From Ignavibacteriota bacterium (GTDB lineage Bacteria; Bacteroidota; Ignavibacteria; UBA10030; CAVZMI01): DNA of 64,000 nt. Location: the NCBI GenBank assembly GCA_963776275.1, contig CAVZMI010000023.1, positions 192,001-256,000 on the forward strand. The letters run 5' to 3'. Below, one piece after another: positions 1 to 64,000 of the stretch. The notes below the pieces were generated by a model. The model made no database searches. It saw only the letters and a list, made by a program, of their open reading frames with translations, and had not been told where the DNA came from. Both the position numbers and the translations under genes were made by a program. How positions within the stretch are numbered: the stretch's first letter is position 1; each line of letters begins with the position of its first letter.

Positions 1-605
1 AATTCCTCGACATTTCCAAGCCGTGACGCAAGCACCGATTCGGCAATACCTGTTGTCTTTAAAGTACGATGCAGTATCGCGCGTCCGGATGCATGTGTCT
101 GGAAATACGGTACAACGGATTCTTCCATGATACTTTTCATTTCAAACGGTACGCCGGGCATTGCTATGAAATATTTTCCATCGCGATCAAACAAAATACC
201 CGGTGCGGAACCCATACTGTTCGGAAATACAGTACATCCCCCTGGGACCAATGCTTGTTCCTCGGACGCTTTTAATAGGGGTATATTTCGTTTACCCAGG
301 ATTGCCTTGATATTCTCGAGGATGCTCTGATCCATGATCAGATCGGTTTGAAAGAATTTGCAGATGACTTTCTTTGTAATATCGTCGTGAGTCGGTCCCA
401 ATCCTCCCGTCACGCATACAACATCATATATTCGGTACGCGTTTTCAAATGCCTTCAGCATCATCTCTTCATCGTCGCCGACGGTGGTCATCCGGGCGAC
501 GGCAATCCCGACGCTGTTCAATTTTTCGGCGATGAAGGCCTGGTTGGTATTGATAACCTGACCGATCAGAAGTTCGTCACCTATTGTAATGATTTCTGCA
601 AGCAT
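1..605 (-). CDS. cinA: Competence/damage-inducible protein CinA (5' part, runs off the window edge)
   Basis: Manual minus-strand translation from ATG at 605: MLAEIITIGDELLIGQVINTN...VCVTGGLGPTHDDIT...MPGVPFEM. It lies next to pgpA/pgsA, a common context. Not in the ORF track because it is truncated. Confidence 0.92.
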   Translation of the reverse strand, partial: MLAEIITIGDELLIGQVINTNQAFIAEKLNSVGIAVARMTTVGDDEEMMLKAFENAYRIYDVVCVTGGLGPTHDDITKKVICKFFQTDLIMDQSILENIKAILGKRNIPLLKASEEQALVPGGCTVFPNSMGSAPGILFDRDGKYFIAMPGVPFEMKSIMEESVVPYFQTHASGRAILHRTLKTTGIAESVLASRLGNVEE

Positions 606-810
606 GAAATAATATACGATTGGGATGAATGATAAACAAAGGTAATTTTTTCCTTAAAATAACGGTTAAAAATGACCCATAGAGATTTTTTGACCTGCCC
701 GCCTTTCTCGTGTTTCTTACGTCTCATGTTCCGTGCTTTTTACGTCCCACGCTCTTTGTGGGGCTCAGTTGAGTAGTGGGATTGGCGGAACGATGAATTT
801 AAGGATGGCA

Positions 811-1055
811 AGCGCCGTAAGCGCGACATGTTAATAGAAAAGCTATCGAAAAACGAAACGAGCCCCATGGGATATACAAATCATAAAGGCGGCATATGTA
901 ACCTGTTTTCGTTCTATGTAATATAAGGGCTGCGAGATAATAAACAGGCGCCGTCCTGTCCGCCGGAACGTAGTGTAGGCGGAAGGCGCGACATGTTTAT
1001 AGAAAAACCGCCAATGAAACGGTACGAGCCCCCATGGGGGCGGCATGTTGAGATT
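811..1055. repeat. REP-like palindromic repeats upstream of tnpA
   Basis: Units GCGCCGTA(A/G)GCGCGACATGTT..TAGAAAA..ACGAGCCCC(C)ATGGG at about 811-872 and 948-1055. Confidence 0.75.
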
Positions 1056-1120
1056 TATTAAAGAAATAATTCGCCTGATATATTTTTTTAACTCCAATCA
1101 ATATTTTCATTATTCATGTC

Positions 1121-1588
1121 ATGGCAAACACATTTTCGAAAATCTATTTTCATGTTATATTTTCTGTCCAGAATCGCTTGAATCTCATGTCCCCGGGGGT
1201 CCGTGAAGAAATACAAAAATATATATCCGGGATAGTCACAAATAAAAACCAGAAATTAATATCAATATGTTGCATGCCTGATCATACCCATATTCTACTT
1301 GGATTAAAACCGGATATTTCTGTCTCGACAATTGTAAGAGATATTAAGGCGAATTCTTCCCGCTTTATTAATGAATGTAGATTGGTGAAAGATCGATTTA
1401 ATTGGCAGGAGGGATTCGGTGTATTTTCGTGCGGCGAAGGAGATCTTGATTGGATTATTCATTACATCATGAATCAAGAATTCCATCATAAGAAGAAGAA
1501 TTTTAAAGAAGAATATATTGCGATACTACAGGAATACAATGTTGCGTATAATGAAGAATATCTTTTTAAATGGATCGCGATAGATTGA
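1121..1588 (+). CDS. tnpA: IS200/IS605-family Y1 HUH transposase (RAYT-like)
   Basis: MANTFSKIYFHVIFS, HUH motif DHTHIL, FNWQEGFG, YIMNQEFHH. Flanked by REP-like palindromes. Confidence 0.9.
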   Translation: MANTFSKIYFHVIFSVQNRLNLMSPGVREEIQKYISGIVTNKNQKLISICCMPDHTHILLGLKPDISVSTIVRDIKANSSRFINECRLVKDRFNWQEGFGVFSCGEGDLDWIIHYIMNQEFHHKKKNFKEEYIAILQEYNVAYNEEYLFKWIAID

Positions 1589-1601
1589 TTTATCCTTTTT
1601 C

Positions 1602-1886
1602 CACATATCACCCCGACGGGGTTCATTCCTTTTTTTGTTATGCTTTTCTATAAACATATCACCCCTACGGGGTTTTTGAAATGTTGAATTTCGAGTTTTG
1701 TATTGTGAATACATGAGCGTTGTATGCACGTCATCGGTGAATAATAGTCGGATTGTTAATGAGCGTCGTGGCGCTGAACGTTTCTAGAAAAGCTATTTTG
1801 TGAAAGAGCGCCGTAGGCGCGATATGTTTGTAGAAAAACCGCCAACGAAACGGTACGAGCCCCATGGGGGCGGCATGTTGAGATTC
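1602..1886. repeat. REP-like repeats downstream of tnpA
   Basis: Inverted doublet CATATCACCCC(G/T)ACGGGG at 1602-1678. A direct copy of the upstream unit at 1806-1886. Confidence 0.75.
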
Positions 1887-1915
1887 ATCTGTTCGTCTCG
1901 AAGCTGTTAAGTCGA

Positions 1916-2413
1916 TTAGTGGATAAACCGCAGCCACAATTGAAGCGCAATATTCACATACATCCCTGCAAACACATCATCAAGCATTATTGCCCATCCG
2001 CCCGATTTACGTTGGCACCACCGTGCAGGCCAGGGCTTAATGATGTCGGAGATACGGAACAGGATAAATGCAGCCGCTGTGATCGTAAGCGATTTCGGAA
2101 GAAAAAGCAGCGATACCCACATCCCGACTATTTCATCTATCACGACAATTCCCGGATCATGACTGCTTTGCTTTTCAACCAGATGGGCTCCGTATATGCC
2201 GATTGCAAAAGTAGCAACGATCGCAGACAGCATTACGGTGGTCACTTCAAATCCGGGGATTGCATAAAATATAAGTGCTACTAAAGTGCCGATGGTGCCG
2301 GGAATTAGGGGCGAATATCCCGCACCGAATCCGGTGCTGATAAATCGTAAGAGAAAGGGAACACTCTTAACATTCCGATCAATCTGATTCGGTGATTCGG
2401 GAACGGCTGACAT
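1916..2413 (-). CDS. pgpA: Phosphatidylglycerophosphatase A
   Basis: Motifs GFGAGYSP..PGT.GT, HDPGIVVIDEIVG, FRISDIIKPWP, IMLDD. Confidence 0.93.
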   Translation of the reverse strand: MSAVPESPNQIDRNVKSVPFLLRFISTGFGAGYSPLIPGTIGTLVALIFYAIPGFEVTTVMLSAIVATFAIGIYGAHLVEKQSSHDPGIVVIDEIVGMWVSLLFLPKSLTITAAAFILFRISDIIKPWPARWCQRKSGGWAIMLDDVFAGMYVNIALQLWLRFIH

Positions 2414-3002
2414 AGAGATTCAGAATAGTCTTCCGGTTATCGATGATGTAGGTGATGCCCGTCCAGAGAGTTATGATCGTGATGATCAGCATTAAAATAT
2501 ACACAAGCGTCGGATTGAGAAGCATGTCGAACAATGGCTGGTGATCTGACCAGAATCCGGGAGTTGTTTTTGCCAGATACAAAATCAGGATATAATAGAT
2601 CAGTGTCATCTGGGCGAATGTTTTTACTTTTGCAAAATAAGTCGTTACAACCGTCTGATCTTTATACTCGGCAAGCGAACGGAGTAACGTAATGAGGATA
2701 TCCCTTATTACAATAATCCAGACCATCCAGTATTGTGCAAGGCCGAGTATGGCAAAAGCGAAAAACGCCGCTGATGTCAGTACTTTATCGGCGAGTGGAT
2801 CGAAGAATTTTCCCCATCGTGAAATATATCCCCATTTTCGTGCTACCCATCCGTCGTACCAATCTGTCAGTGATGCGATAGTAAAAGCCACAAAAGCCCA
2901 TTGTCGCAGTCGGTGATCCTGCGAGAAGAGCAGACTGACAAAGACGGGAGTAAGCAGTATCCGGAGCAGTGTCAGTTGATTTGGAAGGGAAATTGATATC
3001 AT
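2379..3002 (-). CDS. pgsA: CDP-diacylglycerol--glycerol-3-phosphate 3-phosphatidyltransferase
   Basis: LPNQLTLLRI and the CDP-alcohol motif DWYDGWVAR...GKFFDPLADK. Upstream of pgpA. Confidence 0.92.
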   Translation of the reverse strand: MISISLPNQLTLLRILLTPVFVSLLFSQDHRLRQWAFVAFTIASLTDWYDGWVARKWGYISRWGKFFDPLADKVLTSAAFFAFAILGLAQYWMVWIIVIRDILITLLRSLAEYKDQTVVTTYFAKVKTFAQMTLIYYILILYLAKTTPGFWSDHQPLFDMLLNPTLVYILMLIITIITLWTGITYIIDNRKTILNLYVSRSRITESD

Positions 3003-3081
3003 GAGCTTAATTTAATAGAATTCCCTTCTTTTGCAAGGCGGGGGGGGGAGGCGGATTTGGCAGTTTTTAATACTTTTTTAT

Positions 3082-3290
3082 GTGGTCTCGATATGGCATA
3101 ATAAACAGCGGTTTTACTCGACCACCTGGCTATTGATACTGAGTAACAAATTCAATAGCCAGGTCACCGAGTTATCAAGCCATATCGACATCCATATCGA
3201 GGTGACCTTTCATAGATCATCGGTATAACATCGTGGTCTCGATACGTCCTGTTCCGCTACCGCGGAACAGGACTACTCGACCACCTGGCT
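3082..3290. repeat. Two REP-like direct units
   Basis: GTGGTCTCGATA...ACTCGACCACCTGGCT at about 3082-3131 and 3233-3290. Confidence 0.55.
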
Positions 3291-3361
3291 GTCGAAACAG
3301 CCCCTAAACATTTATCATTCACAATTGAGACCAGCCGATTCCTTGAGCGGAACGCAGAAAT

Positions 3362-3396
3362 AAAAAACCCCGATCCGCAGAGCGGAACGGGGTCTT
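3362..3396 (-). terminator. Probable intrinsic terminator of rpmB
   Basis: ACCCCG...CGGGGT hairpin followed by a T6 tract on the minus strand, just after the rpmB stop. Confidence 0.6.
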
Positions 3397-3415
3397 AAAT
3401 ATACATAAAGACTCT

Positions 3416-3607
3416 TTATGCAGCTTTCATAACCTTACCCGATTTAATGCAATTTGCACAAACGGTAATCCGCATGGTTTTCGAGCCGACTTTTGCGCGG
3501 ACGCTCTGGAGATTCGGCTCCCACCGCCGCCGTGTCCGGTTATGGGCATGACTGATATTGTTGCCGCTTGTCGGCTTTTTACCGCAAATTGCACATACTT
3601 TTGCCAT
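3416..3607 (-). CDS. rpmB: 50S ribosomal protein L28
   Basis: [34 protein letters not shown]. Confidence 0.97.
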
Positions 3608-3776
3608 TTCGAATTCCTGACCTTTCTGTTATTAGATGAAAAATCTTCATTTAAGATAGCGAATTTAAAGAAGAGAGGCAAGGAGAATGTAAATGTAAAT
3701 ATATCTTTTCAACACAACCTCTAACCTTCAACCGCCCAACCTTTAACCTTCAACCTCCCAACCTTCAACCTTTTTT

Positions 3777-5234
3777 TCACCAGTTCTTCAACTTCGGCCA
3801 GAGTTCATGAAGCCCAACTTTAGGTTTACGGCAGATTGCCACATAAAATTGCTGTTCCCAGGGATTAACATTTTTCAGCGTAGTCTGAGATGCAACTATA
3901 ACGTCGTCGAACATCGTCTTCAACCTCTCAATGGGCGCATCGGCCACAATAACCGTTGTGATCGGCTTTTGCGGAAATCCCCACAGGTAATATGTCATGT
4001 GTCCTGAAACTGCTTTTGGTAGTCCGTACTCGCCGCCAAAATAATTAATCGCTCCAGTGGGGCCGTACCAGCTCCCAAAGATTAAAGTGCTGTCACATTC
4101 TATGGGTGAAAGCGTATGATAGACTTTCGCGACGGCTTCTACGCGTTCTTTCCATCCAAATTGTCCGTGGAGATCGCCTGTTATCTCATAGACATTTTCA
4201 AACGAACCGAACGATAATACTTTACAATATCGATCCATGGCATCGATGGAAGTAATTGGGAGTAAGATAGGGGCAAAAAGTATCAATGCTAGAATCATCG
4301 TACCGGCGATGACAGGTTTAAGGCGGGGCCAATTCTTGCGAATGATAAATTGTTCAAGTGCAGCGCCGCCACCGGCTAATACGGCAGGATATGCAGGAGC
4401 AAGGTAATAGATTTTACTCTTGATAAGCATCAGGAGAACAAAAAGAGAAATATAGACCCATCCGAAAATGCGGTATGGCTTTCCGGCTTTTGAGAAAAAG
4501 AAAACGAGTCCTCCGATCCATATCGGAGCTGTAACCGGATTGAGATAGAGAATTTGTCCGAGAATGAATTGAAAGATGGAGATTCTGCTCATAGTATGCC
4601 GGTTGAGATTACGGAGGAATTCCACTGTGGGCCAGTCGTTGGCAATCTGCAATAGAATATTCGGGAGAAAAATACATAGGGCGATCGCCCCGGCAAGATA
4701 CGGCCAGCGTGTTCGAAGGTGGTTTCTTAATGGAGTCAGAAGTATTCCGATCCCCAAGCCAAAAATTAAAAGCAGCGTCGAATGCTTAATCATCAGTCCG
4801 ATACCGATCAATACTCCTATCCAGATCCACAACCGGAGATTATTTTCCTGTATGATCCGGACGACGAAATATGCACATGAAACCCAGATAATGGGTTCGA
4901 AGACCGGAATGCAGAGCATGATACTCGAGCGGATAAAATTCGGCGCTATCAACATTGAGAAACAGGCTGCAAAGACTGCGAACTTGCGGCCGCCCAGTCG
5001 TTGGACGAGAAGTCCTGTAATGAATATCGCCGCGGTTCCGGCGAGGACTGCAAATATGCGTAAACCGAACAACGATTGTCCGAAAAGGAAATCTGCCAGA
5101 CGGGCAATCCAGGGGACTATCGGTGATTGGTCGACATAACCGAAGGATAAATGATGCCCGCAGTCGAGAAAATACAATTCATCGTGGTGGTAGCCGTACC
5201 GTGCAAGGAAGGGGAGGTGCATCAATATTTTCAA
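3777..5234 (-). CDS. Glycosyltransferase family 39 / ArnT-like membrane protein
   Basis: YGYHHDELYF..GYVDQSP N-terminal motif and many TM helices. The start is uncertain. Confidence 0.8.
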   Translation of the reverse strand: MKILMHLPFLARYGYHHDELYFLDCGHHLSFGYVDQSPIVPWIARLADFLFGQSLFGLRIFAVLAGTAAIFITGLLVQRLGGRKFAVFAACFSMLIAPNFIRSSIMLCIPVFEPIIWVSCAYFVVRIIQENNLRLWIWIGVLIGIGLMIKHSTLLLIFGLGIGILLTPLRNHLRTRWPYLAGAIALCIFLPNILLQIANDWPTVEFLRNLNRHTMSRISIFQFILGQILYLNPVTAPIWIGGLVFFFSKAGKPYRIFGWVYISLFVLLMLIKSKIYYLAPAYPAVLAGGGAALEQFIIRKNWPRLKPVIAGTMILALILFAPILLPITSIDAMDRYCKVLSFGSFENVYEITGDLHGQFGWKERVEAVAKVYHTLSPIECDSTLIFGSWYGPTGAINYFGGEYGLPKAVSGHMTYYLWGFPQKPITTVIVADAPIERLKTMFDDVIVASQTTLKNVNPWEQQFYVAICRKPKVGLHELWPKLKNW

Positions 5235-5531
5235 TCAGCATCGCATGCTGAGATAGCTTTCAGAGGCCGGACTTATGAGCGTGACATAGGCGTGGGGGAC
5301 GATACATCCACCGGAAATGAATACCGAACGGTTTCCTCCAGAAGGGGGTACGTCGTCCCTGAATTCCATATCTCCCTGCCAACCAGATGTGTCGGCCGGC
5401 GACTCGAAAGAATAAAAATAGATCTGCTCTTCATTGTTTTGTTCCGAAGCAGCCTCATTATTTTTTTTACACCCCGTGAGAGGAACAGCGATGATTAGAA
5501 AGAGCCATGGAGTTGTCATGAATGATTTCAA
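5235..5531 (-). CDS. Short putative lipoprotein (possibly truncated)
   Basis: Signal peptide with lipobox LTGC and a GGAG RBS. Abuts the GT39 gene. Confidence 0.45.
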   Translation of the reverse strand: MKSFMTTPWLFLIIAVPLTGCKKNNEAASEQNNEEQIYFYSFESPADTSGWQGDMEFRDDVPPSGGNRSVFISGGCIVPHAYVTLISPASESYLSMRC

Positions 5532-5573
5532 TCTCCATCTCCTTGATATAATATTTTTCCCATTGCAGGAGCC

Positions 5574-5951
5574 CTAGTCGATTATTTCCAGTCCTGCATC
5601 CTGCAACGCGTGAATTGCCTGATCGAGCGCTTCCTTTTTCACCAGAATAAAATCGGTTTCATAGGTCGACACCGTGAAAAGGGACACTCCGGCATTGGCT
5701 AGAATCCCTGTTATTCTCGAGATGACACCCACAAGTGAAAAATCCAGAGGACCGATTATTTTTAAAATTCGCCAACCCCTTTCCTGCTTTATCTCGGCGG
5801 GGACATATTTCTCCTGACATACGATCGAGAGTTCATCCGGAGTATATGTCATACTGGCGAAACCGTGCGAGGCATGCACCCACGGAGGGATTGGAGAATC
5901 ATGATCGAGTTTACAGATTGCATATGTATTCTTCATTACCGTCAATTGCAT
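5574..5951 (-). CDS. ACT domain-containing protein
   Basis: TPDELSIVC, GPLDFSLVGVI, VSTYETDFILVK. Confidence 0.88.
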   Translation of the reverse strand: MQLTVMKNTYAICKLDHDSPIPPWVHASHGFASMTYTPDELSIVCQEKYVPAEIKQERGWRILKIIGPLDFSLVGVISRITGILANAGVSLFTVSTYETDFILVKKEALDQAIHALQDAGLEIID

Positions 5952-6717
5952 TATCCAACTCCTCTCTATAGGCTGTGAAGATTTGTCATTTGTGTTATAG
6001 TCGTGGAAAAGTTTGCTCCATGGATTTTCAATGAAATAATGCAGGAATAAATACTCGAATGCAATTGTAAGAGTCAGCCATGTGCGATATGCACGTGGAG
6101 ATGATTTGTTGAACCTGGTGAGAATATAATTGAATTGCAGTTAACATGCAAAAGATAAGAAAAAAGTAAAAAGGAAAAAGTGAAAAGTTTACCCCGTCTG
6201 GACCCTGAGCATGCCGAAGAGTATCGAGGGGTACCACTTCATGAAGCCTGCCGGCTTATCTTTAAGAGCCGGAGACCGTAAGCTTACGTGCTTTTTAGTG
6301 TCATACGTTCTCCGATGGGACTAGTGGGGTTGGCGGAAAAACGGATGAACCTCAGGCTCAAAGGGCGAAAAGTTGGAAAATTTGCTTTTCAAAGCTCTTT
6401 AATACTTTTTCCTTTTTAATTTTTACTTTTTACTTAATCGATAGCCATCGAGATCTGATGTGACTCTTTTATCTTGAATTCTCATTAGGATTTAACACAA
6501 TATATCCGTATCTTATACAAGTCGCAAACAGCGGCGCCCGCATCCGTGCGTTACCAGCATCGGAAGCGGATATTTGAGACTCGCTCTCTGATGTCAATAA
6601 GCTAAGGTACTGCACGGAGTTTTGTACGCTCAGTTGTACACTTCCCGTACTTTCTCATCTTCGGCAAATTACCATCCTGCGTAGCGTGTTTTTTACAGTT
6701 CTAATAAAGGATTTATT

Positions 6718-8121
6718 ATGCCATTTTCAAAACTTGATCTTTCCGATCAACTCGTGCAGGGTATTCTTGCAACAGGCTATACTGCACCCACCGCAATTCA
6801 ATCGCAGGCTATTCCGCTGGCCGTTACCGGCCGGGATATTATCGGCGTTGCTAAGACGGGTACCGGAAAGACCGCCGCATTCATTTTGCCGATGCTCAAC
6901 CATCTGACAAAACAGGGTACGCATCACACAACCCATCATGCGCGCGCGCTTGTCCTTACACCGACACGCGAGCTTGCTCTGCAGGCTGAAGAATTTATTA
7001 CCACGTACGGCCGGTTCACGAACATTCAGAGCCTCACAATCATCGGTGGAGCCAGTATGGACAACCAGGTGAAACGGCTCCGGCACGGCGTCGACATTAT
7101 CATCGCAACCCCGGGACGTTTAAACGATCATCTCAATCGGCATACGGCAGACCTCTCGAAGATCGAAATTCTTGTACTCGACGAGGCCGATCGCATGTTC
7201 GATATGGGATTCATAAATGACGTTCGAGAAAATCATCGCCCGTATGCCGGTGAAGCGGCAAACGCTGTTGTTCTCTGCGACTATGTCGAAAGAAGTGAAA
7301 GCGTTGACTGCGTCCATTCAAAAGAATCCATCGTTGATCGAAATCGGCGAGCAGCGACGGCCTGTAGAAACCGTTGCGCAAGCGTTTTATACCGTACCCC
7401 AGGAGATGAAAATAGAGTTGCTCCTTCACTTGCTCGGTTCGGAGGACTATCGATAGCGCGCTCGTTTTTTCGCGGACAAAGCACGGAGCCGACAAGATCA
7501 CGCGCACGGCTTGAGAGAAACGGCGTCCAATCCGTCGCCATCCATTCCAACCGCACACAGGCGCAGCGTCAACGTGCTCTGGCGGGATTCAAGCAGGGAC
7601 ACTATAAAGTTCTTGTTGCCACAGACATTGCCGCACGCGGAATCGACGTTGAGGGAATTTCGCACGTAATTAATTATGACACGCCGACCTTTGCCGAGGA
7701 TTATATCCACCGTATAGGCCGCACCGGACGTGCAACCGCTAACGGAGACGCAATCACGTTTGTGTCGGCAGCAGAGCAAAAGTTTGTGAAAAGTATTGAG
7801 AAGTACGTCGGTAGGCGGTATGATGTTAAACGCTACGAGGGATTCGATTACACGAAAAAAGAATCTCTCGTCGCAGAGACTAAAACCATGCAGCATGACA
7901 CTCCACACCACAGGCATGCGAATCCGTCCGGTTCAAAGCATCAGGGACACGATGGGAGCGAACGGAACAGAAAACCACGCCGGTATACGGCTCATCCCTT
8001 GAAGAAGAAAAAATCATACAGTCCAAAAGAATCATTTGGAAAGAAGGAATCGTTTGAGAGAAAGGAATCGATAGAATCCCGTGAACGCAGCTGGCGGAAA
8101 TTATTCCGGCGCGAGAAATAA
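6718..8121 (+). CDS. DEAD-box RNA helicase (RhlE-like) with two compensating frameshifts near 7225 and 7455
   Basis: AKTGTGKT, PTRELA, TPGRL, DEAD and HRIGRTGR are in the main frame. Motif III (LLFSAT) is in the alternative-frame ORF 7217-7456. Confidence 0.9.
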   Translation: MPFSKLDLSDQLVQGILATGYTAPTAIQSQAIPLAVTGRDIIGVAKTGTGKTAAFILPMLNHLTKQGTHHTTHHARALVLTPTRELALQAEEFITTYGRFTNIQSLTIIGGASMDNQVKRLRHGVDIIIATPGRLNDHLNRHTADLSKIEILVLDEADRMFDMGFINDVRENHRPYAGEAANAVVLCDYVERSESVDCVHSKESIVDRNRRAATACRNRCASVLYRTPGDENRVAPSLARFGGLSIARSFFRGQSTEPTRSRARLERNGVQSVAIHSNRTQAQRQRALAGFKQGHYKVLVATDIAARGIDVEGISHVINYDTPTFAEDYIHRIGRTGRATANGDAITFVSAAEQKFVKSIEKYVGRRYDVKRYEGFDYTKKESLVAETKTMQHDTPHHRHANPSGSKHQGHDGSERNRKPRRYTAHPLKKKKSYSPKESFGKKESFERKESIESRERSWRKLFRREK

Positions 8122-8341
8122 AAAGTTCTTAGGGAATTGCTAAAGGCGCGGACTCCCGGGTCATATTAAAAAGGTGAAGCTCTGCTCCATATCTTTTTAA
8201 AAAGCGATCGGGAACCGAGCTCCTTTGAATCGATGTTTTATGGACTCGTCCAACAGGAGTATTGACAGTTAAGATACATTTGTAAAGGATTTGTCGATTG
8301 CGAACCAATCAATTTTGCGAGATAGTGCGGCAGCGAAAAGA

Positions 8342-9993
8342 TCAGCGAGTATATTCCCCGATCTGACAGACAGTTTTTGGAAGAGAAGATGAGAAGGCGT
8401 TGAGGTTCACCTGTAAATTGGCCGCCTCGGTTAGATTAACCGCATAGAACGTAACAATCTCATCGCCGCAAACAAAATTTTTTGAAATTTTCCATTCACC
8501 CACATGAATCCACTGAGAAGGTAGGATGCTTACTCCATGGCGGCTGAACCAACTATCATAGAGTATTGCAATCCTGATATTCTTTGATCTCGTAACACTT
8601 TCTATTTGTTCTCTATTGTAAAAACCGTTCCTTTTTTTCAGATCTATATCGGCATTCCCGATTCCCCACAAATCGAGACAACGAATGTCCGCCAGATAGT
8701 TGATAGCCCCAATATCATTTGCGGCAACAGCAGCGTCCTGATAATAGCTGCCGTAGGAAAATTCCCATCTGGTATTGTTGTTCAAAAATGTTTTTTGTCG
8801 CCCGAGGTATCCGGCGTCGTTGATCCTATTCCTCTCCTGGCGAGCGGGAAAAGAGCGAGAAGGCCCAGAAGTAATGATAGCTGAGAATTTCATGGCGTAA
8901 TAATCCCTTGATATTTATTTTCTTTACCTCGCATGTAAATGAATTCGAAGAATGGAATACTAACGACAAAAACACCAAGGGCAACAAGATATGACTCATA
9001 TCGGTAAAACCAGCCGGTTTTAGCAAATTGCATATGGAAAACGCATGTGGCGAAAAATATTATCATCATTATCCGGTTCTCTTCCCAGAATCCCTTTTTG
9101 AACCGGAGTACGAAGAGAATAATCGACATAATCATCAGAGAAAGAATGTGAGGCGCTCCAAGGAGTTGATGAATTGAGATCCCGAGAAATTCTTTCATAC
9201 CGGCGAGAGAAGTAAAATCCGGAATATGACCTTTTAAAAGAACCGAATTCGGCAGCCAGAACCACCCATGAGAGATCGAGATAATTCCATAAATCCCGAT
9301 CGGTATGATCGCAATTGCCCCCAACAAAAGAGAATACAACCATCGGTTACGGAAGAGGTAAAGAACGCACACAACGAAAACGACGAACAATCCCTCATAT
9401 CGGGTAAGAACAACAATCGGCGCCAGTATCAAGGGCGACACAAAACCTGTTACCGAGCTACCGTGGTGAATATTCGAAGAAAGTGTTTTTGCAGAAACGT
9501 ATACAAAAAGAATAGTAAGAAGCGCATGGAGAATGTGTTCCTGTCCTGTAAAAAGAAGAGCAGGGAAGGGGGTGAAGAGAATAATTCCCATTAGGACAAG
9601 GAATACATACGATTGCGGAAGAGCGTACTTTCTTAATAGTAGAAAGACTGAAAAAAGTGCCGCGACGGCGATCGCGACAGTCAGTATAAACGGACCGATT
9701 TCATTGACTCCAAATGCTAGGTACATTCCCGAGAGGAGCAGTGTCCATAGCAACGAAGAGGACGAAGAACTGAACTCATGCCTTGTTACTCCCCATACTC
9801 CATGCTGGGCGAAGTTCTTGGCCATGGCCATGTGTATGTAGGGATCGTCGAGCGCGTAGATGAGATGGCCCTGATTTTGGTTCATGGATATCCATGAAAG
9901 GATCAGGACTGTTATGAATAGTACTGCTGTTGCGATGATGAACGACCAGGATTTATAAAAGGTGCTTTTCATCGATTCTCTATTTATAAACAC
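8342..9993 (-). CDS. Multi-pass membrane protein, GT-C-like (split over ORFs 8890-9993 and 8342-8893)
   Basis: LDDPYIHMAMAKN, many TM helices, TRYEG and C-terminal NDIGAINY..DLWG. The two ORFs appear to be joined by frameshift(s). Confidence 0.6.
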
Positions 9994-10465
9994 CGCAACA
10001 GAAGATGATGCCGTCTACTTTCTTGAAATAAGTTGTTTTATCTTCCACTTTTTCGGTTTTTGGATTTTTGTACTTATAATCAACCCATCCTGTTCCGGAT
10101 GCTTTTGCTTTTTGGACGATCTCTTTTCTAAAATACTTCCCGGCATCGTCAGGAACATCGATAAGATTTTTTCCTATCAACGATTTATTCACCGGATGCG
10201 CAAGCATCACGCCTTCTTTGCTGTACGCAAAGACATACAGTTCATCTTTTTTAAATCTGCCAGCGGTGATTGCTTCGAGGGTTTTTCCCCTGCCGTTGGC
10301 TTTATAGAATTGAATAGCCTTTCGTACCATCGCCTTCGCCTCATCTCTTTTTGAGGCTGCAGACATTGTATTTTCTATGCCGAAAATAGCGATGAGTGCG
10401 AGTATGGATACGACAAAAATTCTTTTCATAATGGTTCTCCTTTGATGATATAAAAATGTTCTCAC
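9980..10465 (-). CDS. Single Cache domain periplasmic protein
   Basis: LYVFAY...LAHP..LIGKN..DVPDDAGK...GWVDYKYKNP...K.TY. The real start is probably MKRIF. Confidence 0.85.
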   Translation of the reverse strand: MRTFLYHQRRTIMKRIFVVSILALIAIFGIENTMSAASKRDEAKAMVRKAIQFYKANGRGKTLEAITAGRFKKDELYVFAYSKEGVMLAHPVNKSLIGKNLIDVPDDAGKYFRKEIVQKAKASGTGWVDYKYKNPKTEKVEDKTTYFKKVDGIIFCCGVYK

Positions 10466-10474
10466 ATGGCCAAG

Positions 10475-11077
10475 CTAAATATTACTGTACTTTATAACCT
10501 GCCGGGATCTTGAATTTTTCTGCGGGGCCTTTGCATTTTCCTCCACCTTGACCGCTTTCGCGATAACGTTTATACCCGAAGTGGTGAGATCGGTCATTAA
10601 GCAAATACCTTTCCATCCTGCAAACACGGTCTTACCCGAGGTGGAGGTGACTTCGAATGATTCGCATAGCTTACCGGCGATGGTGACATTTGACAGTTGT
10701 TTTGCTTTTCCGCTGGCTTTCTCCTTCTGAGAAACTTCGTTCCAGTCGAACCGCAGTTCCGTCCCACGATATGCATCGCCCTGTTTGTATGCTACTTTAT
10801 CCTTGTGGTTCAGGGTGTACAGTGTTTTTCCATCGCTGAAGAACGATTCGGAAAGAGTATTGTCTTTATATGTTTCTTTACATTCCTTCATTCCATAATC
10901 ATCAAAATACACGATAAACCTTTCGGTAAATTTGATCTTTCCCATAACAGTGGAGTTTTCGAATGTGACGATTCCCGATTTGATATCGTATTTTTTTGTT
11001 TGTCCGGCTAGATCAGGCGGCACCAGAAAAACCGCCACGATGAGGAGAATAAGAATTGAAAGAGTTTTCATTTTCAT
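10475..11077 (-). CDS. Secreted hypothetical protein
   Basis: Signal peptide, KKYDIKSG, TIAGKLCE motif. Confidence 0.6.
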   Translation of the reverse strand: MKMKTLSILILLIVAVFLVPPDLAGQTKKYDIKSGIVTFENSTVMGKIKFTERFIVYFDDYGMKECKETYKDNTLSESFFSDGKTLYTLNHKDKVAYKQGDAYRGTELRFDWNEVSQKEKASGKAKQLSNVTIAGKLCESFEVTSTSGKTVFAGWKGICLMTDLTTSGINVIAKAVKVEENAKAPQKNSRSRQVIKYSNI

Positions 11078-11215
11078 CTCCAGGAATGAGTGTTATGTGG
11101 TGAGTATTAGAAAAACTAATAAATATAACGATAAATGGCAACTGAGATAATCATCATGAGAATTCCACAGTCCGGATTATGGGTTTTTAAATGTGAGGTA
11201 TATCGTTAATATTTA

Positions 11216-11248
11216 AAAAAGCCCCGACGGATTTCGACGAGGCTTTGT
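11216..11248 (-). terminator. Probable terminator after the GH20 gene
   Basis: AAAGCCCCG...CGAGGCTTT hairpin with a T tract on the minus strand. Confidence 0.45.
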
Positions 11249-11274
11249 AAAAAGGCTGCATTCTTACGGCGTTA

Positions 11275-12835
11275 TTACCAGGGAACCAGTGGAGAGCGAT
11301 AGAAATTCACTCCCATTGCCCTTAACCGGGGGCCATGAGCTCCCAGACGGTATTTATATTCGTCGAAGCTTCTTCCCTCAGATAAAGACCAGCCGATCTC
11401 GGCGTAACCCGGAAGCCGCGGGAAAGTCATAAATTCTATGTCACTCATAGTCTTGATTGTTTCCGTCCAGAGCGGAGCTTCTACTCCCAGAATATTTTCT
11501 TCTGTGACTCCGTTCAACTCTGTCGCCGGATCCCAGGAATAGCCATTGTCCACCTCAATATATCCTGCCCAATTCTGTCCTGGAAAAGTGAAGAAATTAT
11601 ATCTCATATCCATGTATGTCCTAGATGCCGGTGACATGATGACCTTCGCACCTCGCTCGACTGCATCTTGAGCCAGCGTGCTATTCCAGTGCTGTGCAAT
11701 AGAAGTACGGAAAATATTTCCCCGGGGAATTTCCTCCCACCCGACCATTTGTTTGCCGTAAGAGTGTACAATAGATTGTATACTATCAATGAACAGTGTA
11801 TACTTGGCCAATGGAATACCGTACGCCTCATCGCCTCCAACATGGAAGTAAAGACCGGGAGTTATTGCTGAAATTTCCCGGATTACGTCATCAAGGAATT
11901 TGTAGGTTGTTTCTTTATCTAAATCAAGAGTACCGAGGAAGTACCAAGTATTGGATAAGATAAAATAGCCGCGCCCATGTGTCCCGGCATATCAATTTCT
12001 GGGACAACTGTGATATAGCGACTCTGAGCATACCCAACGATTTCCATATAATCTGCCTGGGTATAGAATCCTCCGGGATCGTCTCCGTACGCACTGAGGC
12101 CGCCTACGGTTGCTAGGTTCGGCCACGTATTGATCGTAATTCGCCATCCCTGGTCGTCACTAAGGTGCAGGTGAAGTCGGTTTATCTTGTAATAAGCAAT
12201 CAGATCGATTATACGTTTCACATTTTCGACGGTGAAGAAATGTCTTGCAACATCGAGCATCATACCACGCCATTCAAAACGTGGACGATCCGTGATCGTG
12301 CAGGTTTCAATTTCCCACCGACCGGATTGTCTTGTCGAATTCTCGATGGATGGAGGAAGCAATTGTCTGATTGTTTGTATTCCCCGGAATAGACCTGCTG
12401 GCCGAGGTGCGACAAGTGTCACCAAATTATTTTCGGCCGTTAGATAATAGCCCTCTTCACCCAACGCAGGATCTCCCCCGACAGTCGTGATGTATATATT
12501 TCCGTTTTCTAGTGGACCGGATGTCTGAACGACATTCAATTTATATCCTGTTGATGGGCGCAGTTTTTCGGAAAGGTATTCGCCAATCGCTGTTATCTCG
12601 ATTGATCCTGGATTGATGCATATGGAGGCGTTTTCGGATAAGACAAAAGTGCCGGTATGTTTCTGAACAAACTCGGGCCGTGGAATTATACTCTCTAACG
12701 CCGGGAGCGATTGGTTCGATGTTGGTTCCGTCGGTCCTGATTTATGGCATGCTGCCAGGATACATGCACATGCCAGCAGCGTAGTGAGTTTTAATACCTG
12801 CTCGTAAAGTTTCGCTGTGTGTAAAATAATAATTA
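11275..12835 (-). CDS. Beta-N-acetylhexosaminidase (GH20) lipoprotein, frameshifted near 11925
   Basis: DRPRFEWRGMMLDVARHF, HLHLSDDQGW, PEIDMPGH, GGDE, GVEAPLWTE, FPRL. The frame extends upstream of 12539 to a LAAC lipobox. The start is approximate. Confidence 0.85.
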
Positions 12836-12845
12836 TATTTTTCGA

Positions 12846-14558
12846 TCACCTCACCAATATCAATTTTCTTGTTTGGTAGAAATTGCCGGCTTCAAGGCGA
12901 TAGAAATAGACTCCACTTGATAGCGATCCGGCATACCATCGACGTATGTGCAATCCGGCCGGCAGGGTCTCCGATACCGGTGTCGAAATTTCTCGACCCA
13001 TCACATCGAAAACCTTCAACGTAACGAAATCGGGACTTGGCATTTGAAATTTGATCGTTGTCGCCGAGTTAAAGGGGTTGGGATAATTCTGATATACAAA
13101 GAATGTCGACGGCTGCCGGTAATTTACGCCATCGGTGTCGAGAGAACCCCCGGTGAGTTCTATATCTATCCAGGACAACCGGTCGCCGATCCAATTTTTT
13201 AGAAATGAAACCTCTTCAGCATATGTTTTAAAATAATAATAGTTCGGCCAGATCTTAATACCCAGAATCGGCCACTTGATAAAATTTCTTTGCTGTGCTT
13301 CATCAATATATGCGGCGACCGAATCGATAATCCCGTTGATCTTTTGCAGTGTCAATTGATTCTGTCGTAATTCAATCCACCTGCTTTTTACTTTATCCAT
13401 AAATGTCGGGTCGTCAAATAATTGTTTCCACCAGAAAGGAACCAGGTAATTATCGTAGTTCAGAAAGTTTGAATTGGTCGTCAAATAGACCATCTGCCAC
13501 CCGCCGGTTAACCAGGCATCATAATAATCGCAGTTACCCAGTGAATTAGTGAAATCCCAAATCGGACCGATGCCGAGTTTTCCTCCTTTGCTATCTTTGT
13601 CTTTGAACATGTATGCACTTAACCTGTAGGCATCGACATTTCTGGCCAGTTCGTTGATGATCAAATAATCGACAGCAGAGCTAATATCCAGATATTTAGG
13701 GTATCCATTAACGGTATCGGTGTAATCGGCGCTTTTCATAACCGTTTCAAAGGATGATATGAAATTTTGGATATATGCTTCCTGTTCGGAAACGATCTTT
13801 TCAGGTTTTGGATAATAATATTGGTACAGGATCTTTTTTGACGGTGCAGCATAAGGAGGATTCGGTGAAAACCAACCTCTATCAGTGAAACTAAATTTGT
13901 CAATTCGAATTATATATCCTCCGGTGAGAGTGTCGCCGGAAATCTCTGTGGTGTCAATTTTAGAAATATCAACCCGGTTTTTCCCGCGTTTAATGGTTTC
14001 GAATAGCATATAAACGCCCCAGTATCTTCCATTGAGAACAAGCTCAAAGTAGCGTGCGCGGGTTGCATATCTGCCCATACTTCGCGCAAGCGTATACGAT
14101 AAGAAATCCCGCATCAATGACTTGTCGTTATACGCGGCATAGATGACCCAATCAGATTCAGCCGGAAGGTCAAGTAGTGAAACATTAATTCCGTCTCCGG
14201 ATATGTCCCGCGTTTCGAGTCCGAATTGCCTTTTGGGAAATTGCTGCGAGCTCGAGCCCCGGGCTTCAATTCCGATTTTGCCGTTATAATTGTACACCGT
14301 ATCGGTGATGGCATTCCGTTGTCCCTCACCGTTATAAATAATTTTCATATCAGCGGTAATCTTCGGTTCATCGGGGATTGTTTGTCCGTGTGTATCAATC
14401 ACAATGATCGGCAGATTCGACGAGGTAAAAACGACGGTATCGGCGGCCAGATTATCTGAATCCTGAATTGAATAATTTTCCTGCGCGTGAAGGATAATGG
14501 AAAATATCGTGATGCAAGAAAAGCTGATACAAAATATTTTAAAGTAAAAATTGATCAC
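12846..14558 (-). CDS. CotH kinase-family protein with T9SS C-terminal domain
   Basis: RGSSS..FPK, DKSLMRD, ELARNVDAY, GPIWDF and C-terminal QNYPNPFN...SGVYFYRL. Confidence 0.88.
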   Translation of the reverse strand: MINFYFKIFCISFSCITIFSIILHAQENYSIQDSDNLAADTVVFTSSNLPIIVIDTHGQTIPDEPKITADMKIIYNGEGQRNAITDTVYNYNGKIGIEARGSSSQQFPKRQFGLETRDISGDGINVSLLDLPAESDWVIYAAYNDKSLMRDFLSYTLARSMGRYATRARYFELVLNGRYWGVYMLFETIKRGKNRVDISKIDTTEISGDTLTGGYIIRIDKFSFTDRGWFSPNPPYAAPSKKILYQYYYPKPEKIVSEQEAYIQNFISSFETVMKSADYTDTVNGYPKYLDISSAVDYLIINELARNVDAYRLSAYMFKDKDSKGGKLGIGPIWDFTNSLGNCDYYDAWLTGGWQMVYLTTNSNFLNYDNYLVPFWWKQLFDDPTFMDKVKSRWIELRQNQLTLQKINGIIDSVAAYIDEAQQRNFIKWPILGIKIWPNYYYFKTYAEEVSFLKNWIGDRLSWIDIELTGGSLDTDGVNYRQPSTFFVYQNYPNPFNSATTIKFQMPSPDFVTLKVFDVMGREISTPVSETLPAGLHIRRWYAGSLSSGVYFYRLEAGNFYQTRKLILVR

Positions 14559-14676
14559 GCGAGATTTCAGTAATACTCCTTTTAATACAATAATACACCG
14601 AGTATTAGTATTTAACGCAGATCGGTCATGTGTGCGTACAGAACTACTTTTTGAATAGACAAGTGTCGCATTATGT

Positions 14677-15156
14677 CTACTTAATTACTCCCGGCGGATC
14701 GGGTTGAGGACTGAGCTCGTTCAAGCCCGTTTTGAGTATGATCTTCACCGGCTGATAGATGATTGTAATCGGGAGCCATGTCACCTCGTCGTCAATCTTG
14801 ATATAGTCGGTAGGCGGGAGTTTAGAAGCCGCCTCTTTTGTCAGTTTTCCGGAAATTGTAAGCTTGCCCTGGGTTCCCTTAACGACTGGTTTAATTGGCG
14901 GATCAGGATCGATAATACTGATAGAACCGACGACGCCTAATTTGGGGTTGAAATTCTTGACTTCGACAATCTGCCTGTTTGGGAGCTTGAACTTGAAATG
15001 TCCTGCAGCAATCTTCTGGACTGTCGTCCCTTTCGGCAGAGTAATCGATTTCTGTTGAGCGAATGCTGTCGAGGAAAATACGAGGAATACGGCAATCAGA
15101 AAAAGTGACGTCAGTGACATCACAATAGTCTCTTTATTCATGCGATAGGTTTTCAT
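14677..15156 (-). CDS. Secreted hypothetical protein (tandem paralog 1)
   Basis: Signal peptide and GGAGG RBS. Highly similar to 15218-15649. Confidence 0.75.
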   Translation of the reverse strand: MKTYRMNKETIVMSLTSLFLIAVFLVFSSTAFAQQKSITLPKGTTVQKIAAGHFKFKLPNRQIVEVKNFNPKLGVVGSISIIDPDPPIKPVVKGTQGKLTISGKLTKEAASKLPPTDYIKIDDEVTWLPITIIYQPVKIILKTGLNELSPQPDPPGVIK

Positions 15157-15217
15157 GATTACCTCCTTTGTAGTAGCACAGTAGCCACTTTATTATGTAT
15201 GAAACAGACCACAATAG

Positions 15218-15649
15218 TTATTTTACCACCGGCTGATAGAAAAGTGTAATCGGAAGCCACGTTACGTCATCGTCGATCTGGATGTATTCAATGGGCTTAA
15301 GTTTTGACGCCGCCTCTTTGGTCAGTTTCCCGGAGGAAACAAATTTTCCCAGATTTCCGGATACAATGGGGATCCACCCGATCTTGCTGTGCGGATCCGG
15401 ATTAAAAACTCCGATAGAACCGATCATGCCTGTTTTGGGATTGAAGTTTTTCACTTCCACGATCTGCCGGTTCGGGAGTCTGAATTTGAAATGCCCGGGA
15501 CCGATTTTTTGCACCGTCGTCCCTTTCGGCAGTGTGATCGATTTCTGTTGAGCGAATGCCGTCGAGGAAAATACAAGGAATACGGCAATCAGAAAAAGTG
15601 ACGTCAGTGACATCACAATAGCTTCCTTACTTCTTCTATAAGCTTTCAT
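15218..15649 (-). CDS. Secreted hypothetical protein (tandem paralog 2)
   Basis: Shares its N-terminal ~70 aa and RBS region with 14677-15156. Confidence 0.75.
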   Translation of the reverse strand: MKAYRRSKEAIVMSLTSLFLIAVFLVFSSTAFAQQKSITLPKGTTVQKIGPGHFKFRLPNRQIVEVKNFNPKTGMIGSIGVFNPDPHSKIGWIPIVSGNLGKFVSSGKLTKEAASKLKPIEYIQIDDDVTWLPITLFYQPVVK

Positions 15650-15700
15650 GATTACCTCCTTTGTGTCCGAAATGTGGAGTAAATTTAGTGTACGCTTTTT

Positions 15701-16231
15701 TTATCTAGAAAAAACGCGACGGATAGAAACAATGGCGTCTGCCAGTGGTATTCGTCCGCAATTGCACTTTGACAATTTTGGACACCGCTGCATGCATACA
15801 ACCAGCGTGTATTTCACATCGGGTTTCAGACGGCCAATAGCAATCCAGGGCCCCCCGGTGGGGCATGCTGTATAATTATGCATAATAACTGAATCGCCCT
15901 GATAGACTGTTCCGCATGCACGGCAGCTGGGAGTTATAGTATCTCCATTGAAATAGCTTACCGTGAGATAATAAGTCGTGTCTATCTGCACCATGAAATC
16001 ACGCTTGACGCAATCTCCGGCTTTCGAAGGACAAGGTATCGAATCTGAACATGATGTATCGCGCACCGATACTATTATTGGCACAGGCCAAAGCGGGTCC
16101 TCGATTTCCCCCGGCAATAATGGTCTGAAGCGCTCGAACCTGTCACCACATGACCATACCATCAATAGCATTGTGGCGGCGAGGATAGTTATTATGATTT
16201 TCTTCATAAATTCCTCCGAGTGGTTTGCCAA
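15701..16231 (-). CDS. Cys-rich putative lipoprotein
   Basis: MKKIIITILAATMLLMVWSC lipoprotein signal and many Cys residues. Confidence 0.6.
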   Translation of the reverse strand: MANHSEEFMKKIIITILAATMLLMVWSCGDRFERFRPLLPGEIEDPLWPVPIIVSVRDTSCSDSIPCPSKAGDCVKRDFMVQIDTTYYLTVSYFNGDTITPSCRACGTVYQGDSVIMHNYTACPTGGPWIAIGRLKPDVKYTLVVCMQRCPKLSKCNCGRIPLADAIVSIRRVFSR

Positions 16232-16288
16232 ATATTTATTCTCTATGTATAAAAATTATTTCTGAAGCAACGTCGGCCTGCTATTAAT

Positions 16289-16759
16289 CTATACGGCTGG
16301 ACCTGACGAAGCTGCGTGTTCTTTTTGTGCCCTTTTTTTATAGATATAGCCAAGCGTTGCTCCAAATCCCGTGAATCCGACTAATTGATAGAGCAGCCAG
16401 AAAGTCTGATCCGGGATATTGATAGATCCATAAATTAAAGGGTGGGAGAGATTCCACAACGATATAATGAACCAAAAAGCAAATCCATAGGTAAGTCCAT
16501 GTAGTATGCCGTTCAATTTTTTCTGCAGGGGGAGCATTTCATATGTGAATGTAAAGAGGAGTCCGAAAGACCATCCTATCGCTAATTTTGTCCAGACAAA
16601 ATAAAAAGCATTCATTTGTTCCTCGGTGAACTTCCCCGGAGGAGCAAATTGGGGTCCGTAAATAATTCTGGAGAAAATTGCACCTCCGATAAAAAGAAAA
16701 ACTCCCATCGCGAGTCCTGATATTGTACCTGCGGTTATGATTCTTTTAATTTTTATCAT
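16289..16759 (-). CDS. Four-TM membrane protein
   Basis: Hydrophobic ORF. The probable start is MIKIKR at 16759, because the longer track start overlaps DUF3795. Confidence 0.6.
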   Translation of the reverse strand: MIKIKRIITAGTISGLAMGVFLFIGGAIFSRIIYGPQFAPPGKFTEEQMNAFYFVWTKLAIGWSFGLLFTFTYEMLPLQKKLNGILHGLTYGFAFWFIISLWNLSHPLIYGSINIPDQTFWLLYQLVGFTGFGATLGYIYKKRAQKEHAASSGPAV

Positions 16760-17135
16760 TATTATTTTTCCTGTCGGTTCTGATTGCCTCAAGTTGTGTC
16801 CTGGCGCTTGCGTCGGTGGCGAACAACTTCTGCAATTTCTCGCATGCATAGTCTGTGCAGTAAGCACAGCTGTCAAGCTTTCTCTGTCTTGCACAGCTCC
16901 TGATTTCGCACTTGCTGGAGGCTGAAAATAATCTTCCTGTTTCGGAACGGCATCCATCGCAGTCGGTGATATCCTCCTGTCGGACATCCATACCGTAGTG
17001 CTCGCGGCAGAGCCGTGCGATATCGACCCTCATTTCTTGCTGTTTTTGTTTATCCTGCTCTCTGGTTGCCCAGTAGATAGGACAGCCCTCGCAATTCAAG
17101 CCGCAGTATGCAAACGCAATACTATTCACCTTCAC
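16746..17135 (-). CDS. DUF3795-type Cys-rich protein
   Basis: YCGLNCEGCP...CDGCR...CEIRSC...CAYC.DYACEKL. Confidence 0.8.
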   Translation of the reverse strand: MKVNSIAFAYCGLNCEGCPIYWATREQDKQKQQEMRVDIARLCREHYGMDVRQEDITDCDGCRSETGRLFSASSKCEIRSCARQRKLDSCAYCTDYACEKLQKLFATDASARTQLEAIRTDRKNNNDKN

Positions 17136-17439
17136 CCGTCGGTTCGTTTTGACAAAAGATCTCGAACGTTGGCGGAGTCACTTCAGGCGCAAAGTTTGTA
17201 TAAATGGGCTTCTCGTTGCGCAGCAGATCGATGAAATTCATGAACTGACTGAAGGACTGGTAACCGAAGCCAATTTTAGTGGCAACATCAAAGCTGTTGG
17301 GCGGCAGTGTCGCCGAAGGATCCATGAAAATCAGGTTGAGTACACAATCGCTGCAGGACAGAATTATTCGCCCACCTGCTTTTCCTTCGTTCGGGCACAG
17401 ATACGCATCGTATTTTTGTACTGTTCTGGTGAATGGCAT
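17122..17439 (-). CDS. Hypothetical protein
   Basis: ORF with AGGAGG RBS, ending DLLRNEKP...EPTGEGE. Confidence 0.65.
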   Translation of the reverse strand: MPFTRTVQKYDAYLCPNEGKAGGRIILSCSDCVLNLIFMDPSATLPPNSFDVATKIGFGYQSFSQFMNFIDLLRNEKPIYTNFAPEVTPPTFEIFCQNEPTGEGE

Positions 17440-17563
17440 TTGTTCCTCCTATGGACATCACATGCGTTTTATTGAATAAGGTAATGTCGTACTTTTGGGT
17501 TATCTGCTCGAATCCTCCTTGTCCACGTATCGATTTATCGCAACTTCGGCAAGAACTGTAAAT

Positions 17564-20536
17564 TTATCTTACGAGCACCATCTTGTTTGTTTTAACAAAA
17601 TTTCCCGCTTTGATCCTATAAAGATAAACACCGCTGCTCAAGTTACCGCTGTCTCCGCTCGAGGCGGGGAACTTTACTTCATAAGTGCCGGCATTTTGTT
17701 CCTGATCAACCAATGTAGCTATTTCCCGTCCGAGTATATCGAACACTTTAAGTTCTACGCTGACACGCGACGGAAGTCGATAGCTGATCATCGTTTCAGG
17801 ATTGAAGGGATTAGGATAATTCTGGTCGAGCTGAAAAAACCCGGGTAGCCGGTTTGGTGTATCGCCGATACCGTTCACCAGATCGTCTCTTCCCGGCGAT
17901 CCATTGATACTTAAAGATGCCCGCCAGTAGTTGGCTGAATCGGGGTTGCCATAACCGTTTATATTTTTTACTACAAGTGAATACCCGTCCCCATCTGCCG
18001 AATCCGGCCAGGGTGCTTTATCGTTGTAGCGAACGGTAAAAAGTGTATCGCCTGGAAGGTCGACCAATGTCAAACGCTCTCCAACATTGTCCAGCTGTTG
18101 GTTATACTCACCGGTCGGTGCAAATCCGTATCGTTTCTGAAACATCCCGGCATTTGATGCCAGTACAACGAAGCTCCCCGGCAATACGGGCGATTCATTC
18201 GGAAACGTATAATCAATGCCCTGGACGAAATGCGCGCCTGCAAGTGATAGAGACGATGATCCTACATTTTTCAATTCGATAAACTCAAACTCGGTACCAC
18301 TGATATCTCCATCAGGCAGCGGATCATAATGAATTTCTGTAATTTTCATTCCACTCAAATCTTCTCCGGTGTTGAGTAAAATTTCATGTAAAGCGCTCCA
18401 GGTATTGTCGTTTTTCACCCGGGCCTTCAGTGCAGTGTTTGAATTGATTGTCAATTCAATTTCGTCTCCGGCATCGGCAGCCGAGGGACTCGAAGCTCCT
18501 CCTATGGCACGCGGGTCCGTGCCGTCAAGTGTATAGAAAACCGAGCCCACCTGAGATGTGTTGGTATTAACAAGACGGACTTTGTCGCCTTTCTGAATTG
18601 TCAATATGTCATTCTTGATTTCTTGAGAACCGGACATGATCTTCGGCGGATCGATTGATGGATAGAGCTTATCGGCCTTAAGCTGATCAAGGACTATCCC
18701 GGTACGGGCAGGGAAAAACGAGTCCATTATCCACGATATTGATGGTGACCAATCATCATCTTTTGTACGCGGAGGATGCACTTTTGTATCCCCCCAGCGG
18801 GCAGATTCTGCGATTACAGCCGTATCGATCTCATCCCTCCGGTTAGCCAGTCGCTGCTCAGAGGCCTCCGCCGTCAATGCGCCGTGATTGAAAAAATGAC
18901 GGTATATATGATTGGAAAACAACACTTTATATTCATTGTTCGAGGAGAGTCGTTCATGGAGCCATTGAGGGTTGAAGTACTGTACTATATTTCCGCAGCC
19001 ATACGGTCCTGTGCGGTTCAGGCCATAATCTCCATTCTCGCTGTATTGCGGTTGCATCAAAGTATGTTCCGCGTCGTGTACGAAAAATAAAAATCCGCTG
19101 CGACCTATCCTGTTATAGATGCCGTAAAAATTATTTGGTTGTGAATTACCCGTAAAGGCACTTATCGGCGCGTCGAAATTTCCCGTGTAATAAATGATAA
19201 GAAGGTAGTCTATCAAATTATCCAGGTTGGCAAGCACAGGATAATCTAGGTTCATCGAACCGTCTGGATTCTTTCCCTGTATTTTAAAGTAATTTTCGTT
19301 CGACTGGAATCCTGCCTTCGAATACGACCAGAGCTGATTATAGGCATCAAGGGTTCCGTCTGTTGCTTCAATATTTCTGTTATTGACCTGATCCACTTTG
19401 ACAACATCGTAATCGTCCTTGTTCCCTCCAAAATAGGATTCCGCGAAAGAAGCTTCGGGCCTTTCCTGAGTCTGGTACAGGCCCCAGTACATACCGTCAA
19501 GATAGAGATGATACTCGCGGCTTCGCGTGTACGGCTGCCCCATGTCGCGCTGGCAATCGCGGGAAAACAGATCCCTGATAAATATACAGACGTGGCCTGA
19601 GTACGATTGGTAGCTCCATGAATAATTTTGTGCCGATCTGAGATCCACGCAATCGAATTCTGAAACACCCTCATCTCCGAACAGCGGATATTTTAACTTG
19701 GCTTCACCGTAATCTTTCCGGAAAAAGAAACGGAATGCGTGTTTGAGCTGCCCGGATTCACCTGTGGGAATACGGCTGTAGCCTCCGCGGAGCCGAAGAC
19801 CTGCATTAATCTGAAATCCCTTCTCTTTTTTATGAGGATCGATTAATTCGATTGCTGCCGGTCTTTCCCATTCCATGCCGCGTCCCAGCGGATTTACATA
19901 AATTCCTATTGTCGGATCGAAGAGATTCTTCAAATCCGTATTAATGCATATACTCGGAATCTCAAGGAGGGCATCATCAATAAGGTCTTTATATCGCACA
20001 TTGTTCACTACGTCCGGATCCATTTCATAGTCCAGAATTTTAGCGTTAACGATACCCTGCGGCCAATTGCCACCCGGATATTTTTGATTCTTCACCTGAT
20101 CGGTAAAAATATAGGTTTGAGATCCGGCGTCGGTCACCGGTATATCGTTTACTTTCGCATAGGCGCGTACCACTACTGCCGGTGTCGCCGCACGGCCCTG
20201 TGTACTGGCCGGATCGATTCGTATAGTTGCCGGTGAAGGTGTATTGATAGCTGCCGGATTATTTCTTGGGTCGGATCCGTCGAGTGTATAACAGATTATA
20301 GATCCTTGATCATCCCATGAGATCGTGAGATCAAAGGGTGATGTATAAAATCCGTGGTCTACCGAATAATCGGGTAATTCGGTGAGTCCTGAATCTGAAA
20401 CAAGCTCGGAACCGGAGCCGTATATGTGCGAAGAACCAACCCCTGCTCCGGTTTTTTCGGAGATTGGCGGTTGTGCAGGGAGGGTTGAGATCGAGAGTAG
20501 TGAAATGATGATCGATGAAATTAACGAACGGAACAT
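17564..20536 (-). CDS. CotH-like kinase with lamin-tail and FN3-like domains and T9SS C-terminal domain
   Basis: YTLDG(S/T)DP repeats, LRLRGGYSR, GMYWGLY, ITEIHYDP...EFIELKN (LTD), QNYPNPFNPET. Confidence 0.85.
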   Translation of the reverse strand: MFRSLISSIIISLLSISTLPAQPPISEKTGAGVGSSHIYGSGSELVSDSGLTELPDYSVDHGFYTSPFDLTISWDDQGSIICYTLDGSDPRNNPAAINTPSPATIRIDPASTQGRAATPAVVVRAYAKVNDIPVTDAGSQTYIFTDQVKNQKYPGGNWPQGIVNAKILDYEMDPDVVNNVRYKDLIDDALLEIPSICINTDLKNLFDPTIGIYVNPLGRGMEWERPAAIELIDPHKKEKGFQINAGLRLRGGYSRIPTGESGQLKHAFRFFFRKDYGEAKLKYPLFGDEGVSEFDCVDLRSAQNYSWSYQSYSGHVCIFIRDLFSRDCQRDMGQPYTRSREYHLYLDGMYWGLYQTQERPEASFAESYFGGNKDDYDVVKVDQVNNRNIEATDGTLDAYNQLWSYSKAGFQSNENYFKIQGKNPDGSMNLDYPVLANLDNLIDYLLIIYYTGNFDAPISAFTGNSQPNNFYGIYNRIGRSGFLFFVHDAEHTLMQPQYSENGDYGLNRTGPYGCGNIVQYFNPQWLHERLSSNNEYKVLFSNHIYRHFFNHGALTAEASEQRLANRRDEIDTAVIAESARWGDTKVHPPRTKDDDWSPSISWIMDSFFPARTGIVLDQLKADKLYPSIDPPKIMSGSQEIKNDILTIQKGDKVRLVNTNTSQVGSVFYTLDGTDPRAIGGASSPSAADAGDEIELTINSNTALKARVKNDNTWSALHEILLNTGEDLSGMKITEIHYDPLPDGDISGTEFEFIELKNVGSSSLSLAGAHFVQGIDYTFPNESPVLPGSFVVLASNAGMFQKRYGFAPTGEYNQQLDNVGERLTLVDLPGDTLFTVRYNDKAPWPDSADGDGYSLVVKNINGYGNPDSANYWRASLSINGSPGRDDLVNGIGDTPNRLPGFFQLDQNYPNPFNPETMISYRLPSRVSVELKVFDILGREIATLVDQEQNAGTYEVKFPASSGDSGNLSSGVYLYRIKAGNFVKTNKMVLVR

Positions 20537-20831
20537 GCAGTGTTTCTCCTTGGGGAATTATTTTTCGAGAAAGAAAGGTACGCCACTCTTACCTAAAAAG
20601 CCACAATATTTTACTCGATGAAATCGAATGTAAAATTCTCAGAGTCGGTCACCAATAGGGCATTTTCTTTCCGATTAATGTGCGACTGATACGTATCCGG
20701 GTTATGACAATGAAGAGGATTTACGGGGCTTACCCCATAAATATTTAATGAAAAACGGTGCTTTTTTGGTTAATATTTCGTATTCTTAAATGATAAATAA
20801 TAATATTGAGAATCCGTAAGCGATTATTTTC

Positions 20832-21896
20832 ATGTTGAGAAAAAGGTCAAAACTTGTATTATACGCCAGCCCCATCTTTGTGGGAATAATATTACTACAG
20901 ATTTTTTTCGATGTAAGAGTTCCTCACAGCCTTGATACCTATTTTGAAGTAAATCCTCTACAAAAATGGGTATTGGCGAAGGGGACTGAAGGACAAATTT
21001 TTTCAAGTATCGTCGACTATAAATTGGCAATTTCAAATACCTTTACCGTTGTGCAGTTTGAACGTGGGGAGTCGATGAATTTTACATTGGCTCAATCAAT
21101 TCAATCCAAATCCTTCATCAATAAAGGAGATACCATCGGCATCATCAATTCAACCAGTCTGCAAGAACGGCTGACGCAATTAGGGGGGAGTCTTCTTGTA
21201 GCAAAAGCAGATTTGGCTGCTAAAAGCACAGGAGAGAAACAGGCACTGATAGATGAAGCTAAAAATAAATTAGCATACACAGAAGCTGAAATTCAACAAA
21301 AAACATTAACTTATGAAAGAATGGAGGAACTGCATAACAGAGGATATATTTCTCAGGGTGAATACGAAATATATCTCTGGGATTTAAAGCAATTAAAAAT
21401 TCTCCGTGAGGTAAACAAAGCTCAGCTTGAAGCTCTGACGACCGGGAGTAAAAGTGAAGAACTGCAGATATTACGATCGACCATTGATTCGTACATCAAG
21501 GAGATACGGCTTCTGAAGAGCAGACTGGACGATTTTGTGCTCACCGCACCGATCGCCGGAGAAGTCGCCAAATATGTTTCGCGGGATACACTGCTCAAAG
21601 TAAATAACACATCGCAAATAATTCTGACCGCACCTGTTCGGTATTCAGATTCACGGGACCTGACAGAAGGTCAGACTGTGAAATTATCTCTCAGGGGTTT
21701 TCCCGATGAAATTACGGGTCAACTGGTGTCCATCTCAAGAGAAATAACAATTTTGAATGGTGTCCAGATTCTTTATTCCAGAATATTGCTTGATTCTCCC
21801 GATAAGAGTCTGGTACCCGGATTACTTGTCGGGGGAGAAATCATACTTCCAAAAATTACCGTAAAAGAATATATGTTTTCGTTGTTGAGGAATTGA
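20832..21896 (+). CDS. HlyD-like membrane fusion protein
   Basis: N-terminal TM helix, long coiled coil, LTAPIAGEV. Confidence 0.7.
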   Translation: MLRKRSKLVLYASPIFVGIILLQIFFDVRVPHSLDTYFEVNPLQKWVLAKGTEGQIFSSIVDYKLAISNTFTVVQFERGESMNFTLAQSIQSKSFINKGDTIGIINSTSLQERLTQLGGSLLVAKADLAAKSTGEKQALIDEAKNKLAYTEAEIQQKTLTYERMEELHNRGYISQGEYEIYLWDLKQLKILREVNKAQLEALTTGSKSEELQILRSTIDSYIKEIRLLKSRLDDFVLTAPIAGEVAKYVSRDTLLKVNNTSQIILTAPVRYSDSRDLTEGQTVKLSLRGFPDEITGQLVSISREITILNGVQILYSRILLDSPDKSLVPGLLVGGEIILPKITVKEYMFSLLRN

Positions 21897-21903
21897 GAAA
21901 GTA

Positions 21904-22662
21904 ATGAAAAATAGGCTGGAATATAAATATCTTGTTTCGACAATGTACCTGGAAAACCTCCGTACCAGCCTGTTAGGCTATCTCGACTACGATGACTATG
22001 CTTCAATACGTCCGAATAAAGAATACACCGTGCGTAGTATATACCTCGATAGTTTTGATTACAAATGTTATTATGAAAAACTGGACGGTACGCACACAAG
22101 AAAAAAATTAAGAATACGTGGGTACAACCAGAAAGAAGATAATTCGCGGGTCTTTTTTGAAATAAAACGCAAGAACGATAATTTTGTTTCCAAAGACAGG
22201 GTACGCGTGCCCATTCAGGATATACGGAAAACGTTAAGCAGTTCTAATTCGGTACCGCAGCTGGATGTCGAAGAAAAAAAATATCTAAATAATTTTTTCT
22301 TTTATTATCAATTACGACATCTTGAACCAAAAGTTCTGGTTGTCTATGAACGGGAACCGTTCCAGTGCAAATTTGGATCTCATTTAAGAATAACAATCGA
22401 TAAAAATCTGAGAAGCAAAGTAGTGTACGATTATGATATGCTGTTTGATGAAGAAGGATTTACAGGAGGTAATAGGAAGGAATTCATATTGGAGATCAAG
22501 TTTTATCAGGTGTTACCTCAATGGATTGATAAGGTGATAGGGAAATACAATTTAACCCGCATCGCTGTTTCGAAATATACTTCATGCATCGATATGCAGC
22601 ATCGTTTTTCAATCTCACTAAATAAATCAATTCGAAATGACTTTGATTACAGGATACAATAA
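21904..22662 (+). CDS. Polyphosphate polymerase (VTC) domain protein
   Basis: RLEYKY, RSIYLDS, RKKLRIRGY, FFEIKRK, LRITID, ILEIK, SKY. Confidence 0.88.
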   Translation: MKNRLEYKYLVSTMYLENLRTSLLGYLDYDDYASIRPNKEYTVRSIYLDSFDYKCYYEKLDGTHTRKKLRIRGYNQKEDNSRVFFEIKRKNDNFVSKDRVRVPIQDIRKTLSSSNSVPQLDVEEKKYLNNFFFYYQLRHLEPKVLVVYEREPFQCKFGSHLRITIDKNLRSKVVYDYDMLFDEEGFTGGNRKEFILEIKFYQVLPQWIDKVIGKYNLTRIAVSKYTSCIDMQHRFSISLNKSIRNDFDYRIQ

Positions 22663-23330
22663 TGTTACAAAACTTACAGGGAATTGATCTTTTTTCTCCG
22701 ACAATCGTCCAAATTATTATCAGTCTCGGTGTCAGTCTGCTCTGTAGTCTCGTAGTATCTCTTGTGTACCGTTTTACGTACCGTGGGCCAGGATATTCGA
22801 ATAGTTTCGTTCTTTCCATTATATATCTTTCTCTTATTGTTTGTCTTGTCATTATGGTAATAGGAAATAATCTTGCTAGAGCCTTCGGGCTGGTCGGTGC
22901 ACTATCTATCATACGTTTCCGGACCGCCGTGAAAGATACAATCGATATCGTTTATATTTTTTTCGGACTTGCCGTTGGTATGGCGGCGGGGGTCGGATAT
23001 CATAGGGTCGCATTTGTCGGCACCGCGGTGATAGCCTTGGTATTAATAGTTTTTTCTAAAATGAATATTAATATATTCAAAGGCGAACAATTTTTACTCC
23101 AAATTCAGTACGCCGACGATGATATGACGCCTGTGAAAGAAATTATGCACAATTATTGCTCGAAATACGAATTAATCAATGTAAAAAGCTCGGCAGGTGA
23201 TGCTCCGCGGGAATTCTCGTATTACATAAACCTGAAGAGAAAAAAGGATTTTCTGGATTTTGTAAAGGAAATAAGAGGTGTAAAAGCAGTTCTAAATTTA
23301 AATCTCTTTAGAGACGAAGAACATATTTAG
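22662..23330 (+). CDS. DUF4956 membrane protein
   Basis: VIMVIGNNLARAFGLVGALSIIRFRTAVKD. Translationally coupled to the VTC gene. Confidence 0.88.
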   Translation: MLQNLQGIDLFSPTIVQIIISLGVSLLCSLVVSLVYRFTYRGPGYSNSFVLSIIYLSLIVCLVIMVIGNNLARAFGLVGALSIIRFRTAVKDTIDIVYIFFGLAVGMAAGVGYHRVAFVGTAVIALVLIVFSKMNINIFKGEQFLLQIQYADDDMTPVKEIMHNYCSKYELINVKSSAGDAPREFSYYINLKRKKDFLDFVKEIRGVKAVLNLNLFRDEEHI

Positions 23331-23367
23331 AATGTATTATCCCACATTGCCGCTGTCTTGTATTGTC

Positions 23368-24138
23368 CTACGCAGTTATTATTCCATATATTCTTTTCAA
23401 ACTATCGACTGTATAATCCGGCCTTATGTTTCCTGAGTCGCCGTTAATTCTATTTATCCAAATTGTTTTTATTCCTATATCTTGTGCTCCTTTGATATCT
23501 GAATTTAAATTGTTTCCGACCATGATAGAATTCCTTTTTTCGGCTTTTAGGCCGTCCAAAACAGCTTGGAATAATCTTGCGTCCGGCTTGCCATAACCGT
23601 ATTCTCCTGATATTGCTATACAATCAAAATAGTTTTCTATATTACCGCCATGTATTTTTTTCCACTGTAAATCAGGTGCTCCATTTGTAATTAATCCTAG
23701 CTTATAATGTTGTTTTAATATATCTAAAGTTTCTTTTGCGTCAGGATAAAGCTCATGTTTAGTATTTCGTATTCTCTTGAAATCATTGCTTAATTTAAAG
23801 GCAATATCCGGATTGTTAATATTTAATTTAATTAGCGTTTTATTCCATGTTTCGAATCTATAATATTCTGCAAGGTCCTGTAACTTTTTAAAGTGGTCAT
23901 CGTTCCCGGTGAAATCAGCCCATAATGCCTCCCACGAACTAATCCCGATTTTTAAACAATAATCAATGGTAGGCAACTTATACCAAAGCTCTTTGGCTTG
24001 TTCTCTAATACACTTGAGAAATTCTCCGGTATCTATGTCATAATCTATCTGGCTGACTGTTTCAATGAAGGATTCTTCAGCCGATTTCAATTCAACAATT
24101 AATGTATCATCCAAATCGAATAAAATAGAATTTATCAT
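23368..24138 (-). CDS. HAD-family hydrolase
   Basis: FDLDDTL, LITNG, GKPD, MVGNN.NSDI.GA. Confidence 0.88.
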   Translation of the reverse strand: MINSILFDLDDTLIVELKSAEESFIETVSQIDYDIDTGEFLKCIREQAKELWYKLPTIDYCLKIGISSWEALWADFTGNDDHFKKLQDLAEYYRFETWNKTLIKLNINNPDIAFKLSNDFKRIRNTKHELYPDAKETLDILKQHYKLGLITNGAPDLQWKKIHGGNIENYFDCIAISGEYGYGKPDARLFQAVLDGLKAEKRNSIMVGNNLNSDIKGAQDIGIKTIWINRINGDSGNIRPDYTVDSLKRIYGIITA

Positions 24139-24301
24139 GTTAATTTGCGTATTTTGTTATGCCGCTAAATATGTGTGCAAAGTGTGCAGCGGTCCTGTGA
24201 ATTCAGAATATGTTTTATCTATGACACGGCTGCTGCATTTTATTATCAGATGTGTCTTCAAGAAATTCTTTAGCGAATTGAGGATGCAATTGAATATCGA
24301 A

Positions 24302-24730
24302 CTATTCTCTCGTTAATATTACTTCTAGTACTAATTCGTGCCCTCCTTTAATGGCAGTATTTTGCATTTTTAAAACGACTCTATCCGGACTCTCTTTTGC
24401 AAAAGTTTGCACCAGCAAAGTGTCGTGCCAGTTCATGGCCAGGGTTTCATCGTCAACAAAATTGCAGGTTGCCGTCAAAAAGGCACCGGAATTCTCGAAC
24501 CACCAATATCTGTACACCTTAGCCCTGTCATCCCACGCAAAAATGCCGTGCGCCTCACCACCTGATTTTGTCGAATAATCAAAGAAGACGTATTTGTCAT
24601 CTAGCCCTCTTTTGAACGATCCGGTACCAGAGTCCGACCCGGCTTCACTGAATGTGCTCTTTGGTATTCGATACTCCAAATTCCAATTTCCCAGGAGGAA
24701 TTCGAATTTTTTCATAGCTTCTGTGTGCAT
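24302..24730 (-). CDS. Hypothetical protein (DUF1579-like beta barrel)
   Basis: MKKFEFLLGNW...WD...YRYWWF and a GAGG RBS. Confidence 0.6.
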   Translation of the reverse strand: MHTEAMKKFEFLLGNWNLEYRIPKSTFSEAGSDSGTGSFKRGLDDKYVFFDYSTKSGGEAHGIFAWDDRAKVYRYWWFENSGAFLTATCNFVDDETLAMNWHDTLLVQTFAKESPDRVVLKMQNTAIKGGHELVLEVILTRE

Positions 24731-24744
24731 ATCGAACCTCGTTA

Positions 24745-24854
24745 TAATAACGTTTTGGAATAATCCTTGCTAAGCAGAGACCCTGTCGCACGATCAAGAC
24801 CCACTCGATCGGCCGAAGGGAATCGGGAGAGTGTCATTGCTTTTATTGTTAAAC
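24745..24854 (-). repeat. Degenerate cassette recombination site
   Basis: ATAAC-GTTT ... GAGAGTGTC ... T-GTTAAAC lies just 3' of a gene, but the stems pair poorly. Confidence 0.35.
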
Positions 24855-24887
24855 GCAGCGCAGCTAAATAGTGGTGAATATCCGAAC

Positions 24888-25610
24888 CTATGTTTTTAAG
24901 AGTAGAAGAGTAATACCCGCCCGCATTGATGGCCATAAGTTGACAAGTTTCATAATCGGGTTGTCATCCGACCAGTAGGAACAGTATTCTTTAAACCATA
25001 TCTTGAATCCGGCATCTGTTGCGTAGTTTTCCAATTCTCTCATAGTATATTCACGAAAATGGCCGGGGTTCGACCGGTCTACTCGGATCAATTCAAAAGG
25101 ATTATAACCACAAAGGAGACGAATTCGCTTTGAAAATGATGCTGCATTAGGAGTCTGTATTAAAATGCCGGCTCCTGGTTCTTTTTTCAATAATTTATAA
25201 AATAAAGTTAAAATTACCTTGGGTGAAGTGTAAAGATGTTCGATAGTTTCTGAAAATGTGATCAAATCGAAGTCTTTATAAATAAATTTATGTTCTGCCG
25301 ATTCGCATTCATTGAGATCCAATTGTATATGCTGAATAGTTAGCTCCGGAGGGACTAATCGTTCATTCTTGAATCCTAACGTTGAGATTTCTGGCTCAGG
25401 TTTTAAAAGATGTTTCAAGCAATATGTGAGGAAATGGGGTCCAACATCCAATATTTTTCTTGATTGATGTTGGTCGATAAATCGTTGAACCAGTCCTGTT
25501 GTATAGGCTAATCTTCGAGAATGGTAACGCAAGTAATAGATCTCTTCTTCAGCTAACTTTTTATTTTTGAACAGATCGAGAATATCTTCCACTGTAATTG
25601 TTTTCTGCAT
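24888..25610 (-). CDS. Class I SAM-dependent methyltransferase
   Basis: ILDVGP, FDLITFSETIEHL, IQTPN, HFREYT. The probable start is MQKT. Confidence 0.8.
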   Translation of the reverse strand: MQKTITVEDILDLFKNKKLAEEEIYYLRYHSRRLAYTTGLVQRFIDQHQSRKILDVGPHFLTYCLKHLLKPEPEISTLGFKNERLVPPELTIQHIQLDLNECESAEHKFIYKDFDLITFSETIEHLYTSPKVILTLFYKLLKKEPGAGILIQTPNAASFSKRIRLLCGYNPFELIRVDRSNPGHFREYTMRELENYATDAGFKIWFKEYCSYWSDDNPIMKLVNLWPSMRAGITLLLLKT

Positions 25611-25772
25611 AATGTCATCTCTTTTTGTGGTGCTTTTGTATTCACCCGCAAATGGGCGAATTACTAAAACCGTTGGCACGACGCACGACGTTCATAATAG
25701 CAAAGCAGCCCAGACACAGTGGTAGGAGAGAACGTTGTTGTTAACCGCAGGTCTGTGTACTACAACACTTTT

Positions 25773-26270
25773 TTACTTGTTGGCATTTTCCTCAGTCGGT
25801 TTCCAGGGTCTCAATCTCGGAATCCATCTTGGGACATTCCGTTTGTATTCAAGATATTCTTCACCAAATCTTCTTATTAACCCGGGCTCTTCTGAGAACA
25901 TAAAGTAAATACTATTGATGATAAAAAAAATAATAAACCAGATGAATATTGTGGTTGAGTGAAATATCGACGATTCTCCGAGTAGGGTAGTTAATACACC
26001 GGTGATCATTGGATTTCGAACATAAGAATAAAAACCGGTGACAACGAGTTTCTTTGTTGGGTTCCAGGGTGCCAGCGTCCCTTTGCCAACGCGTACAAAC
26101 ATCGATATTGTGATGGCAAGAATAACCATTCCGCCGGCAACTAATATCAGTCCTATGACAGACAGAATATCGGTCATGATAGTAAAATTACTCTCAATTG
26201 CAAGCGGCACGACTACGAGAACAATAAAAGGTAGTACAAATGAAAGTAGCTGCTTCGAAATAGTATTCAT
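25773..26270 (-). CDS. Isoprenylcysteine carboxylmethyltransferase / PEMT family protein
   Basis: GKGTLAPWNPT..LVVTGFYSYVRNPM, EE..L.RRFGEEY.EYKRNVPRW. Confidence 0.85.
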   Translation of the reverse strand: MNTISKQLLSFVLPFIVLVVVPLAIESNFTIMTDILSVIGLILVAGGMVILAITISMFVRVGKGTLAPWNPTKKLVVTGFYSYVRNPMITGVLTTLLGESSIFHSTTIFIWFIIFFIINSIYFMFSEEPGLIRRFGEEYLEYKRNVPRWIPRLRPWKPTEENANK

Positions 26271-26347
26271 TTTAATCAATTTTTCGTGGCGTGGCGGGGT
26301 AAGCAACGCGATGTTATTCCGGTTTATACATTGCCACCATTTTCTCT

Positions 26348-26477
26348 AGATAACGTTTAACTATCTATACAGGCGGGCATTTTCATATACTATATTATCA
26401 AGTTGTACCTTTTTCCAATATTGGTAACTCCTTTCACTTCTGCACTTTCAGCCCGTTTGGATCTATAGCATAATGGG
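26348..26477 (-). repeat. Degenerate cassette recombination site
   Basis: AGATAAC-GTTT, partial stems (AGGCGGGC/GCCCGTTT), right core decayed. Ends 8 bp from the serine hydrolase stop. Confidence 0.45.
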
Positions 26478-26484
26478 CTTAAAT

Positions 26485-28497
26485 TCAATTTAGGACCTTT
26501 TTAAATCTGATATTCCTAACTCTTTCATTTGTTATCCTAAATCCATTTATTTCCATGTTGCTCGATGTGTCAAATTCTACCGAAGAAAAATACCATCTGT
26601 TTCCTTTATATAAATTATTTTTGATATATTTCAACGTGATTTCACCATTAATATTGTGTAGTGCTACCAGAGTGTTTCCAGATTGATATATCGTATAATA
26701 AGTATCCAATTCTTCACTATAGTATTTTCCTTCATAGGTTTTAAAATATTCAGATTTTTCCGGAATATTTTCAACTTTTTTACTTACATGCTCTTCACCC
26801 TTGTTATTGGATTTCATTTTTATCACTCGACTGGATGTATCTCTTAAAAAAGAAATTATGACATCTGCTTCTTTGATAAAAAAAACAGAATCTGATAAAG
26901 CATATAGCTCTGCTTTATCAAAACCAGACGTTTGAATAAATAAACCATTCCATTCCCTGATAATATTTGTAGTAATCCCTGAATCATCCAGATATCTGCC
27001 TTCTATATCCAATAAAATTTTGTTACTCACTTTAACAGGTTTGTAAGGATTCCTGTAATCAGAATATGCAGGATCAGTTTTAGTAAAATGATCATTTAAA
27101 AATATATCGGCAATTTGTCTTGCCCGCCTGTGTACTCCTCCATATATAAAATTGCTGAGAACAATGGCCCCAAATTTATATTTAGGGAAATGCACTATCT
27201 GGGCAGTATAACCATATCCGCCGCCACCATGCCAGTAATATTTCAATCCCTTGTAATTCCCTTGCACACGTCCAAAAGTATAAAACTCTGAACTGTCCTT
27301 GTTCATGGACATTTTGATTTTTTCTAGCCTGGAAATTAGTCGTGAGTTGCCCACCTTCGGATAATCAAAATTGATTAACCATTTACACATATCCTCTACA
27401 GTTGAAAAAACATTGCCTGCTCCAACATACCAGGTTTTAAATAATTGTTCTTTTTTATAGTTTCTGTCGTTATCAAGTGTATATGACCATGCAAAGTCAT
27501 TTATAAAATTATCCGGATCATGATAAAAATAAGTATCATTCATTCCCAGCGGCTTGAAAATATTCTCTGTCATCCATTCGATAAATGGTTTGTTTGTAAT
27601 CCTTTCGATAATCTCCGCAAGCAGTAAATAACCTGTATTACAGTAAAGATATTCACTACCAGGCTTAAAATTAAGTTCCTTTTGTCGATATATTAAATTC
27701 ATAATATCTTCTTTAGAAAGAGAACCGGTATTCTTTTTCCCCGATATTTCAAGAATATCCGTAATATCGCGTAATCCGCTCGAATGATTGAGTAAATTTT
27801 GAATGGTTATTTTGCCTCCGAAATCATGAAGCTCCGGTAAATATTTTCGAATATCATCATTAATTGATATTTTGCCTTTTTGTTCTAATAATGCTATTGC
27901 AAAGGCAGTAAATTGTTTTCCAATAGAACAAACATTTAATCTTGTTGATGGTTTGATCGGTGTTTTGTTGTCAAAATCTGAAATCCCCGATCCATTTTTA
28001 TAAATGATTTTTCCATCCTGTACTATCGCAACAGCTGCTCCAGGTCTGTAATCATTATCGAATTCCGCAAATAATTGATCAACCAGTTCTTCTTTTGAGT
28101 TATTTGTGATGATGTTTTTCTCTAATACGATGCTATATTTACCGGTTGCTGCCATTGGATTAAATGGTTGTACCAGAATTCTGTAAATACCTGCCTGCTT
28201 AGTCGTAAATGAAATGAATTCAGGACCACTTTTTATATCGTCAATTTCTTGAATTATATTGTTTTGTGGATCAGTTACCTTAACAAGTACATCAATACCC
28301 ATTTGAAATAAACTGGCAAATATAAATCTGTCTTTTTCAAGTTTGGCAAAAAATGTATCTATTTGACCGCCAGATAATTCTTTAATGATACTTTTATTCG
28401 GAAGTAAAATTTCATTTCGAGACTCATCATCATTATTATGATGACAGTTAACCATTAATAAGAATATAAAACAGAGAAAAAATAATATTCTTTTCAT
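26485..28497 (-). CDS. Serine hydrolase (beta-lactamase/AmpC fold family) lipoprotein
   Basis: SxxK (SIGK), LLNHSSG, YCN, HGG. Confidence 0.82.
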   Translation of the reverse strand: MKRILFFLCFIFLLMVNCHHNNDDESRNEILLPNKSIIKELSGGQIDTFFAKLEKDRFIFASLFQMGIDVLVKVTDPQNNIIQEIDDIKSGPEFISFTTKQAGIYRILVQPFNPMAATGKYSIVLEKNIITNNSKEELVDQLFAEFDNDYRPGAAVAIVQDGKIIYKNGSGISDFDNKTPIKPSTRLNVCSIGKQFTAFAIALLEQKGKISINDDIRKYLPELHDFGGKITIQNLLNHSSGLRDITDILEISGKKNTGSLSKEDIMNLIYRQKELNFKPGSEYLYCNTGYLLLAEIIERITNKPFIEWMTENIFKPLGMNDTYFYHDPDNFINDFAWSYTLDNDRNYKKEQLFKTWYVGAGNVFSTVEDMCKWLINFDYPKVGNSRLISRLEKIKMSMNKDSSEFYTFGRVQGNYKGLKYYWHGGGGYGYTAQIVHFPKYKFGAIVLSNFIYGGVHRRARQIADIFLNDHFTKTDPAYSDYRNPYKPVKVSNKILLDIEGRYLDDSGITTNIIREWNGLFIQTSGFDKAELYALSDSVFFIKEADVIISFLRDTSSRVIKMKSNNKGEEHVSKKVENIPEKSEYFKTYEGKYYSEELDTYYTIYQSGNTLVALHNINGEITLKYIKNNLYKGNRWYFSSVEFDTSSNMEINGFRITNERVRNIRFKKVLN

Positions 28498-28527
28498 TTA
28501 GTTTATTCTTTATTGTAAAATTTTACC

Positions 28528-28658
28528 AAATAACGATTGCACAAACCACGCCTTTGAGCGAGCCGCTATCAAAAGAGTCATTCAATGCGGCGAGCGAAGT
28601 GGAACGAGCACTATAATCCATTTCAAAAGAGCGAGTGTCGTGGTTTGTGCTATTATGC
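28528..28658 (-). repeat. Cassette recombination site (attC-like)
   Basis: AAATAAC-GATT-GCACAAACCACG ... CGTGGTTTGTGC-T-ATTATGC. Confidence 0.8.
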
Positions 28659-28692
28659 GTTCGTGGCCGTCCGTGTCTAATTAGTTGTAGAT

Positions 28693-29085
28693 TCATGGAT
28701 TAGAGCTCAACTTGGCCGTGATGTTCGCCTCAAGAAACATCTTCGCATAGGTGTCATTGTAAAAAGTGATCCGTACGTTGTACGAACCGATGGGACGAAT
28801 CTTTACAGGCACACCGACTCGGGCATGGCTGCTGTTTTTGGACGGCCACACGATATGTCGATAGTACTGGGAGACGATTATCGGCAATAAGAATGTCGTT
28901 GCGAGCATCCAGAATCCGATAAATAACAGTGTGCTGAATTCAGCGGTCTTTGCCGAGTTTCGAAATACCATAATTATTAGTACCAACACAAGAATAACAG
29001 CAGCCATCGCAATAGCTGCCTGAAGAAATCCCGTCTTGCTGTCATGTGCTCTACAAGTCGAACATAGTGGAGCTTTAGTCGTCAC
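28693..29085 (-). CDS. Hypothetical two-TM protein (cassette; 5' end possibly damaged)
   Basis: CxxC followed by two TM helices, located between sites. Confidence 0.5.
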   Translation of the reverse strand: MTTKAPLCSTCRAHDSKTGFLQAAIAMAAVILVLVLIIMVFRNSAKTAEFSTLLFIGFWMLATTFLLPIIVSQYYRHIVWPSKNSSHARVGVPVKIRPIGSYNVRITFYNDTYAKMFLEANITAKLSSNP

Positions 29086-29224
29086 CGAGGTGCCCGGACC
29101 TAACAGTTTTCATGATTGTTTAGTCCTTTCGGTTGTGTCTGGCTGCGGATTACGGCAGTCGCGATGAATCAGGCCGTATATCAGTGCTTTGGTTTATTGT
29201 GTCTGTGGCGAAGCCCGGAGCCGC

Positions 29225-29270
29225 CGAACAGGCGGCGGAGCGTCTACGCTCTGTTGTGCGAAGTTCCGAG
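29225..29270 (-). repeat. Remnant right half of a cassette site
   Basis: T-GTTGTGCGAAGTTCCGAG pairs with the cassette start TTCGGAATTTCGCCCAAC at 29921-29938. Confidence 0.6.
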
Positions 29271-29326
29271 TCCTGCCCGAGATAGACTTTTAATTACTGG
29301 GGCTATTACAGATAAATTCATTACAA

Positions 29327-29899
29327 TCATTCTGCTAAAGGAATTTCATTAATAATTGTTTTAAGAATATTTGCTTTGCTTTTCATATCGCTCTGTTTGA
29401 TCTTGTCAGTTTTAATTATTTTTGTCGCTTTTTCTATTGAGTTCGCTAATGCCGTTAAATCATGAAAAATTGCTGCTTTACAGAAAAAGCTTCTCGATCT
29501 TCCATCATCAAATTTACCTATCATTGTTTCAAGTAATTTGATGCGTTTTTTCTGTTGCTCTATAAATTTTTTGATTCCATGTTCTTTTATAAAATACAAA
29601 TTCGGCAAAACTTTTTTACATGATGGGTACGAAGAAGACTCCTTTACTTGCTTATATTCTTCAGCACTTTTAAATTTTGCACAAGGGAAATCTGAACATT
29701 CTGAACAAACTTCAAGATTTTTTTTCTTGACGCAACAGGTTATGAAGGAACATGATGGACGTTTATTGAAGAAATTAGGGCCACCACATCCAGGACATCT
29801 TGAAGTCCCTACAGTATAGTATCTAGGGCATAGACCACAATCAAGGCCACATACACCAATTGTTGGGTATTTTTTCAAAATAGAGCTTGATTTTCCCAT
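29327..29899 (-). CDS. DUF3795-type Cys-rich protein (cassette)
   Basis: CGLDCGLCP, CPGC, CSFITCC, CSECSDFPC, FDDGRSRSFFC. Confidence 0.8.
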   Translation of the reverse strand: MGKSSSILKKYPTIGVCGLDCGLCPRYYTVGTSRCPGCGGPNFFNKRPSCSFITCCVKKKNLEVCSECSDFPCAKFKSAEEYKQVKESSSYPSCKKVLPNLYFIKEHGIKKFIEQQKKRIKLLETMIGKFDDGRSRSFFCKAAIFHDLTALANSIEKATKIIKTDKIKQSDMKSKANILKTIINEIPLAE

Positions 29900-29931
29900 G
29901 ATTATACCTCCTTTAATCCGTTCGGAATTTC

Positions 29932-30184
29932 GCCCAACGTCTAGGCAAACCGCCGTCCTACCCCGATACTATAATAATCAATTCATCTGTGTCGGGGTAG
30001 GGTGGAGCGAGCACTTTACATTTCGCCAACCTTTGTTTTCTCATCGCCTATCCAGTGTGCGCCTGCTCGCCTCGCTCTGCCGAGTATCTCGAGGCGGAGC
30101 GGGTCCGCCATGCTTTATCTTTTGGCGGAAGCGTTTACCCGCCATGTTTCATCTTCTGGCGGGCCGGTTTGCCGTTTGTTAGGC
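29932..30184 (-). repeat. Cassette recombination site, expanded by extra hairpins
   Basis: GCCCAAC-GTCT-AGGCAAACCG ... CGGTTTGCC-GTT-T-GTTAGGC. Confidence 0.75.
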
Positions 30185-30253
30185 GCAGGCAAAGTTCAAT
30201 ATCGATCGCGTTTTGCGGCACAATCGGATGGTGCCTAGTGGTTTGTCGAAACC

Positions 30254-30712
30254 TCAGCTGCCGATGGTAAGCGCGGTTGCTGGTTTCCACCTCCATGCAT
30301 ACCAGACGATTAGCGAAGTACACACAATCTCGATAGTTGCAAAGAATATGTAATAGAGAGCTGGCCTCGTTCCTCCAACAAACGCCGACAACATAACAGC
30401 CGCAGTGTGTAATACACCTATGACAATGTTTGTCCAGCGATTTGCTCTGTACTCCAATACGCGGGAGAGGAGAACCATGGCAATCGCAGTCTCTATGAGT
30501 ATTGCGGATCCCAACAAGAATCCTTGAGTGATATGAAGAGACCCTACATACCCTGTCATTATTTCCTTTAGTGTCGTAGGATCAATTAATGAATGGATAT
30601 CCGCATAAGCATAATTGAACAGTGCAAATATCCATAGTGTTGAGAGTCTTACCTTCATTTCATTCATTTCGTTGGCCTTTCGTGTTGATGAATCTGCAGA
30701 GTGGTTTGTCAT
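30254..30712 (-). CDS. Membrane protein, DUF6326-like (cassette)
   Basis: LSTLWIF.LFNYAYADI...MVLLSRVL..RANRWTNI...YIFFATIE. Confidence 0.75.
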   Translation of the reverse strand: MTNHSADSSTRKANEMNEMKVRLSTLWIFALFNYAYADIHSLIDPTTLKEIMTGYVGSLHITQGFLLGSAILIETAIAMVLLSRVLEYRANRWTNIVIGVLHTAAVMLSAFVGGTRPALYYIFFATIEIVCTSLIVWYAWRWKPATALTIGS

Positions 30713-30830
30713 GTGAATACCTTCAAGGGATTCGGTATAGGGCCACCAGACTATTGCTTATATGGTCTCCACATGACCTAGCCGCAATAGATGTGCCGCA
30801 AAACGCCTTAAGGAATGAATCTTTGCTTGC

Positions 30831-30933
30831 GCATAACGTCCGCAACAAAAATGCCGTCCCGTTTGCCGCTATGATCGACCAATTCCGTTTGCGGCAAACG
30901 GGATGGTTCATTTTACATTTTTGTTGCTGATAT
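30831..30933 (-). repeat. Cassette recombination site split by IS110 (continues at 32567)
   Basis: GCATAAC-GTCC-GCAACAAAAATG ... CATTTTTGTTGC-T-G|ATAT. The remainder ATATGCGGCG follows the IS. Confidence 0.8.
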
Positions 30934-32570
30934 TTTCTAAAAGGTGCCCCTAAGAGTCAAGAGAAATGAGTATTATATAAGCGCAAACAAACACAACACT
31001 CATTCACTTGAGCCAAAGGCTCATCAGCCTACGGCTGAGACTCAAAGGAGGCCATATGTATTACACCGGAGTTGATCTTCATCGCCGTCTCATCGTTCTG
31101 TGCACAGTTGATGAGAGTGGAACAATAGTAGCGCGAGCTCGTATGCGAACAGAACCTGAAAAGATTATTGGCTATTTCTCTCAATGGGCCGCTCCGCAAA
31201 AGGCTGTTGTTGAATGTACAGGGAGTTGGTATTGGTTCTGTGATCTACTCCGCACAAACGGAATTAAAATTCTACTGGCTCACGCAAAATACCTCAAAGC
31301 TATATCATATGCAAAAGTGAAAACCGATGCAGTCGATGCGCAAACGTTGGCACAGTTATTACGCATGGGGTATATTCCCGAAGCTCACCAGCTTTCACCC
31401 GAATATCGTTCTATGCGTGATCTTCTCAGACAACGAATGGTGATGGAACATAAACGGACGAACATGATACAACGCATCGCAAGCATCCTGGCTCAGTTCA
31501 ACATCACCAGCTATCCCGTTGCCCCGTATCAATCTGGATTTGCTGATTTTCTTAACGAATGCCCCATACCGGCAGAATATCGAATGACACTATTGATGTA
31601 CCACCAGCAATGTCTCCAGGCAACCGAACACAGAAAACAGTTAGAAAAATACTTTAAAACGAAACTACGCCCCACACCGGTTGTTCAGCTCCTGATGTCC
31701 ATCCCCGGCATCGGAGATATCACCGGTTCAATCATTGCAATGGAAACAGGGGATATCAATCGCTTTGCTGATGCCAAGCATTATTGCTCGTACTGTCGAC
31801 TCGTACCCGGAGCAAAAGACTCAGGTGGTAAACATAGCCATCGTTCGGGCTCAAAAGATGGCAACCAGTATCTCAAGTATGCCTTCACCGAAGCTGCCAT
31901 CTCCGCCTGAGGCGGATGCGCCTCTGGCGCAAAAGCGATGATGTATTATCCCGAGATCAAGCACTTCGCGACTCAACTGGAACGACGATCTACAAAAAGA
32001 ATCGCACGAACGGTTGTTGCCAAAGAACTGGCGAAGATCACATATCACGTTCTACATCGAAAACAAGAATTTATAACATTTAAGGGCATAGAGATCGACA
32101 AATTACGTGACTGGCCTTCCCGACCCTGTCGGGAGAAGCCCGTGCGCATAACAGGAGAAGAGGTATATTCTCCTCACGCTTGATTGGGATCCGGGAGTGT
32201 CGCCGATGAAATATCCGGGATGTGTTGTTGATCCGTGTTGAAGCCAAAGCCCGTTAAACCTGTCCTGAGCTTGCCGAAGGAGTGTTTGGGACGCCGGTCC
32301 TTGATCGTGTCTGATCCCTTACCCAGGGATATTTGCTCGGCGCTATGTCAATACTCAGACCTCTGTTGTCAATGAACAATATCAATCGTTGTTCTCACAA
32401 CGATATAGGAATACTTTTTTCTCTTGTGAAGTTCCGACGTACTTTGTCGGAACGACATCCCGCCGTTCTCGTCTATCCTGAGCGAGTCCCGCCTTATGCG
32501 GGACGAGTCGAAGGATGGCGGGGACTTTGCTTGCCCCGCGTTCTTTGCGGGGCCTTTTATAAAGTAATAT
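30930..32570 (+). mobile_element. IS110-family element (IS1111-like)
   Basis: ATAT at both junctions, subterminal imperfect IRs (TTTCTAAAAGG / CCTTTTATAAA), and a non-coding region of about 380 bp downstream of the transposase. Confidence 0.82.
31056..32183 (+). pseudogene. IS110-family DEDD transposase interrupted by a 30-bp in-frame insertion carrying TGA
   Basis: GVDLH, VVEC, KTDAVDA, SIPGIG, SGGK, GNQYLK. AAGGAGG RBS. ORFs 31008-31910 and 31938-32183 are in the same frame. Confidence 0.88.
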
Positions 32571-32674
32571 GCGGCGTGCCCTGACCAGTATTCTCAAATG
32601 AGCGAGTGCAGACCCAGCCCACGGGCGGTGCAGACATGAGGTCGAAGAAAGCTGGTCGCTCGAGTAATCAAAGA

Positions 32675-33322
32675 TCACGGTTCCAGTTCAAAGCGCTCGA
32701 TGCAGACGCTGTCTCCTTTCATGAGATTCTTCGGATTTGTCACCTTGATCTTTGGGTTGAAGGCCTTGGCTATCGCATCTGAGGGAGCACACTCAATGGC
32801 GTATCCAATGTCCGCAGCGTTCATCTCTCGATACAGCTTGGCGATGAGGCATTCGGTGTACTTTGCCTCGTAAGCCCGGTCGGACTTCTCAACCACTTCG
32901 TATGTGACGGCCTTGTCATAAGGTGGCGTAGCCAAATAGCCCTGGATGAGATCACCAAGCGCTTTCGGATCTCTCGAAGTGTAGCTTTTGGCCATAGAGG
33001 AGATAGCTTCGGCCATGTTGTCATCCGAAGCCTTTTTTAGGAGTTCAAGGAATTTCTTGCTGCCGAGTTTCTTTTGGAGATTCTGGAACAGCGGAACACA
33101 GTATCCATAGGTAAAGCGAAACACCTCCTCGGTGGTCATGCCCGAGTTATCCGAGTATTTCGGTTTTTGGAGCGATGCTTGCTGACCGGCAAGAGCCAAT
33201 GTAGCGCCAAACATACTGTGACAACCGAGGCAGAGGAGCGCGCCAGCCGGGAAGTCTCTTGACAAGAACTTTCTCCGGCTCGATTGGAGAGACTGATTCT
33301 TGGTTGACATGATAACCTCCAA
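32675..33322 (-). CDS. L-2-amino-thiazoline-4-carboxylate hydrolase-like protein with Tat signal (cassette)
   Basis: SRRKFL twin-arginine motif and TEC..AK.YREM.AADIGY...C..D...LMKGD..C. Confidence 0.75.
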   Translation of the reverse strand: MEVIMSTKNQSLQSSRRKFLSRDFPAGALLCLGCHSMFGATLALAGQQASLQKPKYSDNSGMTTEEVFRFTYGYCVPLFQNLQKKLGSKKFLELLKKASDDNMAEAISSMAKSYTSRDPKALGDLIQGYLATPPYDKAVTYEVVEKSDRAYEAKYTECLIAKLYREMNAADIGYAIECAPSDAIAKAFNPKIKVTNPKNLMKGDSVCIERFELEP

Positions 33323-33418
33323 AGTTGTGATGAAGTTGATGATGTCTCCGAGGTGTCACCTCACCGCCCGTGCGATAGGTGACGAGCTTTTTCAAAATCT
33401 ATGATGGTGGGGCATGCC

Positions 33419-33565
33419 GCATAATGTCCGCAGTAGCAACGCAGTGTCGCCGCGAACTCTGAACAATTCATTTCTCTGTGAGCGGCGGCATTGAGTGATC
33501 CCGACGACCTGTACGCCATTTCTTTAGCGGGAGTCGGGAGAGCGTCGTTGCTGCCGTTATTAGCC
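33419..33565 (-). repeat. Cassette recombination site with variant cores
   Basis: GCATAAT-GTCC-GCAGTAGCAACG ... CGTTGCTGCCGT-T-ATTAGCC. Confidence 0.72.
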
Positions 33566-33598
33566 GCCGGCTTTCGTCCCTCCACCGTTGGCTGACAA

Positions 33599-34270
33599 TT
33601 ACTTTTTAAAACTCGTTTTCAGCGCTCCGGTCGGACAGCTCTCAACGCAACGCTGACAGAGGATGCAATCGCCTTTGCCAATGCGTGTGCCCATTCTCAC
33701 ACGCTCAGCCACGGGAATGTCCATCGGACAGACTTCCGTGCACGCCTCGCATTCGTTGCACGCCTCGGCCTGGGCGGAGACATGGAGAAGCGCCGGGCGG
33801 CTCGTCCAACGCAGAATGAATCCGGTGGGACAAAGGTATTTGCAGAACGCGCGTTGGTCGTGCAGAGCCAGTGCCAGCGCAATAGCTGCCGCATAGTAAA
33901 CGGCAACGCCGGCAGCGACGGGCCAGATGCTGTTGCCGCGCATGTGTCCGTGGGCTCCGCCGGGCTGGGAGTCTAACACCAGCGCGAACAGAACTGCGGC
34001 CGCAAAACTGACGGCCACACCGACAAGCGGCGTCCAAACCCAAACACCCTTGCGCCGGCCCGAGCCCTTGCCGACGGGAAGACGCTCGAGCACCATCGCA
34101 CGCCAACACCCCCATCCACACAGAATTCGGCCAAAGATGAGCGGCCCGATGACGGTGGTCACCATCGTGTGACCGATAGCCGGGCCTACTGTTCCCAGGA
34201 TCAGGAGCTCGAAGAAGCCATCTATGTCGAGGTTGACGGCATCGACCAATGAGAACATGAGAATTCCCAA
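33599..34270 (-). CDS. 4Fe-4S binding membrane protein (NapH/MauN-like); 5' part frameshifted or fused
   Basis: FGRILCGWGC, RAFCKYLCP and two CxxCxxCxxxCP motifs. High GC. Confidence 0.78.
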   Translation of the reverse strand: MGILMFSLVDAVNLDIDGFFELLILGTVGPAIGHTMVTTVIGPLIFGRILCGWGCWRAMVLERLPVGKGSGRRKGVWVWTPLVGVAVSFAAAVLFALVLDSQPGGAHGHMRGNSIWPVAAGVAVYYAAAIALALALHDQRAFCKYLCPTGFILRWTSRPALLHVSAQAEACNECEACTEVCPMDIPVAERVRMGTRIGKGDCILCQRCVESCPTGALKTSFKK

Positions 34271-35062
34271 TCCACCGGTGGCCAGGACGAGCCACCGCCA
34301 CCACTGTTTGCGGTCAGCGCGGGCAAAGGCGTAGCCGGCGAGAAATGGACCTTGGGAGAGCCCCGAACCGAAGAGAGCAAATTGCGAAACCCAATGTGTT
34401 TCCCCGGAACAGTACTACTGCAGCCAACGGCCAAAAGACGAGAAGGGAGATAGCGCTGACGACGAGCAACGCACGACTGACTCTACGGGGGGTCGTGCAC
34501 TCCCCGGTCACGGGATCCTCCGAGGATACGCATACATTCGGATTCTTCTTCACCTGTAGAAATTTTATAAACATATAAATATACTTTATTACAATTGTTA
34601 AAACAACGATGTCCAAAATAATAATCGAACCAATCAAAAAAGATCACACCAATGATGCCAGATAATAACTCTCCTACAAAAACAAAAGCAATCAAAAACG
34701 ATTTATGAATTTCAACGATCCAACTGAGTACTGTGTGCCCACCTTGGATTGCTGTTTTCATTATTAAAAAGATTACGAATAAGAATTCGATAAATAGTAC
34801 TATTAAAAACGATTCTTTCAGTTTTGCACATATCTTAATATGGTTGCGCCCTAACTATTGTTTATATGGTTTCCGCGTAAGACCACTGTATGTTCCATCG
34901 CAGCATTACACGCCACAGTCAGAATTTCCAAAAGCGCTAAGCCCAAACAAGTTATCGCCGCTCAGCTCACTGACAAGAGTGTTATGCGGTTTCGGCATAA
35001 CATGGCACGCCTTTCGTTCCTTCGTGCCGCAAAACGCCTTAAGAAAATGAATCTTTGCTTGC

Positions 35063-35226
35063 ACATAACGTCCGGCATGCCCACGCAGTACCGCCACGCC
35101 ATTTTGCAAATGAACAATTTCATATTTGCAGCGTGGCGGTATTGAGGGAGCACAATTTATTTTGCTTAATGAGTTTTTATTATCGTCTGACTAGTTGTGC
35201 GACCGTCGTGGGCACGCCTGTTATGC
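35063..35226 (-). repeat. Cassette recombination site
   Basis: ACATAAC-GTCC-GGCATGCCCACG ... CGTGGGCACGCC-T-GTTATGC. Confidence 0.85.
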
Positions 35227-35293
35227 GACGCGCAGCCGAACCACCAATTCGATCTCTTCGTGTAGATAGAAAAGTTGTAATTTTCTGTTGTCG

Positions 35294-35950
35294 TCACTGA
35301 GCCAGAGTATCGACCGTGACTGAAACAACTTTGCTCTTTTGGAACAGCTTAGTTTCTCGTATGGAACGACGAATTCTCTCGTCAAACCAAGTATTTTTCT
35401 CAGATATCTGAACTAGCTTGCCTTTCACGAACTGATAGCCGCATTCTGTACCACAACACGCACCAGATTGTTCCATTGTAGTCAACGTCCGTGTGGAACT
35501 ATCGGGTGTTAGTTCACTAAGTTTACTTAGCTCGTCATGGTAGAAGAATTTTTTTGTTTTCGGACTGAAAAGCCAAACATACGACCAACTCCCACCACTT
35601 CCATAATCGTATTCCAGCATCAGATCTAGATATCCATCGAAATTGAGATCCTTGGCTATGAATGCCCCTTCCCCAAAAGGATGGTATGTTTTGAAGTTTT
35701 TGAGGATTTGAAAAATTCCCGGTTTGTCTGACCGCTTGATTTCGATTCGTGATACCGAATGCACTGCCCCCGTCTCACTTGTATCTTCGTTAACGATGAA
35801 ATGCAATGTATATGGGGGTAGTGTAGAATGTATGGTAATGGTGTATTTGTAGTCGATTTCGTTGGGTTGACCACTTGTCAACCTATAGAAGCCTACCAAC
35901 AGGAACGCAATTCCAAGGATCATGAGTAATTTCAGTTTAGGAGTATTCAT
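35294..35950 (-). CDS. Secreted hypothetical protein, XAC2610-like (cassette)
   Basis: Signal peptide, DLNFDGYLDL, VWLFSP..KKF, SGACC. Confidence 0.65.
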   Translation of the reverse strand: MNTPKLKLLMILGIAFLLVGFYRLTSGQPNEIDYKYTITIHSTLPPYTLHFIVNEDTSETGAVHSVSRIEIKRSDKPGIFQILKNFKTYHPFGEGAFIAKDLNFDGYLDLMLEYDYGSGGSWSYVWLFSPKTKKFFYHDELSKLSELTPDSSTRTLTTMEQSGACCGTECGYQFVKGKLVQISEKNTWFDERIRRSIRETKLFQKSKVVSVTVDTLAQ

Positions 35951-36021
35951 TTCAATGAAAACCTTGAAGTATAGTTATACTATACATTGAAACCACCAAA
36001 CCTTTGGTGAGGCTGCGTGGC

Positions 36022-36139
36022 GCATAACGTCCGGCACAAAAATGACGTTGGGGCGCGAACTAATAATGACTAATTATTCTGTGAGCGACCCAATGTTTAT
36101 TCGGATTTCAAACTGCCAACATTTTTGTGCCTGTTAAGT
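36022..36139 (-). repeat. Cassette recombination site (of ORF-less cassette copy B)
   Basis: GCATAAC-GTCC-GGCACAAAAATG ... CATTTTTGTGCC-T-GTTAAGT. Confidence 0.87.
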
Positions 36140-36225
36140 GCACGTGACCGCGGCACTTCACTATACTTCAGGACTTCAACTCGCGCCACTTCAAAGACTG
36201 CTAACGCCGCGGGCATTGCACTTAA
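36028..36225 (-). mobile_element. 198-bp ORF-less cassette, copy B
   Basis: Identical by eye to 38401-38598. Confidence 0.85.
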
Positions 36226-36328
36226 CGTGTGCGGGCACTACGCAGTCCCGCTTGCCACTAAGAACAATTCAATTTTCTGTGGCAAGCGGGATTGAGTGTT
36301 CTTCACGTCGTAGTGCCCGCTGTTATGT
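36220..36328 (-). repeat. Cassette recombination site
   Basis: ACTTAAC-GTGT-GCGGGCACTACG ... CGTAGTGCCCGC-T-GTTATGT. Ends 12 bp from the gene stop. Confidence 0.87.
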
Positions 36329-36340
36329 GCAGTTGCCCGT

Positions 36341-37817
36341 TCATCGTAATAAAATAAGTTTCTTTGTCTCAACAAAACCACCAGCTTCGAGTCTATAATA
36401 ATACACACCGCTTACAATACCTAATGGATTCCATTCTGTTGTATAAGTACCGGCACTCAAATCTTGCGACAAAAGCTGTACGACTTCCTGTCCTAATGTG
36501 TTGTAGATTCTTAATGAGACATGTACTTCTTTGGGGAGTGAGAATCGTATCGTTGTGGTCGGGTTAAAGGGATTTGGATAATTTTGCCAAAGGTCGAATG
36601 CAGTCGGAATATCTCCTTCAGGTTTAATACCTTCCACCCCAACATTTCCGTCAACATCCGTCTTAATTAGATATATCTGTAGACTGTCCCCGAAAGACCA
36701 GGTTTCACCAGTTATTATATAGCCACCGTCAGTAGTCTGCTGAACGGAGTGACCATAACCCGACTCATAGGTTTTTGTCCACAATGTATCCCCAGAAGAA
36801 TTGGTTTTAAATAGGTAAACATCATAATCGAGGGCATCGTAGGAACTCTGTCCCGTGATGATGTATCCACCGTCTGTTGTCTGCTGTATGGAGTTACCAT
36901 AAGAGTAACGTCTACCCTCATAGGTCCCCCCATATGTCCTTGTCCAAACGGTGTCCCCATTGTCATTAGTCTTGATTAGATAGACTGCAGTTCCAGAGAA
37001 TAAGTCCATATCCCCAACAACGATGTAGCCGCCATCAGTAGTTTGCTGAACGGACCGACCCCTTGAATGTGATGAGCCCGCCCCCTCGTAGGTCACTTGT
37101 CCAAAGTGTATCCCCGATTGTATTAGTTTTTATAAGGTAAATATAATCTTTGTAGGTAGCAAAATTTCTGATATATCCCTCAACGATGTAGCCCCCATCC
37201 ATGGTCTGCTTGATTTCGTTTCCCTCATCAGTATAATAAGTGAGCGTTCCCCCGTAGGTCCTGGTTCACAGTGTGTCCCCGGAGGAATTGGTTTTTATCA
37301 GGTAAACTTTGTAAGAACCCTTAGCCCCTGCAACGATGTATCCGCCGTCTGTAGTTTGCTGGACGGAACTACCAAATTCGTCGCCCGACCCCCCATAGGT
37401 TTTTGTCCACAGTGTGTCTCCGGAGAAATTGGTTTTAATTAGGTAAACCTGTATGCCACTACCGAAAGAGCCGGTACTTCCCGCAACAATGTAACCACCA
37501 TCCGTAGTTTGCTGAACGGAGTGCCCCCCATCATCACCCGCTCCTCCGTAGGTATTTGTCCAAAGTATATCCCCATTGGCGTTGGTCTTTACGAGGCAGA
37601 CATCGTAATTTCCTGCACCGAAGGAATTGGTCCTGCCCGCTACGATGTAGCCCCCATCAGTAGTCTGCTGGACGGATTGACCGTATTCTCTTCTAGTCCC
37701 CCCGTAAGTCCTTTCCCACCGCTGTTGAGAAACCGCAGGTTCGGCTAAGGTGAGGATCAGCAGGAAGAACAGGAGGGTAGAAAAGGTGAGCAAGTGAAGT
37801 TTGAAACGTAACTTCAT
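36341..37817 (-). CDS. Beta-propeller-type repeat protein with T9SS C-terminal domain (cassette; frameshifts near 37095 and 37265)
   Basis: About 7 repeats of W..TYGG...G.SVQQT.DGGYIVAG...YLIKT, a signal peptide and QNYPNPFNPTTTI. Confidence 0.8.
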
Positions 37818-37949
37818 GGAAACCTCCTTATAATGATACTATTTGATAATGTTTCATAATCCAAGTATAGCATTTCATAGTACACCTCCACTAATTTTGC
37901 ACTCCTTTTCTTCCTATCGTCTGTAGGCAGATCTTGAAAGGGCAATTGC

Positions 37950-38097
37950 ACATAACGTCTGGGCCAACTACGCACCCCGACCGACCAACATTTTGTCAAT
38001 TGACGGGCGGGGGGAACGAACTCTATTTGTCGCGCCGAACTAGGCACCAACGTTGCCTTACCAAATGAAGTGAGTGTCGTAGTTGGCGCTGTTATGC
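37950..38097 (-). repeat. Cassette recombination site
   Basis: ACATAAC-GTCT-GGGCCAACTACG ... CGTAGTTGGCGC-T-GTTATGC. Confidence 0.85.
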
Positions 38098-38340
38098 GCT
38101 GGCGGCCGCCCCGCACCTGCGAATTATGACCTGCCTTGCTTTTTGACGCCTGTATGATCCCTTGCCACGGTGGGTATCGCACAGTCCCGCCCAAAACCTT
38201 TCGTATGACATGGGATGTTCATGCTTGGACCGCCAGTGCGCGTCAATTCCATCCCACCCGTGCCCTTGAAAAACGTGATTGCACTCTGGACAAATCCGAG
38301 GGCCGGTCTTCGGTACCATTTTTTCGCAACATCTGCACAT
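38092..38340 (-). CDS. Small Cys/His-rich protein (cassette)
   Basis: CPEC.HVF...WDGIDAHW...H and a GGAGG RBS. Its TAA stop lies in the site core, as is typical of cassettes. Confidence 0.65.
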   Translation of the reverse strand: MCRCCEKMVPKTGPRICPECNHVFQGHGWDGIDAHWRSKHEHPMSYERFWAGLCDTHRGKGSYRRQKARQVIIRRCGAAASA

Positions 38341-38394
38341 GTTATACTAACCTCCGTCTGTTTTGTCTGGTAATTATTCGGGGCGGCCGCTTGT

Positions 38395-38512
38395 GCATAA
38401 CGTCCGGCACAAAAATGACGTTGGGGCGCGAACTAATAATGACTAATTATTCTGTGAGCGACCCAATGTTTATTCGGATTTCAAACTGCCAACATTTTTG
38501 TGCCTGTTAAGT
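38395..38512 (-). repeat. Cassette recombination site (of ORF-less cassette copy A)
   Basis: Identical to 36022-36139. Confidence 0.87.
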
Positions 38513-38598
38513 GCACGTGACCGCGGCACTTCACTATACTTCAGGACTTCAACTCGCGCCACTTCAAAGACTGCTAACGCCGCGGGCATTGCACTTAA
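38401..38598 (-). mobile_element. 198-bp ORF-less cassette, copy A
   Basis: Identical by eye to 36028-36225. Confidence 0.85.
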
Positions 38599-38726
38599 CG
38601 TGTCGGCAAACACCGCCGTGCCGTTTGGCGTATATTAATGATTCAATTTTCCTCACGCCAAACGGCATGGAACGACCACCATAATCCTTCCCAATAAAGG
38701 GAGTGCCGGTGTTTGCCGTGTTAGGC
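38593..38726 (-). repeat. Cassette recombination site
   Basis: ACTTAAC-GTGT-CGGCAAACACCG ... CGGTGTTTGCCG-T-GTTAGGC. Confidence 0.87.
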
Positions 38727-38754
38727 GAAGTTGTTTTGCATTTGCGGAAAACGC

Positions 38755-39252
38755 TTAATGTTTCACAAGGGACTTACGAATGCGGTTATTGATCCCTTGC
38801 AGTGTATCTGTTTCAATTTGATGTTCCCAATAGCGAAGAACTTTCCATTTACACTTTCTCAGGATTCGAGTTTGTCGGACATCTCGCCTTCTGTTGTCGA
38901 GAATTTTTTCCTTCCACCAGAGCGTATGTGAGTTAGGAACCTTAAAATGAATGGGACAGCCGTGCCAAAAGCATCCATCAAGGAAGAGGCACACTTTATC
39001 CTTTGGAAACACAATATCCGCTTTTATCTTCAGCAGGGGCTCGGGTCTTACATTTGTACGAAATCTTAATCCAGCTTTTTTAAGGAAGATACGTAACCTT
39101 TGTTCCTGTTTGGTCTCGTGTCCTGTATTGCTTTGCATTACACGATGTACAAGGGGAGATGATGCACTAGGCGCACGAGATCGAATTGACTGTCTTGGCC
39201 GAGAGGCCTTTCTTCTATTGGTTGGTTTGGCTGTCCGTACTGACACTGTCAA
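38755..39252 (-). CDS. vsr: Very short patch repair endonuclease
   Basis: MQSN...ETKQE, ADIVF, FLDGCFWHGCP.H, N.RRD, W.VLRYWEH. Confidence 0.9.
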   Translation of the reverse strand: MTVSVRTAKPTNRRKASRPRQSIRSRAPSASSPLVHRVMQSNTGHETKQEQRLRIFLKKAGLRFRTNVRPEPLLKIKADIVFPKDKVCLFLDGCFWHGCPIHFKVPNSHTLWWKEKILDNRRRDVRQTRILRKCKWKVLRYWEHQIETDTLQGINNRIRKSLVKH

Positions 39253-40256
39253 ATTATTTTTGAGTCTGATGATCGTTTGTATTCTGCTTTTTCCTCACCG
39301 ACACTGATGTGAAAGGCATTTTCCGTCATACTAAAGCTAATTGGAGGTAATTCGTCGGGTGTCGCCTCAAGAGCCTGCTGCATCGGGGCTTTGACATATT
39401 TTTCCAAAAAGACGGTCATCACCTCACCAGCGGCTTTTTCGAGGTGCCGCCAAGCTTCATCTCCGACAAATGTAGTGCCACCAGCATCCTTGAATGCAGC
39501 AACCAATTCAGTGAGTTTCGGGTTTGGTGTTGGATCAAGAACGATGAGAACGGGTTTGTATCCACTTTGTTTGCAGTCTGTTGGAAAATCAACTTCTTCC
39601 TGCCAGCGACCTTGTCCCGATGCAGCGATGGTAACTCGAATCTTGATCTCGTATGCTAACTTATCTCGGATGCAATCAACTTGACGCCCTTTCGAGCCAT
39701 CATCGTGTCGTTTGATTGGACTTGCCTTAGCGCTAAAGGAAGCACCTCCGATTGCATTGGCGATTATTGGTTCGAAAAGGTAGCCAGTTTCTTGTCCAGC
39801 TCTATTGTCGATATCGAACAGCCACTTTCTCCATAGGAGGAACCCAGCTAGAGCTTGAGGGCTCATTTGCCCATACTGCAGGAGCGTCCGTGGACCTACT
39901 TGATCCATGGTTGGAACAGCTTGGTATTCAAGTATCCGAGCGTATTTCAGCCTGCTTTTTTGCAGGGTTGCCAAACAAGAGAAGTATGTATCAGCGTCCG
40001 GGATCAGTTTGAAAAGGCGTTCAATAAGCATGTAAAAGTCTAACTTAGTGAGTTCAAGCTTACGGGGATCGGCCTCGTCGAAGAATTCTGGAAAGCTTAT
40101 TTTAACCTCAGGAAACTTCTTAAGGATTTTCAAATCACGAACGATCGTTGCGACGAGGAAGGCACAAGCTTCATCTGAAAGGCCTGTGCCTAATTCACCG
40201 CCGCCAGCCGCCCTTGCCTTTTCAACGAGCGACTTCTGAGATTGTGTTATTGCCAT
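39249..40256 (-). CDS. Putative type II restriction endonuclease
   Basis: Overlaps both the C5-MTase and vsr. PD-(D/E)xK-like QVD...AYEIK preceded by GYLFE. Confidence 0.72.
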   Translation of the reverse strand: MAITQSQKSLVEKARAAGGGELGTGLSDEACAFLVATIVRDLKILKKFPEVKISFPEFFDEADPRKLELTKLDFYMLIERLFKLIPDADTYFSCLATLQKSRLKYARILEYQAVPTMDQVGPRTLLQYGQMSPQALAGFLLWRKWLFDIDNRAGQETGYLFEPIIANAIGGASFSAKASPIKRHDDGSKGRQVDCIRDKLAYEIKIRVTIAASGQGRWQEEVDFPTDCKQSGYKPVLIVLDPTPNPKLTELVAAFKDAGGTTFVGDEAWRHLEKAAGEVMTVFLEKYVKAPMQQALEATPDELPPISFSMTENAFHISVGEEKAEYKRSSDSKII

Positions 40257-41491
40257 AAAGCTATTTGCTCCAGTCCGATTTCTATGCGAGTAGTGGGAAA
40301 CCTACGTCTAATGCGGTATGTAATATCTTCAAGTACAGGACTCTTTCCGCTTGAGACTGTAGGAACAAAAGACAGTAATGCTCCATTCTTAAAAGACTGA
40401 ATGTTTGAAACTTTTTCAAGATCAAGTTGTAGATTGAGAGCAATTACTTCAGCAAGACGTGGTGGAACAGCATTCCCAATTTGTAGGATACATTCAGTGG
40501 TATTTCCAATAAAGATGAAGTCATCAGGGAAACTTTGAATGCGAGCACACTCGCGAAGTGTTAAGGTTCGATCATCAATAGGATGGATGAATTCTGATGT
40601 GGCACCACTCGTAATTGCCTTCGACGGTTGATCGTCTCTCAACCGTCTCAGTCCTGCGGGAGCTCCACCTCTTCGTTCTGTTGGGGTTCCGTCCATTACT
40701 CTTCTAAACGCTCTGCGTCGATAACTCTCATGCCATAACTCAGTAGGTAGGTCTTTCATCGTCTGACCTGGTTTCAGAAGGCGGACACGTTCAATGTCCT
40801 GCTCGGATAGTGGACGATAATAATGGCCATCTGGAAAACCGGGTGGCAACAGAGTAGGACGTGGTAAACCCCTAAGTGCATCGGCTAGCGTCGGACACGG
40901 AGGGAGATGCTTGAAGGCCTTTGATGCCCCAGGAGCTCCGTAAGCCGAATAAGTCGGTTCTGGGAACCGAGGAGACCATCCCAAGCCGCCAATTGCTATT
41001 ACTCGCTTGCGATGCTGAGGAACTCCGAAGTTTGCAGCGTTTATTTTTCGAAGATGGATCTGATAGCCTACGTCAACCAATGGTTCAAGTAGATCGAACA
41101 CTCTATTCCCATTATCTGCAGTTAGAAAACCCTCGACGTTCTCGAAGACAAATGCTTTTGGTTTGTGTTGGACAACTAGTTCTGAAAAAACTCTGACAAG
41201 TGTGTTTCTATGGTCATCTGAACGACGCATTCCCGCTGAGGAGAATCCCTGACAAGGTGGCCCTCCTATAATCACATCCGTGGATGGAATAATAGTTGAT
41301 TCGGTTATATTATCTGTCAGGATATGGTCTTCAAAGTTCCTTCTGTATGTCCTCGTTGCTGATTCATTGGAATCTATAGCAACAACGCAAGTAAATCCCG
41401 CCTTTTGAAAACCAAGCGAGAGCCCACCAGCACCGCAGAACAAGTCTGCGTAGGTCATATTGTTATTATGTCCTTGGTCTATTTCCAACAT
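40247..41491 (-). CDS. DNA (cytosine-5)-methyltransferase
   Basis: DLFCGAGG (I), GGPPCQGFS (IV), FENV (VI), PQHRKR (VIII), RECARIQSFPD (IX), QIGNAVPP (X). Confidence 0.95.
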   Translation of the reverse strand: MLEIDQGHNNNMTYADLFCGAGGLSLGFQKAGFTCVVAIDSNESATRTYRRNFEDHILTDNITESTIIPSTDVIIGGPPCQGFSSAGMRRSDDHRNTLVRVFSELVVQHKPKAFVFENVEGFLTADNGNRVFDLLEPLVDVGYQIHLRKINAANFGVPQHRKRVIAIGGLGWSPRFPEPTYSAYGAPGASKAFKHLPPCPTLADALRGLPRPTLLPPGFPDGHYYRPLSEQDIERVRLLKPGQTMKDLPTELWHESYRRRAFRRVMDGTPTERRGGAPAGLRRLRDDQPSKAITSGATSEFIHPIDDRTLTLRECARIQSFPDDFIFIGNTTECILQIGNAVPPRLAEVIALNLQLDLEKVSNIQSFKNGALLSFVPTVSSGKSPVLEDITYRIRRRFPTTRIEIGLEQIALWQ

Positions 41492-41568
41492 ATTGGTACT
41501 TCTTTACCCGTATTCGTTGCATGAAACATAATAAAAACTTATCAAAAGTCATAATGCAAAACAATTTC

Positions 41569-41701
41569 GCCTAACGTCTCGCCCAACAACGCAGCGCTTT
41601 TGCGAACTATAAATGGACCAATTCATTTGTGAAGCAAAAGCGTTGAGCGACAACAACTATACTCTATCAAAGATGGAGCGTCGTTGTTGGGCGTGTTATG
41701 C
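41569..41701 (-). repeat. Cassette recombination site
   Basis: GCCTAAC-GTCT-CGCCCAACAACG ... CGTTGTTGGGCG-T-GTTATGC. Confidence 0.87.
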
Positions 41702-41964
41702 GAAGCGCCCAAAGTCGCCTATTGGATACCACACGAAGCTAACGGTGTTACAAATAACGGGTGCCCCAACACAAGAATGCCGATCAAGAGTACAACATCA
41801 ATAATTTTATTACGTCCAGTTGATTTGCTGGATATACACATTTTACAAATTAATTTAGCTCCTTAGAGGTGTTAAAAATTTATTTTGTTATTATAACCCT
41901 TATTATTTTGGACAAATTATATTTGCATCTCTGCTTTGTTTATGTCATTCTTAAAAACTAAACT

Positions 41965-42390
41965 TTATGGACCTACATAACCACAACTGGAACAAATCTG
42001 TACCCCAGTAAGTCCAGCTTTTGGACCGTAGCCAGATGCACCGCAGCGCGGGCATTTTGGCCTAGAGGCAGTTACAATAGCCCAACAAGCTGGGCACACG
42101 GCCAAAAATGGTTTTCCATCTAATGTGGTATACGGTTCTGTCAATGCTGGGTGACCGATTTCGCCTTCAACTTGTCCACGATTAGAAGCGGGTACGAATG
42201 TGAATCGGCCAGTAGGTTTTCGACCACAAAAATTGCACGTATCATATTGAGGTTTAGAATTATTGTTCTTCGGATAATCTATCATATCTTCATGTTTCTT
42301 CTCTGATGCAAAGGTACCACGACCGCATCTAGGACATTTAATTAATCCATTTGGTACCTTCTCTCCACAGATGGCACATATTTTTTCCAT
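41965..42390 (-). CDS. Zinc-ribbon-rich hypothetical protein (cassette)
   Basis: Six CxxC pairs. The probable start is MEKIC at 42390. Confidence 0.6.
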   Translation of the reverse strand: MEKICAICGEKVPNGLIKCPRCGRGTFASEKKHEDMIDYPKNNNSKPQYDTCNFCGRKPTGRFTFVPASNRGQVEGEIGHPALTEPYTTLDGKPFLAVCPACWAIVTASRPKCPRCGASGYGPKAGLTGVQICSSCGYVGP

Positions 42391-42611
42391 ATGATTTATC
42401 GCCTTCTTAGTTTTTTTAGTATATACTTTGTATATATAAATATTGATTATATGGTTTCCATATAATACGCCTTCGCCATTGCCCTTCGGCATAACACGTC
42501 TCTGCTGTTTGCTCGTCAGGTTCCTTGTTTTTCCGGTTCTTGTATTAATAATAGTATAAATGGGTAACGATTCTATTGATATAGTCAGTCCTTTCTATCT
42601 TTGGGCGTTTC

Positions 42612-42728
42612 GCATAACGTACTGCGGCAACACGCCGTGCCGCCATTCCATGAAACATGAAATGACGGCGGCATGGAGCGAGCACCTTGAATATGAAACG
42701 GCGAGCGTCGTGTTGCCGCATGTTAGTT
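42612..42728 (-). repeat. Cassette recombination site (first cassette)
   Basis: GCATAAC-GTAC-TGCGGCAACACG ... CGTGTTGCCGCA-T-GTTAGTT. Confidence 0.87.
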
Positions 42729-42994
42729 GCAGGCGCCGCTTCCACTGCCCTTTTCCCAAAGGGATCAATCCGGACAGTTGGCGCGCGTTCTCCATGGTGG
42801 CAGTGCCTTGCCAGTTCTCTTGCCAATCGTGGCATACTGCAGACGCTAAGGACACGTTGAACTTTCCGAACAATTGACTGCTTCCTCGTGACTGCCGCAC
42901 GCTTGGGATGACGACCCATGCGCAATATCATAGTCTCATCGTTCATTCCACCGCGGTTCCAAATATTTCGGCCGGTCATTTTCGTGAGATTTTT

Positions 42995-43369
42995 TCAGTC
43001 GGTGCATAGATTTATTGTCGGGAGCATAAATTGTCCTACAAAGAATTTATTGTCAATCGTTACAATCGCATTGTAGTATGAGCCGATCCCAAGGAATCCG
43101 CTATTGTAGGTCACCATCAGTTCGACGCTGTGGCCGCTATAAGTTCCAGTTGCATTGATCCCTTTCCAATCAAAAACAGGGACCGATTTAGTTATTACGG
43201 TTGAATCATTGACTATTACCTTGATAGCTGGATATAGTCCCGATTTCTCAACTCTGACCTGCCAAGTCTCACTAGTTGCACACGGCGATTGATATGTTGC
43301 GAACTTCGATGAGTAGCAGCCCGCGATTAGAAAACCGAATAGTAAAAAGAACGGTAACTTTCTCTTCAT
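42995..43369 (-). CDS. Putative lipoprotein (first cassette)
   Basis: MKRKLPFFLLFGFLIAGC lipobox. Confidence 0.7.
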   Translation of the reverse strand: MKRKLPFFLLFGFLIAGCYSSKFATYQSPCATSETWQVRVEKSGLYPAIKVIVNDSTVITKSVPVFDWKGINATGTYSGHSVELMVTYNSGFLGIGSYYNAIVTIDNKFFVGQFMLPTINLCTD

Positions 43370-43616
43370 ATTCTGCCTTTTTCTGTCTGATTTACTCCGA
43401 GACCGGAACTGCGGCTAAAGATGACCTTGACTGACACCTTTGGAACAGCTTGGTCATCGGCGCCATGGTAAGCAACGGTCGCCACGGAGATACCAACTCG
43501 TCTCTTCATTGATTGCCCTTGATAAAAATCCTCCACGAATTTATCAGGTCTCATGTTAAGTGTTCCAGCATTGCCGCGCGCCAACAAGTCGCAACCACTC
43601 TTTTAATAACTTTCTG

Positions 43617-43668
43617 GCGGCGCTTGCAACTAACATTTGCAACAACGCTATATAGCGTTGTTCTCTTT
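43617..43668 (-). other. Putative primary insertion site (attI-equivalent)
   Basis: GCGGCGCTTGCAACTAA|C-ATTT-GC-AACAACGCTATATAGCGTTGTT. A lone core plus a palindrome overlapping the recombinase stop. Confidence 0.65.
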
Positions 43669-44583
43669 TTTATCTGTGTCAGGAAGATAAATCTTTCTAT
43701 CTTTTTCTTCCTTCGGTAGCTCTTCTATCATTGAGTCGAGCGGACTTTTAATCTTCCCGATCGTACGAGTACTTATATGCGTGTAAATTTCTGTCGTTTT
43801 AATACTGCCATGCCCTAATAACTCTTGAATGTACCGTATATCCGTTCCATGTTCCAATAGAGCTGTCGCAAATGAATGCCGGAGTGTATGCATAGAAACC
43901 GTCTTGCGGATACTGGCTGATTTCACTGCACGTTCAATGACTTCCTGGATGCTCCGTTCTGATAAATGTCGTCCCGGTTTTGCACCGGGAAAAAGCCATC
44001 CGACTTCAGTAATCCTATATAATTGTACATAAGCATGGAGAGCACTCAGTACCGCTCTTGAAAGAATTGTGTATCGATCCTTTTTATGCTTTCCTTCTCG
44101 TACATGAATAACCATCCTTACCACATCAAGATCTTCGGTTCGCAAACGAACAACCTCGCCCACGCGTAATCCGCTTCCATAGGCGATCATCAACATTACT
44201 TTATGTTTTAGATTATCAATTTCTCTGAATATTCTTAGAACCTCTCCCTGATTCAGTACATCAGGGAGTCTTTTCTCCTTCATCGGCCGAGGTATTGAAT
44301 CGATCTTAAAAGGCATTCCATATAAATCGACATACAGTAATCGTAGAGCGTTAAAAACCTGGTTAATGCTCGATGCCTGGAATTGACGCTCCTCGATCAA
44401 GTAAAGCAGGTACGAGTGAATATCGTCCTCTGTCACATCGCGCGGGTGCCGCGGTCGAAAATAACTCACAAAGGAATGAAGCCAGCTAATATACGATTTG
44501 ATCGTCTTCGAACTATAGTTTTTCAGGCGCATCTCGCGCCGAACTGTCTCGAAAAACCCCGGCTTACTTTGTAACTTCTCCAT
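43648..44583 (-). CDS. Integron-integrase-like tyrosine recombinase lacking the IntI-specific insertion
   Basis: N-terminal MRLKNYS.KTIKSY (SAM-like), GLRVGE (R), GKHKKDR (K), HTLRHSFAT (HxxR), LLGH, TTEIYTH (Y), KSPLD. Confidence 0.9.
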   Translation of the reverse strand: MEKLQSKPGFFETVRREMRLKNYSSKTIKSYISWLHSFVSYFRPRHPRDVTEDDIHSYLLYLIEERQFQASSINQVFNALRLLYVDLYGMPFKIDSIPRPMKEKRLPDVLNQGEVLRIFREIDNLKHKVMLMIAYGSGLRVGEVVRLRTEDLDVVRMVIHVREGKHKKDRYTILSRAVLSALHAYVQLYRITEVGWLFPGAKPGRHLSERSIQEVIERAVKSASIRKTVSMHTLRHSFATALLEHGTDIRYIQELLGHGSIKTTEIYTHISTRTIGKIKSPLDSMIEELPKEEKDRKIYLPDTDKKENNAI

Positions 44584-44871
44584 CTTCTTTTCTCCAGAAT
44601 TGTTCCTCTACATTAAATAGAACGATTCTGGGTTACAGGTGGAGTTATCGTGCCATCTCTTCTCTAAATTAAAAAGTGGATGCGTCTATGAGTTTGTTCC
44701 AGTATAAGAGCCAAATATCACACCCTATCAGACAGGTTCGAAGGCGGCCCAATAAAAAATGTCGGGAGTATCTATGTCAAACGGAGTATAATAAACTGCG
44801 AATTAAAAAGCAATTATGTTGGAAATGCCTGAGTATTCTTGAAAACATAGAATCTACCGGCTGCCGATCGT

Positions 44872-45015
44872 TCACTCCAATATCTTTTGAAAAATATGCA
44901 CGTCTAAAAGTTTCCCAAATTGATAACTGACCTCTTTCAACGTACCGACATGAAAATAGCCGAAACTTTCACAGAGATGAAAGCTTTCGCTGCTCTCACC
45001 TGCCACGGGGGCGAT
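44872..45015 (-). pseudogene. Truncated 3' copy of the GNAT acetyltransferase gene
   Basis: GTTCACTCCAATATCTT(T/C)TGAAAAATATGCACGTCTAAAAGTTT matches 45474-45520, and similarity continues for about 130 bp. Confidence 0.65.
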
Positions 45016-45068
45016 AAGCGAATGATATCGCAAGCGATGTTAATCAGGTATCGTCTTATCCGCGACGT

Positions 45069-45431
45069 TCAGACTACCTGTTCAGCCGTGTAATATTCTA
45101 ATACCATCAAGGCAAATCTGCTGGAAACGCTTGCTCGTCATCCTCCCATTTCAATTCCAACCTCGATTGCTTCAATTATTTGTTCTCTTGTCGCTCCTCC
45201 TTTTAAGGCTTCATGTATATGCCATTCCATGCAGGGTTCACAGTTTTTAAAAATTGAAATTCCCAAACCTATAAGTTCCTTATATTTTTTCTCCAGATTA
45301 TTATCTTTATATGTAGTTAGATCCAACTTATTGAATATCCTGTACACTTCGGAGGATTTCATCAAATTGGCATGTCCGACCTTTCGATCTTCAATGATCT
45401 TTTCGATTTTTTCTTTGTCTGCTTTATCCAT
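45069..45431 (-). pseudogene. Carboxymuconolactone decarboxylase/AhpD-family protein with in-frame TGA
   Basis: KYKELI.LGIS...CEPC..WH...GAT.EQI.EA..V..EMGG*RASVSSRFA. The frame continues to 45069. Confidence 0.7.
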
Positions 45432-45475
45432 TTATGTTTTCTCCTGTAATATAAAATCTATCGTCCACTCTCCGT

Positions 45476-45976
45476 TCACTCCAATATCTTCTGAAAAATA
45501 TGCACGTCTAAAAGTTTTCCGAATTTTCGACCGACCTCTTTCATTGTGCCGACATGAACGAAACCGAAACTCTCGTTAATATGCAGACTTACATCGCTTT
45601 TACCCACAACTCGTGCGATGATTGTATGATAACTCAAACGCCGGGCTTCGTCGATGATCGCCTGTTTAAGCTTTCGTCCGATTCCCTGTCCGCGGTATTC
45701 CGATTTTACGTAGAACGATGTTTCTCCGGTGTCATCATACCCGCGGCGCTCAGACCATCTACTCAACGATGCCCAGCCGATTACCTTGCCGCCCATTACC
45801 GCAACAATAATCGGATGCCTCTCATCATGCAACTGAAACCACTCCCGCCGTTCGTCCGTACTCTTCGGTTCGGTATCGAAGGTTGCTGTCGTTGTGAGTA
45901 TTGCCTCGTTGTAGATTTCAGTGATCGCGTCGAGGTCCGTTAATTCGGCTCTTCTGATCGTGATGGAATTGTTCAT
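45476..45976 (-). CDS. GNAT N-acetyltransferase (phosphinothricin acetyltransferase-like)
   Basis: IYNEAI..TTATFD, RGQGIG..L, FGF.HVG.MKEVG.KFG..LDV. Confidence 0.88.
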   Translation of the reverse strand: MNNSITIRRAELTDLDAITEIYNEAILTTTATFDTEPKSTDERREWFQLHDERHPIIVAVMGGKVIGWASLSRWSERRGYDDTGETSFYVKSEYRGQGIGRKLKQAIIDEARRLSYHTIIARVVGKSDVSLHINESFGFVHVGTMKEVGRKFGKLLDVHIFQKILE

Positions 45977-46067
45977 AGTCTATTAAGAAAAAAATAAACA
46001 CAGAGTTCTCAAAGTACTAATTAGAAAGCTAATGGAGAGGACACAGAGTTGAAATGGCTGTCTCATT

Positions 46068-46145
46068 TAGGCCGCACCTACGGTGCTACTGCTTTTGATT
46101 GTTGTTGATAGTACTACAAATAGGCCACCCCTACGGGGTGTCCTG
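46068..46145. repeat. REP-like doublet
   Basis: TAGGCCGCACCTACGGTGC ... TAGGCCACCCCTACGGGGT, related to 1602-1678. Confidence 0.55.
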
Positions 46146-46199
46146 AAATGGGAATTTGTTTTTTTAGGACTGTTTTTGTACTTAGATCTTAATAGTTGC

Positions 46200-47872
46200 T
46201 TACTCTTGCTTTACGGCATCAGGCTTCACATTTGCATCAAGCTCGATTGCTTTTTTTACATTTTTGAATTCGGGACCGATGAGACGGATTTTCGCCGATT
46301 TCTCTCCCGTGACTTTGAGGAACACATCGGATGCCGCAGGGTATATCCCGCCGTTGATCGTGATATTTCGGCTCTGGATGACGTTGATAACGGCTCCCGA
46401 TTGTGGAACGATCCTGCAGTTGTTCAGTTGTACACTGTCCGCATCGGCGATGTATGCGCCTCGTTTCGATGATATGGATACGTTATCGAGAACCATGTTC
46501 TTAATCGACATTTCGGGAAGTCCGTTGATGACAATCGCCCGGTCGGCTCCGTTGCAGACGATGTTCCTGACATGGAAATCCCTGAACTGCGGCGTCATGT
46601 CGTTCACAGGCTCCGCCTTCCGGATGGTCAGGTTCTTGGTGGCTTCCGCTTCGGGCGCACCGCCGGTGTAATACATATCAAAGAGAATGGCGTCGGTCTT
46701 ATCCCGCGCATTTGAATTCCGTCGATGAATACCTTCTCGACCAACCCGCCTCTTCCACGAGCCGATTTGAAACGAAGTCCTACATCCGTTCCGATGAAGA
46801 GACAATTACGGACCGAGACGTTACATACGCCGCCATAGCTCTCACTGCCGATGACAAATCCCCCGTGCGCTTTATAGACTATGCAGTCGGCAATTACGAT
46901 ATTCTGACATGACGGCCCCGGTGTCTGGCTCTCGGCAATGGTTGACGGCTTGAGGCAGATTCCATCGTCGCCCACGTTCACGGTGCAATTGTAGATCACA
47001 ACGTTGCGGCACGATCTTGAATCGATACCGTCGGTGTTTTGTCCGTACTCCGGTGCGAGCACCTTCACATTACGGATGATGACATTTTCACAATGGCTGG
47101 GATATATGTTGAACTTTGGCGAGTTCTCGAAGGTCGGACCGTCAAGTAATATGTCGTTGCACTGTTCGATATGCACGAGGTGCGGACGCAAATATTCCCG
47201 CGTTTTTCTAAAATCCGCTTCTGAGGGTTCCTTGTTCGACTTCGTACTTTCACTCAGATAGCGTTCTCCTTCCATTGCTTCCTTCGATGGCCACCACTGT
47301 TTACCATCGGGTGTCACAATGCCTCCGGATGCAACGAGGGTTTTCCATTGAGTATCCGTCATATCGATTTTTTTTACATAGCGCCACACTTCACCGGAGC
47401 CGTCAAAAACGCCGTCGCCGGTGACGGCAATATTTTTTGCTTTGTATGCGTAGATGGGCGGTGTGATTATATAGCGCCTGGATTTGCCGTCGAAACCCGC
47501 AATGAACGGAAAATCTTCGATGTTCCTGCTGAACTGAACGAGCGCTCCCTTCTCGACATGCAAGTTGATATTGCTTTCAATTTTGATCGGCCCGGTTATC
47601 CATGTCCCGGACGGGACGACAACTGTTCCACCGCCTGCTTTGGCACACGCTGCAATGGCGTCGTTAAATGCTCTGGTGTTTAATGTGCAGCCGTCGGCGA
47701 TAGCTCCGTAATCGACGATGCTAACGACGTGTTCGGGAAACTGCGGTTCCCTAATTTCCTGCATCGGGAAGGGGAGGTTGATTAGATAGTCCTTGAGTTG
47801 CTTCTGACCTCCTGCAACTGCACTGAGTGTAAGCACGAACAGGAAAGCGATTGAAGTATATTTGTATGACAT
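46200..47872 (-). CDS. Glycoside hydrolase family 28 (polygalacturonase-like), frameshift near 46705
   Basis: SIVDYGA, NTDGID, GDDGICLK, HGGFVIGSE, GLRFKS. The C-terminus is in ORF 46200-46805. Confidence 0.88.
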
Positions 47873-48062
47873 AAGGTTTTCTATTTCAATAATTGTACAT
47901 ACGTTATCAGTCGTTAAATCCTGATAAAAGGTTTTTTTATCTGGTTGCTATATTTTTAGACAGACTCCCTATACATCTAAATAGAGTTGCATACCTAATA
48001 CTTGCGTATCCATCGTTTTGGGTAACGAGACATACAACCGTATAATTGATGACGCAAATCTT

Positions 48063-49762
48063 TCATTCCCGGATATACATCTGATATTGATAAGTAACGG
48101 TCTGTTCTTCATCCGGTTTCAAGTCGATTCCCCAAGTGAGTATGTGCTTCGGGTTTACCTGTTTGAGTCCTTTGGCTGTTTTAATATCTTTCGATTTCGG
48201 CATACTCTCGAGGACTTCGCCGGATAACTCTTTGGTGATCTCGACATCGATCGCCTTATCGAGCTTATTCCTGATTTTTAATTCGCCGCGCACCTTCACA
48301 AGATCGTAATGATACCCATGGAATACGGCGGCCTCTCGCTTGCGCTCGACTTCGATCTCAGCCTGTTCTGCCAGCAGATTCAGCGCCTTATTGATCCGGA
48401 TTGTCGTTTCTGCTTTGGGCGCCGTATAGTAGCATACATCCTGTCCGGTAAATTCGTTGTTTGTCATGAACTCCGTTGCCGCAGTAGTCAACGGCATGCT
48501 GAGAGTATTGACTAAACGACAGGAATGCCATACCTCCTCGGCTGCCTTACGATCCTGCGTTTCGCTCTCGGGACGGTAACGATCGTCGTTGTCGATAAAA
48601 TCCTTGATCTTCCATGTATAGATATGTTTGTACGGCATCTCTGCTGTGAACAGCGGTATCCAGGCGGTTTCATTCTTCATTAGGGTGAAATTTTTCACCG
48701 GATAGAAAAAGAGATCCTCTGCGACCAATCCTTCCGCCGCTGTGGAATATCCGGGTACCAAAGCGGACGCATCTTCCTCATATCTTTCGGCCTGATTAAC
48801 GACCATGGCCTGCTGCATCATATACTGATTTCCTGAACGCCGGCCGCCGGATCCCGACAACGCACTGAGAAAATCTGCAAGGTTCTGACTTTTTGCAATG
48901 GGATTGAGAACATCTCCAAACTTGATATTCGGAAAACCGGTAGCAAGCTGCAACTTCACATTCTTAAAATCGGTCATTTCGTTCATGATTACCGCGTGGG
49001 CGCTAAATTTTGCAGTTTTCGGTCCGACAGATCGATGAGATAACTCGGGGACCATGTAACGCCGCGCGCAAGATAACTGACGGAGATTTTTTCACCACCG
49101 GCAGGTTTCTCAAGCTTCATCCGTATGCTTGGACGTTTCTGTGTAATGTATGTTGTATTAACAGGTTCACCATCTACAAACTCGGCACGATGAATTGAAT
49201 TGTCCTCCATTGCAATAATTCCTTGCGCGGTTTTTGCTATGAGTATTTTGCTCGAAGGGATCTCCGATATATTCCTGCCGTAGGGATCTTGTGACCGACG
49301 CGTACCCATAAAGTAGGGATTTTGAATTTCCGGGGGTTCTTTCGGTGTTGTCTCTGCCAGTACCGTGCATTCAACATCGCGGCCAGAGGTATACAATATC
49401 ACTTTGCGCCCCGTATTCAATCGCAGGAGTTCTCCGATGGATTGTACGGGGACTTTCTTTTCCTGATCTTCCATCGATGTGATAAGGCTTTGCAGTTTTA
49501 CATCCTTTGGATATCCCACCCAGAAAGTGCCAAAAGCCGGTACCGGAAGTTGTCCGATCCTTACAGATTGGGCGTCCTCCGGCAATGTTGCGTTTGATAT
49601 TATAAATCCGAGTCCGTTTTTGAAAAGTGTGAGTTTCTCGATTTCCAATTTTGCATTCTGTGGCGTATCATCTCCTGCTCGCACAGTTTGGATTTGGCAG
49701 AACAGACCGAACGCCATCCCGAATACTACGACGAATTTGATTACTCCGGAGGAATGTCTCAT
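48063..49762 (-). CDS. DUF4139-like secreted protein, frameshift near 49020
   Basis: LTLFKNGLG and SYLARGVTWSPSY continue into LQLATGFPN...LTWGIDLKP.EE..VTYQY. Confidence 0.72.
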
Positions 49763-49773
49763 CTTTGTGTCTC

Positions 49774-50010
49774 CTATTTGGGGGAAGCGGCAAGTTTCTT
49801 TTTCCCCAGCATGAACGGAAAATATTTATTGATAATCAAGTTTGATAAAAAACCGGATAACACGAAAAACATAGGTAGTTGAAATGAATAGATGAAACTC
49901 TCGGCAGTTGCATTCTTAAGAGTAAAATGTCCCAGAATTACAAAATAGATGCCACTTGTTTTGGTATAATCGACCCAGTATTTCCTCTCTTTCATTATTA
50001 TCCTCTCCAC
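49774..50010 (-). pseudogene. Acyltransferase family 3 N-terminal fragment
   Basis: R..WVD..K..GIYFVILGH...IYSFQLPMFFVLSG followed by an early stop. Confidence 0.65.
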
Positions 50011-50092
50011 AGAACCACAGACTCTATATCTACTTATGCCGGAGAGACCCGGATGGTAAGTATCAATCTGGTGACCGATACAATGTAATTTC

Positions 50093-50935
50093 TCAGGTAT
50101 GTTTTATTATCTTCCTAACAAATTCGACCAACTCTTGAGTTCCTTTCTCCACATTTATATCCGGCGGGATATTCGTACCGATCCATTTTACGTTGAAGAT
50201 TGATTTTTCCCGCGGTTTTAGAGTTTCATATTTCCCCTGTATTTCAATTTCAATATAATCCGCTGCCGGACTGATATAAAAGAGTACTTCTGCTTCTCCC
50301 GGGGCTTGCATTTCCGGTTTGATATCACGGAATCTCTTGATGAATAATTTGCCGTCGATTGCGTATGCCACCCAGCCTTCGGAACCGTCGGTGATGCTGA
50401 GCTTTTCGCTGGCCGGTCTTTCTTTTTCGTCTTTATACCAGGTAATACCGTTCATAATATCCGCACGGGCAAGCTCGAATTGCTTTTTCCCCATCGGCCG
50501 CTCTCCGATAGGGAAGAATAACAGTCCGCCTTTATGCACTCTAGAAATTTCCCACGGAGCGGTTTTCTTTATCTCATTGCTCTTGTTGACGATTGTGTAC
50601 GTTAAGTTCATTTCCGCCAGAGACCGATTCTTGCCGGCGGAGAATTCTTTTACAAATTGGAAACCGGTAATAGGATCTTTCTCGCTGGTAATTTTTATCG
50701 ATTTCTTTTTTTCCCAAACCGAATAAGGGTCGCTGTCCAGTACCGGCGGCGGCGGCCAGTTCCATAATGACTGAGGACTCGGCCAGAATGTTGAACCGTA
50801 ATTATCCGGGTGGATCTCTTTGCCGGTAAGGAATTCATAGTCATCCAATTTGTATGAGATTATCCTTCCTCCGGCTGCAGGGTCGATCGCCAAGCTCGTC
50901 ATCCCGGAGGTAATCGAATAATAACCGCTGTCCAT
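50093..50935 (-). CDS. DUF4380-like / galactose mutarotase-like protein
   Basis: GGRIIS, NYGSTFWPSPQS.W.WPPP, YIEIEIQG.Y. Confidence 0.65.
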   Translation of the reverse strand: MDSGYYSITSGMTSLAIDPAAGGRIISYKLDDYEFLTGKEIHPDNYGSTFWPSPQSLWNWPPPPVLDSDPYSVWEKKKSIKITSEKDPITGFQFVKEFSAGKNRSLAEMNLTYTIVNKSNEIKKTAPWEISRVHKGGLLFFPIGERPMGKKQFELARADIMNGITWYKDEKERPASEKLSITDGSEGWVAYAIDGKLFIKRFRDIKPEMQAPGEAEVLFYISPAADYIEIEIQGKYETLKPREKSIFNVKWIGTNIPPDINVEKGTQELVEFVRKIIKHT

Positions 50936-50943
50936 TGCCGTCC

Positions 50944-51423
50944 TTATCTAATGTTTGATTGATGTGATTGAATTACTTTCCATTTATCGTTGAGTTTTTC
51001 ATAAACGAACGACCAGAAAAATTTTACCATAAAAGGATTGCCCGAACTGACATTTACTTTCGTATCTCCGGAGGCAGTCAATAGTGCAATATTTTTCGAA
51101 AGAACGGTTATTTTTTTACTTTTAATCGTAATGTGCTGATTGTTAACGCCCCGAGACCGCGTTTTGAAGTTATTCATTAATGAGTCAAATCGTTCAAAAT
51201 ATAATCCGTTGACAATGAAACCTGCATTGTATCTATCGTCGACGCCTTCAGTCAGTTTCTCCGTATCGAGGTTCTCGGCAGCCTTCACCTCAATAATAAA
51301 GACAGAATCGATCTCTTTTTCAATTTCAGCTTTCTGTTGATCTGATATGGTCTGGGCATTGGAAAAAAACATAAATCCCAACGTAAAAAGACATATTAAT
51401 GAAATTGTGACTATTTTTTTCAT
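50944..51423 (-). CDS. NTF2/SnoaL-like secreted protein
   Basis: Signal peptide and C-terminal SFVYEK...KWKVIQSHQS. Confidence 0.7.
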   Translation of the reverse strand: MKKIVTISLICLFTLGFMFFSNAQTISDQQKAEIEKEIDSVFIIEVKAAENLDTEKLTEGVDDRYNAGFIVNGLYFERFDSLMNNFKTRSRGVNNQHITIKSKKITVLSKNIALLTASGDTKVNVSSGNPFMVKFFWSFVYEKLNDKWKVIQSHQSNIR

Positions 51424-51502
51424 GATAGTATGATGATTGTGGGAATGAGGATATAAAAGCCGGCGCGGAGCGCCGACTTTGTTTGGAAGACTCGTGATGA
51501 CG

Positions 51503-51922
51503 TTAATTCTTGACTTTTATATCAATGAGTTTCTTTACAATCTCGAGATCACTTGTAACGCGAACTTCGATATTGAACGATCTGCCTTCGGCATATGGCC
51601 GTGCGTCCCGGATTTTATTCATGATATTCGGAGGCAAAGAACTTTTTTCGGCTACTTCGACGGCGTTTTTGTCAAACACAAATAAAACCAGGAAATACCC
51701 CTTGCTGGGGTACAGGTAAAACATTGTATGCCCGTCGTATTTCATGCTCATTATCCAGCCGGATTTTTCCCCGTACGATTTCCATTCCTCGGTGATAGGG
51801 GAGAAGGATGCGCCGACATATTCACGTAATTCATCCCAGAATCGCCTTGATTTCCCGAGTGCTTCTGTAACGTCGAAATCGTTTGGCTGTCTCAGTTTGC
51901 TGTCGAAGATACTTACTGCCAT
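51503..51922 (-). CDS. DUF3788 family protein
   Basis: EWKSYGEKSGW, FYLYP, ARPYAEGR, LIDIK. Confidence 0.78.
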   Translation of the reverse strand: MAVSIFDSKLRQPNDFDVTEALGKSRRFWDELREYVGASFSPITEEWKSYGEKSGWIMSMKYDGHTMFYLYPSKGYFLVLFVFDKNAVEVAEKSSLPPNIMNKIRDARPYAEGRSFNIEVRVTSDLEIVKKLIDIKVKN

Positions 51923-52172
51923 TTATTTATTCCATGGAATGGGTTTCGTGAGAAGGGGGAATTTCTTATCGTTTACAATAATACGTAATAATTACTCAAA
52001 ATGCAATAGTAGTTGTCTGCTAATGCTCTAAAATTGACTTTGTAATGGGTAGAATATTTTATTATTTGATTTTTAGAGATTACTGTAAGTATGACTTCCC
52101 GACTATACAAGAATTAGTAAATCGAGACCTCTGAATAACATATCCGGTCGGAGAAAAATGAATGCCAAATGG

Positions 52173-52342
52173 ATGGCCACGACCTTCAGGTCGTGGATTT
52201 TTAAATTAAAAAAATCTTTACGGGCTTTAGCCCTACATCAATTTTATGTAGGGTTAAAACCCCTCATTTTTCTCCTCTTATTTCCCACGAGCTAACCCCA
52301 CTGGAAAGCGTGGGGCGTAAAAGCCCGAGCTCGTGGCAATTC
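52173..52342. repeat. REP-like palindrome cluster
   Basis: GCCACGACCTTCAGGTCGTGG, GGGCTTTAGCCC, GGGTTAAAACCC, CCACGAGCT...AGCTCGTGG. Confidence 0.55.
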
Positions 52343-52477
52343 AGAAAATACAGATTGTTTTTAGACCACTGGCTCTATTGTGTCCATAGAAAATATGTAA
52401 ACAGAGTTTTTCAGAACGTCCCAAATCATAAATCTCAAATCATAACTTACATGTATCCTTATTTTTAAAACGGCCTT

Positions 52478-53767
52478 TCATGTTTCCGAAGGCATATCTG
52501 AAATAATTCCCATCCTGATGTAAATCGGATGGAGAATTTTCCGGATCTCGGGCAGGTCGCGCGCAAACAGTAGAGCGCCTGACAAACATAAGACTCCATC
52601 AAAAAACAACGTCCACTGCACACCGATGGTCGTGGCCAGGCTGCCGGCCAGGAAACTTCCGAACGGAGCTATTCCCATAAAAGCCATGACATAAAAACTC
52701 ATCACGCGCCCGCGTTTATCGTCATCCGAAATTGTCTGGAGAATCGTATTGCTCGATGCCATCTGAACCATCATCCCTAATCCGGTGAGATACATGCAGA
52801 CCTCGGCAAGCCAGAAAACATTTATTGCAGAGAGGGCAATAAGTCCGGCTCCGAAAGTGCCTGCTGCATATGCTATTCGTTTTCCCAATCCCGCAACACT
52901 TTTCCGGGATGCCAGATACACTGCACCGGTGAGCGCACCCAGTCCTAATGCCGCCATCAGGAAACCGAATGTGTGCGGTCCGCCGTGTAGGATATCCTTC
53001 ACAAATACGGGCATAAGTACCGGCTGGACTCCCATAAGGCTTATCAGCGCGAGCAATAACAATATCGATCGGATGGGCCGGAATCCCAAAACATAGAGAA
53101 AACCCTCATGCAATTTTTTGATGACATGGTGCTCCTCATGTGTATGTGCGCGTTCCACCACATTCATTTTCAGGAGCGCTATGATTACCGCAATGAAACT
53201 GAGGCCGTTGAGCAGAAAACAGATGCCTTCTCCGAAAGCTGCGACGATGATTCCGGCAATCGAAGGTCCGATCAGTCGCGCTGAATTGACCAGCGAAGAA
53301 TTCAGGGCGATCGCATTTGCCAGATCTTCCCTGTTTCCTATCATTTCGATCATGAACGATTGCCTGACCGGCATATCAATGGAGTTGACAATCCCGAGGA
53401 GAATTCCGAGAACTACGATATGCCACACTGCAATCGTATTTGTCAACGTCAGGAGCGCAAGAATGAGAGCCTGTATCATGGCGATGGATTGCTCGAAAAC
53501 CAGAAGCCGGCGGCGGTTCCATCGGTCGGCAAAAACCCCCGCGAAGGGGGAAATTATAAACACTGGCAGCTGCGCCGAGAATGCGACAACTCCCAGCAAA
53601 AACGCAGACCCTGTGATGCTGTAGACGAGCCATGTCATCGCGATCTGCTGCATCCAGGTGCCGATGAGCGAGATTCCCTGTCCGATAAAAAAGAGTCGGA
53701 AGTTTCTGTGCCGAAGCGAACGGAAGAGAAGATCCGTCCGTAGCTTGATAGTGTCGTAAGAAATCAT
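52478..53767 (-). CDS. MFS transporter
   Basis: SLRHRNFRLFF.GQ.ISLIGTWMQ, ADRWNRRR, D.KRGRVM. The probable start is MISYD at 53767. Confidence 0.9.
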   Translation of the reverse strand: MISYDTIKLRTDLLFRSLRHRNFRLFFIGQGISLIGTWMQQIAMTWLVYSITGSAFLLGVVAFSAQLPVFIISPFAGVFADRWNRRRLLVFEQSIAMIQALILALLTLTNTIAVWHIVVLGILLGIVNSIDMPVRQSFMIEMIGNREDLANAIALNSSLVNSARLIGPSIAGIIVAAFGEGICFLLNGLSFIAVIIALLKMNVVERAHTHEEHHVIKKLHEGFLYVLGFRPIRSILLLLALISLMGVQPVLMPVFVKDILHGGPHTFGFLMAALGLGALTGAVYLASRKSVAGLGKRIAYAAGTFGAGLIALSAINVFWLAEVCMYLTGLGMMVQMASSNTILQTISDDDKRGRVMSFYVMAFMGIAPFGSFLAGSLATTIGVQWTLFFDGVLCLSGALLFARDLPEIRKILHPIYIRMGIISDMPSET

Positions 53768-53867
53768 ATCAGTTGCAATCAAGTCTTTGGTTTTGTACCT
53801 TAATCTACGAATCTCGATTTCTGATAGCAAGGGAAATAAAGCGTATTTCGGAATATTTGGAGAATGA

Positions 53868-54434
53868 ATGATGGCACTCCTAGAATCTCTTGATATCCCT
53901 CTCGGCACATTGATGCCGGCGTTTGAGTTGAAGGATCCTTCCGGTGCTGTGTACTCAGGTGAGACACTGTGCGGAGCAAAAGGACTCCTTATCGTGTTCA
54001 CCTGCAACCATTGTCCGTATGCGAAAGCTGTCTGGCCGCGCGTTATACGCATCAGCCAGTATGCAAAGCCGCTCGGTATTAATACGATAGCAATTAATCC
54101 GAATGTTCACCCCGACTATCCGGAAGATGCCCCTGGCGAAATGAAGAAGAAGATTAAGGAATGGGGAATTCCATTTCCGTACCTTATCGATGAATCGCAG
54201 GATGTCGCCCGGGCCTTCAAAGCGCAATGTACACCCGATCCATATCAGTTTGATGCCTCGAAAAGGCTGGTGTATCACGGCCGTGTCGACGATAACTGGC
54301 AAGATGAATCGAAGGTGAAGGTACAGGATTTGAAAAATGCCGTCACAGCGCTTGCTGAGGGAAAACCCATCGCAGCAGAACAATTCCCGGCTATGGGGTG
54401 CTCCATAAAATGGAGAGATGTAAAGAGTTTCTAA
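53868..54434 (+). CDS. Thioredoxin-family (AhpC/TSA) protein
   Basis: FTCNHCPY, FPYLIDESQ.VA, CTPD, YHGRVDD, GCSIKW. Confidence 0.88.
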   Translation: MMALLESLDIPLGTLMPAFELKDPSGAVYSGETLCGAKGLLIVFTCNHCPYAKAVWPRVIRISQYAKPLGINTIAINPNVHPDYPEDAPGEMKKKIKEWGIPFPYLIDESQDVARAFKAQCTPDPYQFDASKRLVYHGRVDDNWQDESKVKVQDLKNAVTALAEGKPIAAEQFPAMGCSIKWRDVKSF

Positions 54435-54461
54435 TTAAAAATGAAATAGCCAGGTTGTCGG

Positions 54462-56423
54462 GTGTTCCGCGAAGCGGACGCCCTTCGACCCGCCTTCCGC
54501 CATAAAAACTTGCGGACAGGCCGGCGGGCTCAGAGCAAGTATCGAGAAAACATCATTGTTCTAACGAGAATAATATCATTGAAGATAAATATATTTTTCT
54601 TCATACTTCTTTTCACTCCGGTTGTTCTTCCAGCCCAAAACGCATCGATCTTATCTGATGTTATGATCACAATGAGCGACAGTATTCAACTGGATGCGAC
54701 GATTACTCTGCCTGTGGGTTTTCCTCCTGTTGGTAATTCACCCGGTGTTGTGCTGGTTCATGGTTATGGTGGGAATAAAGGAGATATGTCGCCTTTATCA
54801 TCAATTCTCTCTTACAATGGATATGCATCAATAGCGTACAGTGTGCGCGGACAGGGAGGTTCGGGTGGCGAATCGACAACGATGGGCGAAAGGGAAAAAC
54901 AGGACCTCCAGGAAGTAATACAATACTTTCGCAGCACGGCGGGGATTGATAGCAACCGGATAGCCGTTGCAGGCGGCTCGCAGGGTGGGATTCATTCGTG
55001 GATGGCTGCTGTGTACAATATGCCCGGCGTGAAGGTCGTTGCGCCGTCGCTCGCGACTCCGCACTTTGCACTCGATCTTATTCCTGAAAATTGTGTTAAG
55101 CAGGGTCTCTATCGTGAGATGACACTCGGTTCTGTTCGTTATTCGACCGACCGTGATCGCGTAAAAAATTTTATCATTCAGGATCTTTATGACAGCGTAA
55201 AAGCATATGTCGATCAGCGTAATCTTGAGCGATGCATCGATAGCGTCCGGATTCCGGTGATACAGGGACTCGGCTGGACCGATATTCTCTTTCCGGTCAA
55301 TTCGGGAATCAGGGCGGCCGCAAATCTCTCACAGCGTCGTGTGCCGATCTGGTCATACTACGGGACGAACGGACACGGTTATGATGCAGATATCGATATT
55401 GTTGAAGCATTATTCTGGATATATGAAAATCTCTACTGGCTCAATCGCTGGCTGAAGGATGATACGCTTTCCGGAGATACTTTGCCGCGCGTATTCTATG
55501 CGGACGACAGGCCCGAATGGCCGCATCATATTACAGATAAATGGCCGCCTGATCCGGAGGGTATTCTTCGCCTCTATATAAATAGCGGCATGCTCAGTCC
55601 CGCCCCGCCGACAACAGAGAGTTCCGCATCTTTTTCATTAGTGTATGATTCCACATTTTCCTCCGATTCGGGTTGGATAGTCGGATACAGTGGACAGAGA
55701 TTTCTCAATGCATTTCAAAGCACACCTGCGCGATTTCTATCGGGACCCACGGTTGATACTATGGAGGTCACCGGTACTCCGGCAGTCAGTTTTCACGTGA
55801 GAAGCAACTCGACCCAATTTCAATCGCATATTCGTCTCTTCGATGTCGTTCAATCGGATACGGGAAATATATGGCAATTGATGACGAGGGGAACTTATGG
55901 AGTACGGGGATATAATCCGTCAGAGGTAATGGAAATAGGTTATGAATGTAATGCGCTGTCACATATTATTCCAGCAGGACACAGGATCGGTATCGAGATA
56001 ACATCGCTCGATATGGGCACGGCGGATATTGCATATACGATTCCATATTTCCGATCAACGTCGAGCACGGTTATCTCGTCGAATTTACAACCTTCGTACA
56101 TCAATCTGCCGCTTGTCGGGAGCGGGGCAGTGTCCTCGATACCACAATACAAAGAACCCTGCACTTTTTATTTATACCAGAATTATCCGAATCCATTCAA
56201 TTCGGCTACAAATATTTCGTTCACATTTCCCGCGCCATCGGAAGTAACACTCGAAGTATTTGATATTTTAGGTCGGCGAGTTGGGATTATTTATCATGGT
56301 CAGCTCAATGCCGGAAGCCATTCGATTCGATTTGATGGCAATGATTTACCGAGCGGCATCTATTTTTATAGGATGATAAGGGGCAAGGTAGTCGAAACCC
56401 GGAAGATGGTTCTTTTGAGGTGA
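54462..56423 (+). CDS. CocE/NonD (peptidase S15)-like alpha/beta hydrolase with T9SS C-terminal domain
   Basis: HGYGG, RGQGGSGG, GGSQGG nucleophile elbow, GHRIGIEI, QNYPNPFN. The true start is probably near 54580. Confidence 0.8.
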   Translation: MFREADALRPAFRHKNLRTGRRAQSKYRENIIVLTRIISLKINIFFFILLFTPVVLPAQNASILSDVMITMSDSIQLDATITLPVGFPPVGNSPGVVLVHGYGGNKGDMSPLSSILSYNGYASIAYSVRGQGGSGGESTTMGEREKQDLQEVIQYFRSTAGIDSNRIAVAGGSQGGIHSWMAAVYNMPGVKVVAPSLATPHFALDLIPENCVKQGLYREMTLGSVRYSTDRDRVKNFIIQDLYDSVKAYVDQRNLERCIDSVRIPVIQGLGWTDILFPVNSGIRAAANLSQRRVPIWSYYGTNGHGYDADIDIVEALFWIYENLYWLNRWLKDDTLSGDTLPRVFYADDRPEWPHHITDKWPPDPEGILRLYINSGMLSPAPPTTESSASFSLVYDSTFSSDSGWIVGYSGQRFLNAFQSTPARFLSGPTVDTMEVTGTPAVSFHVRSNSTQFQSHIRLFDVVQSDTGNIWQLMTRGTYGVRGYNPSEVMEIGYECNALSHIIPAGHRIGIEITSLDMGTADIAYTIPYFRSTSSTVISSNLQPSYINLPLVGSGAVSSIPQYKEPCTFYLYQNYPNPFNSATNISFTFPAPSEVTLEVFDILGRRVGIIYHGQLNAGSHSIRFDGNDLPSGIYFYRMIRGKVVETRKMVLLR

Positions 56424-56570
56424 GAAAGCGATGATTTTCTTTCGCCCCCTACGGCCTACGGCTCGTAGGGGTCGTTGACCTCCGGGGCTTTAGTTTAATA
56501 TGGAAGCCTTTTCAATCTATTATCGAATCCCGAATTTCGGATTCAACATCCCAATACCATAACCCATGTT

Positions 56571-57175
56571 TATTGGAGCTAAGACCCGTAGGGTCGATAG
56601 ATTATAACCCACATCCATTCTCCGTATACTCTGTTGCCACGGATGTGGGGTTGGCCACCTCAATACATAGGAGAGCCCCCGCAGGGGGCGTAAGACCACA
56701 GATCTGTAACCTGTATTCGTTCTAATTATTAGAACTAAGACCCGTAGGGTCGATAGATCATAACCCACATCCATTCTCCGTATACTCTGTTGCCATGGAT
56801 GTGGGGTTGGCCACCTCAATACATAGCAGAGCCCCCGCAGGGGGCGTAAGACCACAGATCTGTAACCCGTATTCGTTCTAATTATTGGAGCTAAGACCCG
56901 TAGGGTCGATAGATTATAACCCACATCCATTCTCCGTATACTCTGTTGCCATGGATGTGGGGTTGGCCACCTCAATACATAGCAGAGCCCCTGCAGGGGG
57001 CGTAAGACCACAGATCTGTAACCTGTATTCGTTCTAATTATTAGAACTAAGACCCGTAGGGTCGATAGATCATAACCCACATCCATTCTCCGTATACTCT
57101 GTTGCCATGGATGTGGGGTTGGCCACCTCAATACATAGCAGAGCCCCTGCAGGGGGGCGTAAGACTACAGATCTG
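56571..57175. repeat. Four tandem 156-bp REP-containing units
   Basis: AAGACCCGTAGGGTC starts at 56581, 56737, 56893 and 57049. Confidence 0.9.
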
Positions 57176-57190
57176 GAGGATTGTAAGATT

Positions 57191-57644
57191 ATGAGTCATA
57201 CCTACATTCAATTATATTTACATTGTGTATTTGGAACAAAAAACCGTTTACCCTACCTGAAAGATAATCTAAGGCCTCAGAATATTCGCTTACATGGGAG
57301 GGATAGTACGCGAACTCGGTGGAATACCTATCAGGATTAATGGGTCAAGAGATCATGTCCATATGCTTATCACTCTTCCTGCGCGGATGTCGGTCTCTGA
57401 AATAATGCGTATTGTGAAAACAAATTCTTCGCGCTGGGCACATGAATTATCATCAGAGAATAGTGACTTTGAATGGCAAACGGGATATGGAGCTTTCAGT
57501 ATTAGTAAATCAAATCTTAATGCAGTCGCAGAATATATTGTTCGACAGGAGGAACATCATCGAAGAAAAGATTTTATAACTGAGTATATAGAATTACTAT
57601 CAATGCATGGGATTGAATTTGATGAGAGGTACCTCTGGGATTGA
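57191..57644 (+). CDS. tnpA: IS200/IS605-family Y1 transposase (RAYT-like), frameshift near 57280
   Basis: MSHTYIQLYLHCVFGTK, then DHVHML, FEWQTGYGAFS, YIVRQEEHH. Confidence 0.88.
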
Positions 57645-57885
57645 TATGATTTTCTTTCGCCCCTCCGGGGCTTTGGGCTAAAGATGCTTTATCAAGACCA
57701 TGACTCACGTCATGGTCAAAGGTCTGACGCCACTCCGTGGCTTGATTGGTTTTCTTTCGCCCCCTACGGCCTACGGCTCGTAGAGGTCGTTGACCTCCGG
57801 GGCTTTAGTTTAATATGGAAGCCTTTTCAATCTATTATCGAATCCCGAATTTCGGATTCAACATCCCAATACCATAACCCATGTT

Positions 57886-58326
57886 TATTGGAGCTAAGAC
57901 CCGTAGGGTCGATAGATTATAACCCACATCCATTCTCCGTATACTCTGTTGCCACGGATGTGGGGTTGGCCACCTCAATACATAGGAGAGCCCCCGCAGG
58001 GGGCGTAAGACCACAGATCTGTAACCTGTATTCGTTCTAATTATTAGAACTAAGACCCGTAGGGTCGATAGATCATAACCCACATCCATTCTCCGTATAC
58101 TCTGTTGCCATGGATGTGGGGTTGGCCACCTCAATACATAGCAGAGCCCCCGCAGGGGGCGTAAGACCACAGATCTGTAACCCGTATTCGTTCTAATTAT
58201 TGGAGCTAAGACCCGTAGGGTCGATAGATTATAACCCACATCCATTCTCCGTATACTCTGTTGCCATGGATGTGGGGGTTGCCATCTAAATATATAGCAG
58301 AGCCCCTGTAGGGGGCGTAAGACCAA
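57886..58326. repeat. Three tandem 156-bp REP-containing units
   Basis: The unit starts at 57896, 58052 and 58208. Confidence 0.9.
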
Positions 58327-58332
58327 CTCGTC

Positions 58333-58722
58333 TCAGAAAAACCACCGGAAAGGCCATGGCCTCGGGATTGCCAGCAGCATGAGAGCGGCTCCGAGTAATG
58401 CCATGTTCTTCATGAAGTTGATCATCTCGCCCATCTTCATCTGCGGATCCTGAATCTTCCAGAAATTGTGCATCATGAATGAAACCGGAATAAGGAAAAG
58501 AGCGAGTGAAAGAACTCCCAGACGGACGTATGCTCCAAGAAGAATCGTTATCCCGCCGACCAGCAGCAATAAACCCGAGAGAGAAACCGCGGCTCCCGGA
58601 AGAGGAACCCCTTTCATTTTGGAGTATTCGGACATCATCTTCAACCGCCTGAAATGATTAATGCCGCTAAAAATGAAGTACCCGCCGAAGATAATTCTCC
58701 CGATGACAAATAAAATTTCCAT
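58333..58722 (-). CDS. DoxX family membrane protein
   Basis: IGRI..GGYF..SG.NH, MHNFW, F.KN.ALLGA. Confidence 0.88.
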   Translation of the reverse strand: MEILFVIGRIIFGGYFIFSGINHFRRLKMMSEYSKMKGVPLPGAAVSLSGLLLLVGGITILLGAYVRLGVLSLALFLIPVSFMMHNFWKIQDPQMKMGEMINFMKNMALLGAALMLLAIPRPWPFRWFF

Positions 58723-58861
58723 CAGTGCACTCCTTTCATTGGATAATGATTATGTATAGCAATTCTACAAAATTGACAAGTAAAATGCAATATGGTGGAT
58801 TTTCTCAAAAAACCTTATACTATGTATATAGAGCGCCCTCTAAAACCAGGAATAATATACT

Positions 58862-59995
58862 ATGCATCGACTAAAACAAATCATCGGTACAAGAAATAGA
58901 GTAGTAATTAAAATCGGCACAAATCTTCTTGCTGACAAGGTAAAAGGAGTCAATCCGGAAAAAATCGATGAGATTGCCTCAAGTGTTGCTTTCCTCAAAT
59001 CGCTTGGTAAGGAAGTAGCGATCGTGAGCTCGGGAGCAATCGGTGCCGGCATTGCCGCCTTAAAACTTCAAACGCGGCCAAGATCAATTCCGGAGAAACA
59101 GGCAACCGCAGCGGTCGGTCAGCCTTTGCTAATGGAAGCGTACGAAACCGCCTTCAGAAAACAGGGGATCGATATCGCTCAGATTCTGTTGACGAAGGAT
59201 GACTTCATAAACCGCGGGCGATATGTCAACGCAAAAAATACGTTCTCGGTCATTTTTGAAAAAGGCGTTGTGCCGGTGATTAATGAAAATGATTCTGTCG
59301 CTGTCGAAGAAATAAAGCTTGGTGACAACGACAATCTCTCGGCACTGGTGGCAAACCTCATCGAAGCGGATGTACTTGTGATTCTGACAGATATCGACGG
59401 ATTGTTTACCGATGATCCCTCAAGAAACATGAAAGCCGAATTGATTCCAGTCGTCGAAAAAATTACCGCTCAGGTTGAAAAACTTGCCAAGAAAAGCGGA
59501 AGCGATTTGAGTACCGGCGGCATGATTACAAAAATTCAGGCAGCCAAGCGATGCGTATCGGCAGGGATTGCCATGATCATTGCAAACGGCACAAATCCAG
59601 GGGCGATCGAAGAAATATTTTCCGGGAATTTTAGGGGAACACTGTTCTTGCCCAGAGAAACCAATCTAAATGTCCGTAAAAAATGGATCGGATTTATTTC
59701 GCACTCGAAAGGCTTCGTTATAGTGGATGATGGGGCGAAAGAAGCGCTGTTAAAAAAATATAAAAGCCTGCTTCCATCCGGAATTCTCGAGGTGCAGGGA
59801 GATTTCAGCGCAAATGATACCATCGCTGTGAAGGACGTCGAAAGAAACGAAATTGCGAAAGGTGTATCAGAATATTCTTCAGACGATCTCAAAAAAATCA
59901 AGGGAAAAAAGACGAGCGATATTGAAGAAATATTGCACTGTAAACAGTGCGACGAAGTCATTCATAAAGATAATCTTGTCATTACCGGAGAATAA
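58862..59995 (+). CDS. proB: Glutamate 5-kinase
   Basis: VVIKIGT, VSSGAI, INENDSV, GDND, TGGMITK and a PUA domain. Confidence 0.96.
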   Translation: MHRLKQIIGTRNRVVIKIGTNLLADKVKGVNPEKIDEIASSVAFLKSLGKEVAIVSSGAIGAGIAALKLQTRPRSIPEKQATAAVGQPLLMEAYETAFRKQGIDIAQILLTKDDFINRGRYVNAKNTFSVIFEKGVVPVINENDSVAVEEIKLGDNDNLSALVANLIEADVLVILTDIDGLFTDDPSRNMKAELIPVVEKITAQVEKLAKKSGSDLSTGGMITKIQAAKRCVSAGIAMIIANGTNPGAIEEIFSGNFRGTLFLPRETNLNVRKKWIGFISHSKGFVIVDDGAKEALLKKYKSLLPSGILEVQGDFSANDTIAVKDVERNEIAKGVSEYSSDDLKKIKGKKTSDIEEILHCKQCDEVIHKDNLVITGE

Positions 59996-59997
59996 CC

Positions 59998-61251
59998 ATG
60001 ATCGCTGATGTCGTCATACGAAAGGCACGATCGGTCAAAGAGGCGAGTAGAGTATTGTACACTCTCTCGACGCAAAACAAAAACGAATTGCTTGGGAAAA
60101 TTATTATGTCTCTTCAGCGGGAAACACCCGCAATTCTCAAGGCAAACACGAAAGACTTAAATAACGCCGGGAAGATTAAACTGCCGAAGGTGTTGATCGA
60201 TAGACTGACGCTGGACGAGAAAAGAATCGGCCTGATGATCGGTGGAGTCGAAGACGTCATTGTGCTTCCGGATCCGGTCGGGCAGACCTTTGAGAAGAGT
60301 CAACGGCCGAACGGACTTATCGTCGAGAAAATGCGTGTGCCCCTCGGTGCCGTCGGTATAATCTATGAAGCACGTCCGAATGTGACGATCGATGCATCGG
60401 TGCTCTGCCTGAAATCAGGTAATGCCGTGCTGCTCCGGGGTGGCTCGGAGGCCATTCATACAAATAAGAAACTCGTTGAAATCATTAAATTCGCTTTGAA
60501 GGAAACGAAGCTTCCTGCGGGATGCGTGGAATTTATCGACACTACGGACAGGAGAGCAGTGAAGGTTATGCTTAAACAGGATGACTCACTCGACGTCATT
60601 ATTCCACGGGGAAGTCAACAGCTCATTCGATATATTCAGGAAAACTCGTCTGTACCGGTGATTGCACACGGTGAAGGGAATTGTCACGTCTATGTCGATG
60701 GTTCCGCCGATCTCGCACAGGCCTCGGAAATTGTATTTAACGCCAAAGTACAGCGGCCTTCTGTTTGTAATGCGGCAGAGAAATTACTGGTGCATGAGAA
60801 TATAGCGGCGGAATTTCTTCCGGTCATCGTGCAGAGGTTGCGCGGTGCGGGAGTGGAGGTTAAGGGTGATAAAAAAACCCGATTGATTATTAAGGATGTC
60901 ATACCTGCCGGCGAAACCGACTGGTATAAAGAATATCTCGATCTTATTATCGCGGTCAAAGTAGTAAAAAATCTGGATGACGCAATCAATCATATCAATC
61001 GATATGGTTCTCATCATTCCGATGCGATTGTTACCGGTGAAGAAGGGCACGGTGAGAGGTTTCTCCGCGAAGTCGATTCGGCGGCGGTCTACGTCAATGC
61101 CTCAACCCGGTTTACCGATGGATTCGAGTTCGGACTCGGTGCAGAAATCGGCATCAGCACGCAGAAGCTCCATGCACGCGGTCCGATGGGGCTCACCGAA
61201 CTCACCAGCACGAAATTTATCGTGCACGGCTGGGGGCAGGTGAGAAGATAA
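59998..61251 (+). CDS. proA: Gamma-glutamyl phosphate reductase
   Basis: VPLGAVGIIYEARPNV, CNAAE, NASTRFTDG, GISTQKLHARGP. Confidence 0.97.
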   Translation: MIADVVIRKARSVKEASRVLYTLSTQNKNELLGKIIMSLQRETPAILKANTKDLNNAGKIKLPKVLIDRLTLDEKRIGLMIGGVEDVIVLPDPVGQTFEKSQRPNGLIVEKMRVPLGAVGIIYEARPNVTIDASVLCLKSGNAVLLRGGSEAIHTNKKLVEIIKFALKETKLPAGCVEFIDTTDRRAVKVMLKQDDSLDVIIPRGSQQLIRYIQENSSVPVIAHGEGNCHVYVDGSADLAQASEIVFNAKVQRPSVCNAAEKLLVHENIAAEFLPVIVQRLRGAGVEVKGDKKTRLIIKDVIPAGETDWYKEYLDLIIAVKVVKNLDDAINHINRYGSHHSDAIVTGEEGHGERFLREVDSAAVYVNASTRFTDGFEFGLGAEIGISTQKLHARGPMGLTELTSTKFIVHGWGQVRR

Positions 61252-61437
61252 AAGTAGAAGTTAAAATGTATAAAGGAAATCCTTATAGAGTTGAGATGAA
61301 GAATTCTTGACTCTCGCATAAAAAATCTTAGATTATTATTATGTATTTCAAACCTGATCAGAGTTAACGATCAGGTTTGTATTTTAAAAAGGCCGGTTCC
61401 GGAATAAGGCGGTTCCAGTATTGATCGAGGAGGAGTA

Positions 61438-62872
61438 ATGGGTAGGGTAGCGGGTTTTCTTGAATATGAACGAATCAATCCCACGCAACGCCCGGTGGAA
61501 GAAAGGATTCACGATTATCGTGAATTTTTGCATCTTCCTCCCGAGGAAGAAATGAAACGCCAGGGAGCGCGCTGCATTGACTGCAGTGTTCCCTATTGTC
61601 ATTCTATCGGTTGTCCGCTCGGTAACATCATCCCGGATTGGAACGATCTTGTATATCAGGGAAAATGGAAGAAAGCATATGAACGTCTTGAACTAACAGA
61701 CAATTTTTCGGAAATCACCGGCAGAATTTGTCCTGCTCCCTGTGAAGCTGCCTGCACACTGGCTGCCAACGACAATGCGGTATCGATAAAAAACATCGAG
61801 CTCTCCATCATTGAAAGGGCTTTCAATGAAGGCTGGATTGTTCCGCATCCACCTACGTTCGAAACCGGAAAACGTGTCGCCGTGATCGGTTCCGGACCAG
61901 CAGGACTCGCCGCTGCACAGCAGCTGCGACGGGCCGGACATTCCGTCGTTCTTTATGAGAAATCCGACAGGATCGGTGGGATCCTTCGCTATGGCATCCC
62001 TGACTTTAAACTGGAAAAGACGGTTCTTGATAGACGGCTGGAGCAGATGAAACAGGAAGGAGTGCTCTTCGAAACAAATGTGAATGTCGGCAAAGACGTC
62101 TCTGCTGATGAATTGAAAAAAGACTTCGATGCTATCATCCTCACGCTCGGTGCGGGACAGCCGCGTGATTTGAAAGTACCCGGCAGGGAATTGCAGGGGA
62201 TTCACCTCGCGATGGATTATCTGACACAATCAAACTGCTTCGTCGCAGGGATGAAGAAAAAAGACGAAATCATCTGGGCTGAACAAAAAAATGTCCTTGT
62301 CATCGGCGGAGGTGATACCGGTTCCGACTGCGTCGGTACCGCTACCCGGCAGGGTGCGAAGAAAGTCTATCAATTCGAAATTCTTCCAAAACCGGATGAA
62401 TGGAGCGAATCGTATAATCCCGACTGGCCCGATTGGCCAAAATTCCTGAAAAGCTCATCGTCTCACGAAGAAGGCTGTGAACGTGAGTGGTCCCATCGGA
62501 ACCAGAAAGTTCACCGGCAAGGACGGGAAAGTTACATGCGGCTATTTCAATCGTGTGGAATGGAAAGAAAAGCCAGGGAAACAATTCGAGATGACCGATG
62601 TACCGGGCACGGAATTCACACAGGATGTCGATCTGGTTTTACTCGCCATGGGATTTTTGCACGTTGAGCATAATGATATTATTAAAAATTTGGGAATCGA
62701 ATTAGATCAGCGGGGTAACATCAGAACCGACGGGAATTATGCCACATCGGTGCAGGGAGTTTTTGCTGCAGGGGACGCGATGACCGGGGCTTCGCTGGTC
62801 GTTCGGGCAATCTGGCATGGAAGAGAGGCTGCAAAGTCCTGTAATAATTATTTGATGCGGCAAAAGAAGTGA
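61438..62872 (+). CDS. gltD: Glutamate synthase small subunit, frameshift near 62495
   Basis: RCIDCSVPYC..GCP, GRICPAPCE, GSGPAG, GGGDTGSDC. C-terminal FAAGD..GASLVV.AI..GR is in ORF 62477-62872. Confidence 0.9.
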
Positions 62873-62984
62873 ACTTTTTTTCCCGGGGAACTGTTTTTCA
62901 TTTCTGGAATCAATGAGTTCATTTATACTCAAGAGAATCTGAGTTTGATGCATACTGTTCTTTAATAATCTTGACAGTGATAGA

Positions 62985-63935
62985 ATGAAAATCGGTATTG
63001 TCGGTTCCGGAGTCGTTGGAGCCACCGCTGCATATGCCATGGTGATGCGCGGTGTAGGTCGTGAAATCGTGCTTGTGGATAAAAACACTCAACGGGCGCG
63101 CTCTGAAGCGGACGACATATCGCACGCAATTCCGTTTGCCTACCCGCTCCATGTTTATCCGGGTGAGTATTCCGATCTATCTGATGCACGGGTTGTGATA
63201 ATTGCCGCGGGCGTCAGTCAGAAACCGGACGAAACGCGTCTGCAATTGCTCGGACGAAATGCAGCGGTATTCCGGGAAGTAATTCCGAATGTTCTTGAAA
63301 ATGCGCGGGATGCGGTACTTGTCGTAGCAACAAATCCTGTCGATGTGATGACCCATCTTGCCGCGGATTTTGCCGCACCACTTGGCGTTCCATCAAGCCG
63401 CATCCTCGGATCGGGTACCACGCTCGATACTGCCCGTTTCCGGACGCTCCTCGGACGTCATCTCGGAGTCGATCCGCTTCATGTCCATGCCTATGTCCTC
63501 GGTGAACATGGAGATTCGGAGGTGCTTACATGGTCTCTTGCGACGGTCGGTGGAATGCCGCTTGAAGATTTTTGCCGAAAGCGAAACGTATTCTGTGATC
63601 ATGAAGTCCGGAAAAGGATCGACGAGCAGGTACGCCGTGCAGCTTATCATATCATCCAAGGAAAAGGATCTACCTATTACGGTGTCGGCAGTGCTCTCGC
63701 ACGGATTGTCGATATTATCCTCCATAACCAGCGCTCTATCCTTACGGTGTGCACGAGGGTGCCGGAAATCGTCGGTGTCGCGGATGTCACACTCTCCCTT
63801 CCGCATCTTATCGGAGGCGACGGTGTCCTGGCAGCATTCCCGCCGCCCCTTAGCGACGAAGAACTTGACCTTCTTCAGAAGAGTGCCAGAGTAATAAAGA
63901 CAGCTGTCGAAAGTCTGTATTCCCAAAAAGTTTGA
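62985..63935 (+). CDS. ldh: L-lactate dehydrogenase
   Basis: [48 protein letters not shown]. Confidence 0.93.
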
Positions 63936-64000
63936 AATTGGTTGTCCACGATGGAATAACCGCAGCGATTGAGAGGAAATAAGATCTTACTGTTTATTTT

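Follow-up and report, generated by a model that had tools for sequence, protein, structure and literature searches.

A gene-cassette array beside an IntI-like recombinase without the I2 insertion: a probable integron-type system of a distinct kind

The minus strand of the window (the whole 64-kb stretch of DNA analysed) carries a tyrosine recombinase gene followed by unrelated genes that are separated by hairpin sites. Is this a classical integron, or a distinct cassette-shuffling system, as an earlier note on this DNA proposed? The answer turns on whether the protein is a bona fide IntI and the sites ordinary attC, whether homologs of the recombinase are linked to such arrays, and whether a canonical IntI elsewhere in the genome serves this one. 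As far as these tests were run, the results favour the proposal: the locus is probably an integron-type platform for gene cassettes, distinct in kind, that works or did so until recently.

The recombinase and its family

The recombinase, P0001, is encoded by a 311-aa ORF at 43648..44583 on the minus strand. Its Pfam domains, Phage_int_SAM_4 (PF13495) and Phage_integrase (PF00589), identify it as a tyrosine recombinase. The gene is co-oriented with the array. The earlier note had treated this arrangement as unusual, but an "inverted integron-integrase group" with co-oriented intI and cassettes is already described in the available text of Cury 2016.

P0001 resembles IntI while missing both curated IntI cut-offs. 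The best NCBIfam match is TIGR02249, at 237.7 bits against a cut-off of 265, with an alignment in two stretches that skips model positions 182-234; NF011946 scores 161.5 bits against 435. The Xer equivalog profiles XerC (178.8 versus 335) and XerD (178.1 versus 330) are both far under their cut-offs, and the XerA profile NF040815 is a borderline miss (219.8 versus 220). The top PDB match is VchIntIA (2a3v), both by sequence and by fold (fold E 5.9e-17), with P0001 residues 183 to 205 aligned to IntI4 residues 178 to 240.

The IntI-specific additional domain is the I2 helix, about 35 aa near patch III (the insertion measures approximately 40 aa in our alignments), and the available text of eLife 2020 holds the I2 region to be necessary for cassette capture. 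In P0001, ALHAYVQLY is joined to WLFPG by only six residues (RITEVG) at the position of this insertion, and the AF2 model has no helix at residues 190-208. When P0001 is aligned with IntI1 and with IntI from the same order, both the I2/additional domain and a second small insertion are absent. The earlier note had read the insertion as missing and the R-K-H-R-H-Y catalytic set as intact, and both readings hold: across 50 homologs, R140, K165, H232, R235, H258, and Y267 never vary.

These features belong to a family. TIGR02249 matches 50/50 family members (best E 2.1e-75), and each of the best 120 homologs, down to 53% identity, has 43-46 residues in the insertion region, where about 40 more would be expected with the insertion. 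The C-terminal xSPxD motif and the GKGxKDR spacing are common to the family and IntI and are absent from the Xer-like proteins of the host genome. A close homolog is present in 60/151 genomes of the same order, in 0-4 copies each, indicating an accessory gene rather than a near-universal one.

In a tree with IntI and Xer, of the kind that the earlier note had proposed, the family and canonical IntI are split from the Xer-like proteins of the host genome with 99% branch support. The canonical IntI (14-39 sequences, depending on the tree) group together at 100% support with the insertion-less family apart. The relation of the family to IntI differs by method in these unrooted trees: it is sister to IntI in IQ-TREE quick analyses (support 87 and 80) and paraphyletic around IntI in FastTree. 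Judged from sequence, the family appears to be the nearest relative of the integron integrases, and it lacks the I2/additional domain.

Hairpin sites, cassettes, and exchange point

An attI-like site lies at 43617..43647 on the minus strand. As its GTTAGTT motif occupies 43634-43628, the G is the 14th base past the recombinase stop codon, exactly where the earlier note had started the array; the crossover is presumed to fall between 43634 and 43633. Seventeen of the 18 nt from this G are complementary to the R'' end of attC-like site 1 (inverted repeat I14), and our R1 covariance model matches the attI region weakly (14.8 bits, 43622-43679).

With filters off, R1 finds 12 minus-strand sites (E <= 2.3e-12), in agreement with the count of at least 12 related hairpins given earlier. 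These span 28522-42736, so that the array extends over about 15 kb with attI; the figure of approximately 20 kb (24140..44583) given in the earlier note was too large, as no sites are found in 24140-28500 at E <= 1. At this threshold R1 yields 19 matches in the window: the 12 sites, the attI-region match, and six weak plus-strand echoes of sites, leaving nothing further on the minus strand. Rfam at gathering thresholds gives no match in the window.

Numbered from the recombinase, site 1 (42606..42736, 112.3 bits) has the boxes R'' AACTAAC and R' GTTATGC, and site 2 (41563..41709, 131.1 bits) has a perfect 12-bp stem with spacers of 1 and 4 nt. They are followed by site 3 (38587..38734, 133.4 bits), site 5 (37944..38105, 101.5 bits), site 6 (36214..36336, 114.5 bits), site 8 (35057..35234, 120.9 bits), and site 12 (28522..28666, 116.8 bits), the last detected. 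Site 4 (38389..38520, 90.9 bits) and site 7 (36016..36147, 89.4 bits) belong to two copies of an ORF-less 198-bp cassette, within repeat D4 (233 nt; the copy at site 4 is 96% identical to 36022-36254). Site 9 (33413..33573, 75.6 bits) has a degenerate R' (ATTATGC), site 10 (30825..30946, 81.3 bits) has a degenerate R'' half and adjoins an IS110-family gene, and site 11 (29926..30192, 55.9 bits) is long (267 nt); sites 9 and 11 were outside the seed alignment. All 12 lie on the minus strand.

The sites are imperfect palindromes of 110-270 nt, one at the end of each of at least 12 cassettes. In every site, a 1-nt spacer separates R'' (GCATAAC-like) from a perfect stem of 12 bp; then come a large bulge on one side, in which boxes are conserved, and a second stem with its loop, and a 4-nt spacer precedes R' (GTTATGC-like). 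The R'' boxes seen are GCATAAC, ACATAAC, GCCTAAC, ACTTAAC, and AACTAAC, and the R' boxes are GTTATGC, GTTATGT, GTTAGGC, and GTTAAGT. The attC core consensus is RYYYAAC...GTTRRRY; GTTATGY departs from GTTRRRY at one position, and the array otherwise conforms to the imperfect-palindrome pattern of attC. In predicted MFE folds, a perfect or near-perfect 12-bp stem is followed by one large conserved bulge, and the two single extrahelical bases of attC are absent; a canonical same-order site folded as a control has two single-base bulges, 6 bp apart. Compensatory changes occur at 23/25 predicted pairs among the nine seed sites, and across 50 sites 90.2% of cells are paired (versus 53.7% when shuffled and 35-44% with slid partners), indicating that the folded structure is real.

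The cassettes are 0.2-3 kb and promoter-less-looking, and most consist of one gene and bring no mobility gene with them. According to the ORF list and Pfam scan, cassettes 1 and 2 (41575..43633) carry 73-aa and 124-aa ORFs without a family match and a 175-aa zinc-ribbon protein. Cassette 3 (38599..41574, with boundaries taken from the R' boxes) is a three-gene restriction-modification unit comprising a C5 DNA methylase (40247-41491; PF00145, 2.6e-67), a weakly matched ApaLI-like endonuclease (39249-40256; PF09499, 2.4e-4, below cut-off), and Vsr (38755-39252; PF03852, 6.3e-15). Further unrelated cassettes at 28667..38598 encode an 82-aa ORF, a repeat protein with a T9SS sorting domain, a 218-aa ORF, a 4Fe-4S protein, an ATC hydrolase, DUF6326, and DUF3795. 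All of these genes are on the minus strand. The earlier description of unrelated minus-strand genes is correct as to content, but an IS110-family transposase (31008..31910; PF01548 and PF02371) lies inside the array on the plus strand. Arrays without an adjacent recombinase are also present elsewhere in the host genome (contigs C32, C34, C12, and C7).

The exchange point was located in two ways. The 18-nt stretch starting with the G of every R' shows complementarity to the following site's R'' end at 17, 17, 17, 11, 15, 16, 11, and 16 positions (mean 15.0), whereas complementarity to the R'' of the same site is 8-12/18 (mean 9.6) and to other sites averages 9.7 (maximum 13, n=56). In addition, a second copy of the same recombinase, cassette 1, and attC 1 is present on contig C22 at 94-99% identity: C22 and C23 are identical through ...ACGTTA at attC 1 and then continue into different cassettes, diverging inside GTT|A. 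Both comparisons place the crossover at G|TT, which makes each R' box chimeric and each cassette a unit with its own R''.

Linkage of sites and recombinase across genomes

A second site model, R2, gives 43 matches in 21 of the 80 genome loci with insertion-less homologs. Forty of these lie downstream on the strand of the gene, none downstream on the opposite strand, none upstream on the same strand, and three upstream and divergent. Site-model matches beside insertion-less homologs occur in at least six phyla, and the first site is 0.5-2.6 kb past the recombinase gene in 17/18 loci. Contigs end less than 400 nt downstream of the gene in 22/80 loci (versus 8/80 upstream). Within the same order, such sites are found in 54/60 genomes with a close homolog versus 38/91 without. 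The linkage of homologs to arrays proposed in the earlier note is thus borne out, and it is incomplete: where at least 1.5 kb of downstream sequence is available, an R2 site is found in only 16/48 loci, a number to be read with the models' training on the host genome's own sites, by which divergent arrays may be missed. A 12-member subclade (10 loci informative) has no R2 site, and the homolog in a Persicobacter isolate (1.6-Mb replicon) has no site within 12 kb.

R2 has no match in the roughly 9 kb around any of 20 canonical IntI genes (330 kb searched), and with filters off the site models detect 0/3 class 1 attC sites; the same training may overstate how distinct the two classes are. Same-order arrays that adjoin a canonical IntI have a different type of site, with two single-base bulges. 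These results agree with the earlier suggestion that the sites are not ordinary attC.

Interpretation and alternatives

On our best reading, this is an integron-type system of its own, widespread and either the sister of classical integrons or their ancestor. We found no description of such a system in print. P0001 would join attI with the hairpin sites, and the sites with one another, at G|TT of the R' box. The substrate would most likely be a folded single strand, as for canonical attC, with the R and L stems restoring a core site of two arms; cassettes would be excised as circles and would integrate at attI. The large conserved bulge may assume the role in polarity and strand choice that in classical integrons falls to the I2 helix together with two single extrahelical bases.

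As in classical integrons, the recombinase appears closest to IntI, an attI-like site adjoins its gene, the cassettes are unrelated and mostly single-gene (with a defence system among them), the sites have R''/L''/L'/R' boxes with a short 5' and a long 3' spacer when read in the cassette direction, and crossover at G|TT gives a chimeric R'. The system differs in its recombinase (no I2/additional domain or second small insertion, score under the IntI cut-off), in its sites (a perfect 12-bp L stem with one large bulge, R boxes more conserved in sequence across phyla, and models that miss the canonical attC of same-order and class 1 integrons), and in its hosts, which include Bacillota and CPR-labelled MAGs. 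Weighing against this reading are the incomplete linkage, the sites in same-order genomes without a close homolog, a same-genus genome (G304) with 27 sites in which a recombinase of neither kind was found, and the published requirement for I2.

An unlikely reading is that the enzyme acting at these sites is a Xer-like resolvase, or the integrase of a single element, and that the array is a pile-up of elements that integrated successively at a dif-like site, not a shuffling platform. IMEX and the pdif modules of Acinetobacter plasmids are modules that exploit Xer. The R box (GCGCATAAC-like) presumably resembles a Xer binding arm, P0001 shares the fold of XerC, XerD, and XerA and their lack of I2, its XerA score is at the cut-off, and the sequence upstream of the platform differs between C22 and C23. 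The available text of eLife 2020 discusses hairpins of single-stranded DNA as Xer substrates, with CTX phage as an example. Against this, C6 and C11 of the host genome each carry a separate Xer-like gene, the family is accessory and can be multi-copy, long directly repeated hairpins stand in arrays beside the gene instead of a single dif site, the XerC and XerD scores are low, and the cassettes mostly lack mobility genes. The ORF-less cassette recurs at three different array positions, consistent with shuffling.

We also consider it improbable that these are ordinary cassette arrays served in trans by a canonical IntI that has been lost or was not assembled, with the adjacent recombinase unrelated or inactive there. 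CALINs are clusters of attC sites without an integron integrase, as defined in the available text of the IntegronFinder papers. The locus shares with them an attC-type array without a protein that passes the IntI test, and recombinase-free arrays occur in the host genome; it differs in having a dedicated, conserved, adjacent, and co-oriented IntI-like recombinase. IntI and attC models may, as the earlier note proposed, label the locus a CALIN. Canonical IntI is common, being found in 90/301 genomes of the phylum, and many same-order genomes have both canonical IntI and R2-type sites (e.g. G014, G024, and G153); G304 has sites without an insertion-less gene. The host genome (96.4% complete, 5.3% contamination) has no TIGR02249 match above cut-off, and given its incompleteness, its contamination, and the frequency of IntI in the phylum, an IntI may have been missed. 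Three relatives that are 97-99% complete (G316, G393, and G305) likewise have no canonical IntI and carry 6, 9, and 15 sites, respectively, after the insertion-less gene, in line with the earlier expectation that no canonical IntI serves the array. In G309, a canonical IntI is on a separate contig, away from both arrays, and in G024 the end of the array is marked by a fragmentary gene of the insertion-less type. The conservation of adjacency, side, and strand across phyla, the absence of R2 sites around canonical IntI genes, and the different sites of same-order IntI arrays also argue for a distinct integron-type system.

A dead classical integron, with an integrase gene that lost an internal segment recently, is very unlikely: P0001 does resemble IntI and its insertion is cleanly missing, but this idea is contradicted by the absence of the insertion throughout the family (the best 120 homologs and all 80 genome loci), and the separate clade, the invariant catalytic residues, and the non-canonical sites also speak against it. 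Least credible is a reading of the hairpins as intergenic repeats, terminator-like or REP-like, without a link to recombination. These GC-rich palindromes do lie between convergently read ORF ends, but the reading is contradicted: boundary complementarity spans whole cassettes, C22 and C23 diverge exactly inside GTT|A, and the sites strongly favour one strand and one side of the recombinase gene.

Hairpin sites and cassettes

Twelve attC-like hairpin sites lie on the minus strand between positions 28522 and 42736 (E ≤ 2.3e-12), in agreement with an earlier note on this sequence that had counted at least 12 related hairpins. The sites were located with a covariance model, R1, seeded with nine intergenic palindromes aligned at their ends and run with filters off; three of the 12 are outside the seed alignment. 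The other R1 matches in the 64 kb are weak, namely plus-strand echoes of these 12 and one match of 14.8 bits over the attI region. The same note had the array reaching from 24140, and this boundary has to be withdrawn: with filters off, R1 finds zero sites in 24140-28500, where the genes (a beta-lactamase-fold hydrolase, PEMT, a methyltransferase and HAD) may be ordinary chromosome. Searched against Rfam with gathering thresholds, the window gave zero family matches. A hand-written hairpin scan with strict geometry recovered 7 of the 12 sites with zero false matches in 64 kb; when loosened, it lost strand information and specificity and entered no count.

For the nine seed palindromes, RNAalifold predicts 25 pairs, 23 with compensatory changes, and covariation is seen in all 25 pairs of an alignment of 50 sites from the source genome (G000) and 12 other loci. 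Paired cells amount to 90.2% in the 50-site set, whose alignment had been fitted to the model; the corresponding values are 53.7% for shuffled controls and 35-44% when the partners are slid. In the direction of the cassettes, each site opens with a GCATAAC-like R'' box, a 1-nt spacer, a perfect 12-bp stem, and a 5'-side bulge of approximately 17-60 nt that starts with AC(G/A)CTC and ends in a CTCGCTCCA-like box; then come a second stem-loop, the 3' strand of the 12-bp stem, a 4-nt spacer (GGAC/AGAC) and a GTTATGC-like R' box. A canonical attC site beside an IntI of the same order (locus L125) has the same short-5'/long-3' spacer asymmetry, but its stem carries two single-base bulges 6 bp apart where the variant sites have a perfect 12-bp stem. 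According to an eLife 2020 study, these extrahelical bases are the ones docked by the I2 helix.

Counted over the 18 nt that start at the G of R', complementarity to the R'' end of the following site reaches 17, 17, 17, 11, 15, 16, 11 and 16 positions of 18, as opposed to 8-12 of 18 for the R'' of their own site and a mean of 9.7 (maximum 13, n = 56) for other sites. Because the match is to the next site, a cassette comprises an R'' of its own together with the distal part of the R' before it. This pattern is the signature of a G|TT crossover. The first junction, GTTAGTT (43634-43628), is 14 nt after the stop codon of the recombinase gene, exactly where the array had been said to begin.

A second copy of the system is found on contig C22 (16.2 kb) of G000, where the recombinase, cassette 1 and site 1 have 94-99% identity to the copy in the window (contig C23, 192001-256000). 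The two contigs are identical through ...GCAGTACGTTA and then split: C22 reads AGCGCAATGCCCGCGG..., a third copy of an ORF-less cassette that occurs twice in the window, and C23 reads TGCGAAACGCCC.... The break is inside the R' box, at the predicted crossover. The upstream context of the C22 copy is unlike that of C23 and a 1149-bp insert is present; this copy may be a second locus or a strain variant (the contamination estimate for G000 is 5.3%).

Several features of the C22 copy were noted in passing. Its ORF-less cassette is the second cassette of the contig (about 12945-13170) and is diverged. The 1149-bp element, which looks IS-like, interrupts cassette 1 (C22:11219-12367) and recurs at C23:64167-65314 with 99.8% identity, and the recombinase ORF is cut to 274 aa by an unrelated 313-bp stretch. 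More arrays of the same type are present in G000 at C32:251-12862, C34:31094-34989, C12:49949-60293 and C7:13863-46072. No recombinase was found beside these four arrays, several of which are at contig ends; one or two larger arrays, split up in the assembly, may account for them.

The cassettes had been described as unrelated minus-strand genes. Their contents are indeed unrelated; the strand does not hold throughout, as an IS110-family transposase (31008-31910; PF01548 and PF02371) inside the array is on the plus strand. The cassettes include a three-gene restriction-modification unit (C5 methylase, a weak ApaLI-like endonuclease and Vsr), a zinc-ribbon protein, a repeat protein with a T9SS sorting domain, a 4Fe-4S protein, an ATC hydrolase, DUF6326 and DUF3795 proteins, and several ORFs without a family match. 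The ORF-less 198-bp cassette (repeat D4), which holds little beyond its own site, occurs at 36022-36254 and 38395-38627 (96% identity).

The IS110-family gene adjoins the sole site with a degenerate R'' half (30825-30946), and an orphan GTTATGC box is found at 32152-32146. In classical integrons, attC sites are known targets of IS110/IS1111 elements, and by analogy the insertion here may reflect the same habit on variant sites. At 36341-37817 on the minus strand, two adjacent ORFs (183 and 251 aa) contain repeats of approximately 50 aa with a period of approximately 150 nt (families D1-D5); the T9SS sorting domain is the end of the second ORF, and the two may be one gene split by a frameshift.

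The insertion-less recombinase and its relatives

The recombinase, P0001 (311 aa; 43648-44583, minus strand), matches PF13495 in its N-terminal SAM-like domain (6.3e-21) and PF00589 in its catalytic domain (4.4e-40). Its top NCBIfam match is the integron integrase model TIGR02249, with 237.7 bits (curated cut-off 265, not reached); the match is split in two, and model positions 182-234 are skipped. The XerA model NF040815 scores 219.8 (cut-off 220), and XerC and XerD score approximately 178 (cut-offs 330-335). VchIntIA (2a3v) is the closest solved relative by sequence (E 1.5e-44), with residues 183 to 205 of P0001 paired with 178 to 240 of IntI4 in the alignment. It is also the top Foldseek match (E 5.9e-17, TM 0.65; XerA is next) of an AF2 model with a pLDDT of 84.6, in which residues 190-208 contain no helix. 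IntI1 and P0001 are 31% identical over 314 aa, aligned to 275 query residues.

In a multiple alignment, IntI1 and the IntIs of the same order share an insertion of approximately 28 aa (..LPxAL..KYP..W..) and a second of approximately 10 aa (S.DPRSG). Both are missing from P0001, its family and Xer-like proteins, which bears out the earlier observation that the IntI-specific insertion is absent. The R-K-H-R-H-Y set was also rightly called intact: R140, K165, H232, R235, H258 and Y267 are invariant across 50 homologs, and their assignment as catalytic residues rests on homology. A C-terminal xSPxD motif and the GKGxKDR spacing are common to the P0001 family and IntI and are not found in the Xer-like proteins of G000. 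The family is large, with at least 7919 proteins at E ≤ 1e-10 among 8000 candidates scored, and the insertion is missing in all of the best 120 homologs (53-99% identity). The frames of many homologs extend 60-170 aa further upstream than that of P0001, giving 350-475 aa from the first Met (loci include L012-L014, L023, L029, L030, L033, L036 and L038); in Bacteroidales and Clostridia members, the extra frame may be a real N-terminal extension or merely an open frame.

Trees were built after deletion of the insertion columns and are unrooted. Canonical IntI, including IntI1, forms one clade with 100% support. In a quick IQ-TREE mixture-model tree, all 46 insertion-less rows form its sister clade (support 87); the two together have a support of 80, and a 99% branch separates them from the Xer-like proteins of G000. 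In FastTree (124 rows), canonical IntI is nested in the insertion-less radiation, and its nearest neighbour is the CPR-type group with divergent arrays (L068, L071 and L088). In either tree, canonical IntI and the insertion-less group are mutual nearest kin, and cassette arrays are linked to both.

Linkage of recombinase genes and sites across genomes

Eighty loci with homologs at 41-59% identity were taken from species-representative genomes labelled as Chlorobiaceae, Ignavibacteriales, Bacteroidales, Clostridia/Bacillota, Spirochaetota/Treponema, Thermotogae, Anaerolineales, CPR groups, Gammaproteobacteria and one Thermoplasmata archaeon. R1 matches occur in 15 of the 80, and alignments from Treponema, Bacillota and CPR loci have the same TCGCATAACA ... 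ACGTTATGCGAAA site ends. The co-occurrence that the earlier note had proposed to seek by covariance model was recovered with R2, a second model from the 50 sites: at E ≤ 0.01 there are 43 matches in 21 of 80 loci, of which 40 are downstream on the gene strand, 3 are upstream and divergent, and none is downstream on the other strand or upstream on the same strand. The bias stands even with the larger search upstream (461 kb, against 335 kb downstream). Within 400 nt of the gene, contigs are broken on the downstream side in 22 of 80 loci and on the upstream side in 8. Isolates with the system include Paenibacillus alkaliterrae DSM 17040 (L034) and Flavobacterium sp. MAHUQ-57 (L061). An R2 site is downstream in only 16 of the 48 loci having at least 1.5 kb there; a 12-member subclade has no R2 sites, and at L145, on a Persicobacter replicon, R1 and R2 give nothing above noise. 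By eye, a GTTA(T/G)(G/A)C-type box is present 60-115 nt past the stop codon in many loci, often preceded by ATACGCAAT-like repeats.

L068, L071 and L088 (CPR-labelled MAGs) have the layout of classical integrons, with the sites upstream of the recombinase gene and divergent from it. The Thermoplasmata-labelled MAG contributes a 2.9-kb contig (L041) with a homolog of 44% identity and a GTTATACGCAA box approximately 50 nt past its stop codon; the contig ends approximately 130 nt past the stop, too short to show an array.

Within the same order, R2-type sites are present in 92 of 151 genomes and close P0001 homologs in 60. Sites are found in 54 of the 60 genomes with a close homolog versus 38 of the 91 without; as these genomes are related, a Fisher p-value overstates the link. 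Among the matches listed for this order, at least 21 further genes are followed a few kb later by a co-oriented site on their contig.

As regards canonical IntI as a possible helper, this enzyme is above cut-off in 90 of 301 genomes of the phylum, and G000 has none above cut-off. Around 20 canonical IntI genes (approximately 9 kb each side, 330 kb in total), R1 gives one match of 22.5 bits and R2 gives zero; with filters off, R2 detects 0 of 3 attC sites of a class 1 integron. IntI typing within the order covered 32 of the 151 genomes, and 10 genomes were examined individually. In G316, G393 and G305 (97-99% complete, 6-20 contigs), an insertion-less gene is followed by 6, 9 and 15 sites, respectively, and canonical IntI was not found. 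G309 (6 contigs) has two insertion-less genes with arrays, as well as a canonical IntI that lies on a different contig and has no such site close by. The 11-site array of G024 stops at a 78-aa open frame in which 59 residues match the C-terminal part of P0001 (residues 230-288) with 75% identity. A counter-example is G304, of the same genus, which has 27 sites and neither kind of recombinase. In G309, two tandem insertion-less genes (C2:499060-499902 and 500121-500925) precede one array.

Relation to described integrons and a proposed mechanism

The I2 helix, or additional domain, is regarded as the defining part of the integron integrase and as what makes the enzyme work. In the eLife 2020 paper, I2 is called necessary for cassette capture and the lack of intermediates is remarked upon; Ghaly 2022 reports the additional domain in archaeal IntIs. 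Cury et al. 2016 surveyed recombinases lacking intI_Cterm beside attC sites in 2484 complete genomes and reported 21 in genomes without IntI; four were 'intermediate between IntI and Xer' and had fewer than three sites apiece, and the verdict was that they 'are not IntI'. These four may belong to the insertion-less family. No description of insertion-less integrases with cassette arrays was found in the part of the full-text literature that was searched.

With strong comparative support from sequence, the platform is real, of integron type and a distinct variant kind. We give even chances to the broader proposition that a further class of integrons, both ancient and widespread, is run by insertion-less IntI-like recombinases on hairpin sites of their own (Bacteroidota/Ignavibacteria-type, Spirochaetota, Bacillota/Clostridia, CPR and possibly Archaea). 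If this is true, with the family a sister or ancestral lineage to IntI, folded-site cassette capture predates the I2 helix and works without it, the 'missing intermediates' of integrase evolution are supplied, and a large share of cassette platforms has been overlooked by intI_Cterm-based surveys. An array-linked sister family lacking I2 would alter the account of integron origin, widen the integron-type host range to phyla thought integron-poor or integron-free, and turn many 'CALIN' arrays into complete elements; for structure-specific recombination tools, it would provide a natural pair of enzyme and site that is simpler.

Genetic linkage, conserved site structure, cassette units and an exchange point at GTT| can be read directly from the sequences; the mechanism is a proposal. 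In it, the recombinase would exchange strands at G|TT, both between attI and a site and between two sites. It would probably act on a folded single strand, in which the R and L stems would rebuild a two-arm core and the one-sided bulge would supply polarity, replacing the extrahelical bases plus I2. Resolution would require replication, as in classical integrons. As gene and array are co-oriented and only 14 nt apart, the first cassettes may be expressed by read-through from the recombinase gene.

On the 5' side of the recombinase gene, a 193-nt direct repeat (44844-45036 and 45448-45640; 73% identity) lies over CMD-family and GNAT genes.

Follow-up and report, generated by a model that had tools for sequence, protein, structure and literature searches.

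An Ignavibacteriota cassette array with bulge-free sites and an adjacent insertion-less integrase points to a simpler kind of integron

Integrons are held to be defined by bases that are flipped out of the folded recombination site and by an extra domain of the integrase. In canonical integrons the choice of the strand and the block on the second strand exchange are brought about by contacts of these extrahelical bases with the I2 insertion of the enzyme. Chromosomal attC sites commonly have branched terminal structures. The extrahelical bases of a canonical attC are G16 and T23/24 with a spacing of 6 bp (PMC5027507). The integrase gene may be oriented like the cassettes, as in the 'inverted integrase' integrons of Treponema, Chlorobium and others (PMC4889954, and the available text of PMC3607928). 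Here we analyse a stretch of 64,000 nucleotides from an Ignavibacteriota bacterium (GCA_963776275.1, CAVZMI010000023.1:192001-256000; the window), which shows three linked departures from the canonical integron, i.e. stems without bulges, an IntI-clade recombinase without the insertion and an integrase gene co-oriented with the cassettes. We read the locus as a non-canonical kind of sedentary chromosomal integron, in which a cassette array is served by the adjacent insertion-less integrase and the bottom-strand fold of the sites is the substrate, and we put the probability of this reading at roughly 60%.

The array spans positions 28528 to 42728 with 12 sites, all of them on the plus strand. 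Every ORF of the array is on the minus strand, and for the cassette genes the plus strand is the bottom strand. Read along the minus strand with falling coordinates, the order is integrase, candidate attI and at least 12 cassettes, each closed by an attC-like site. The layout proposed by the first-pass annotation, TAAC, four nucleotides, a 12-nt arm, its complementary arm, T and GTTA, was found exactly in 10 window sites, some of them with a degenerate GTTA, and all six arm sequences quoted there are present. The departures are the two variants S2 and S4. A covariance model (R1) trained on 6 sites of the window together with 10 of relatives recovered 12 of 12 window sites on the plus strand with E-values of 1.6e-29 to 3e-09; S2, S3, S4 and S5 were outside its training set.

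The first site, S12 (42612-42728; R1 score 85.1 bits), is the closest to the integrase at about 920 nt from the stop codon. It is followed by S11 (41569-41701; 121.8 bits) and S10 (38593-38726; 123.4 bits), which like the sites down to S5 have a spacer of four nucleotides against one (4x1), by S9 (38395-38512; 63 bits), by S8 with a single arm mismatch (37950-38097; 67.3 bits), by S7 (36220-36328; 99 bits), by S6 (36022-36139; 63 bits), which is identical to S9 and part of an ORF-less cassette duplicated there, and by S5 with a single A/C mismatch in the arm (35063-35226; 85.8 bits). Intact TAAC and GTTA boxes are present in 8 of the 12 sites, and the remaining four, S1 to S4, each have one degenerate or interrupted box. 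S4 (33419-33565; 74.1 bits) has a 5' box TAAT and a 2-nt bulge in the 5' arm. S3 (30831-30935; 62.1 bits) is cut past the G of its GTTA by an IS110-family element on the plus strand (30930-32251, right end approximate; PF01548 and PF02371), the junction being located against an intact sister site on contig C32. S2 (29932-30192) is a long variant of about 257 nt with a 5' box CAAC (45.8 bits for 29932-30184), and S1 (28528-28658; 116.9 bits) ends with ATTA instead of GTTA. S1 to S4, the four sites most distant from the integrase, are thus degenerate, so that part of the array may be inert.

The first cassette carries an ORF of 124 amino acids (42995-43369, minus strand) that matches no Pfam family. 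The cassette between S10 and S11 (38755-41491, minus strand) has three genes for a Vsr-like endonuclease, an ApaLI-like restriction enzyme and a C5 cytosine methylase. Cassettes recur in other contexts. A 964-nt cassette is present in identical form in two arrays of a related genome (G002) with different neighbours, and the identity runs from TAAC to TAACGTG. In addition, S12 is found on contig C22 with another left neighbour, and the sequences of C22 and the window diverge just 5' of TAAC. These comparisons support the claim that the elements are recombination sites of a cassette array, and judging from them the cassettes are mobile units with a boundary in the core box, within TAACGTG.

In a scan of the whole 3.7-Mb genome for TAAC...GTTA that required 10 nt or more per arm, 18 sites had 4x1 and 2 sites 5x2 spacers, while other spacing classes had at most 2 members each. 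The same picture emerged from 50 distinct sites of this genome and of fetched loci of eight relatives: 4x1 with a minority of 5x2, the 3' spacer being T in 50/50 and the 5' spacer opening with GT in 48/50. The first-pass annotation had described an asymmetric 4x1 loop. Its spacing held, yet the fold is refined to a G.T pair that lengthens the TAAC/GTTA box, seen in 16 of 16 aligned sites, and a 3-nt bulge on the AAC arm. The 12-bp stem that follows is unbroken with 405 of 420 cells paired over 35 distinct arms, which is partly built in because the site detector tolerates a single mismatch at most, requires a minimal arm length of 9-10 nt and so selects on arm pairing. The first break of the arm alignment was something other than a single-base bulge of the 3' arm in 44/50 sites. 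Of 35 evaluable sites, 28 have a second helix that begins right behind the arm, and in 18 of these G.T is the third pair of that helix, as had been proposed. Likewise, the motifs named for the interior were recovered in the window sites with a strong strand bias: CAATT 8 times on the plus vs once on the minus strand, GA(A/G)CGA 8 times vs once and GAG(C/T)GT 6 times vs none, where each plus-strand count exceeded the maximum of 500 mononucleotide shuffles. The latter two motifs pair with each other, which the annotation missed, and make tandem G.A pairs at the base of one branch of the junction.

The adjacent gene (43648-44583, minus strand) encodes an IntI-clade tyrosine recombinase of 311 amino acids. 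It points with its 3' end towards the array and is co-oriented with the cassette genes. The enzyme lacks the IntI-specific I2 insertion of about 40 residues near patch III, a feature overlooked in the first-pass annotation. The IntI profile TIGR02249 scored 237.7 bits, i.e. under the curated cut-off of 265, and matched only with its positions 2-181 and 235-315, leaving 182-234 unmatched. The closest solved fold is VchIntIA (2a3v, E 3e-17), and the alignment to it has a gap of 40 residues. In the family alignment the insertion region comprises 86 residues in the window integrase vs 125 in 10 canonical IntI, and the insertion-less integrases of the order have 83-86 residues there. A structure model of the window integrase has short strands and no helix between helices 176-189 and 209-222. 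The catalytic residues are preserved: R140, K165, H232, R235, H258 and Y267 align to R146, K171, H277, R280, H303 and Y312 of IntI1, and the full hexad was found in 25/25 insertion-less relatives. In a tree the window integrase groups with canonical IntI and apart from the genome's own Xer proteins (support 95/100), and canonical IntI is nested within the insertion-less group. A role in Xer chromosome-dimer resolution was considered and rejected, as the protein occurs in 17/41 genomes of the order and thus is not near-universal, and as separate XerC/D-like genes are present on contigs C6 and C11, from which the tree splits the integrase.

The sites were compared with canonical ones of distant and of close origin. 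On the arm opposite AAC the window sites have no extrahelical bases, while in the aadA2 control the 3' arm was interrupted by a bulged G and a bulged T. Both bulges also occur, with a distance of 6 bp on the 3' arm, in 16 of 18 candidate sites that neighbour a canonical IntI of the same order. The spacer is 4x1 in the window compared to 5-6 nt on each arm of a canonical attC; however, next to canonical IntI of the same order the spacers are 8x5, 5x2 or 4x2, with the AAC arm longer by 2-3 nt. The excess is common to both site types, and thus the asymmetry alone is not the novelty. From the contrast to attC drawn by the first-pass annotation the missing extrahelical base of the L-box stands, whereas spacer asymmetry as a distinguishing mark does not.

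The two site types are also separated by covariance models. R2, a model of canonical-type sites used as a stand-in for the IntegronFinder attC model, detects the class 1 attC of aadA2 (49.3 bits) and gcuF, yet neither the window nor five related arrays gave it a match at E ≤ 1, which agrees with the claimed misfit to canonical attC. Conversely, R1 had no match at canonical-IntI loci of the same order; the models do not cross-detect. Among 41 genomes of the order, at least three R1 sites were present in 16/17 genomes with an insertion-less integrase vs 7/24 without, and at least three R2 sites in 10/13 genomes with canonical IntI vs 3/28 without; the three-site cut-off was picked after the counts were seen, and the relatedness of genomes of one order makes these counts overstate independence. 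Either type of integrase is thus found together with sites of its own type.

Does the insertion-less integrase act on the sites, or are they a divergent attC family of a canonical IntI that acts in trans or has since been lost, so that the window holds a relic cluster with an unrelated or accessory neighbour? Canonical IntI is common in the order (60/151 genomes), one genome (G002) carries both integrase types, and the 2-3 nt spacer excess is common to both site types. Furthermore, G008, G019 and G026 have 7, 8 and 11 window-type sites with canonical IntI only, and G001 of the same genus has 24 such sites and neither integrase. On the other hand, the genome of the window itself, which is 96% complete, yielded no canonical IntI, and arrays of window-type sites adjoin the 3' end of an insertion-less integrase in the window, on C22 and at L013, L014, L015, L019 and L020. 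In most related loci a GC-n-TAAC box follows the stop codon of the integrase gene at a distance of no more than 140 nt. A preferred orientation was also seen in 80 loci of many phyla: downstream of the integrase and on the opposite strand, bulge-free sites with the longer AAC-arm spacer numbered 46 and the reverse 2, while upstream there were 6 vs 9, and of the 36 loci whose downstream sequence extends over 3 kb or more, only 7 had at least two sites. Integrases without the insertion thus occur together with bulge-free downstream sites in other phyla, too. Finally, according to the available text of PMC2095811, IntI1 recombined a VCR with complemented extrahelical bases at about 3.8e-5 compared to about 1e-1 for the wild type, i.e. 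about 3000-fold worse. Taken together we consider service by a canonical IntI unlikely.

The covariation check favoured the branched fold. In 16 sequences 92.4% of the cells were paired vs 67.9% in shuffles, none of 500 shuffles reached the observed value, and a control with partner columns slid gave at most 50.4%. Compensatory changes were seen in 27 of 35 pairs. Three helices covary, which supports a three-way junction and so the branched substrate that had been predicted. The folding comparison of both strands showed the plus strand to be stabler in 11 of the 12 window sites and in 46 of the 50 distinct sites, by 2.7 kcal/mol in the mean. The predicted folds contain 127 G.T pairs on the plus (bottom) vs 43 on the minus (top) strand, and the two conserved ones (16/16 and 12/16 sites) would be C.A mismatches on the opposite strand. 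The bottom strand is favoured for folding, and stability and G.T counts alike back the proposal that the plus-strand fold is under selection.

These data bear on a Xer-like action on double-stranded DNA, where the TAAC/GTTA boxes or a palindrome at the stop codon would be core sites and the hairpin would serve another purpose. The protein has a Xer-like length and misses the insertion tied to single-strand recombination. In the region 43625-43665, which by guess we assign as attI, a TAAC box (43631-43634) is next to a 22-nt palindrome (43641-43662), which overlaps with the stop codon of the integrase gene and has a 6-nt centre in the classical layout of a core site; similar palindromes are present in relatives, and IntI retains double-strand activity on attI as stated in the available text of PMC4792948. 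Yet three covarying helices and two G.T pairs restricted to one strand are expected of a folded single strand and not of duplex recognition, the greater stability of the bottom strand points the same way, and the two boxes of a site are separated by 100-260 nt and have no inverted partner close by. Thus duplex recognition appears improbable, even a little more so than service by a canonical IntI. That the hairpins are no recombination sites but act at the transcript level, e.g. as terminators or stabilisers, or belong to a dispersed family of palindromic repeats, would fit their position downstream of ORFs and the roughly 6 of 36 genome copies that are solitary, but it is highly improbable because the strand-specific G.T pairs form on the strand that does not encode the cassette genes, so that an mRNA would have C.A mismatches instead, because whole cassettes have changed context with their boundaries falling in the TAAC box, because 30 of the 36 copies are clustered and sites associate with the integrase, and because no Rfam family matches the sites.

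For the favoured reading, a non-canonical integron with its own insertion-less integrase, we propose the following mechanism. The single-stranded plus strand would fold into the box with its G.T pair, the 3-nt bulge, the 12-bp stem and the three-way junction. Two integrase monomers would bind, one at the box and one at the proximal stem, and the box-bound monomer would cut within TAA|C, so that one strand is exchanged with attI or another site. The resulting junction would be resolved by replication as in canonical integrons. Both partners of the canonical contact, the extrahelical bases and the I2 insertion, are missing in the window system; the G.T pair, the 3-nt bulge and the junction may instead bring about strand choice and the block on the second exchange. 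The analysis demonstrates how the sites are built, their covariation and strand bias, where the cassettes end, the features of the integrase and its co-occurrence with the sites, whereas we infer the binding of the integrase, the exact nucleotide of cleavage, the exchange of a single strand and the role of the bulge.

The findings point to a simpler, widespread kind of integron. As a tentative extension, to which we would give slightly less than even odds, 'minimal integrons', of which the window would show one member, may form a large class that crosses phyla and combines a co-oriented insertion-less integrase with attC sites devoid of extrahelical bases, strand choice being made by G.T pair, bulge and junction; canonical integrons would then have derived from within this class by gaining the insertion and the extrahelical bases. 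If true, minimal integrons would be invisible to integron finders based on the integrase, and they could explain some orphan attC clusters and why integrons seem scarce in Bacteroidota and Bacillota.

The system shares much with canonical integrons such as class 1 cassettes and the Vibrio VCR: a cassette array in which every site goes with one ORF set, inverse core boxes (AAC end, GTT start) with the crossover inside the AAC box, an imperfect palindrome with favoured bottom-strand folding, and an IntI-clade recombinase with the full catalytic hexad. It differs by the missing I2 insertion and the co-orientation of integrase and cassettes. The canonical-IntI integrons of the same order (e.g. loci L125, L127, L128 and L130) have the host lineage and long branched sites of 130-180 nt in common with it, but their integrases possess the insertion (125 residues) and are divergent from the array. 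XerCD on the attP of phage CTX is an insertion-less Xer recombinase that acts on a folded ssDNA hairpin with an unpaired central region, exchanges one strand and leaves completion to replication; it is, however, a housekeeping Xer acting on a phage genome, without a dedicated integrase or a cassette array. The 'inverted integrase' integrons have the integrase oriented as in the window, yet the Treponema attC has typical R and L boxes with a protruding G, unlike the window sites (PMC3607928, available text). Insertion-less relatives are already known as proteins from the 'integron-like' tyrosine recombinase subgroup of Smyshlyaev et al. 2021, where the accessible part of the paper relates them neither to cassette arrays nor to sites that lack extrahelical bases. 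Engineered attC without extrahelical bases (VCR-GTT, delta-EHB) recombined poorly or lost strand selectivity with IntI1 (PMC2095811, available text; PMC5027507). They share the bulge-free stems but are laboratory mutants, whereas the window sites are natural, conserved and accompanied by a different integrase.

Between 28528 and 42728 small sets of ORFs, all on the minus strand, are set apart by twelve imperfect palindromes of 99 to 257 nt, here called S1 to S12 with S12 nearest to the integrase gene and S1 farthest from it. The first-pass annotation had described a shared plus-strand form for these sites, and this was confirmed. Ten of the twelve have exactly a TAAC-ending box, 4 nt that usually begin with GT, a 12-nt arm and its complement on either side of a variable interior, a T and GTTA or a degenerate GTTA, and a covariance model built from sites of this type (R1) found 12 of 12. 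The two variants are S2 with CAAC and S4 with TAAT and a 2-nt bulge. Damaged boxes occurred only in S1 to S4, the four sites most distant from the integrase. A mechanical scan of the whole 3.7-Mb genome yielded 18 sites with spacers of 4 nt on the 5' and 1 nt on the 3' side (4x1), two of 5x2 and at most two of any other class. Rfam gave zero matches in the window at gathering thresholds, and the GC profile showed nothing decisive.

The box TAAC/GTTA is lengthened by a G.T pair in all 16 aligned sites. On the AAC arm this pair is followed by a 3-nt bulge and then by the 12-bp stem. Folding with DNA parameters and covariation agreed on the fold as a whole. The end of the arm is sharp, position 13 being paired in just two of 35 distinct arms. 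The second helix starts without a gap on its 5' side, and the G.T wobble proposed for its third pair was borne out in 12 of 16 aligned sites and 18 of 28 evaluable folds. A third helix occupies the 3' side, and its base is built from the motifs GA(A/G)CGA and GAG(C/T)GT. The R of the former covaries with the Y of the latter (G-C nine times, A-T seven times, never broken), and this pair adjoins a tandem G.A/A.G.

Covariation was assessed in an alignment (A3) of 16 sites, six from the window and ten from relatives, which omits S5, S6/S9 and L019a from a fetched locus because they misaligned, as well as S2, S3 and S4. MAFFT alignments (A1, A2) had misplaced S3, S4, S5, S6 and L019a. That the arms differ from site to site but stay complementary held up: 92.4% of cells were paired in the proposed structure compared to 67.9% after shuffling (none of 500 shuffles as high), with the detector itself partly enforcing high arm pairing. 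Compensatory change was seen at 27 of 35 pairs, and controls with slid partners reached at most 50.4% pairing. The variety of pair types, the sharp arm end and the spacing class are not enforced by the detector, and RNAalifold independently recovered the same helices. Gapped arm aligners with strict thresholds gave too few sites; constrained folding and a softer local aligner were used instead.

Comparison of folding energies of both strands agreed with the earlier view that the fold is favored on the plus strand. This strand was the more stable one in 11 of 12 window sites and in 46 of 50 distinct sites, drawn from the window's own genome and from loci of eight relatives, with a mean difference of 2.7 kcal/mol; the corresponding Wilcoxon p is overstated because the sites are related. 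The predicted folds contained 127 G.T pairs on the plus strand versus 43 on the minus strand. Because an mRNA would carry the minus-strand sequence, the fold under selection is that of the DNA bottom strand. We also considered the gene-sense strand as the recombined one, which would put the extra bases opposite AAC like extrahelical bases. This was rejected, since the cassette unit is an ORF with its downstream site, G.T pairs and stability favor the plus strand and canonical-type sites of the same order show the same polarity.

The window integrase (311 aa, 43648-44583, minus strand) has its 3' end facing the array. The integron integrase model was its top scorer, yet its score stayed under the cut-off, and the match is split in two, leaving profile positions 182-234 uncovered. 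About 40 residues are missing compared to VchIntIA (2a3v). In the family alignment the region of the IntI-specific insertion (I2) comprised 86 residues in the window integrase, 125 in IntI1 and nine canonical IntI of the order, and 90 to 92 in the XerC/D-like proteins encoded by the same genome as the window integrase. The set of six catalytic residues is complete. In the AlphaFold model (mean pLDDT 81) the insertion region had short strands only, and the nearest solved fold was 2a3v, followed by XerA. In a tree of 38 proteins the insertion-less and canonical proteins were jointly split from the genome's Xer with a support of 95/100. Canonical IntI formed a single clade (100/100) nested within the insertion-less group, a placement that we take only as a lead, with one IntI1 as the canonical sample from outside the order.

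Canonical integrons of the same order served as a control. Of the 151 genomes of the order, 60 had a canonical IntI that scored above the cut-off; none was found in the window's own genome. In these arrays the integrase gene is divergent from the array. The sites beside canonical IntI carried two single-base bulges 6 bp apart on the 3' arm in 16 of 18 candidates, matching both the extrahelical bases described in PMC5027507 and the class 1 aadA2 site as folded here. Spacers were 8x5, 5x2 and 4x2. Thus the canonical-type sites, too, have 2 to 3 nt more on the AAC arm, and the spacer excess is a trait of the lineage rather than of the window type. The claim of a fold unlike canonical attC therefore stood with respect to the lack of extrahelical bases, while the asymmetry dropped out as a distinguishing feature. 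A poor fit to a canonical-type attC model was seen with a covariance model built from the canonical-type sites of the order (R2, a stand-in for the standard attC model), which at E≤1 found none in the window and none in five related arrays, but did find the class 1 attC of aadA2 (E 2e-10) and gcuF (E 4e-4). R1 in turn matched neither the three plasmid integron loci scanned nor six canonical arrays of the order at E≤1. Very large canonical-type arrays were seen in two genomes of the order, G024 and G025, with 73 and 71 R2 matches.

Sites and integrases were then counted in 41 related genomes; these are kin, and the cut-off of three sites was picked after the counts were seen. At least three R1 sites were present in 16 of 17 genomes with an insertion-less integrase versus 7 of 24 without. 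For R2 sites the corresponding figures were 10 of 13 with canonical IntI and 3 of 28 without. As exceptions, G008, G019 and G026 have window-type sites with canonical IntI only. G001, of the same genus and 99% complete, has 24 window-type and 11 canonical-type sites, and neither integrase type was found in it.

The insertion-less protein family is large, as 7545 of the 8000 candidates that were scored reached E≤1e-20; its members are named XerD, tyrosine recombinase or 'recombinase/integron integrase' in the sources. Among the best 80 genome loci, drawn from many phyla, bulge-free TAAC...GTTA sites downstream of the integrase on the opposite strand had their longer spacer on the AAC arm in 46 cases and the reverse arrangement in two, compared to six and nine, respectively, upstream. 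At least two sites were found in seven of the 36 loci having at least 3 kb downstream, their records being labeled Bacillota, Tissierellales, Spirochaetota, Flavobacterium, Paenibacillus and Treponemataceae. In nine loci (the seven multi-site loci, L039 and L102), 27 of 31 sites folded more stably on the strand opposite the integrase. Insertion-less relatives also occurred in L064 (Thermoplasmata archaeon), L054 (Candidatus Buchananbacteria) and loci of other candidate phyla; in the archaeal locus a GCGTATAAC box lies beyond the stop codon. The genome record of L084, Flavobacterium sp. MAHUQ-57, has no MAG label. This suggests a cultured strain, and bench testing of the idea may thereby be possible.

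Traces of cassette movement were found in G002, a genome of the order, where two arrays share a 964-nt unit at 100% identity but flank it with different neighbors. The identity starts at TAAC and stops at the TAACGTG of the next site. Furthermore, contig C22 of the window's own genome carries integrase, candidate attI and first cassette once more in diverged form (9445-12954 versus window 42603-44654, 94-99% identical), broken by about 313 nt within the integrase gene and about 1146 nt within the first cassette. S12 is common to both, divergence sets in just 5' of TAAC and other cassettes follow S12 on C22. This copy may represent either another integron or a variant strain within the assembly. 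No public sequencing runs were listed for 35000-44600. The boundaries of the G002 unit and the divergence point on C22 place the plus-strand crossover within TAAC or immediately behind it, which fits the canonical AA|C. A crossover after the 4-nt spacer was suggested by an ORF-less cassette (a site plus about 90 nt) with two identical copies in the array, 36022-36228 and 38395-38601 (S6/S9), both followed by GTGT. It was rejected, because in G002 one and the same cassette precedes GTGT, GTGT and GTGC, while the rare spacer GTTC of that cassette moves with the arm on its right. A TAAC box at 43631-43634 together with a 22-nt palindrome over the integrase stop codon is the candidate attI. A similar GC-n-TAAC box lies at most 140 nt from the stop codon in most related loci, and we regard the attI assignment as a lead.

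Same-type sites outside the window number 24: nine on contig C32 (259-12856), three each on C22, C12, C34 and C7, two on C20 and one each on C18 and C8. Except on C22 no integrase was seen beside them, and they resemble orphan attC clusters or single sites. Within the array, an IS110-family element (Pfam DEDD_Tnp_IS110, Transposase_20; 30930-32251) interrupts the GTTA box of S3 exactly behind its G, a position read off an intact sister site on C32; the transposase frame of the element looks split (31008-31910, 31938-32183). IS1111-type elements target attC sites, and this insertion recalls them. The single cassette at 38755-41491 is a restriction-modification module with three genes, encoding a Vsr-like mismatch endonuclease, an ApaLI-like restriction enzyme and a C5 cytosine methylase. 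At 36341-37817 a protein that combines beta-propeller-like repeats with a type IX secretion sorting tail is apparently split (36341-37096, 37035-37202, 37266-37817) and may be frameshifted.

The insertion and the extrahelical bases are reportedly treated as defining and necessary by Messier and Roy 2001 and MacDonald 2006. They are likewise treated as defining and necessary for integron recombination in PMC5027507, PMC4792948, PMC2095811 and bioRxiv 10.1101/2022.02.06.479319, and according to the last the field rests its definition of IntI on the insertion. Insertion-less members of an 'integron-like' recombinase subgroup have already been noted (PMC8138268), and PMC9024848 reports complete integrons from Ignavibacteriae. 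Within the full-text literature, which excludes subscription journals, we found no paper that connects cassette arrays with insertion-less integrases, nor one that describes natural attC lacking extrahelical bases; the supplementary lists of integrons and attC clusters in PMC4889954 and PMC9024848 may include such arrays. The larger point is that, in parallel, the integrase insertion has been lost or was absent ancestrally. A natural system without either insertion or extrahelical bases, in which cassettes nevertheless move and a strand-specific fold is under strong selection, would make the two a co-evolved pair rather than a requirement and provide a living model for the transition from an Xer-like enzyme to an integron integrase. 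Because tools relying on the insertion miss these platforms, the search for integrons would widen.

By analogy to integrons, two monomers would bind the folded bottom strand, cleave in TAA|C and exchange it with attI or another site, and replication would resolve the junction. The strand-specific features that remain are the invariant G.T pair, the 3-nt bulge by the cleavage site and a junction with the conserved tandem G.A, and these may take over strand choice and the block of a second cleavage. In canonical integrons, according to PMC4792948 and PMC2095811, both are set by extrahelical bases that are read by IntI-specific elements, whereas in the window system the extrahelical bases and the IntI-specific elements are missing together.

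Follow-up and report, generated by a model that had tools for sequence, protein, structure and literature searches.

In the prevailing view, it is the I2 helix that makes recombination of attC sites as folded single strands possible for integron integrases, and in canonical integrons this helix is the part that reads the extrahelical bases. The dif sites of Xer recombinases have arms of ~11 bp around a centre of ~6 nt. The R box of a canonical attC site is 7 bp by definition, according to passages in PMC5371416 and PMC7439510. I2 is held necessary for cassette capture, with a causal role that lacks direct proof in the account given in part of PMC7790495, while a passage of PMC4792948 treats the origin of I2 and attC as a chicken-and-egg problem and calls for an 'intermediate form'. 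Sections of the same two papers describe how XerCD integrates CTXphi and other IMEX: a folded single strand mimics the dif core, its two arms flanking an imperfectly paired centre, and the recombinase, which lacks I2, exchanges one strand. The 'unusual' integrons of Treponema have integrase and cassettes in one orientation, with the array downstream of the gene (passages of PMC3607928). Integrons are reported to be extremely rare in Firmicutes (part of 10.1101/2022.02.28.482270), and attC sites that cluster where no integron integrase is present are detected as CALINs, as the rule is worded in parts of PMC9668308 and 10.1101/2022.02.28.482270.

The locus described here lies in a window of 64,000 nt, the whole stretch of DNA analysed (contig CAVZMI010000023.1 of GCA_963776275.1, positions 192,001–256,000), from an Ignavibacteriota bacterium. 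Like canonical integrons, it has co-oriented, mostly single-ORF cassettes with imperfect palindromes carrying ...TAAC / GTTA... cores between them, and the half of R' past the crossover belongs to the next cassette. The two ends of each cassette resemble terminal inverted repeats. With a probability of about 0.6, these repeats form the cassette-specific outer portion of the stem that closes a folded, dif-like attC site, the array being an integron variant without I2. No description of a long cognate outer stem with a fixed wobble was found in the literature searched.

The recombinase and its array

The array lies downstream of a recombinase gene (43648–44583) and in the same orientation. The window contains 13 attC-type sites, imperfect palindromes with AAC...GTT cores between co-oriented cassettes; a profile built from nine of them gave 50 nhmmer matches genome-wide at E up to 10 and 41 at E up to 0.01. 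The features are listed below, with the position to which the left end of each cassette, read from GTT, is identical to the reverse complement of its right end, read up to AAC, position 11 apart.

43648..44583, − strand: tyrosine recombinase, IntI-like without I2, 311 aa (TIGR02249, structure and sequence alignments)
43632..43662, no strand: attI-like junction; AAC core and recombinase stop codon 14 nt apart; a 22-bp palindrome overlaps the stop
42722..43634, − strand: cassette m; arms 42722–42739 and 43617–43634; two small ORFs; inner hairpin 42616–42724; identity to position 18
41695..42618, − strand: cassette l; arms 41695–41714 and 42599–42618; zinc-ribbon protein; hairpin 41573–41697; identity to position 20
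38720..41575, − strand: cassette k; arms 38720–38742 and 41553–41575; Dcm methylase, putative restriction enzyme and Vsr; hairpin 38597–38722; identity to position 23
38506..38599, − strand: ORF-less cassette, copy 2; one extra base in the left arm; hairpin on the low-coordinate side 38399–38508
38091..38401, − strand: cassette i; arms 38091–38113 and 38379–38401; 82-aa ORF; hairpin 37954–38093; identity to position 23, mismatches at 8 and 10
36322..37956, − strand: cassette h; arms 36322–36338 and 37940–37956; T9SS-tailed repeat protein, split over two ORFs; hairpin 36224–36324; identity to position 17
36133..36226, − strand: ORF-less cassette, copy 1; hairpin 36026–36135
35220..36028, − strand: cassette f; arms 35220–35237 and 36011–36028; XAC2610-related protein; hairpin 35067–35222; identity to position 18, mismatch at 9
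33556..35069, − strand: interval outside the rule, its ends unpaired; NapH-like gene, broken; right end a paralogue of that of cassette c
32566..33425, − strand: cassette d; arms 32566–32581 and 33410–33425, with degenerate cores AAT/ATT; ATC-hydrolase-like protein; identity to position 16; an IS abuts the left end; hairpin 33423–33558 is that of the cassette next to d
30930..32565, + strand: IS110-family element (NF033542, E 1e-55), within the 3' arm of the cassette d attC hairpin (start 30835); transposase interrupted (31008–31910 and 31938–32183)
30178..30837, − strand: cassette c; arms 30178–30194 and 30821–30837; DUF6326 protein; hairpin 29936–30180, 242 nt; identity to position 17, mismatch at 5
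29253..29938, − strand: cassette b; arms 29253–29269 and 29922–29938; DUF3795 protein; paralogue on contig C34; identity to position 17, mismatch at 5
28532..29100, − strand: distal array end; attC hairpin 28532–28654 and a truncated cassette (28652–~29100, ORF 28693–29085) without a right arm

The cassettes may move as whole units by recombining at the core, and the signs of this are indirect. Each copy of the duplicated ORF-less cassette has the hairpin with it, the copies being 99.5% identical over 213 bp with the low-coordinate-side hairpin included; contig C22 has the recombinase gene and first cassette in common with the window and carries different cassettes past the core; and a copy of cassette b lies on C34. 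The arm of the last cassette stops at the attI-like junction, beyond which there is no inner hairpin of attC type. The insertion point of the IS is identical in a second, different attC on contig C7. An IS110-family transposase and a fixed insertion position inside attC, both features of the IS1111-attC group, are thus found at 30930–32565, which we take to be a member of that group of IS110-family elements.

The original prediction assumed a canonical integron, but the adjoining integrase is without the IntI-specific domain. The recombinase scores 237.7 bits against TIGR02249, for which the cut-off is 265, matching profile positions 2–181 and 235–315 only, and no protein in the whole genome matches above this cut-off. 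When it is aligned with VchIntIA (2a3v), its best solved relative, residues 10–183 correspond to 5–178 and residues 205–283 to 240–318; the gap between these blocks means that ~40 residues are missing. An alignment with four I2-bearing IntIs places the gap opposite their insert of ~27 + 10 residues and retains the catalytic motifs R, HxxR, H and Y. The protein also matches PF00589 (E 4e-40), PF13495 and NF040815 (219.8 bits, cut-off 220) and is collinear with XerA (4a8e, 5hxy). The genome's other Xer-like genes, on contigs C6 and C11, fall outside the clade of this recombinase and the IntIs in a quick tree. The nearest relatives of the recombinase are integron integrases, though their defining insert I2 is absent. 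Its action on the sites of the array is putative, and the conserved adjacency of the two points to it.

The differences from the described systems extend to the layout of the locus. Canonical integrons have an integrase with I2 and an attI site 5' of a divergent intI, whereas here an I2-less recombinase below the integron-integrase cut-off is followed, 14 nt past its stop codon and in the same orientation, by the attI-like junction. The shared orientation and downstream array are those of Treponema-type integrons, as also in the loci L161 and L164. CTXphi and IMEX differ from this locus, which has no phage genes, its own recombinase, many-cassette arrays and AAC/GTT cores. The protein is collinear with XerA and the site geometry resembles the arms and centre of dif, but there are dozens of sites, in arrays between cassettes, rather than one per chromosome. 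The window does not show the duplex Xer/dif resolution pattern of one dif per replicon, and the arms are ~100 nt apart in duplex form. A detector that needs an IntI-specific domain would presumably report the array as a CALIN; unlike a CALIN, it has a related recombinase directly at its end, as have at least 18 homologous loci.

Pairing of cassette ends in the window and in related arrays

Rereading of the window confirmed that the left end of a cassette is the reverse complement of its own right end in all nine listed gene-bearing cassettes, and that position 11 is G on the left (+ strand) against A in all nine. The repeats measure 16–23 bp rather than the 18–24 bp originally given, and the register of cassette d begins at 32566, one base before the 32567 first proposed. 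The 1-nt offset of the ORF-less cassette also held up: in both copies one extra C precedes G in the left arm, and beyond it G faces A, followed by matches at 9 of 10 positions. End pairing was looked for and not found in the interval 33556–35069. This interval looks chimeric, because its right 46 nt and the right end of cassette c share 93% identity. The cassette starting at 28652 lacks its right end, as the next hairpin lacks its 5' arm. The outer stem of cassette b is decaying relative to its paralogue on C34.

Pairing beyond position 11 is specific to cognate ends, as predicted. The identity runs from position 12 in 12 cognate pairs are 6, 6, 5, 0, 7, 0, 6, 12, 0, 12, 9 and 7. In 130 non-cognate pairs, run lengths 0–6 occur 89, 22, 10, 6, 0, 2 and 1 times (mean 0.58, maximum 6), and the sole run of 6 is that of the left end of cassette c with the paralogous right end of 33556–35069.

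The same rule, expected to extend to homologous arrays, holds in 26/26 attC-defined cassettes adjoining homologous I2-less recombinases in several phyla (nine from the window, three from contigs C32 and C22, eight from L069 and six from L063). Positions 12–17 are Watson-Crick in 92–100% of cognate ends, against 28–43% in 164 non-cognate pairs of the same arrays, and all four pair types are seen at positions 13, 15, 16 and 17. At position 11, 25 of the 26 have T·G and one has T·T, and pairing reaches positions 12–24. A seeded scan blind to position 11 returned 66 unique G/A pairs against two integron-like exceptions (53060/53986 on C12, A/A; 13616/14290 in L069, A/T).

Canonical arrays were predicted to be without this extension, and those sampled bear this out. 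The ends of 67 cassettes beside I2-bearing integrases, taken from six chromosomal arrays (L128, 11; L121, 6; L145, 15; L151, 5; L161, 23; L164, 7), pair over 3–12 bp, compared with cognate pairing to positions 16–23 with T·G at 11 in the window. Identity at five or more of the seven positions 12–18 separates the I2-less (26/26) from the I2-bearing cassettes (0/67; Fisher p = 1.3e-23). The premise that canonical sites need only a 7-bp R box is sound as a definition, but some canonical arrays exceed it, L145 pairing over 10–12 bp. One family, that of genome G002 (Treponemataceae), holds both kinds: cassettes of the I2-bearing, Treponema-type L161 and L164 pair over 5–9 bp only and have the 12–18 extension in 0/30, whereas those of the I2-less L069 have it in 8/8. 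A full-length TIGR02249 match above cut-off is present in 39 of the 69 genomes sampled from this family. The dichotomy is not absolute: the I2-bearing locus L141 contains a repeated 38-bp ORF-less unit with 17 bp of pairing between its arms and a G·T at position 10. At the level of sequence, long end pairing is thus linked with I2-less recombinases. The recombinase family is itself heterogeneous: among homologue loci, 48 have 1.5 kb or more of downstream sequence, and just 14 of these show seeded pairs there, as do 5 of 32 shorter ones. Both annotated plasmid homologues adjoin IS91 transposases, and an array was sought at three plasmid homologues and found at none.

Site folding and the outer stem

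The R arm of each site comprises 10 Watson-Crick pairs at positions 1–10 (GTTA..../....TAAC) and lies between the position-11 T·G wobble and, in most cases, a G·T at −1. The asymmetric centre has 2–3 unpaired bases, solely on the AAC-carrying strand, and the L arm is 12 bp. Past position 11, the outer stem adds 5–12 pairs (median 7) of cassette-specific sequence, and folds of the array sites show the R arm and the L stem, with the AAC arm bulging by 3 nt. This is not canonical attC anatomy, with its 7-bp R box, symmetric unpaired spacer and bottom-strand extrahelical bases on the R''/L'' arm. On the bottom strand here, it is the AAC-side arm that holds the unpaired bases, whereas in four folded canonical sites the extra single-base bulges are mostly on the GTT side.

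Position 11 had been described as a fixed mismatch. Its position is indeed fixed, but on the non-coding strand the pair is a T·G wobble, and the coding strand has a C·A mismatch there; the pair is therefore strand-asymmetric. The coding strand has C·A, often A·A too, at the fixed positions, so the non-coding (bottom) strand, on which the wobbles pair, forms the better hairpin. Among 66 cassettes, 55 have their longest ORF on the strand complementary to the G-left one and 3 have it on the G-left strand itself; 8 are ambiguous. In eight window cassettes folded with DNA parameters, the mean free energy of the circle junction is −55.9 kcal/mol on the bottom strand and −50.2 on the top, compared with −41.0 and −38.8 for array junctions and −42.1 for non-cognate joins; the bottom strand folds more stably in 8/8. 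The in-silico circle junction is thus ~14–15 kcal/mol more stable than an array or non-cognate junction, in agreement with the claim that the long stem needs the cassette's own two ends.

These features suggest how the sites may work. The 'terminal inverted repeats' of a cassette would each supply one half of the base of its folded recombination site, a hairpin that may imitate a core of the Xer/dif type. Recombination would involve a single strand, with exchange within the stem at or beside AA|C; the crossover, which the original prediction fixed at AA|C, is bracketed by sequence within the invariant T-A-A-C-G block and no finer. Exchange inside the stem would explain why the outer-stem halves lie at opposite cassette ends in the linear array, to be reunited only in the excised circle or through long-range pairing of single-stranded DNA. 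The wobbles may make the bottom strand the preferred hairpin. The outer stem and the fixed non-Watson-Crick position may together take over part of the job of I2, namely strand choice and the provision of a stable, recognizable R arm in the circle.

The outer stem might instead act in the array, where a cassette's own ends would pair over ~20 bp of single-stranded DNA, loop out the body and join the crossover sites; such product-like pairing would be favored and would therefore drive excision and set directionality. The energy advantage of cognate pairing is compatible with this, as are the size of most analysed cassettes (0.3–1.6 kb) and the array-context R arms, paired in just 44–60% at positions 5–7, 9 and 10. 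We nonetheless think it unlikely, as local hairpins compete with pairing over distances of up to 2.9 kb (cassette k) and the long, apparently stable arrays give no sign of favored excision. That the complementarity is a functionless scar of cassette or site genesis, such as a fold-back copy of one end, seems rather improbable: pairing is kept in all 26 attC-defined cassettes, across distant taxa and with all four pair types, and copying predicts a perfect pair at position 11, which a single transition would restore and which occurs in only 1/68. The cassette-specific outer sequence, its variable reach (16–23 in the window, 12–24 in the pooled set) and the decay in cassette b are what such a scar would leave.

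Two further readings place the repeats outside recombination at attC. Cassette ORFs and recombinase gene share one strand, which makes read-through transcripts plausible, and the 5' and 3' ends of a cassette transcript could pair and so regulate translation or stability. The coding strand, however, carries the C·A and often A·A mismatches and gives the weaker fold in 8/8, the wobbles pairing only on the non-coding strand, and an RNA role is very improbable. It is harder still to see the repeats as the transposase-read ends of transposon-like units with the hairpins as spacers, even with 16–23 bp inverted repeats around single genes and an IS110-family element in the array. What is conserved is the AAC/GTT core of the attC-type hairpins; at least 19 loci (the window and at least 18 homologous ones) have a tyrosine recombinase adjoining the array, and the IS is an insertion inside one hairpin. 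No transposase could read the outer part, because its sequence differs in every cassette.

Implications for integron biology

The closing stem of a folded dif-like site, preferred here for the repeats, makes the outer stem and fixed wobble concrete, mutable candidates for an alternative recognition device, and end pairing may show how cassettes recombine without the hallmark IntI domain. Arrays of attC-like sites beside I2-less IntI relatives make the question of I2 testable on natural material, and the pairing rule is a simple delimiter of cassettes in such arrays. Integron-like systems may be underestimated, for example in Firmicutes, because detectors based on IntI domains file such arrays as integrase-less.

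More tentatively, there may be a widespread natural I2-less integron lineage, with the outer stem and T·G as its device for strand choice and site marking, from within which canonical integrons arose; this joint reading is possible but doubtful. The lineage would range over Ignavibacteria-like organisms, Bacteroidota, Clostridia, Paenibacillus, Spirochaetota, Anaerolineales and candidate-phyla bacteria, and at the origin of canonical integrons the I2 helix and extrahelical bases would have replaced the outer-stem and wobble device. If the I2-less lineage is ancestral, it would supply the 'intermediate form' asked for in that passage of PMC4792948 and would account for the near-absence of integrons from Firmicutes.

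Architecture of the cassette array

The cassette array spans 28.5–44.6 kb of the window, and every sizeable ORF within it lies on the minus strand. Thirteen imperfect palindromes of about 100–240 nt each separate these ORFs, opening with ...TAAC-G and closing with T-GTTA... on the plus strand. A tyrosine recombinase gene on the minus strand has its stop codon 14 nt from the last AAC core, so this gene and the cassettes are co-oriented, with the array on the downstream side. In integron terms, the minus strand is the top (coding) strand of the array and the plus strand its bottom strand.

Features of the array that define its orientation and its units
36133-36226 and 38506-38599: ORF-less 94-bp cassette, two copies
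43620-43662: attI-like region, a direct repeat of the R arm of the first cassette, GTTGTTGCAA then GTTAGTTGCAA 12 nt on
43632-43634: last AAC core of the array
43648-44583, minus strand: tyrosine recombinase gene

The two copies of the ORF-less cassette are 99.5% identical over 213 bp, a stretch that includes the hairpin on their low-coordinate side. Since this hairpin was duplicated with the cassette, a cassette consists of a body and the hairpin at its low-coordinate end. The attI-like region also holds a 22-bp perfect palindrome that overlaps the recombinase stop codon, and repeated TACGCA-type motifs occupy the corresponding position in several relatives.

A three-gene cassette at 38755-41491, coding for a C5 cytosine methylase, a weakly ApaLI-like putative restriction enzyme and a Vsr mismatch endonuclease, is a restriction-modification module in cassette form. 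Another cassette gene, at 36341-37817, looks broken: it encodes a repeat protein bearing a T9SS sorting tail, and its frame falls into two ORFs. An IS110-family element (30930-32565) sits inside an attC hairpin, immediately ahead of its GTT core; its transposase frame is broken into two parts (31008-31910 and 31938-32183), and the junction sequence of the insertion recurs at another attC on contig C7 of the source genome. Rfam holds no attC family, and its sole match, a weak anti-hemB sRNA at 32466-32561 (29 bits, below threshold), falls in the 3' non-coding end of this element. Outside the array, a run of repeat units of about 156–200 bp at 56600-58280, each with a hairpin-like motif ...ATAAC CCACATCC ... 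GGATGTGGG GTTG, was caught by the site finder and appears unrelated to the cassettes.

Pairing between the two ends of a cassette

The original prediction held that the sequence after each GTT core is matched, in inverted form, before the next AAC core, with G opposed to A at position 11. The 30–36 nt after each GTT were compared with the reverse complement of the 30–36 nt before the next AAC, positions being counted from these cores. All nine gene-bearing pairs proved identical to position 16–23 apart from position 11, which is G on the left end and A on the right in 9/9, and from extra mismatches at positions 5, 8, 9 or 10 in five of them. The predicted repeat length of 18–24 was thus slightly too long, and the pair placed at 32567 begins in register at 32566, where the IS abuts the end and the cores are degenerate. 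The 1-nt shift noticed in the ORF-less cassette comes from one extra C before the G, after which G again faces A with 9/10 matches. From position 12 onward, the run of identity is 5–12 in the nine conforming pairs, as against a mean of 0.58 and a maximum of 6 in 130 comparisons of non-cognate ends, the chance control. The only non-cognate run of 6 involves a paralogous right end, that of the interval 33556-35069. This interval shows no end pairing, its NapH-like ferredoxin gene (33599-34434) is spread over several frames and looks broken, and over 46 nt its right end is 93% identical to that of the cassette at 30178..30837; it has the look of two fused cassettes. The distalmost cassette, starting at 28652, is missing its right end, and one arm of the adjoining hairpin has gone with it.

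The same pairing is found well beyond the window. A profile built from nine window sites gave 50 genome-wide matches at E <= 10, 41 of them at E <= 0.01, which make further arrays on contigs C7, C12, C18, C20, C22, C32 and C34; several consecutive matches bridged missed sites, and their ends do not pair. Contig C22 also carries, at 9445-12954, a second, diverged copy (94–99% identity) of the recombinase gene and first cassette, with a 313-bp insertion in the 3' part of the recombinase gene, a 1146-bp insertion in the cassette and different cassettes after it; this copy could be paralogous or could reflect strain variation within the assembly. A seeded scan of the source genome and 80 loci with recombinase homologues (41–59% identity) required six exact matches at positions 12–17 and at least 5/7 at positions 4–10, and ignored position 11. 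It returned 66 unique pairs with G/A at that position and 29 without, 27 of which are not cassette-like; the two cassette-like exceptions are A/A and A/T. At position −1, just inside the core, 44 of the 66 pairs have G·T and 17 have T·T. When sites were defined by similarity alone, with no seed, the extension was present in 8/8 consecutive cassettes of a Treponemataceae locus (L069), 6/6 of a Paenibacillus locus (L063) and 2/2 of L045. At L009 it was present in one of three intervals, the other two spanning split or missed sites, and at L057 the array cores could not be located in this unseeded test.

Among 26 cassettes defined by their attC sites, positions 12–17 are Watson-Crick paired in 92–100% of cognate ends as against 28–43% of 164 non-cognate ends taken from these arrays, and each of the four pair types is represented at positions 13, 15, 16 and 17. 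Positions 5–7 and 9 are cassette-specific as well (92–100% cognate versus 46–60% non-cognate), while positions 1–4, 8 and 11 are near-invariant. Position 11 is T·G in 25 cassettes and T·T in one; position 10 is T·T in eight.

Arrays adjacent to integrases that carry the I2 insert, the hallmark of integron integrases, served as controls. Among the genomes sampled, full-length IntI genes were present in 112 of 301 from the class of G001 (Marinicella) and in 39 of 69 from the family of G002; the former count takes in three unpublished genomes, which entered no other analysis. Of the 56 flanks of I2-bearing integrases that were fetched, 36 were at least 3 kb long and six held clear arrays; other repeat-bearing flanks, such as L171, fell outside this control sample. 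Generic stem-based and energy-based site finders were dropped as too imprecise for canonical attC sites, and control sites were located by self-similarity and a single-seed profile per array.

Cognate-end identity in arrays beside I2-bearing integrases
L128: 11 cassettes, 4–8 bp
L121: 6 cassettes, 5–12 bp
L145 (G189:C8:66200-74407; VCR-like, full-length IntI): 15 cassettes, 8–12 bp, 14/15 at least 10
L151: 5 cassettes, 3–9 bp
L161 and L164 (same-orientation layout; family of G002): 30 cassettes, 5–9 bp

By the textbook definition, canonical ends need pair over just a 7-bp R box. Canonical chromosomal arrays can pair well past 7 bp, as at L145, where positions 5–11 are cassette-specific, and what holds for the six sampled is that they lack the extension at positions 12–18: identity there is at most 3/7 in the 67 I2-bearing cassettes of all six arrays and at least 5/7 in 26/26 I2-less cassettes (Fisher p = 1.3e-23). 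The extension therefore tracks the I2-less enzyme rather than layout or taxon. One case within the canonical sample resembles the rule. Beside the I2-bearing IntI of L141, two attC sites enclose an ORF-less unit of 38 bp (14570–14608), which is repeated near 15691 and 16770 and consists solely of two 17-nt arms paired with a G·T at position 10. At L161 and L164, many cassettes carry at one end a short GC-rich hairpin (GGACGC...GCG type) straight after an 8-bp R box.

The recombinase and its relatives

The window recombinase scores 237.7 bits on TIGR02249 (cut-off 265), matching profile positions 2–181 and 235–315 alone, and 219.8 on the XerA-type profile NF040815 (cut-off 220). Among solved structures its best match is VchIntIA (2a3v; E 1.5e-44), of which about 40 residues between 178 and 240 have no counterpart in it; with XerA it is collinear. 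Alignment with four full-length IntIs places the difference in about 27 + 10 extra residues, which are also absent from the array-linked homologues of L069, L063, L009, L064, L057 and L012; the catalytic motifs are in place. The I2 insert is described in PMC9668308, PMC7790495 and PMC4792948 as the defining feature of integron integrases and as needed for activity. Judged by its sequence, the window recombinase is not a canonical integron integrase.

In a quick tree with a midpoint root, 21 I2-bearing IntIs form one clade (support 100), and a branch of support 100 divides these, together with 78 I2-less proteins, from the Xer-like genes of the source genome. The I2-bearing clade is nested within the I2-less diversity with weak support (83–85), a placement that we treat as a lead only. 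Of 48 loci with at least 1.5 kb of downstream sequence, 14 have seeded pairs after the homologue, as do 5 of 32 shorter loci; these pairs begin 79–1537 bp past the end of the protein match. Three loci, two of them from candidate-phyla bacteria, have upstream pairs of opposite polarity, the canonical divergent layout; a fourth match is doubtful. Seventeen loci stop less than 300 bp after the gene, which is expected if repeats break assemblies but does not prove it. Many homologues have no array, including all 12 of one well-supported subclade, and no cassette array was found in three plasmid regions with homologues. The annotated plasmid homologues L177 (Clostridium tagluense) and L178 (Chryseobacterium oryzae), about 42% identical, adjoin IS91-family transposase genes, directly abutting them in L177, which suggests a separate IS91-linked branch. 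The family is thus a mixture in which only some members are linked to arrays.

Published work, in the parts covered, contains canonical integron definitions and an open question about I2. No description of cassette-specific outer stems, a fixed wobble or arrays beside I2-less IntI relatives was found there; subscription papers and supplements (e.g. the integrase alignments of PMC3607928 and PMC9668308) lay outside this scope and could hold relevant data.

Folding, strand asymmetry and a model of the site

Eight window cassettes were circularised in silico and their junctions folded with DNA parameters.

Mean predicted folding energy of cassette junctions
Circle junction, bottom strand: -55.9 kcal/mol
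Circle junction, top strand: -50.2 kcal/mol
Array junction, bottom strand: -41.0 kcal/mol
Array junction, top strand: -38.8 kcal/mol
Junction with non-cognate right ends: -42.1 kcal/mol

The cognate circle is more stable than either the non-cognate join or the array, as the circularise-and-fold check had anticipated, and the bottom strand is more stable than the top in 8/8 cassettes. We read the repeats as the outer portion of the stem that closes the folded site of each cassette. The predicted order is the outer arm, the R arm, a 3-nt bulge on the AAC-side arm and a 12-bp stem; the L069 site folds with a 2-nt bulge, again on the AAC-side arm. Four canonical attC sites, in contrast, fold into a 6–8 bp R box and then a more or less symmetric internal loop, with most of their additional single-base bulges on the opposite arm. 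The original prediction that the long stem re-forms solely in the excised circle stands in part: the halves would meet in the circle, or by long-range pairing in single-stranded DNA. Three observations bracket the exchange point to the invariant TAACG block, an interval wider than the proposed AA|C: the switch between cognate and non-cognate sequence, the duplication of the ORF-less cassette, and the way C22 compares with the window.

These sites would amount to a dif-like core, in which wobbles flank a 10-pair R arm, the centre is asymmetric and the L arm is 12 bp long; the likeness relies on what we take to be the geometry of dif. The exchange point would fall inside the stem, and the outer halves would thus travel with the cassette. 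The wobble pairs are possible on the bottom strand only. In 55 of 66 cassettes the longest ORF is on the strand opposite the one with G at its left end (same strand in 3, ambiguous in 8), so the fixed positions form wobbles (T·G, G·T) on the non-coding strand and C·A mismatches on the coding strand. Position 11 is a normal pair in only 1/68 cases though a single transition would suffice, which argues for selection maintaining its non-Watson-Crick state.

The anatomy of the sites and their adjacency to the recombinase gene point to a single-strand mechanism in which the window recombinase would be the enzyme that acts on them. The outer stem and the fixed position 11 may supply the choice of strand to an enzyme devoid of the I2 helix and offer it a recognisable, stable R arm.
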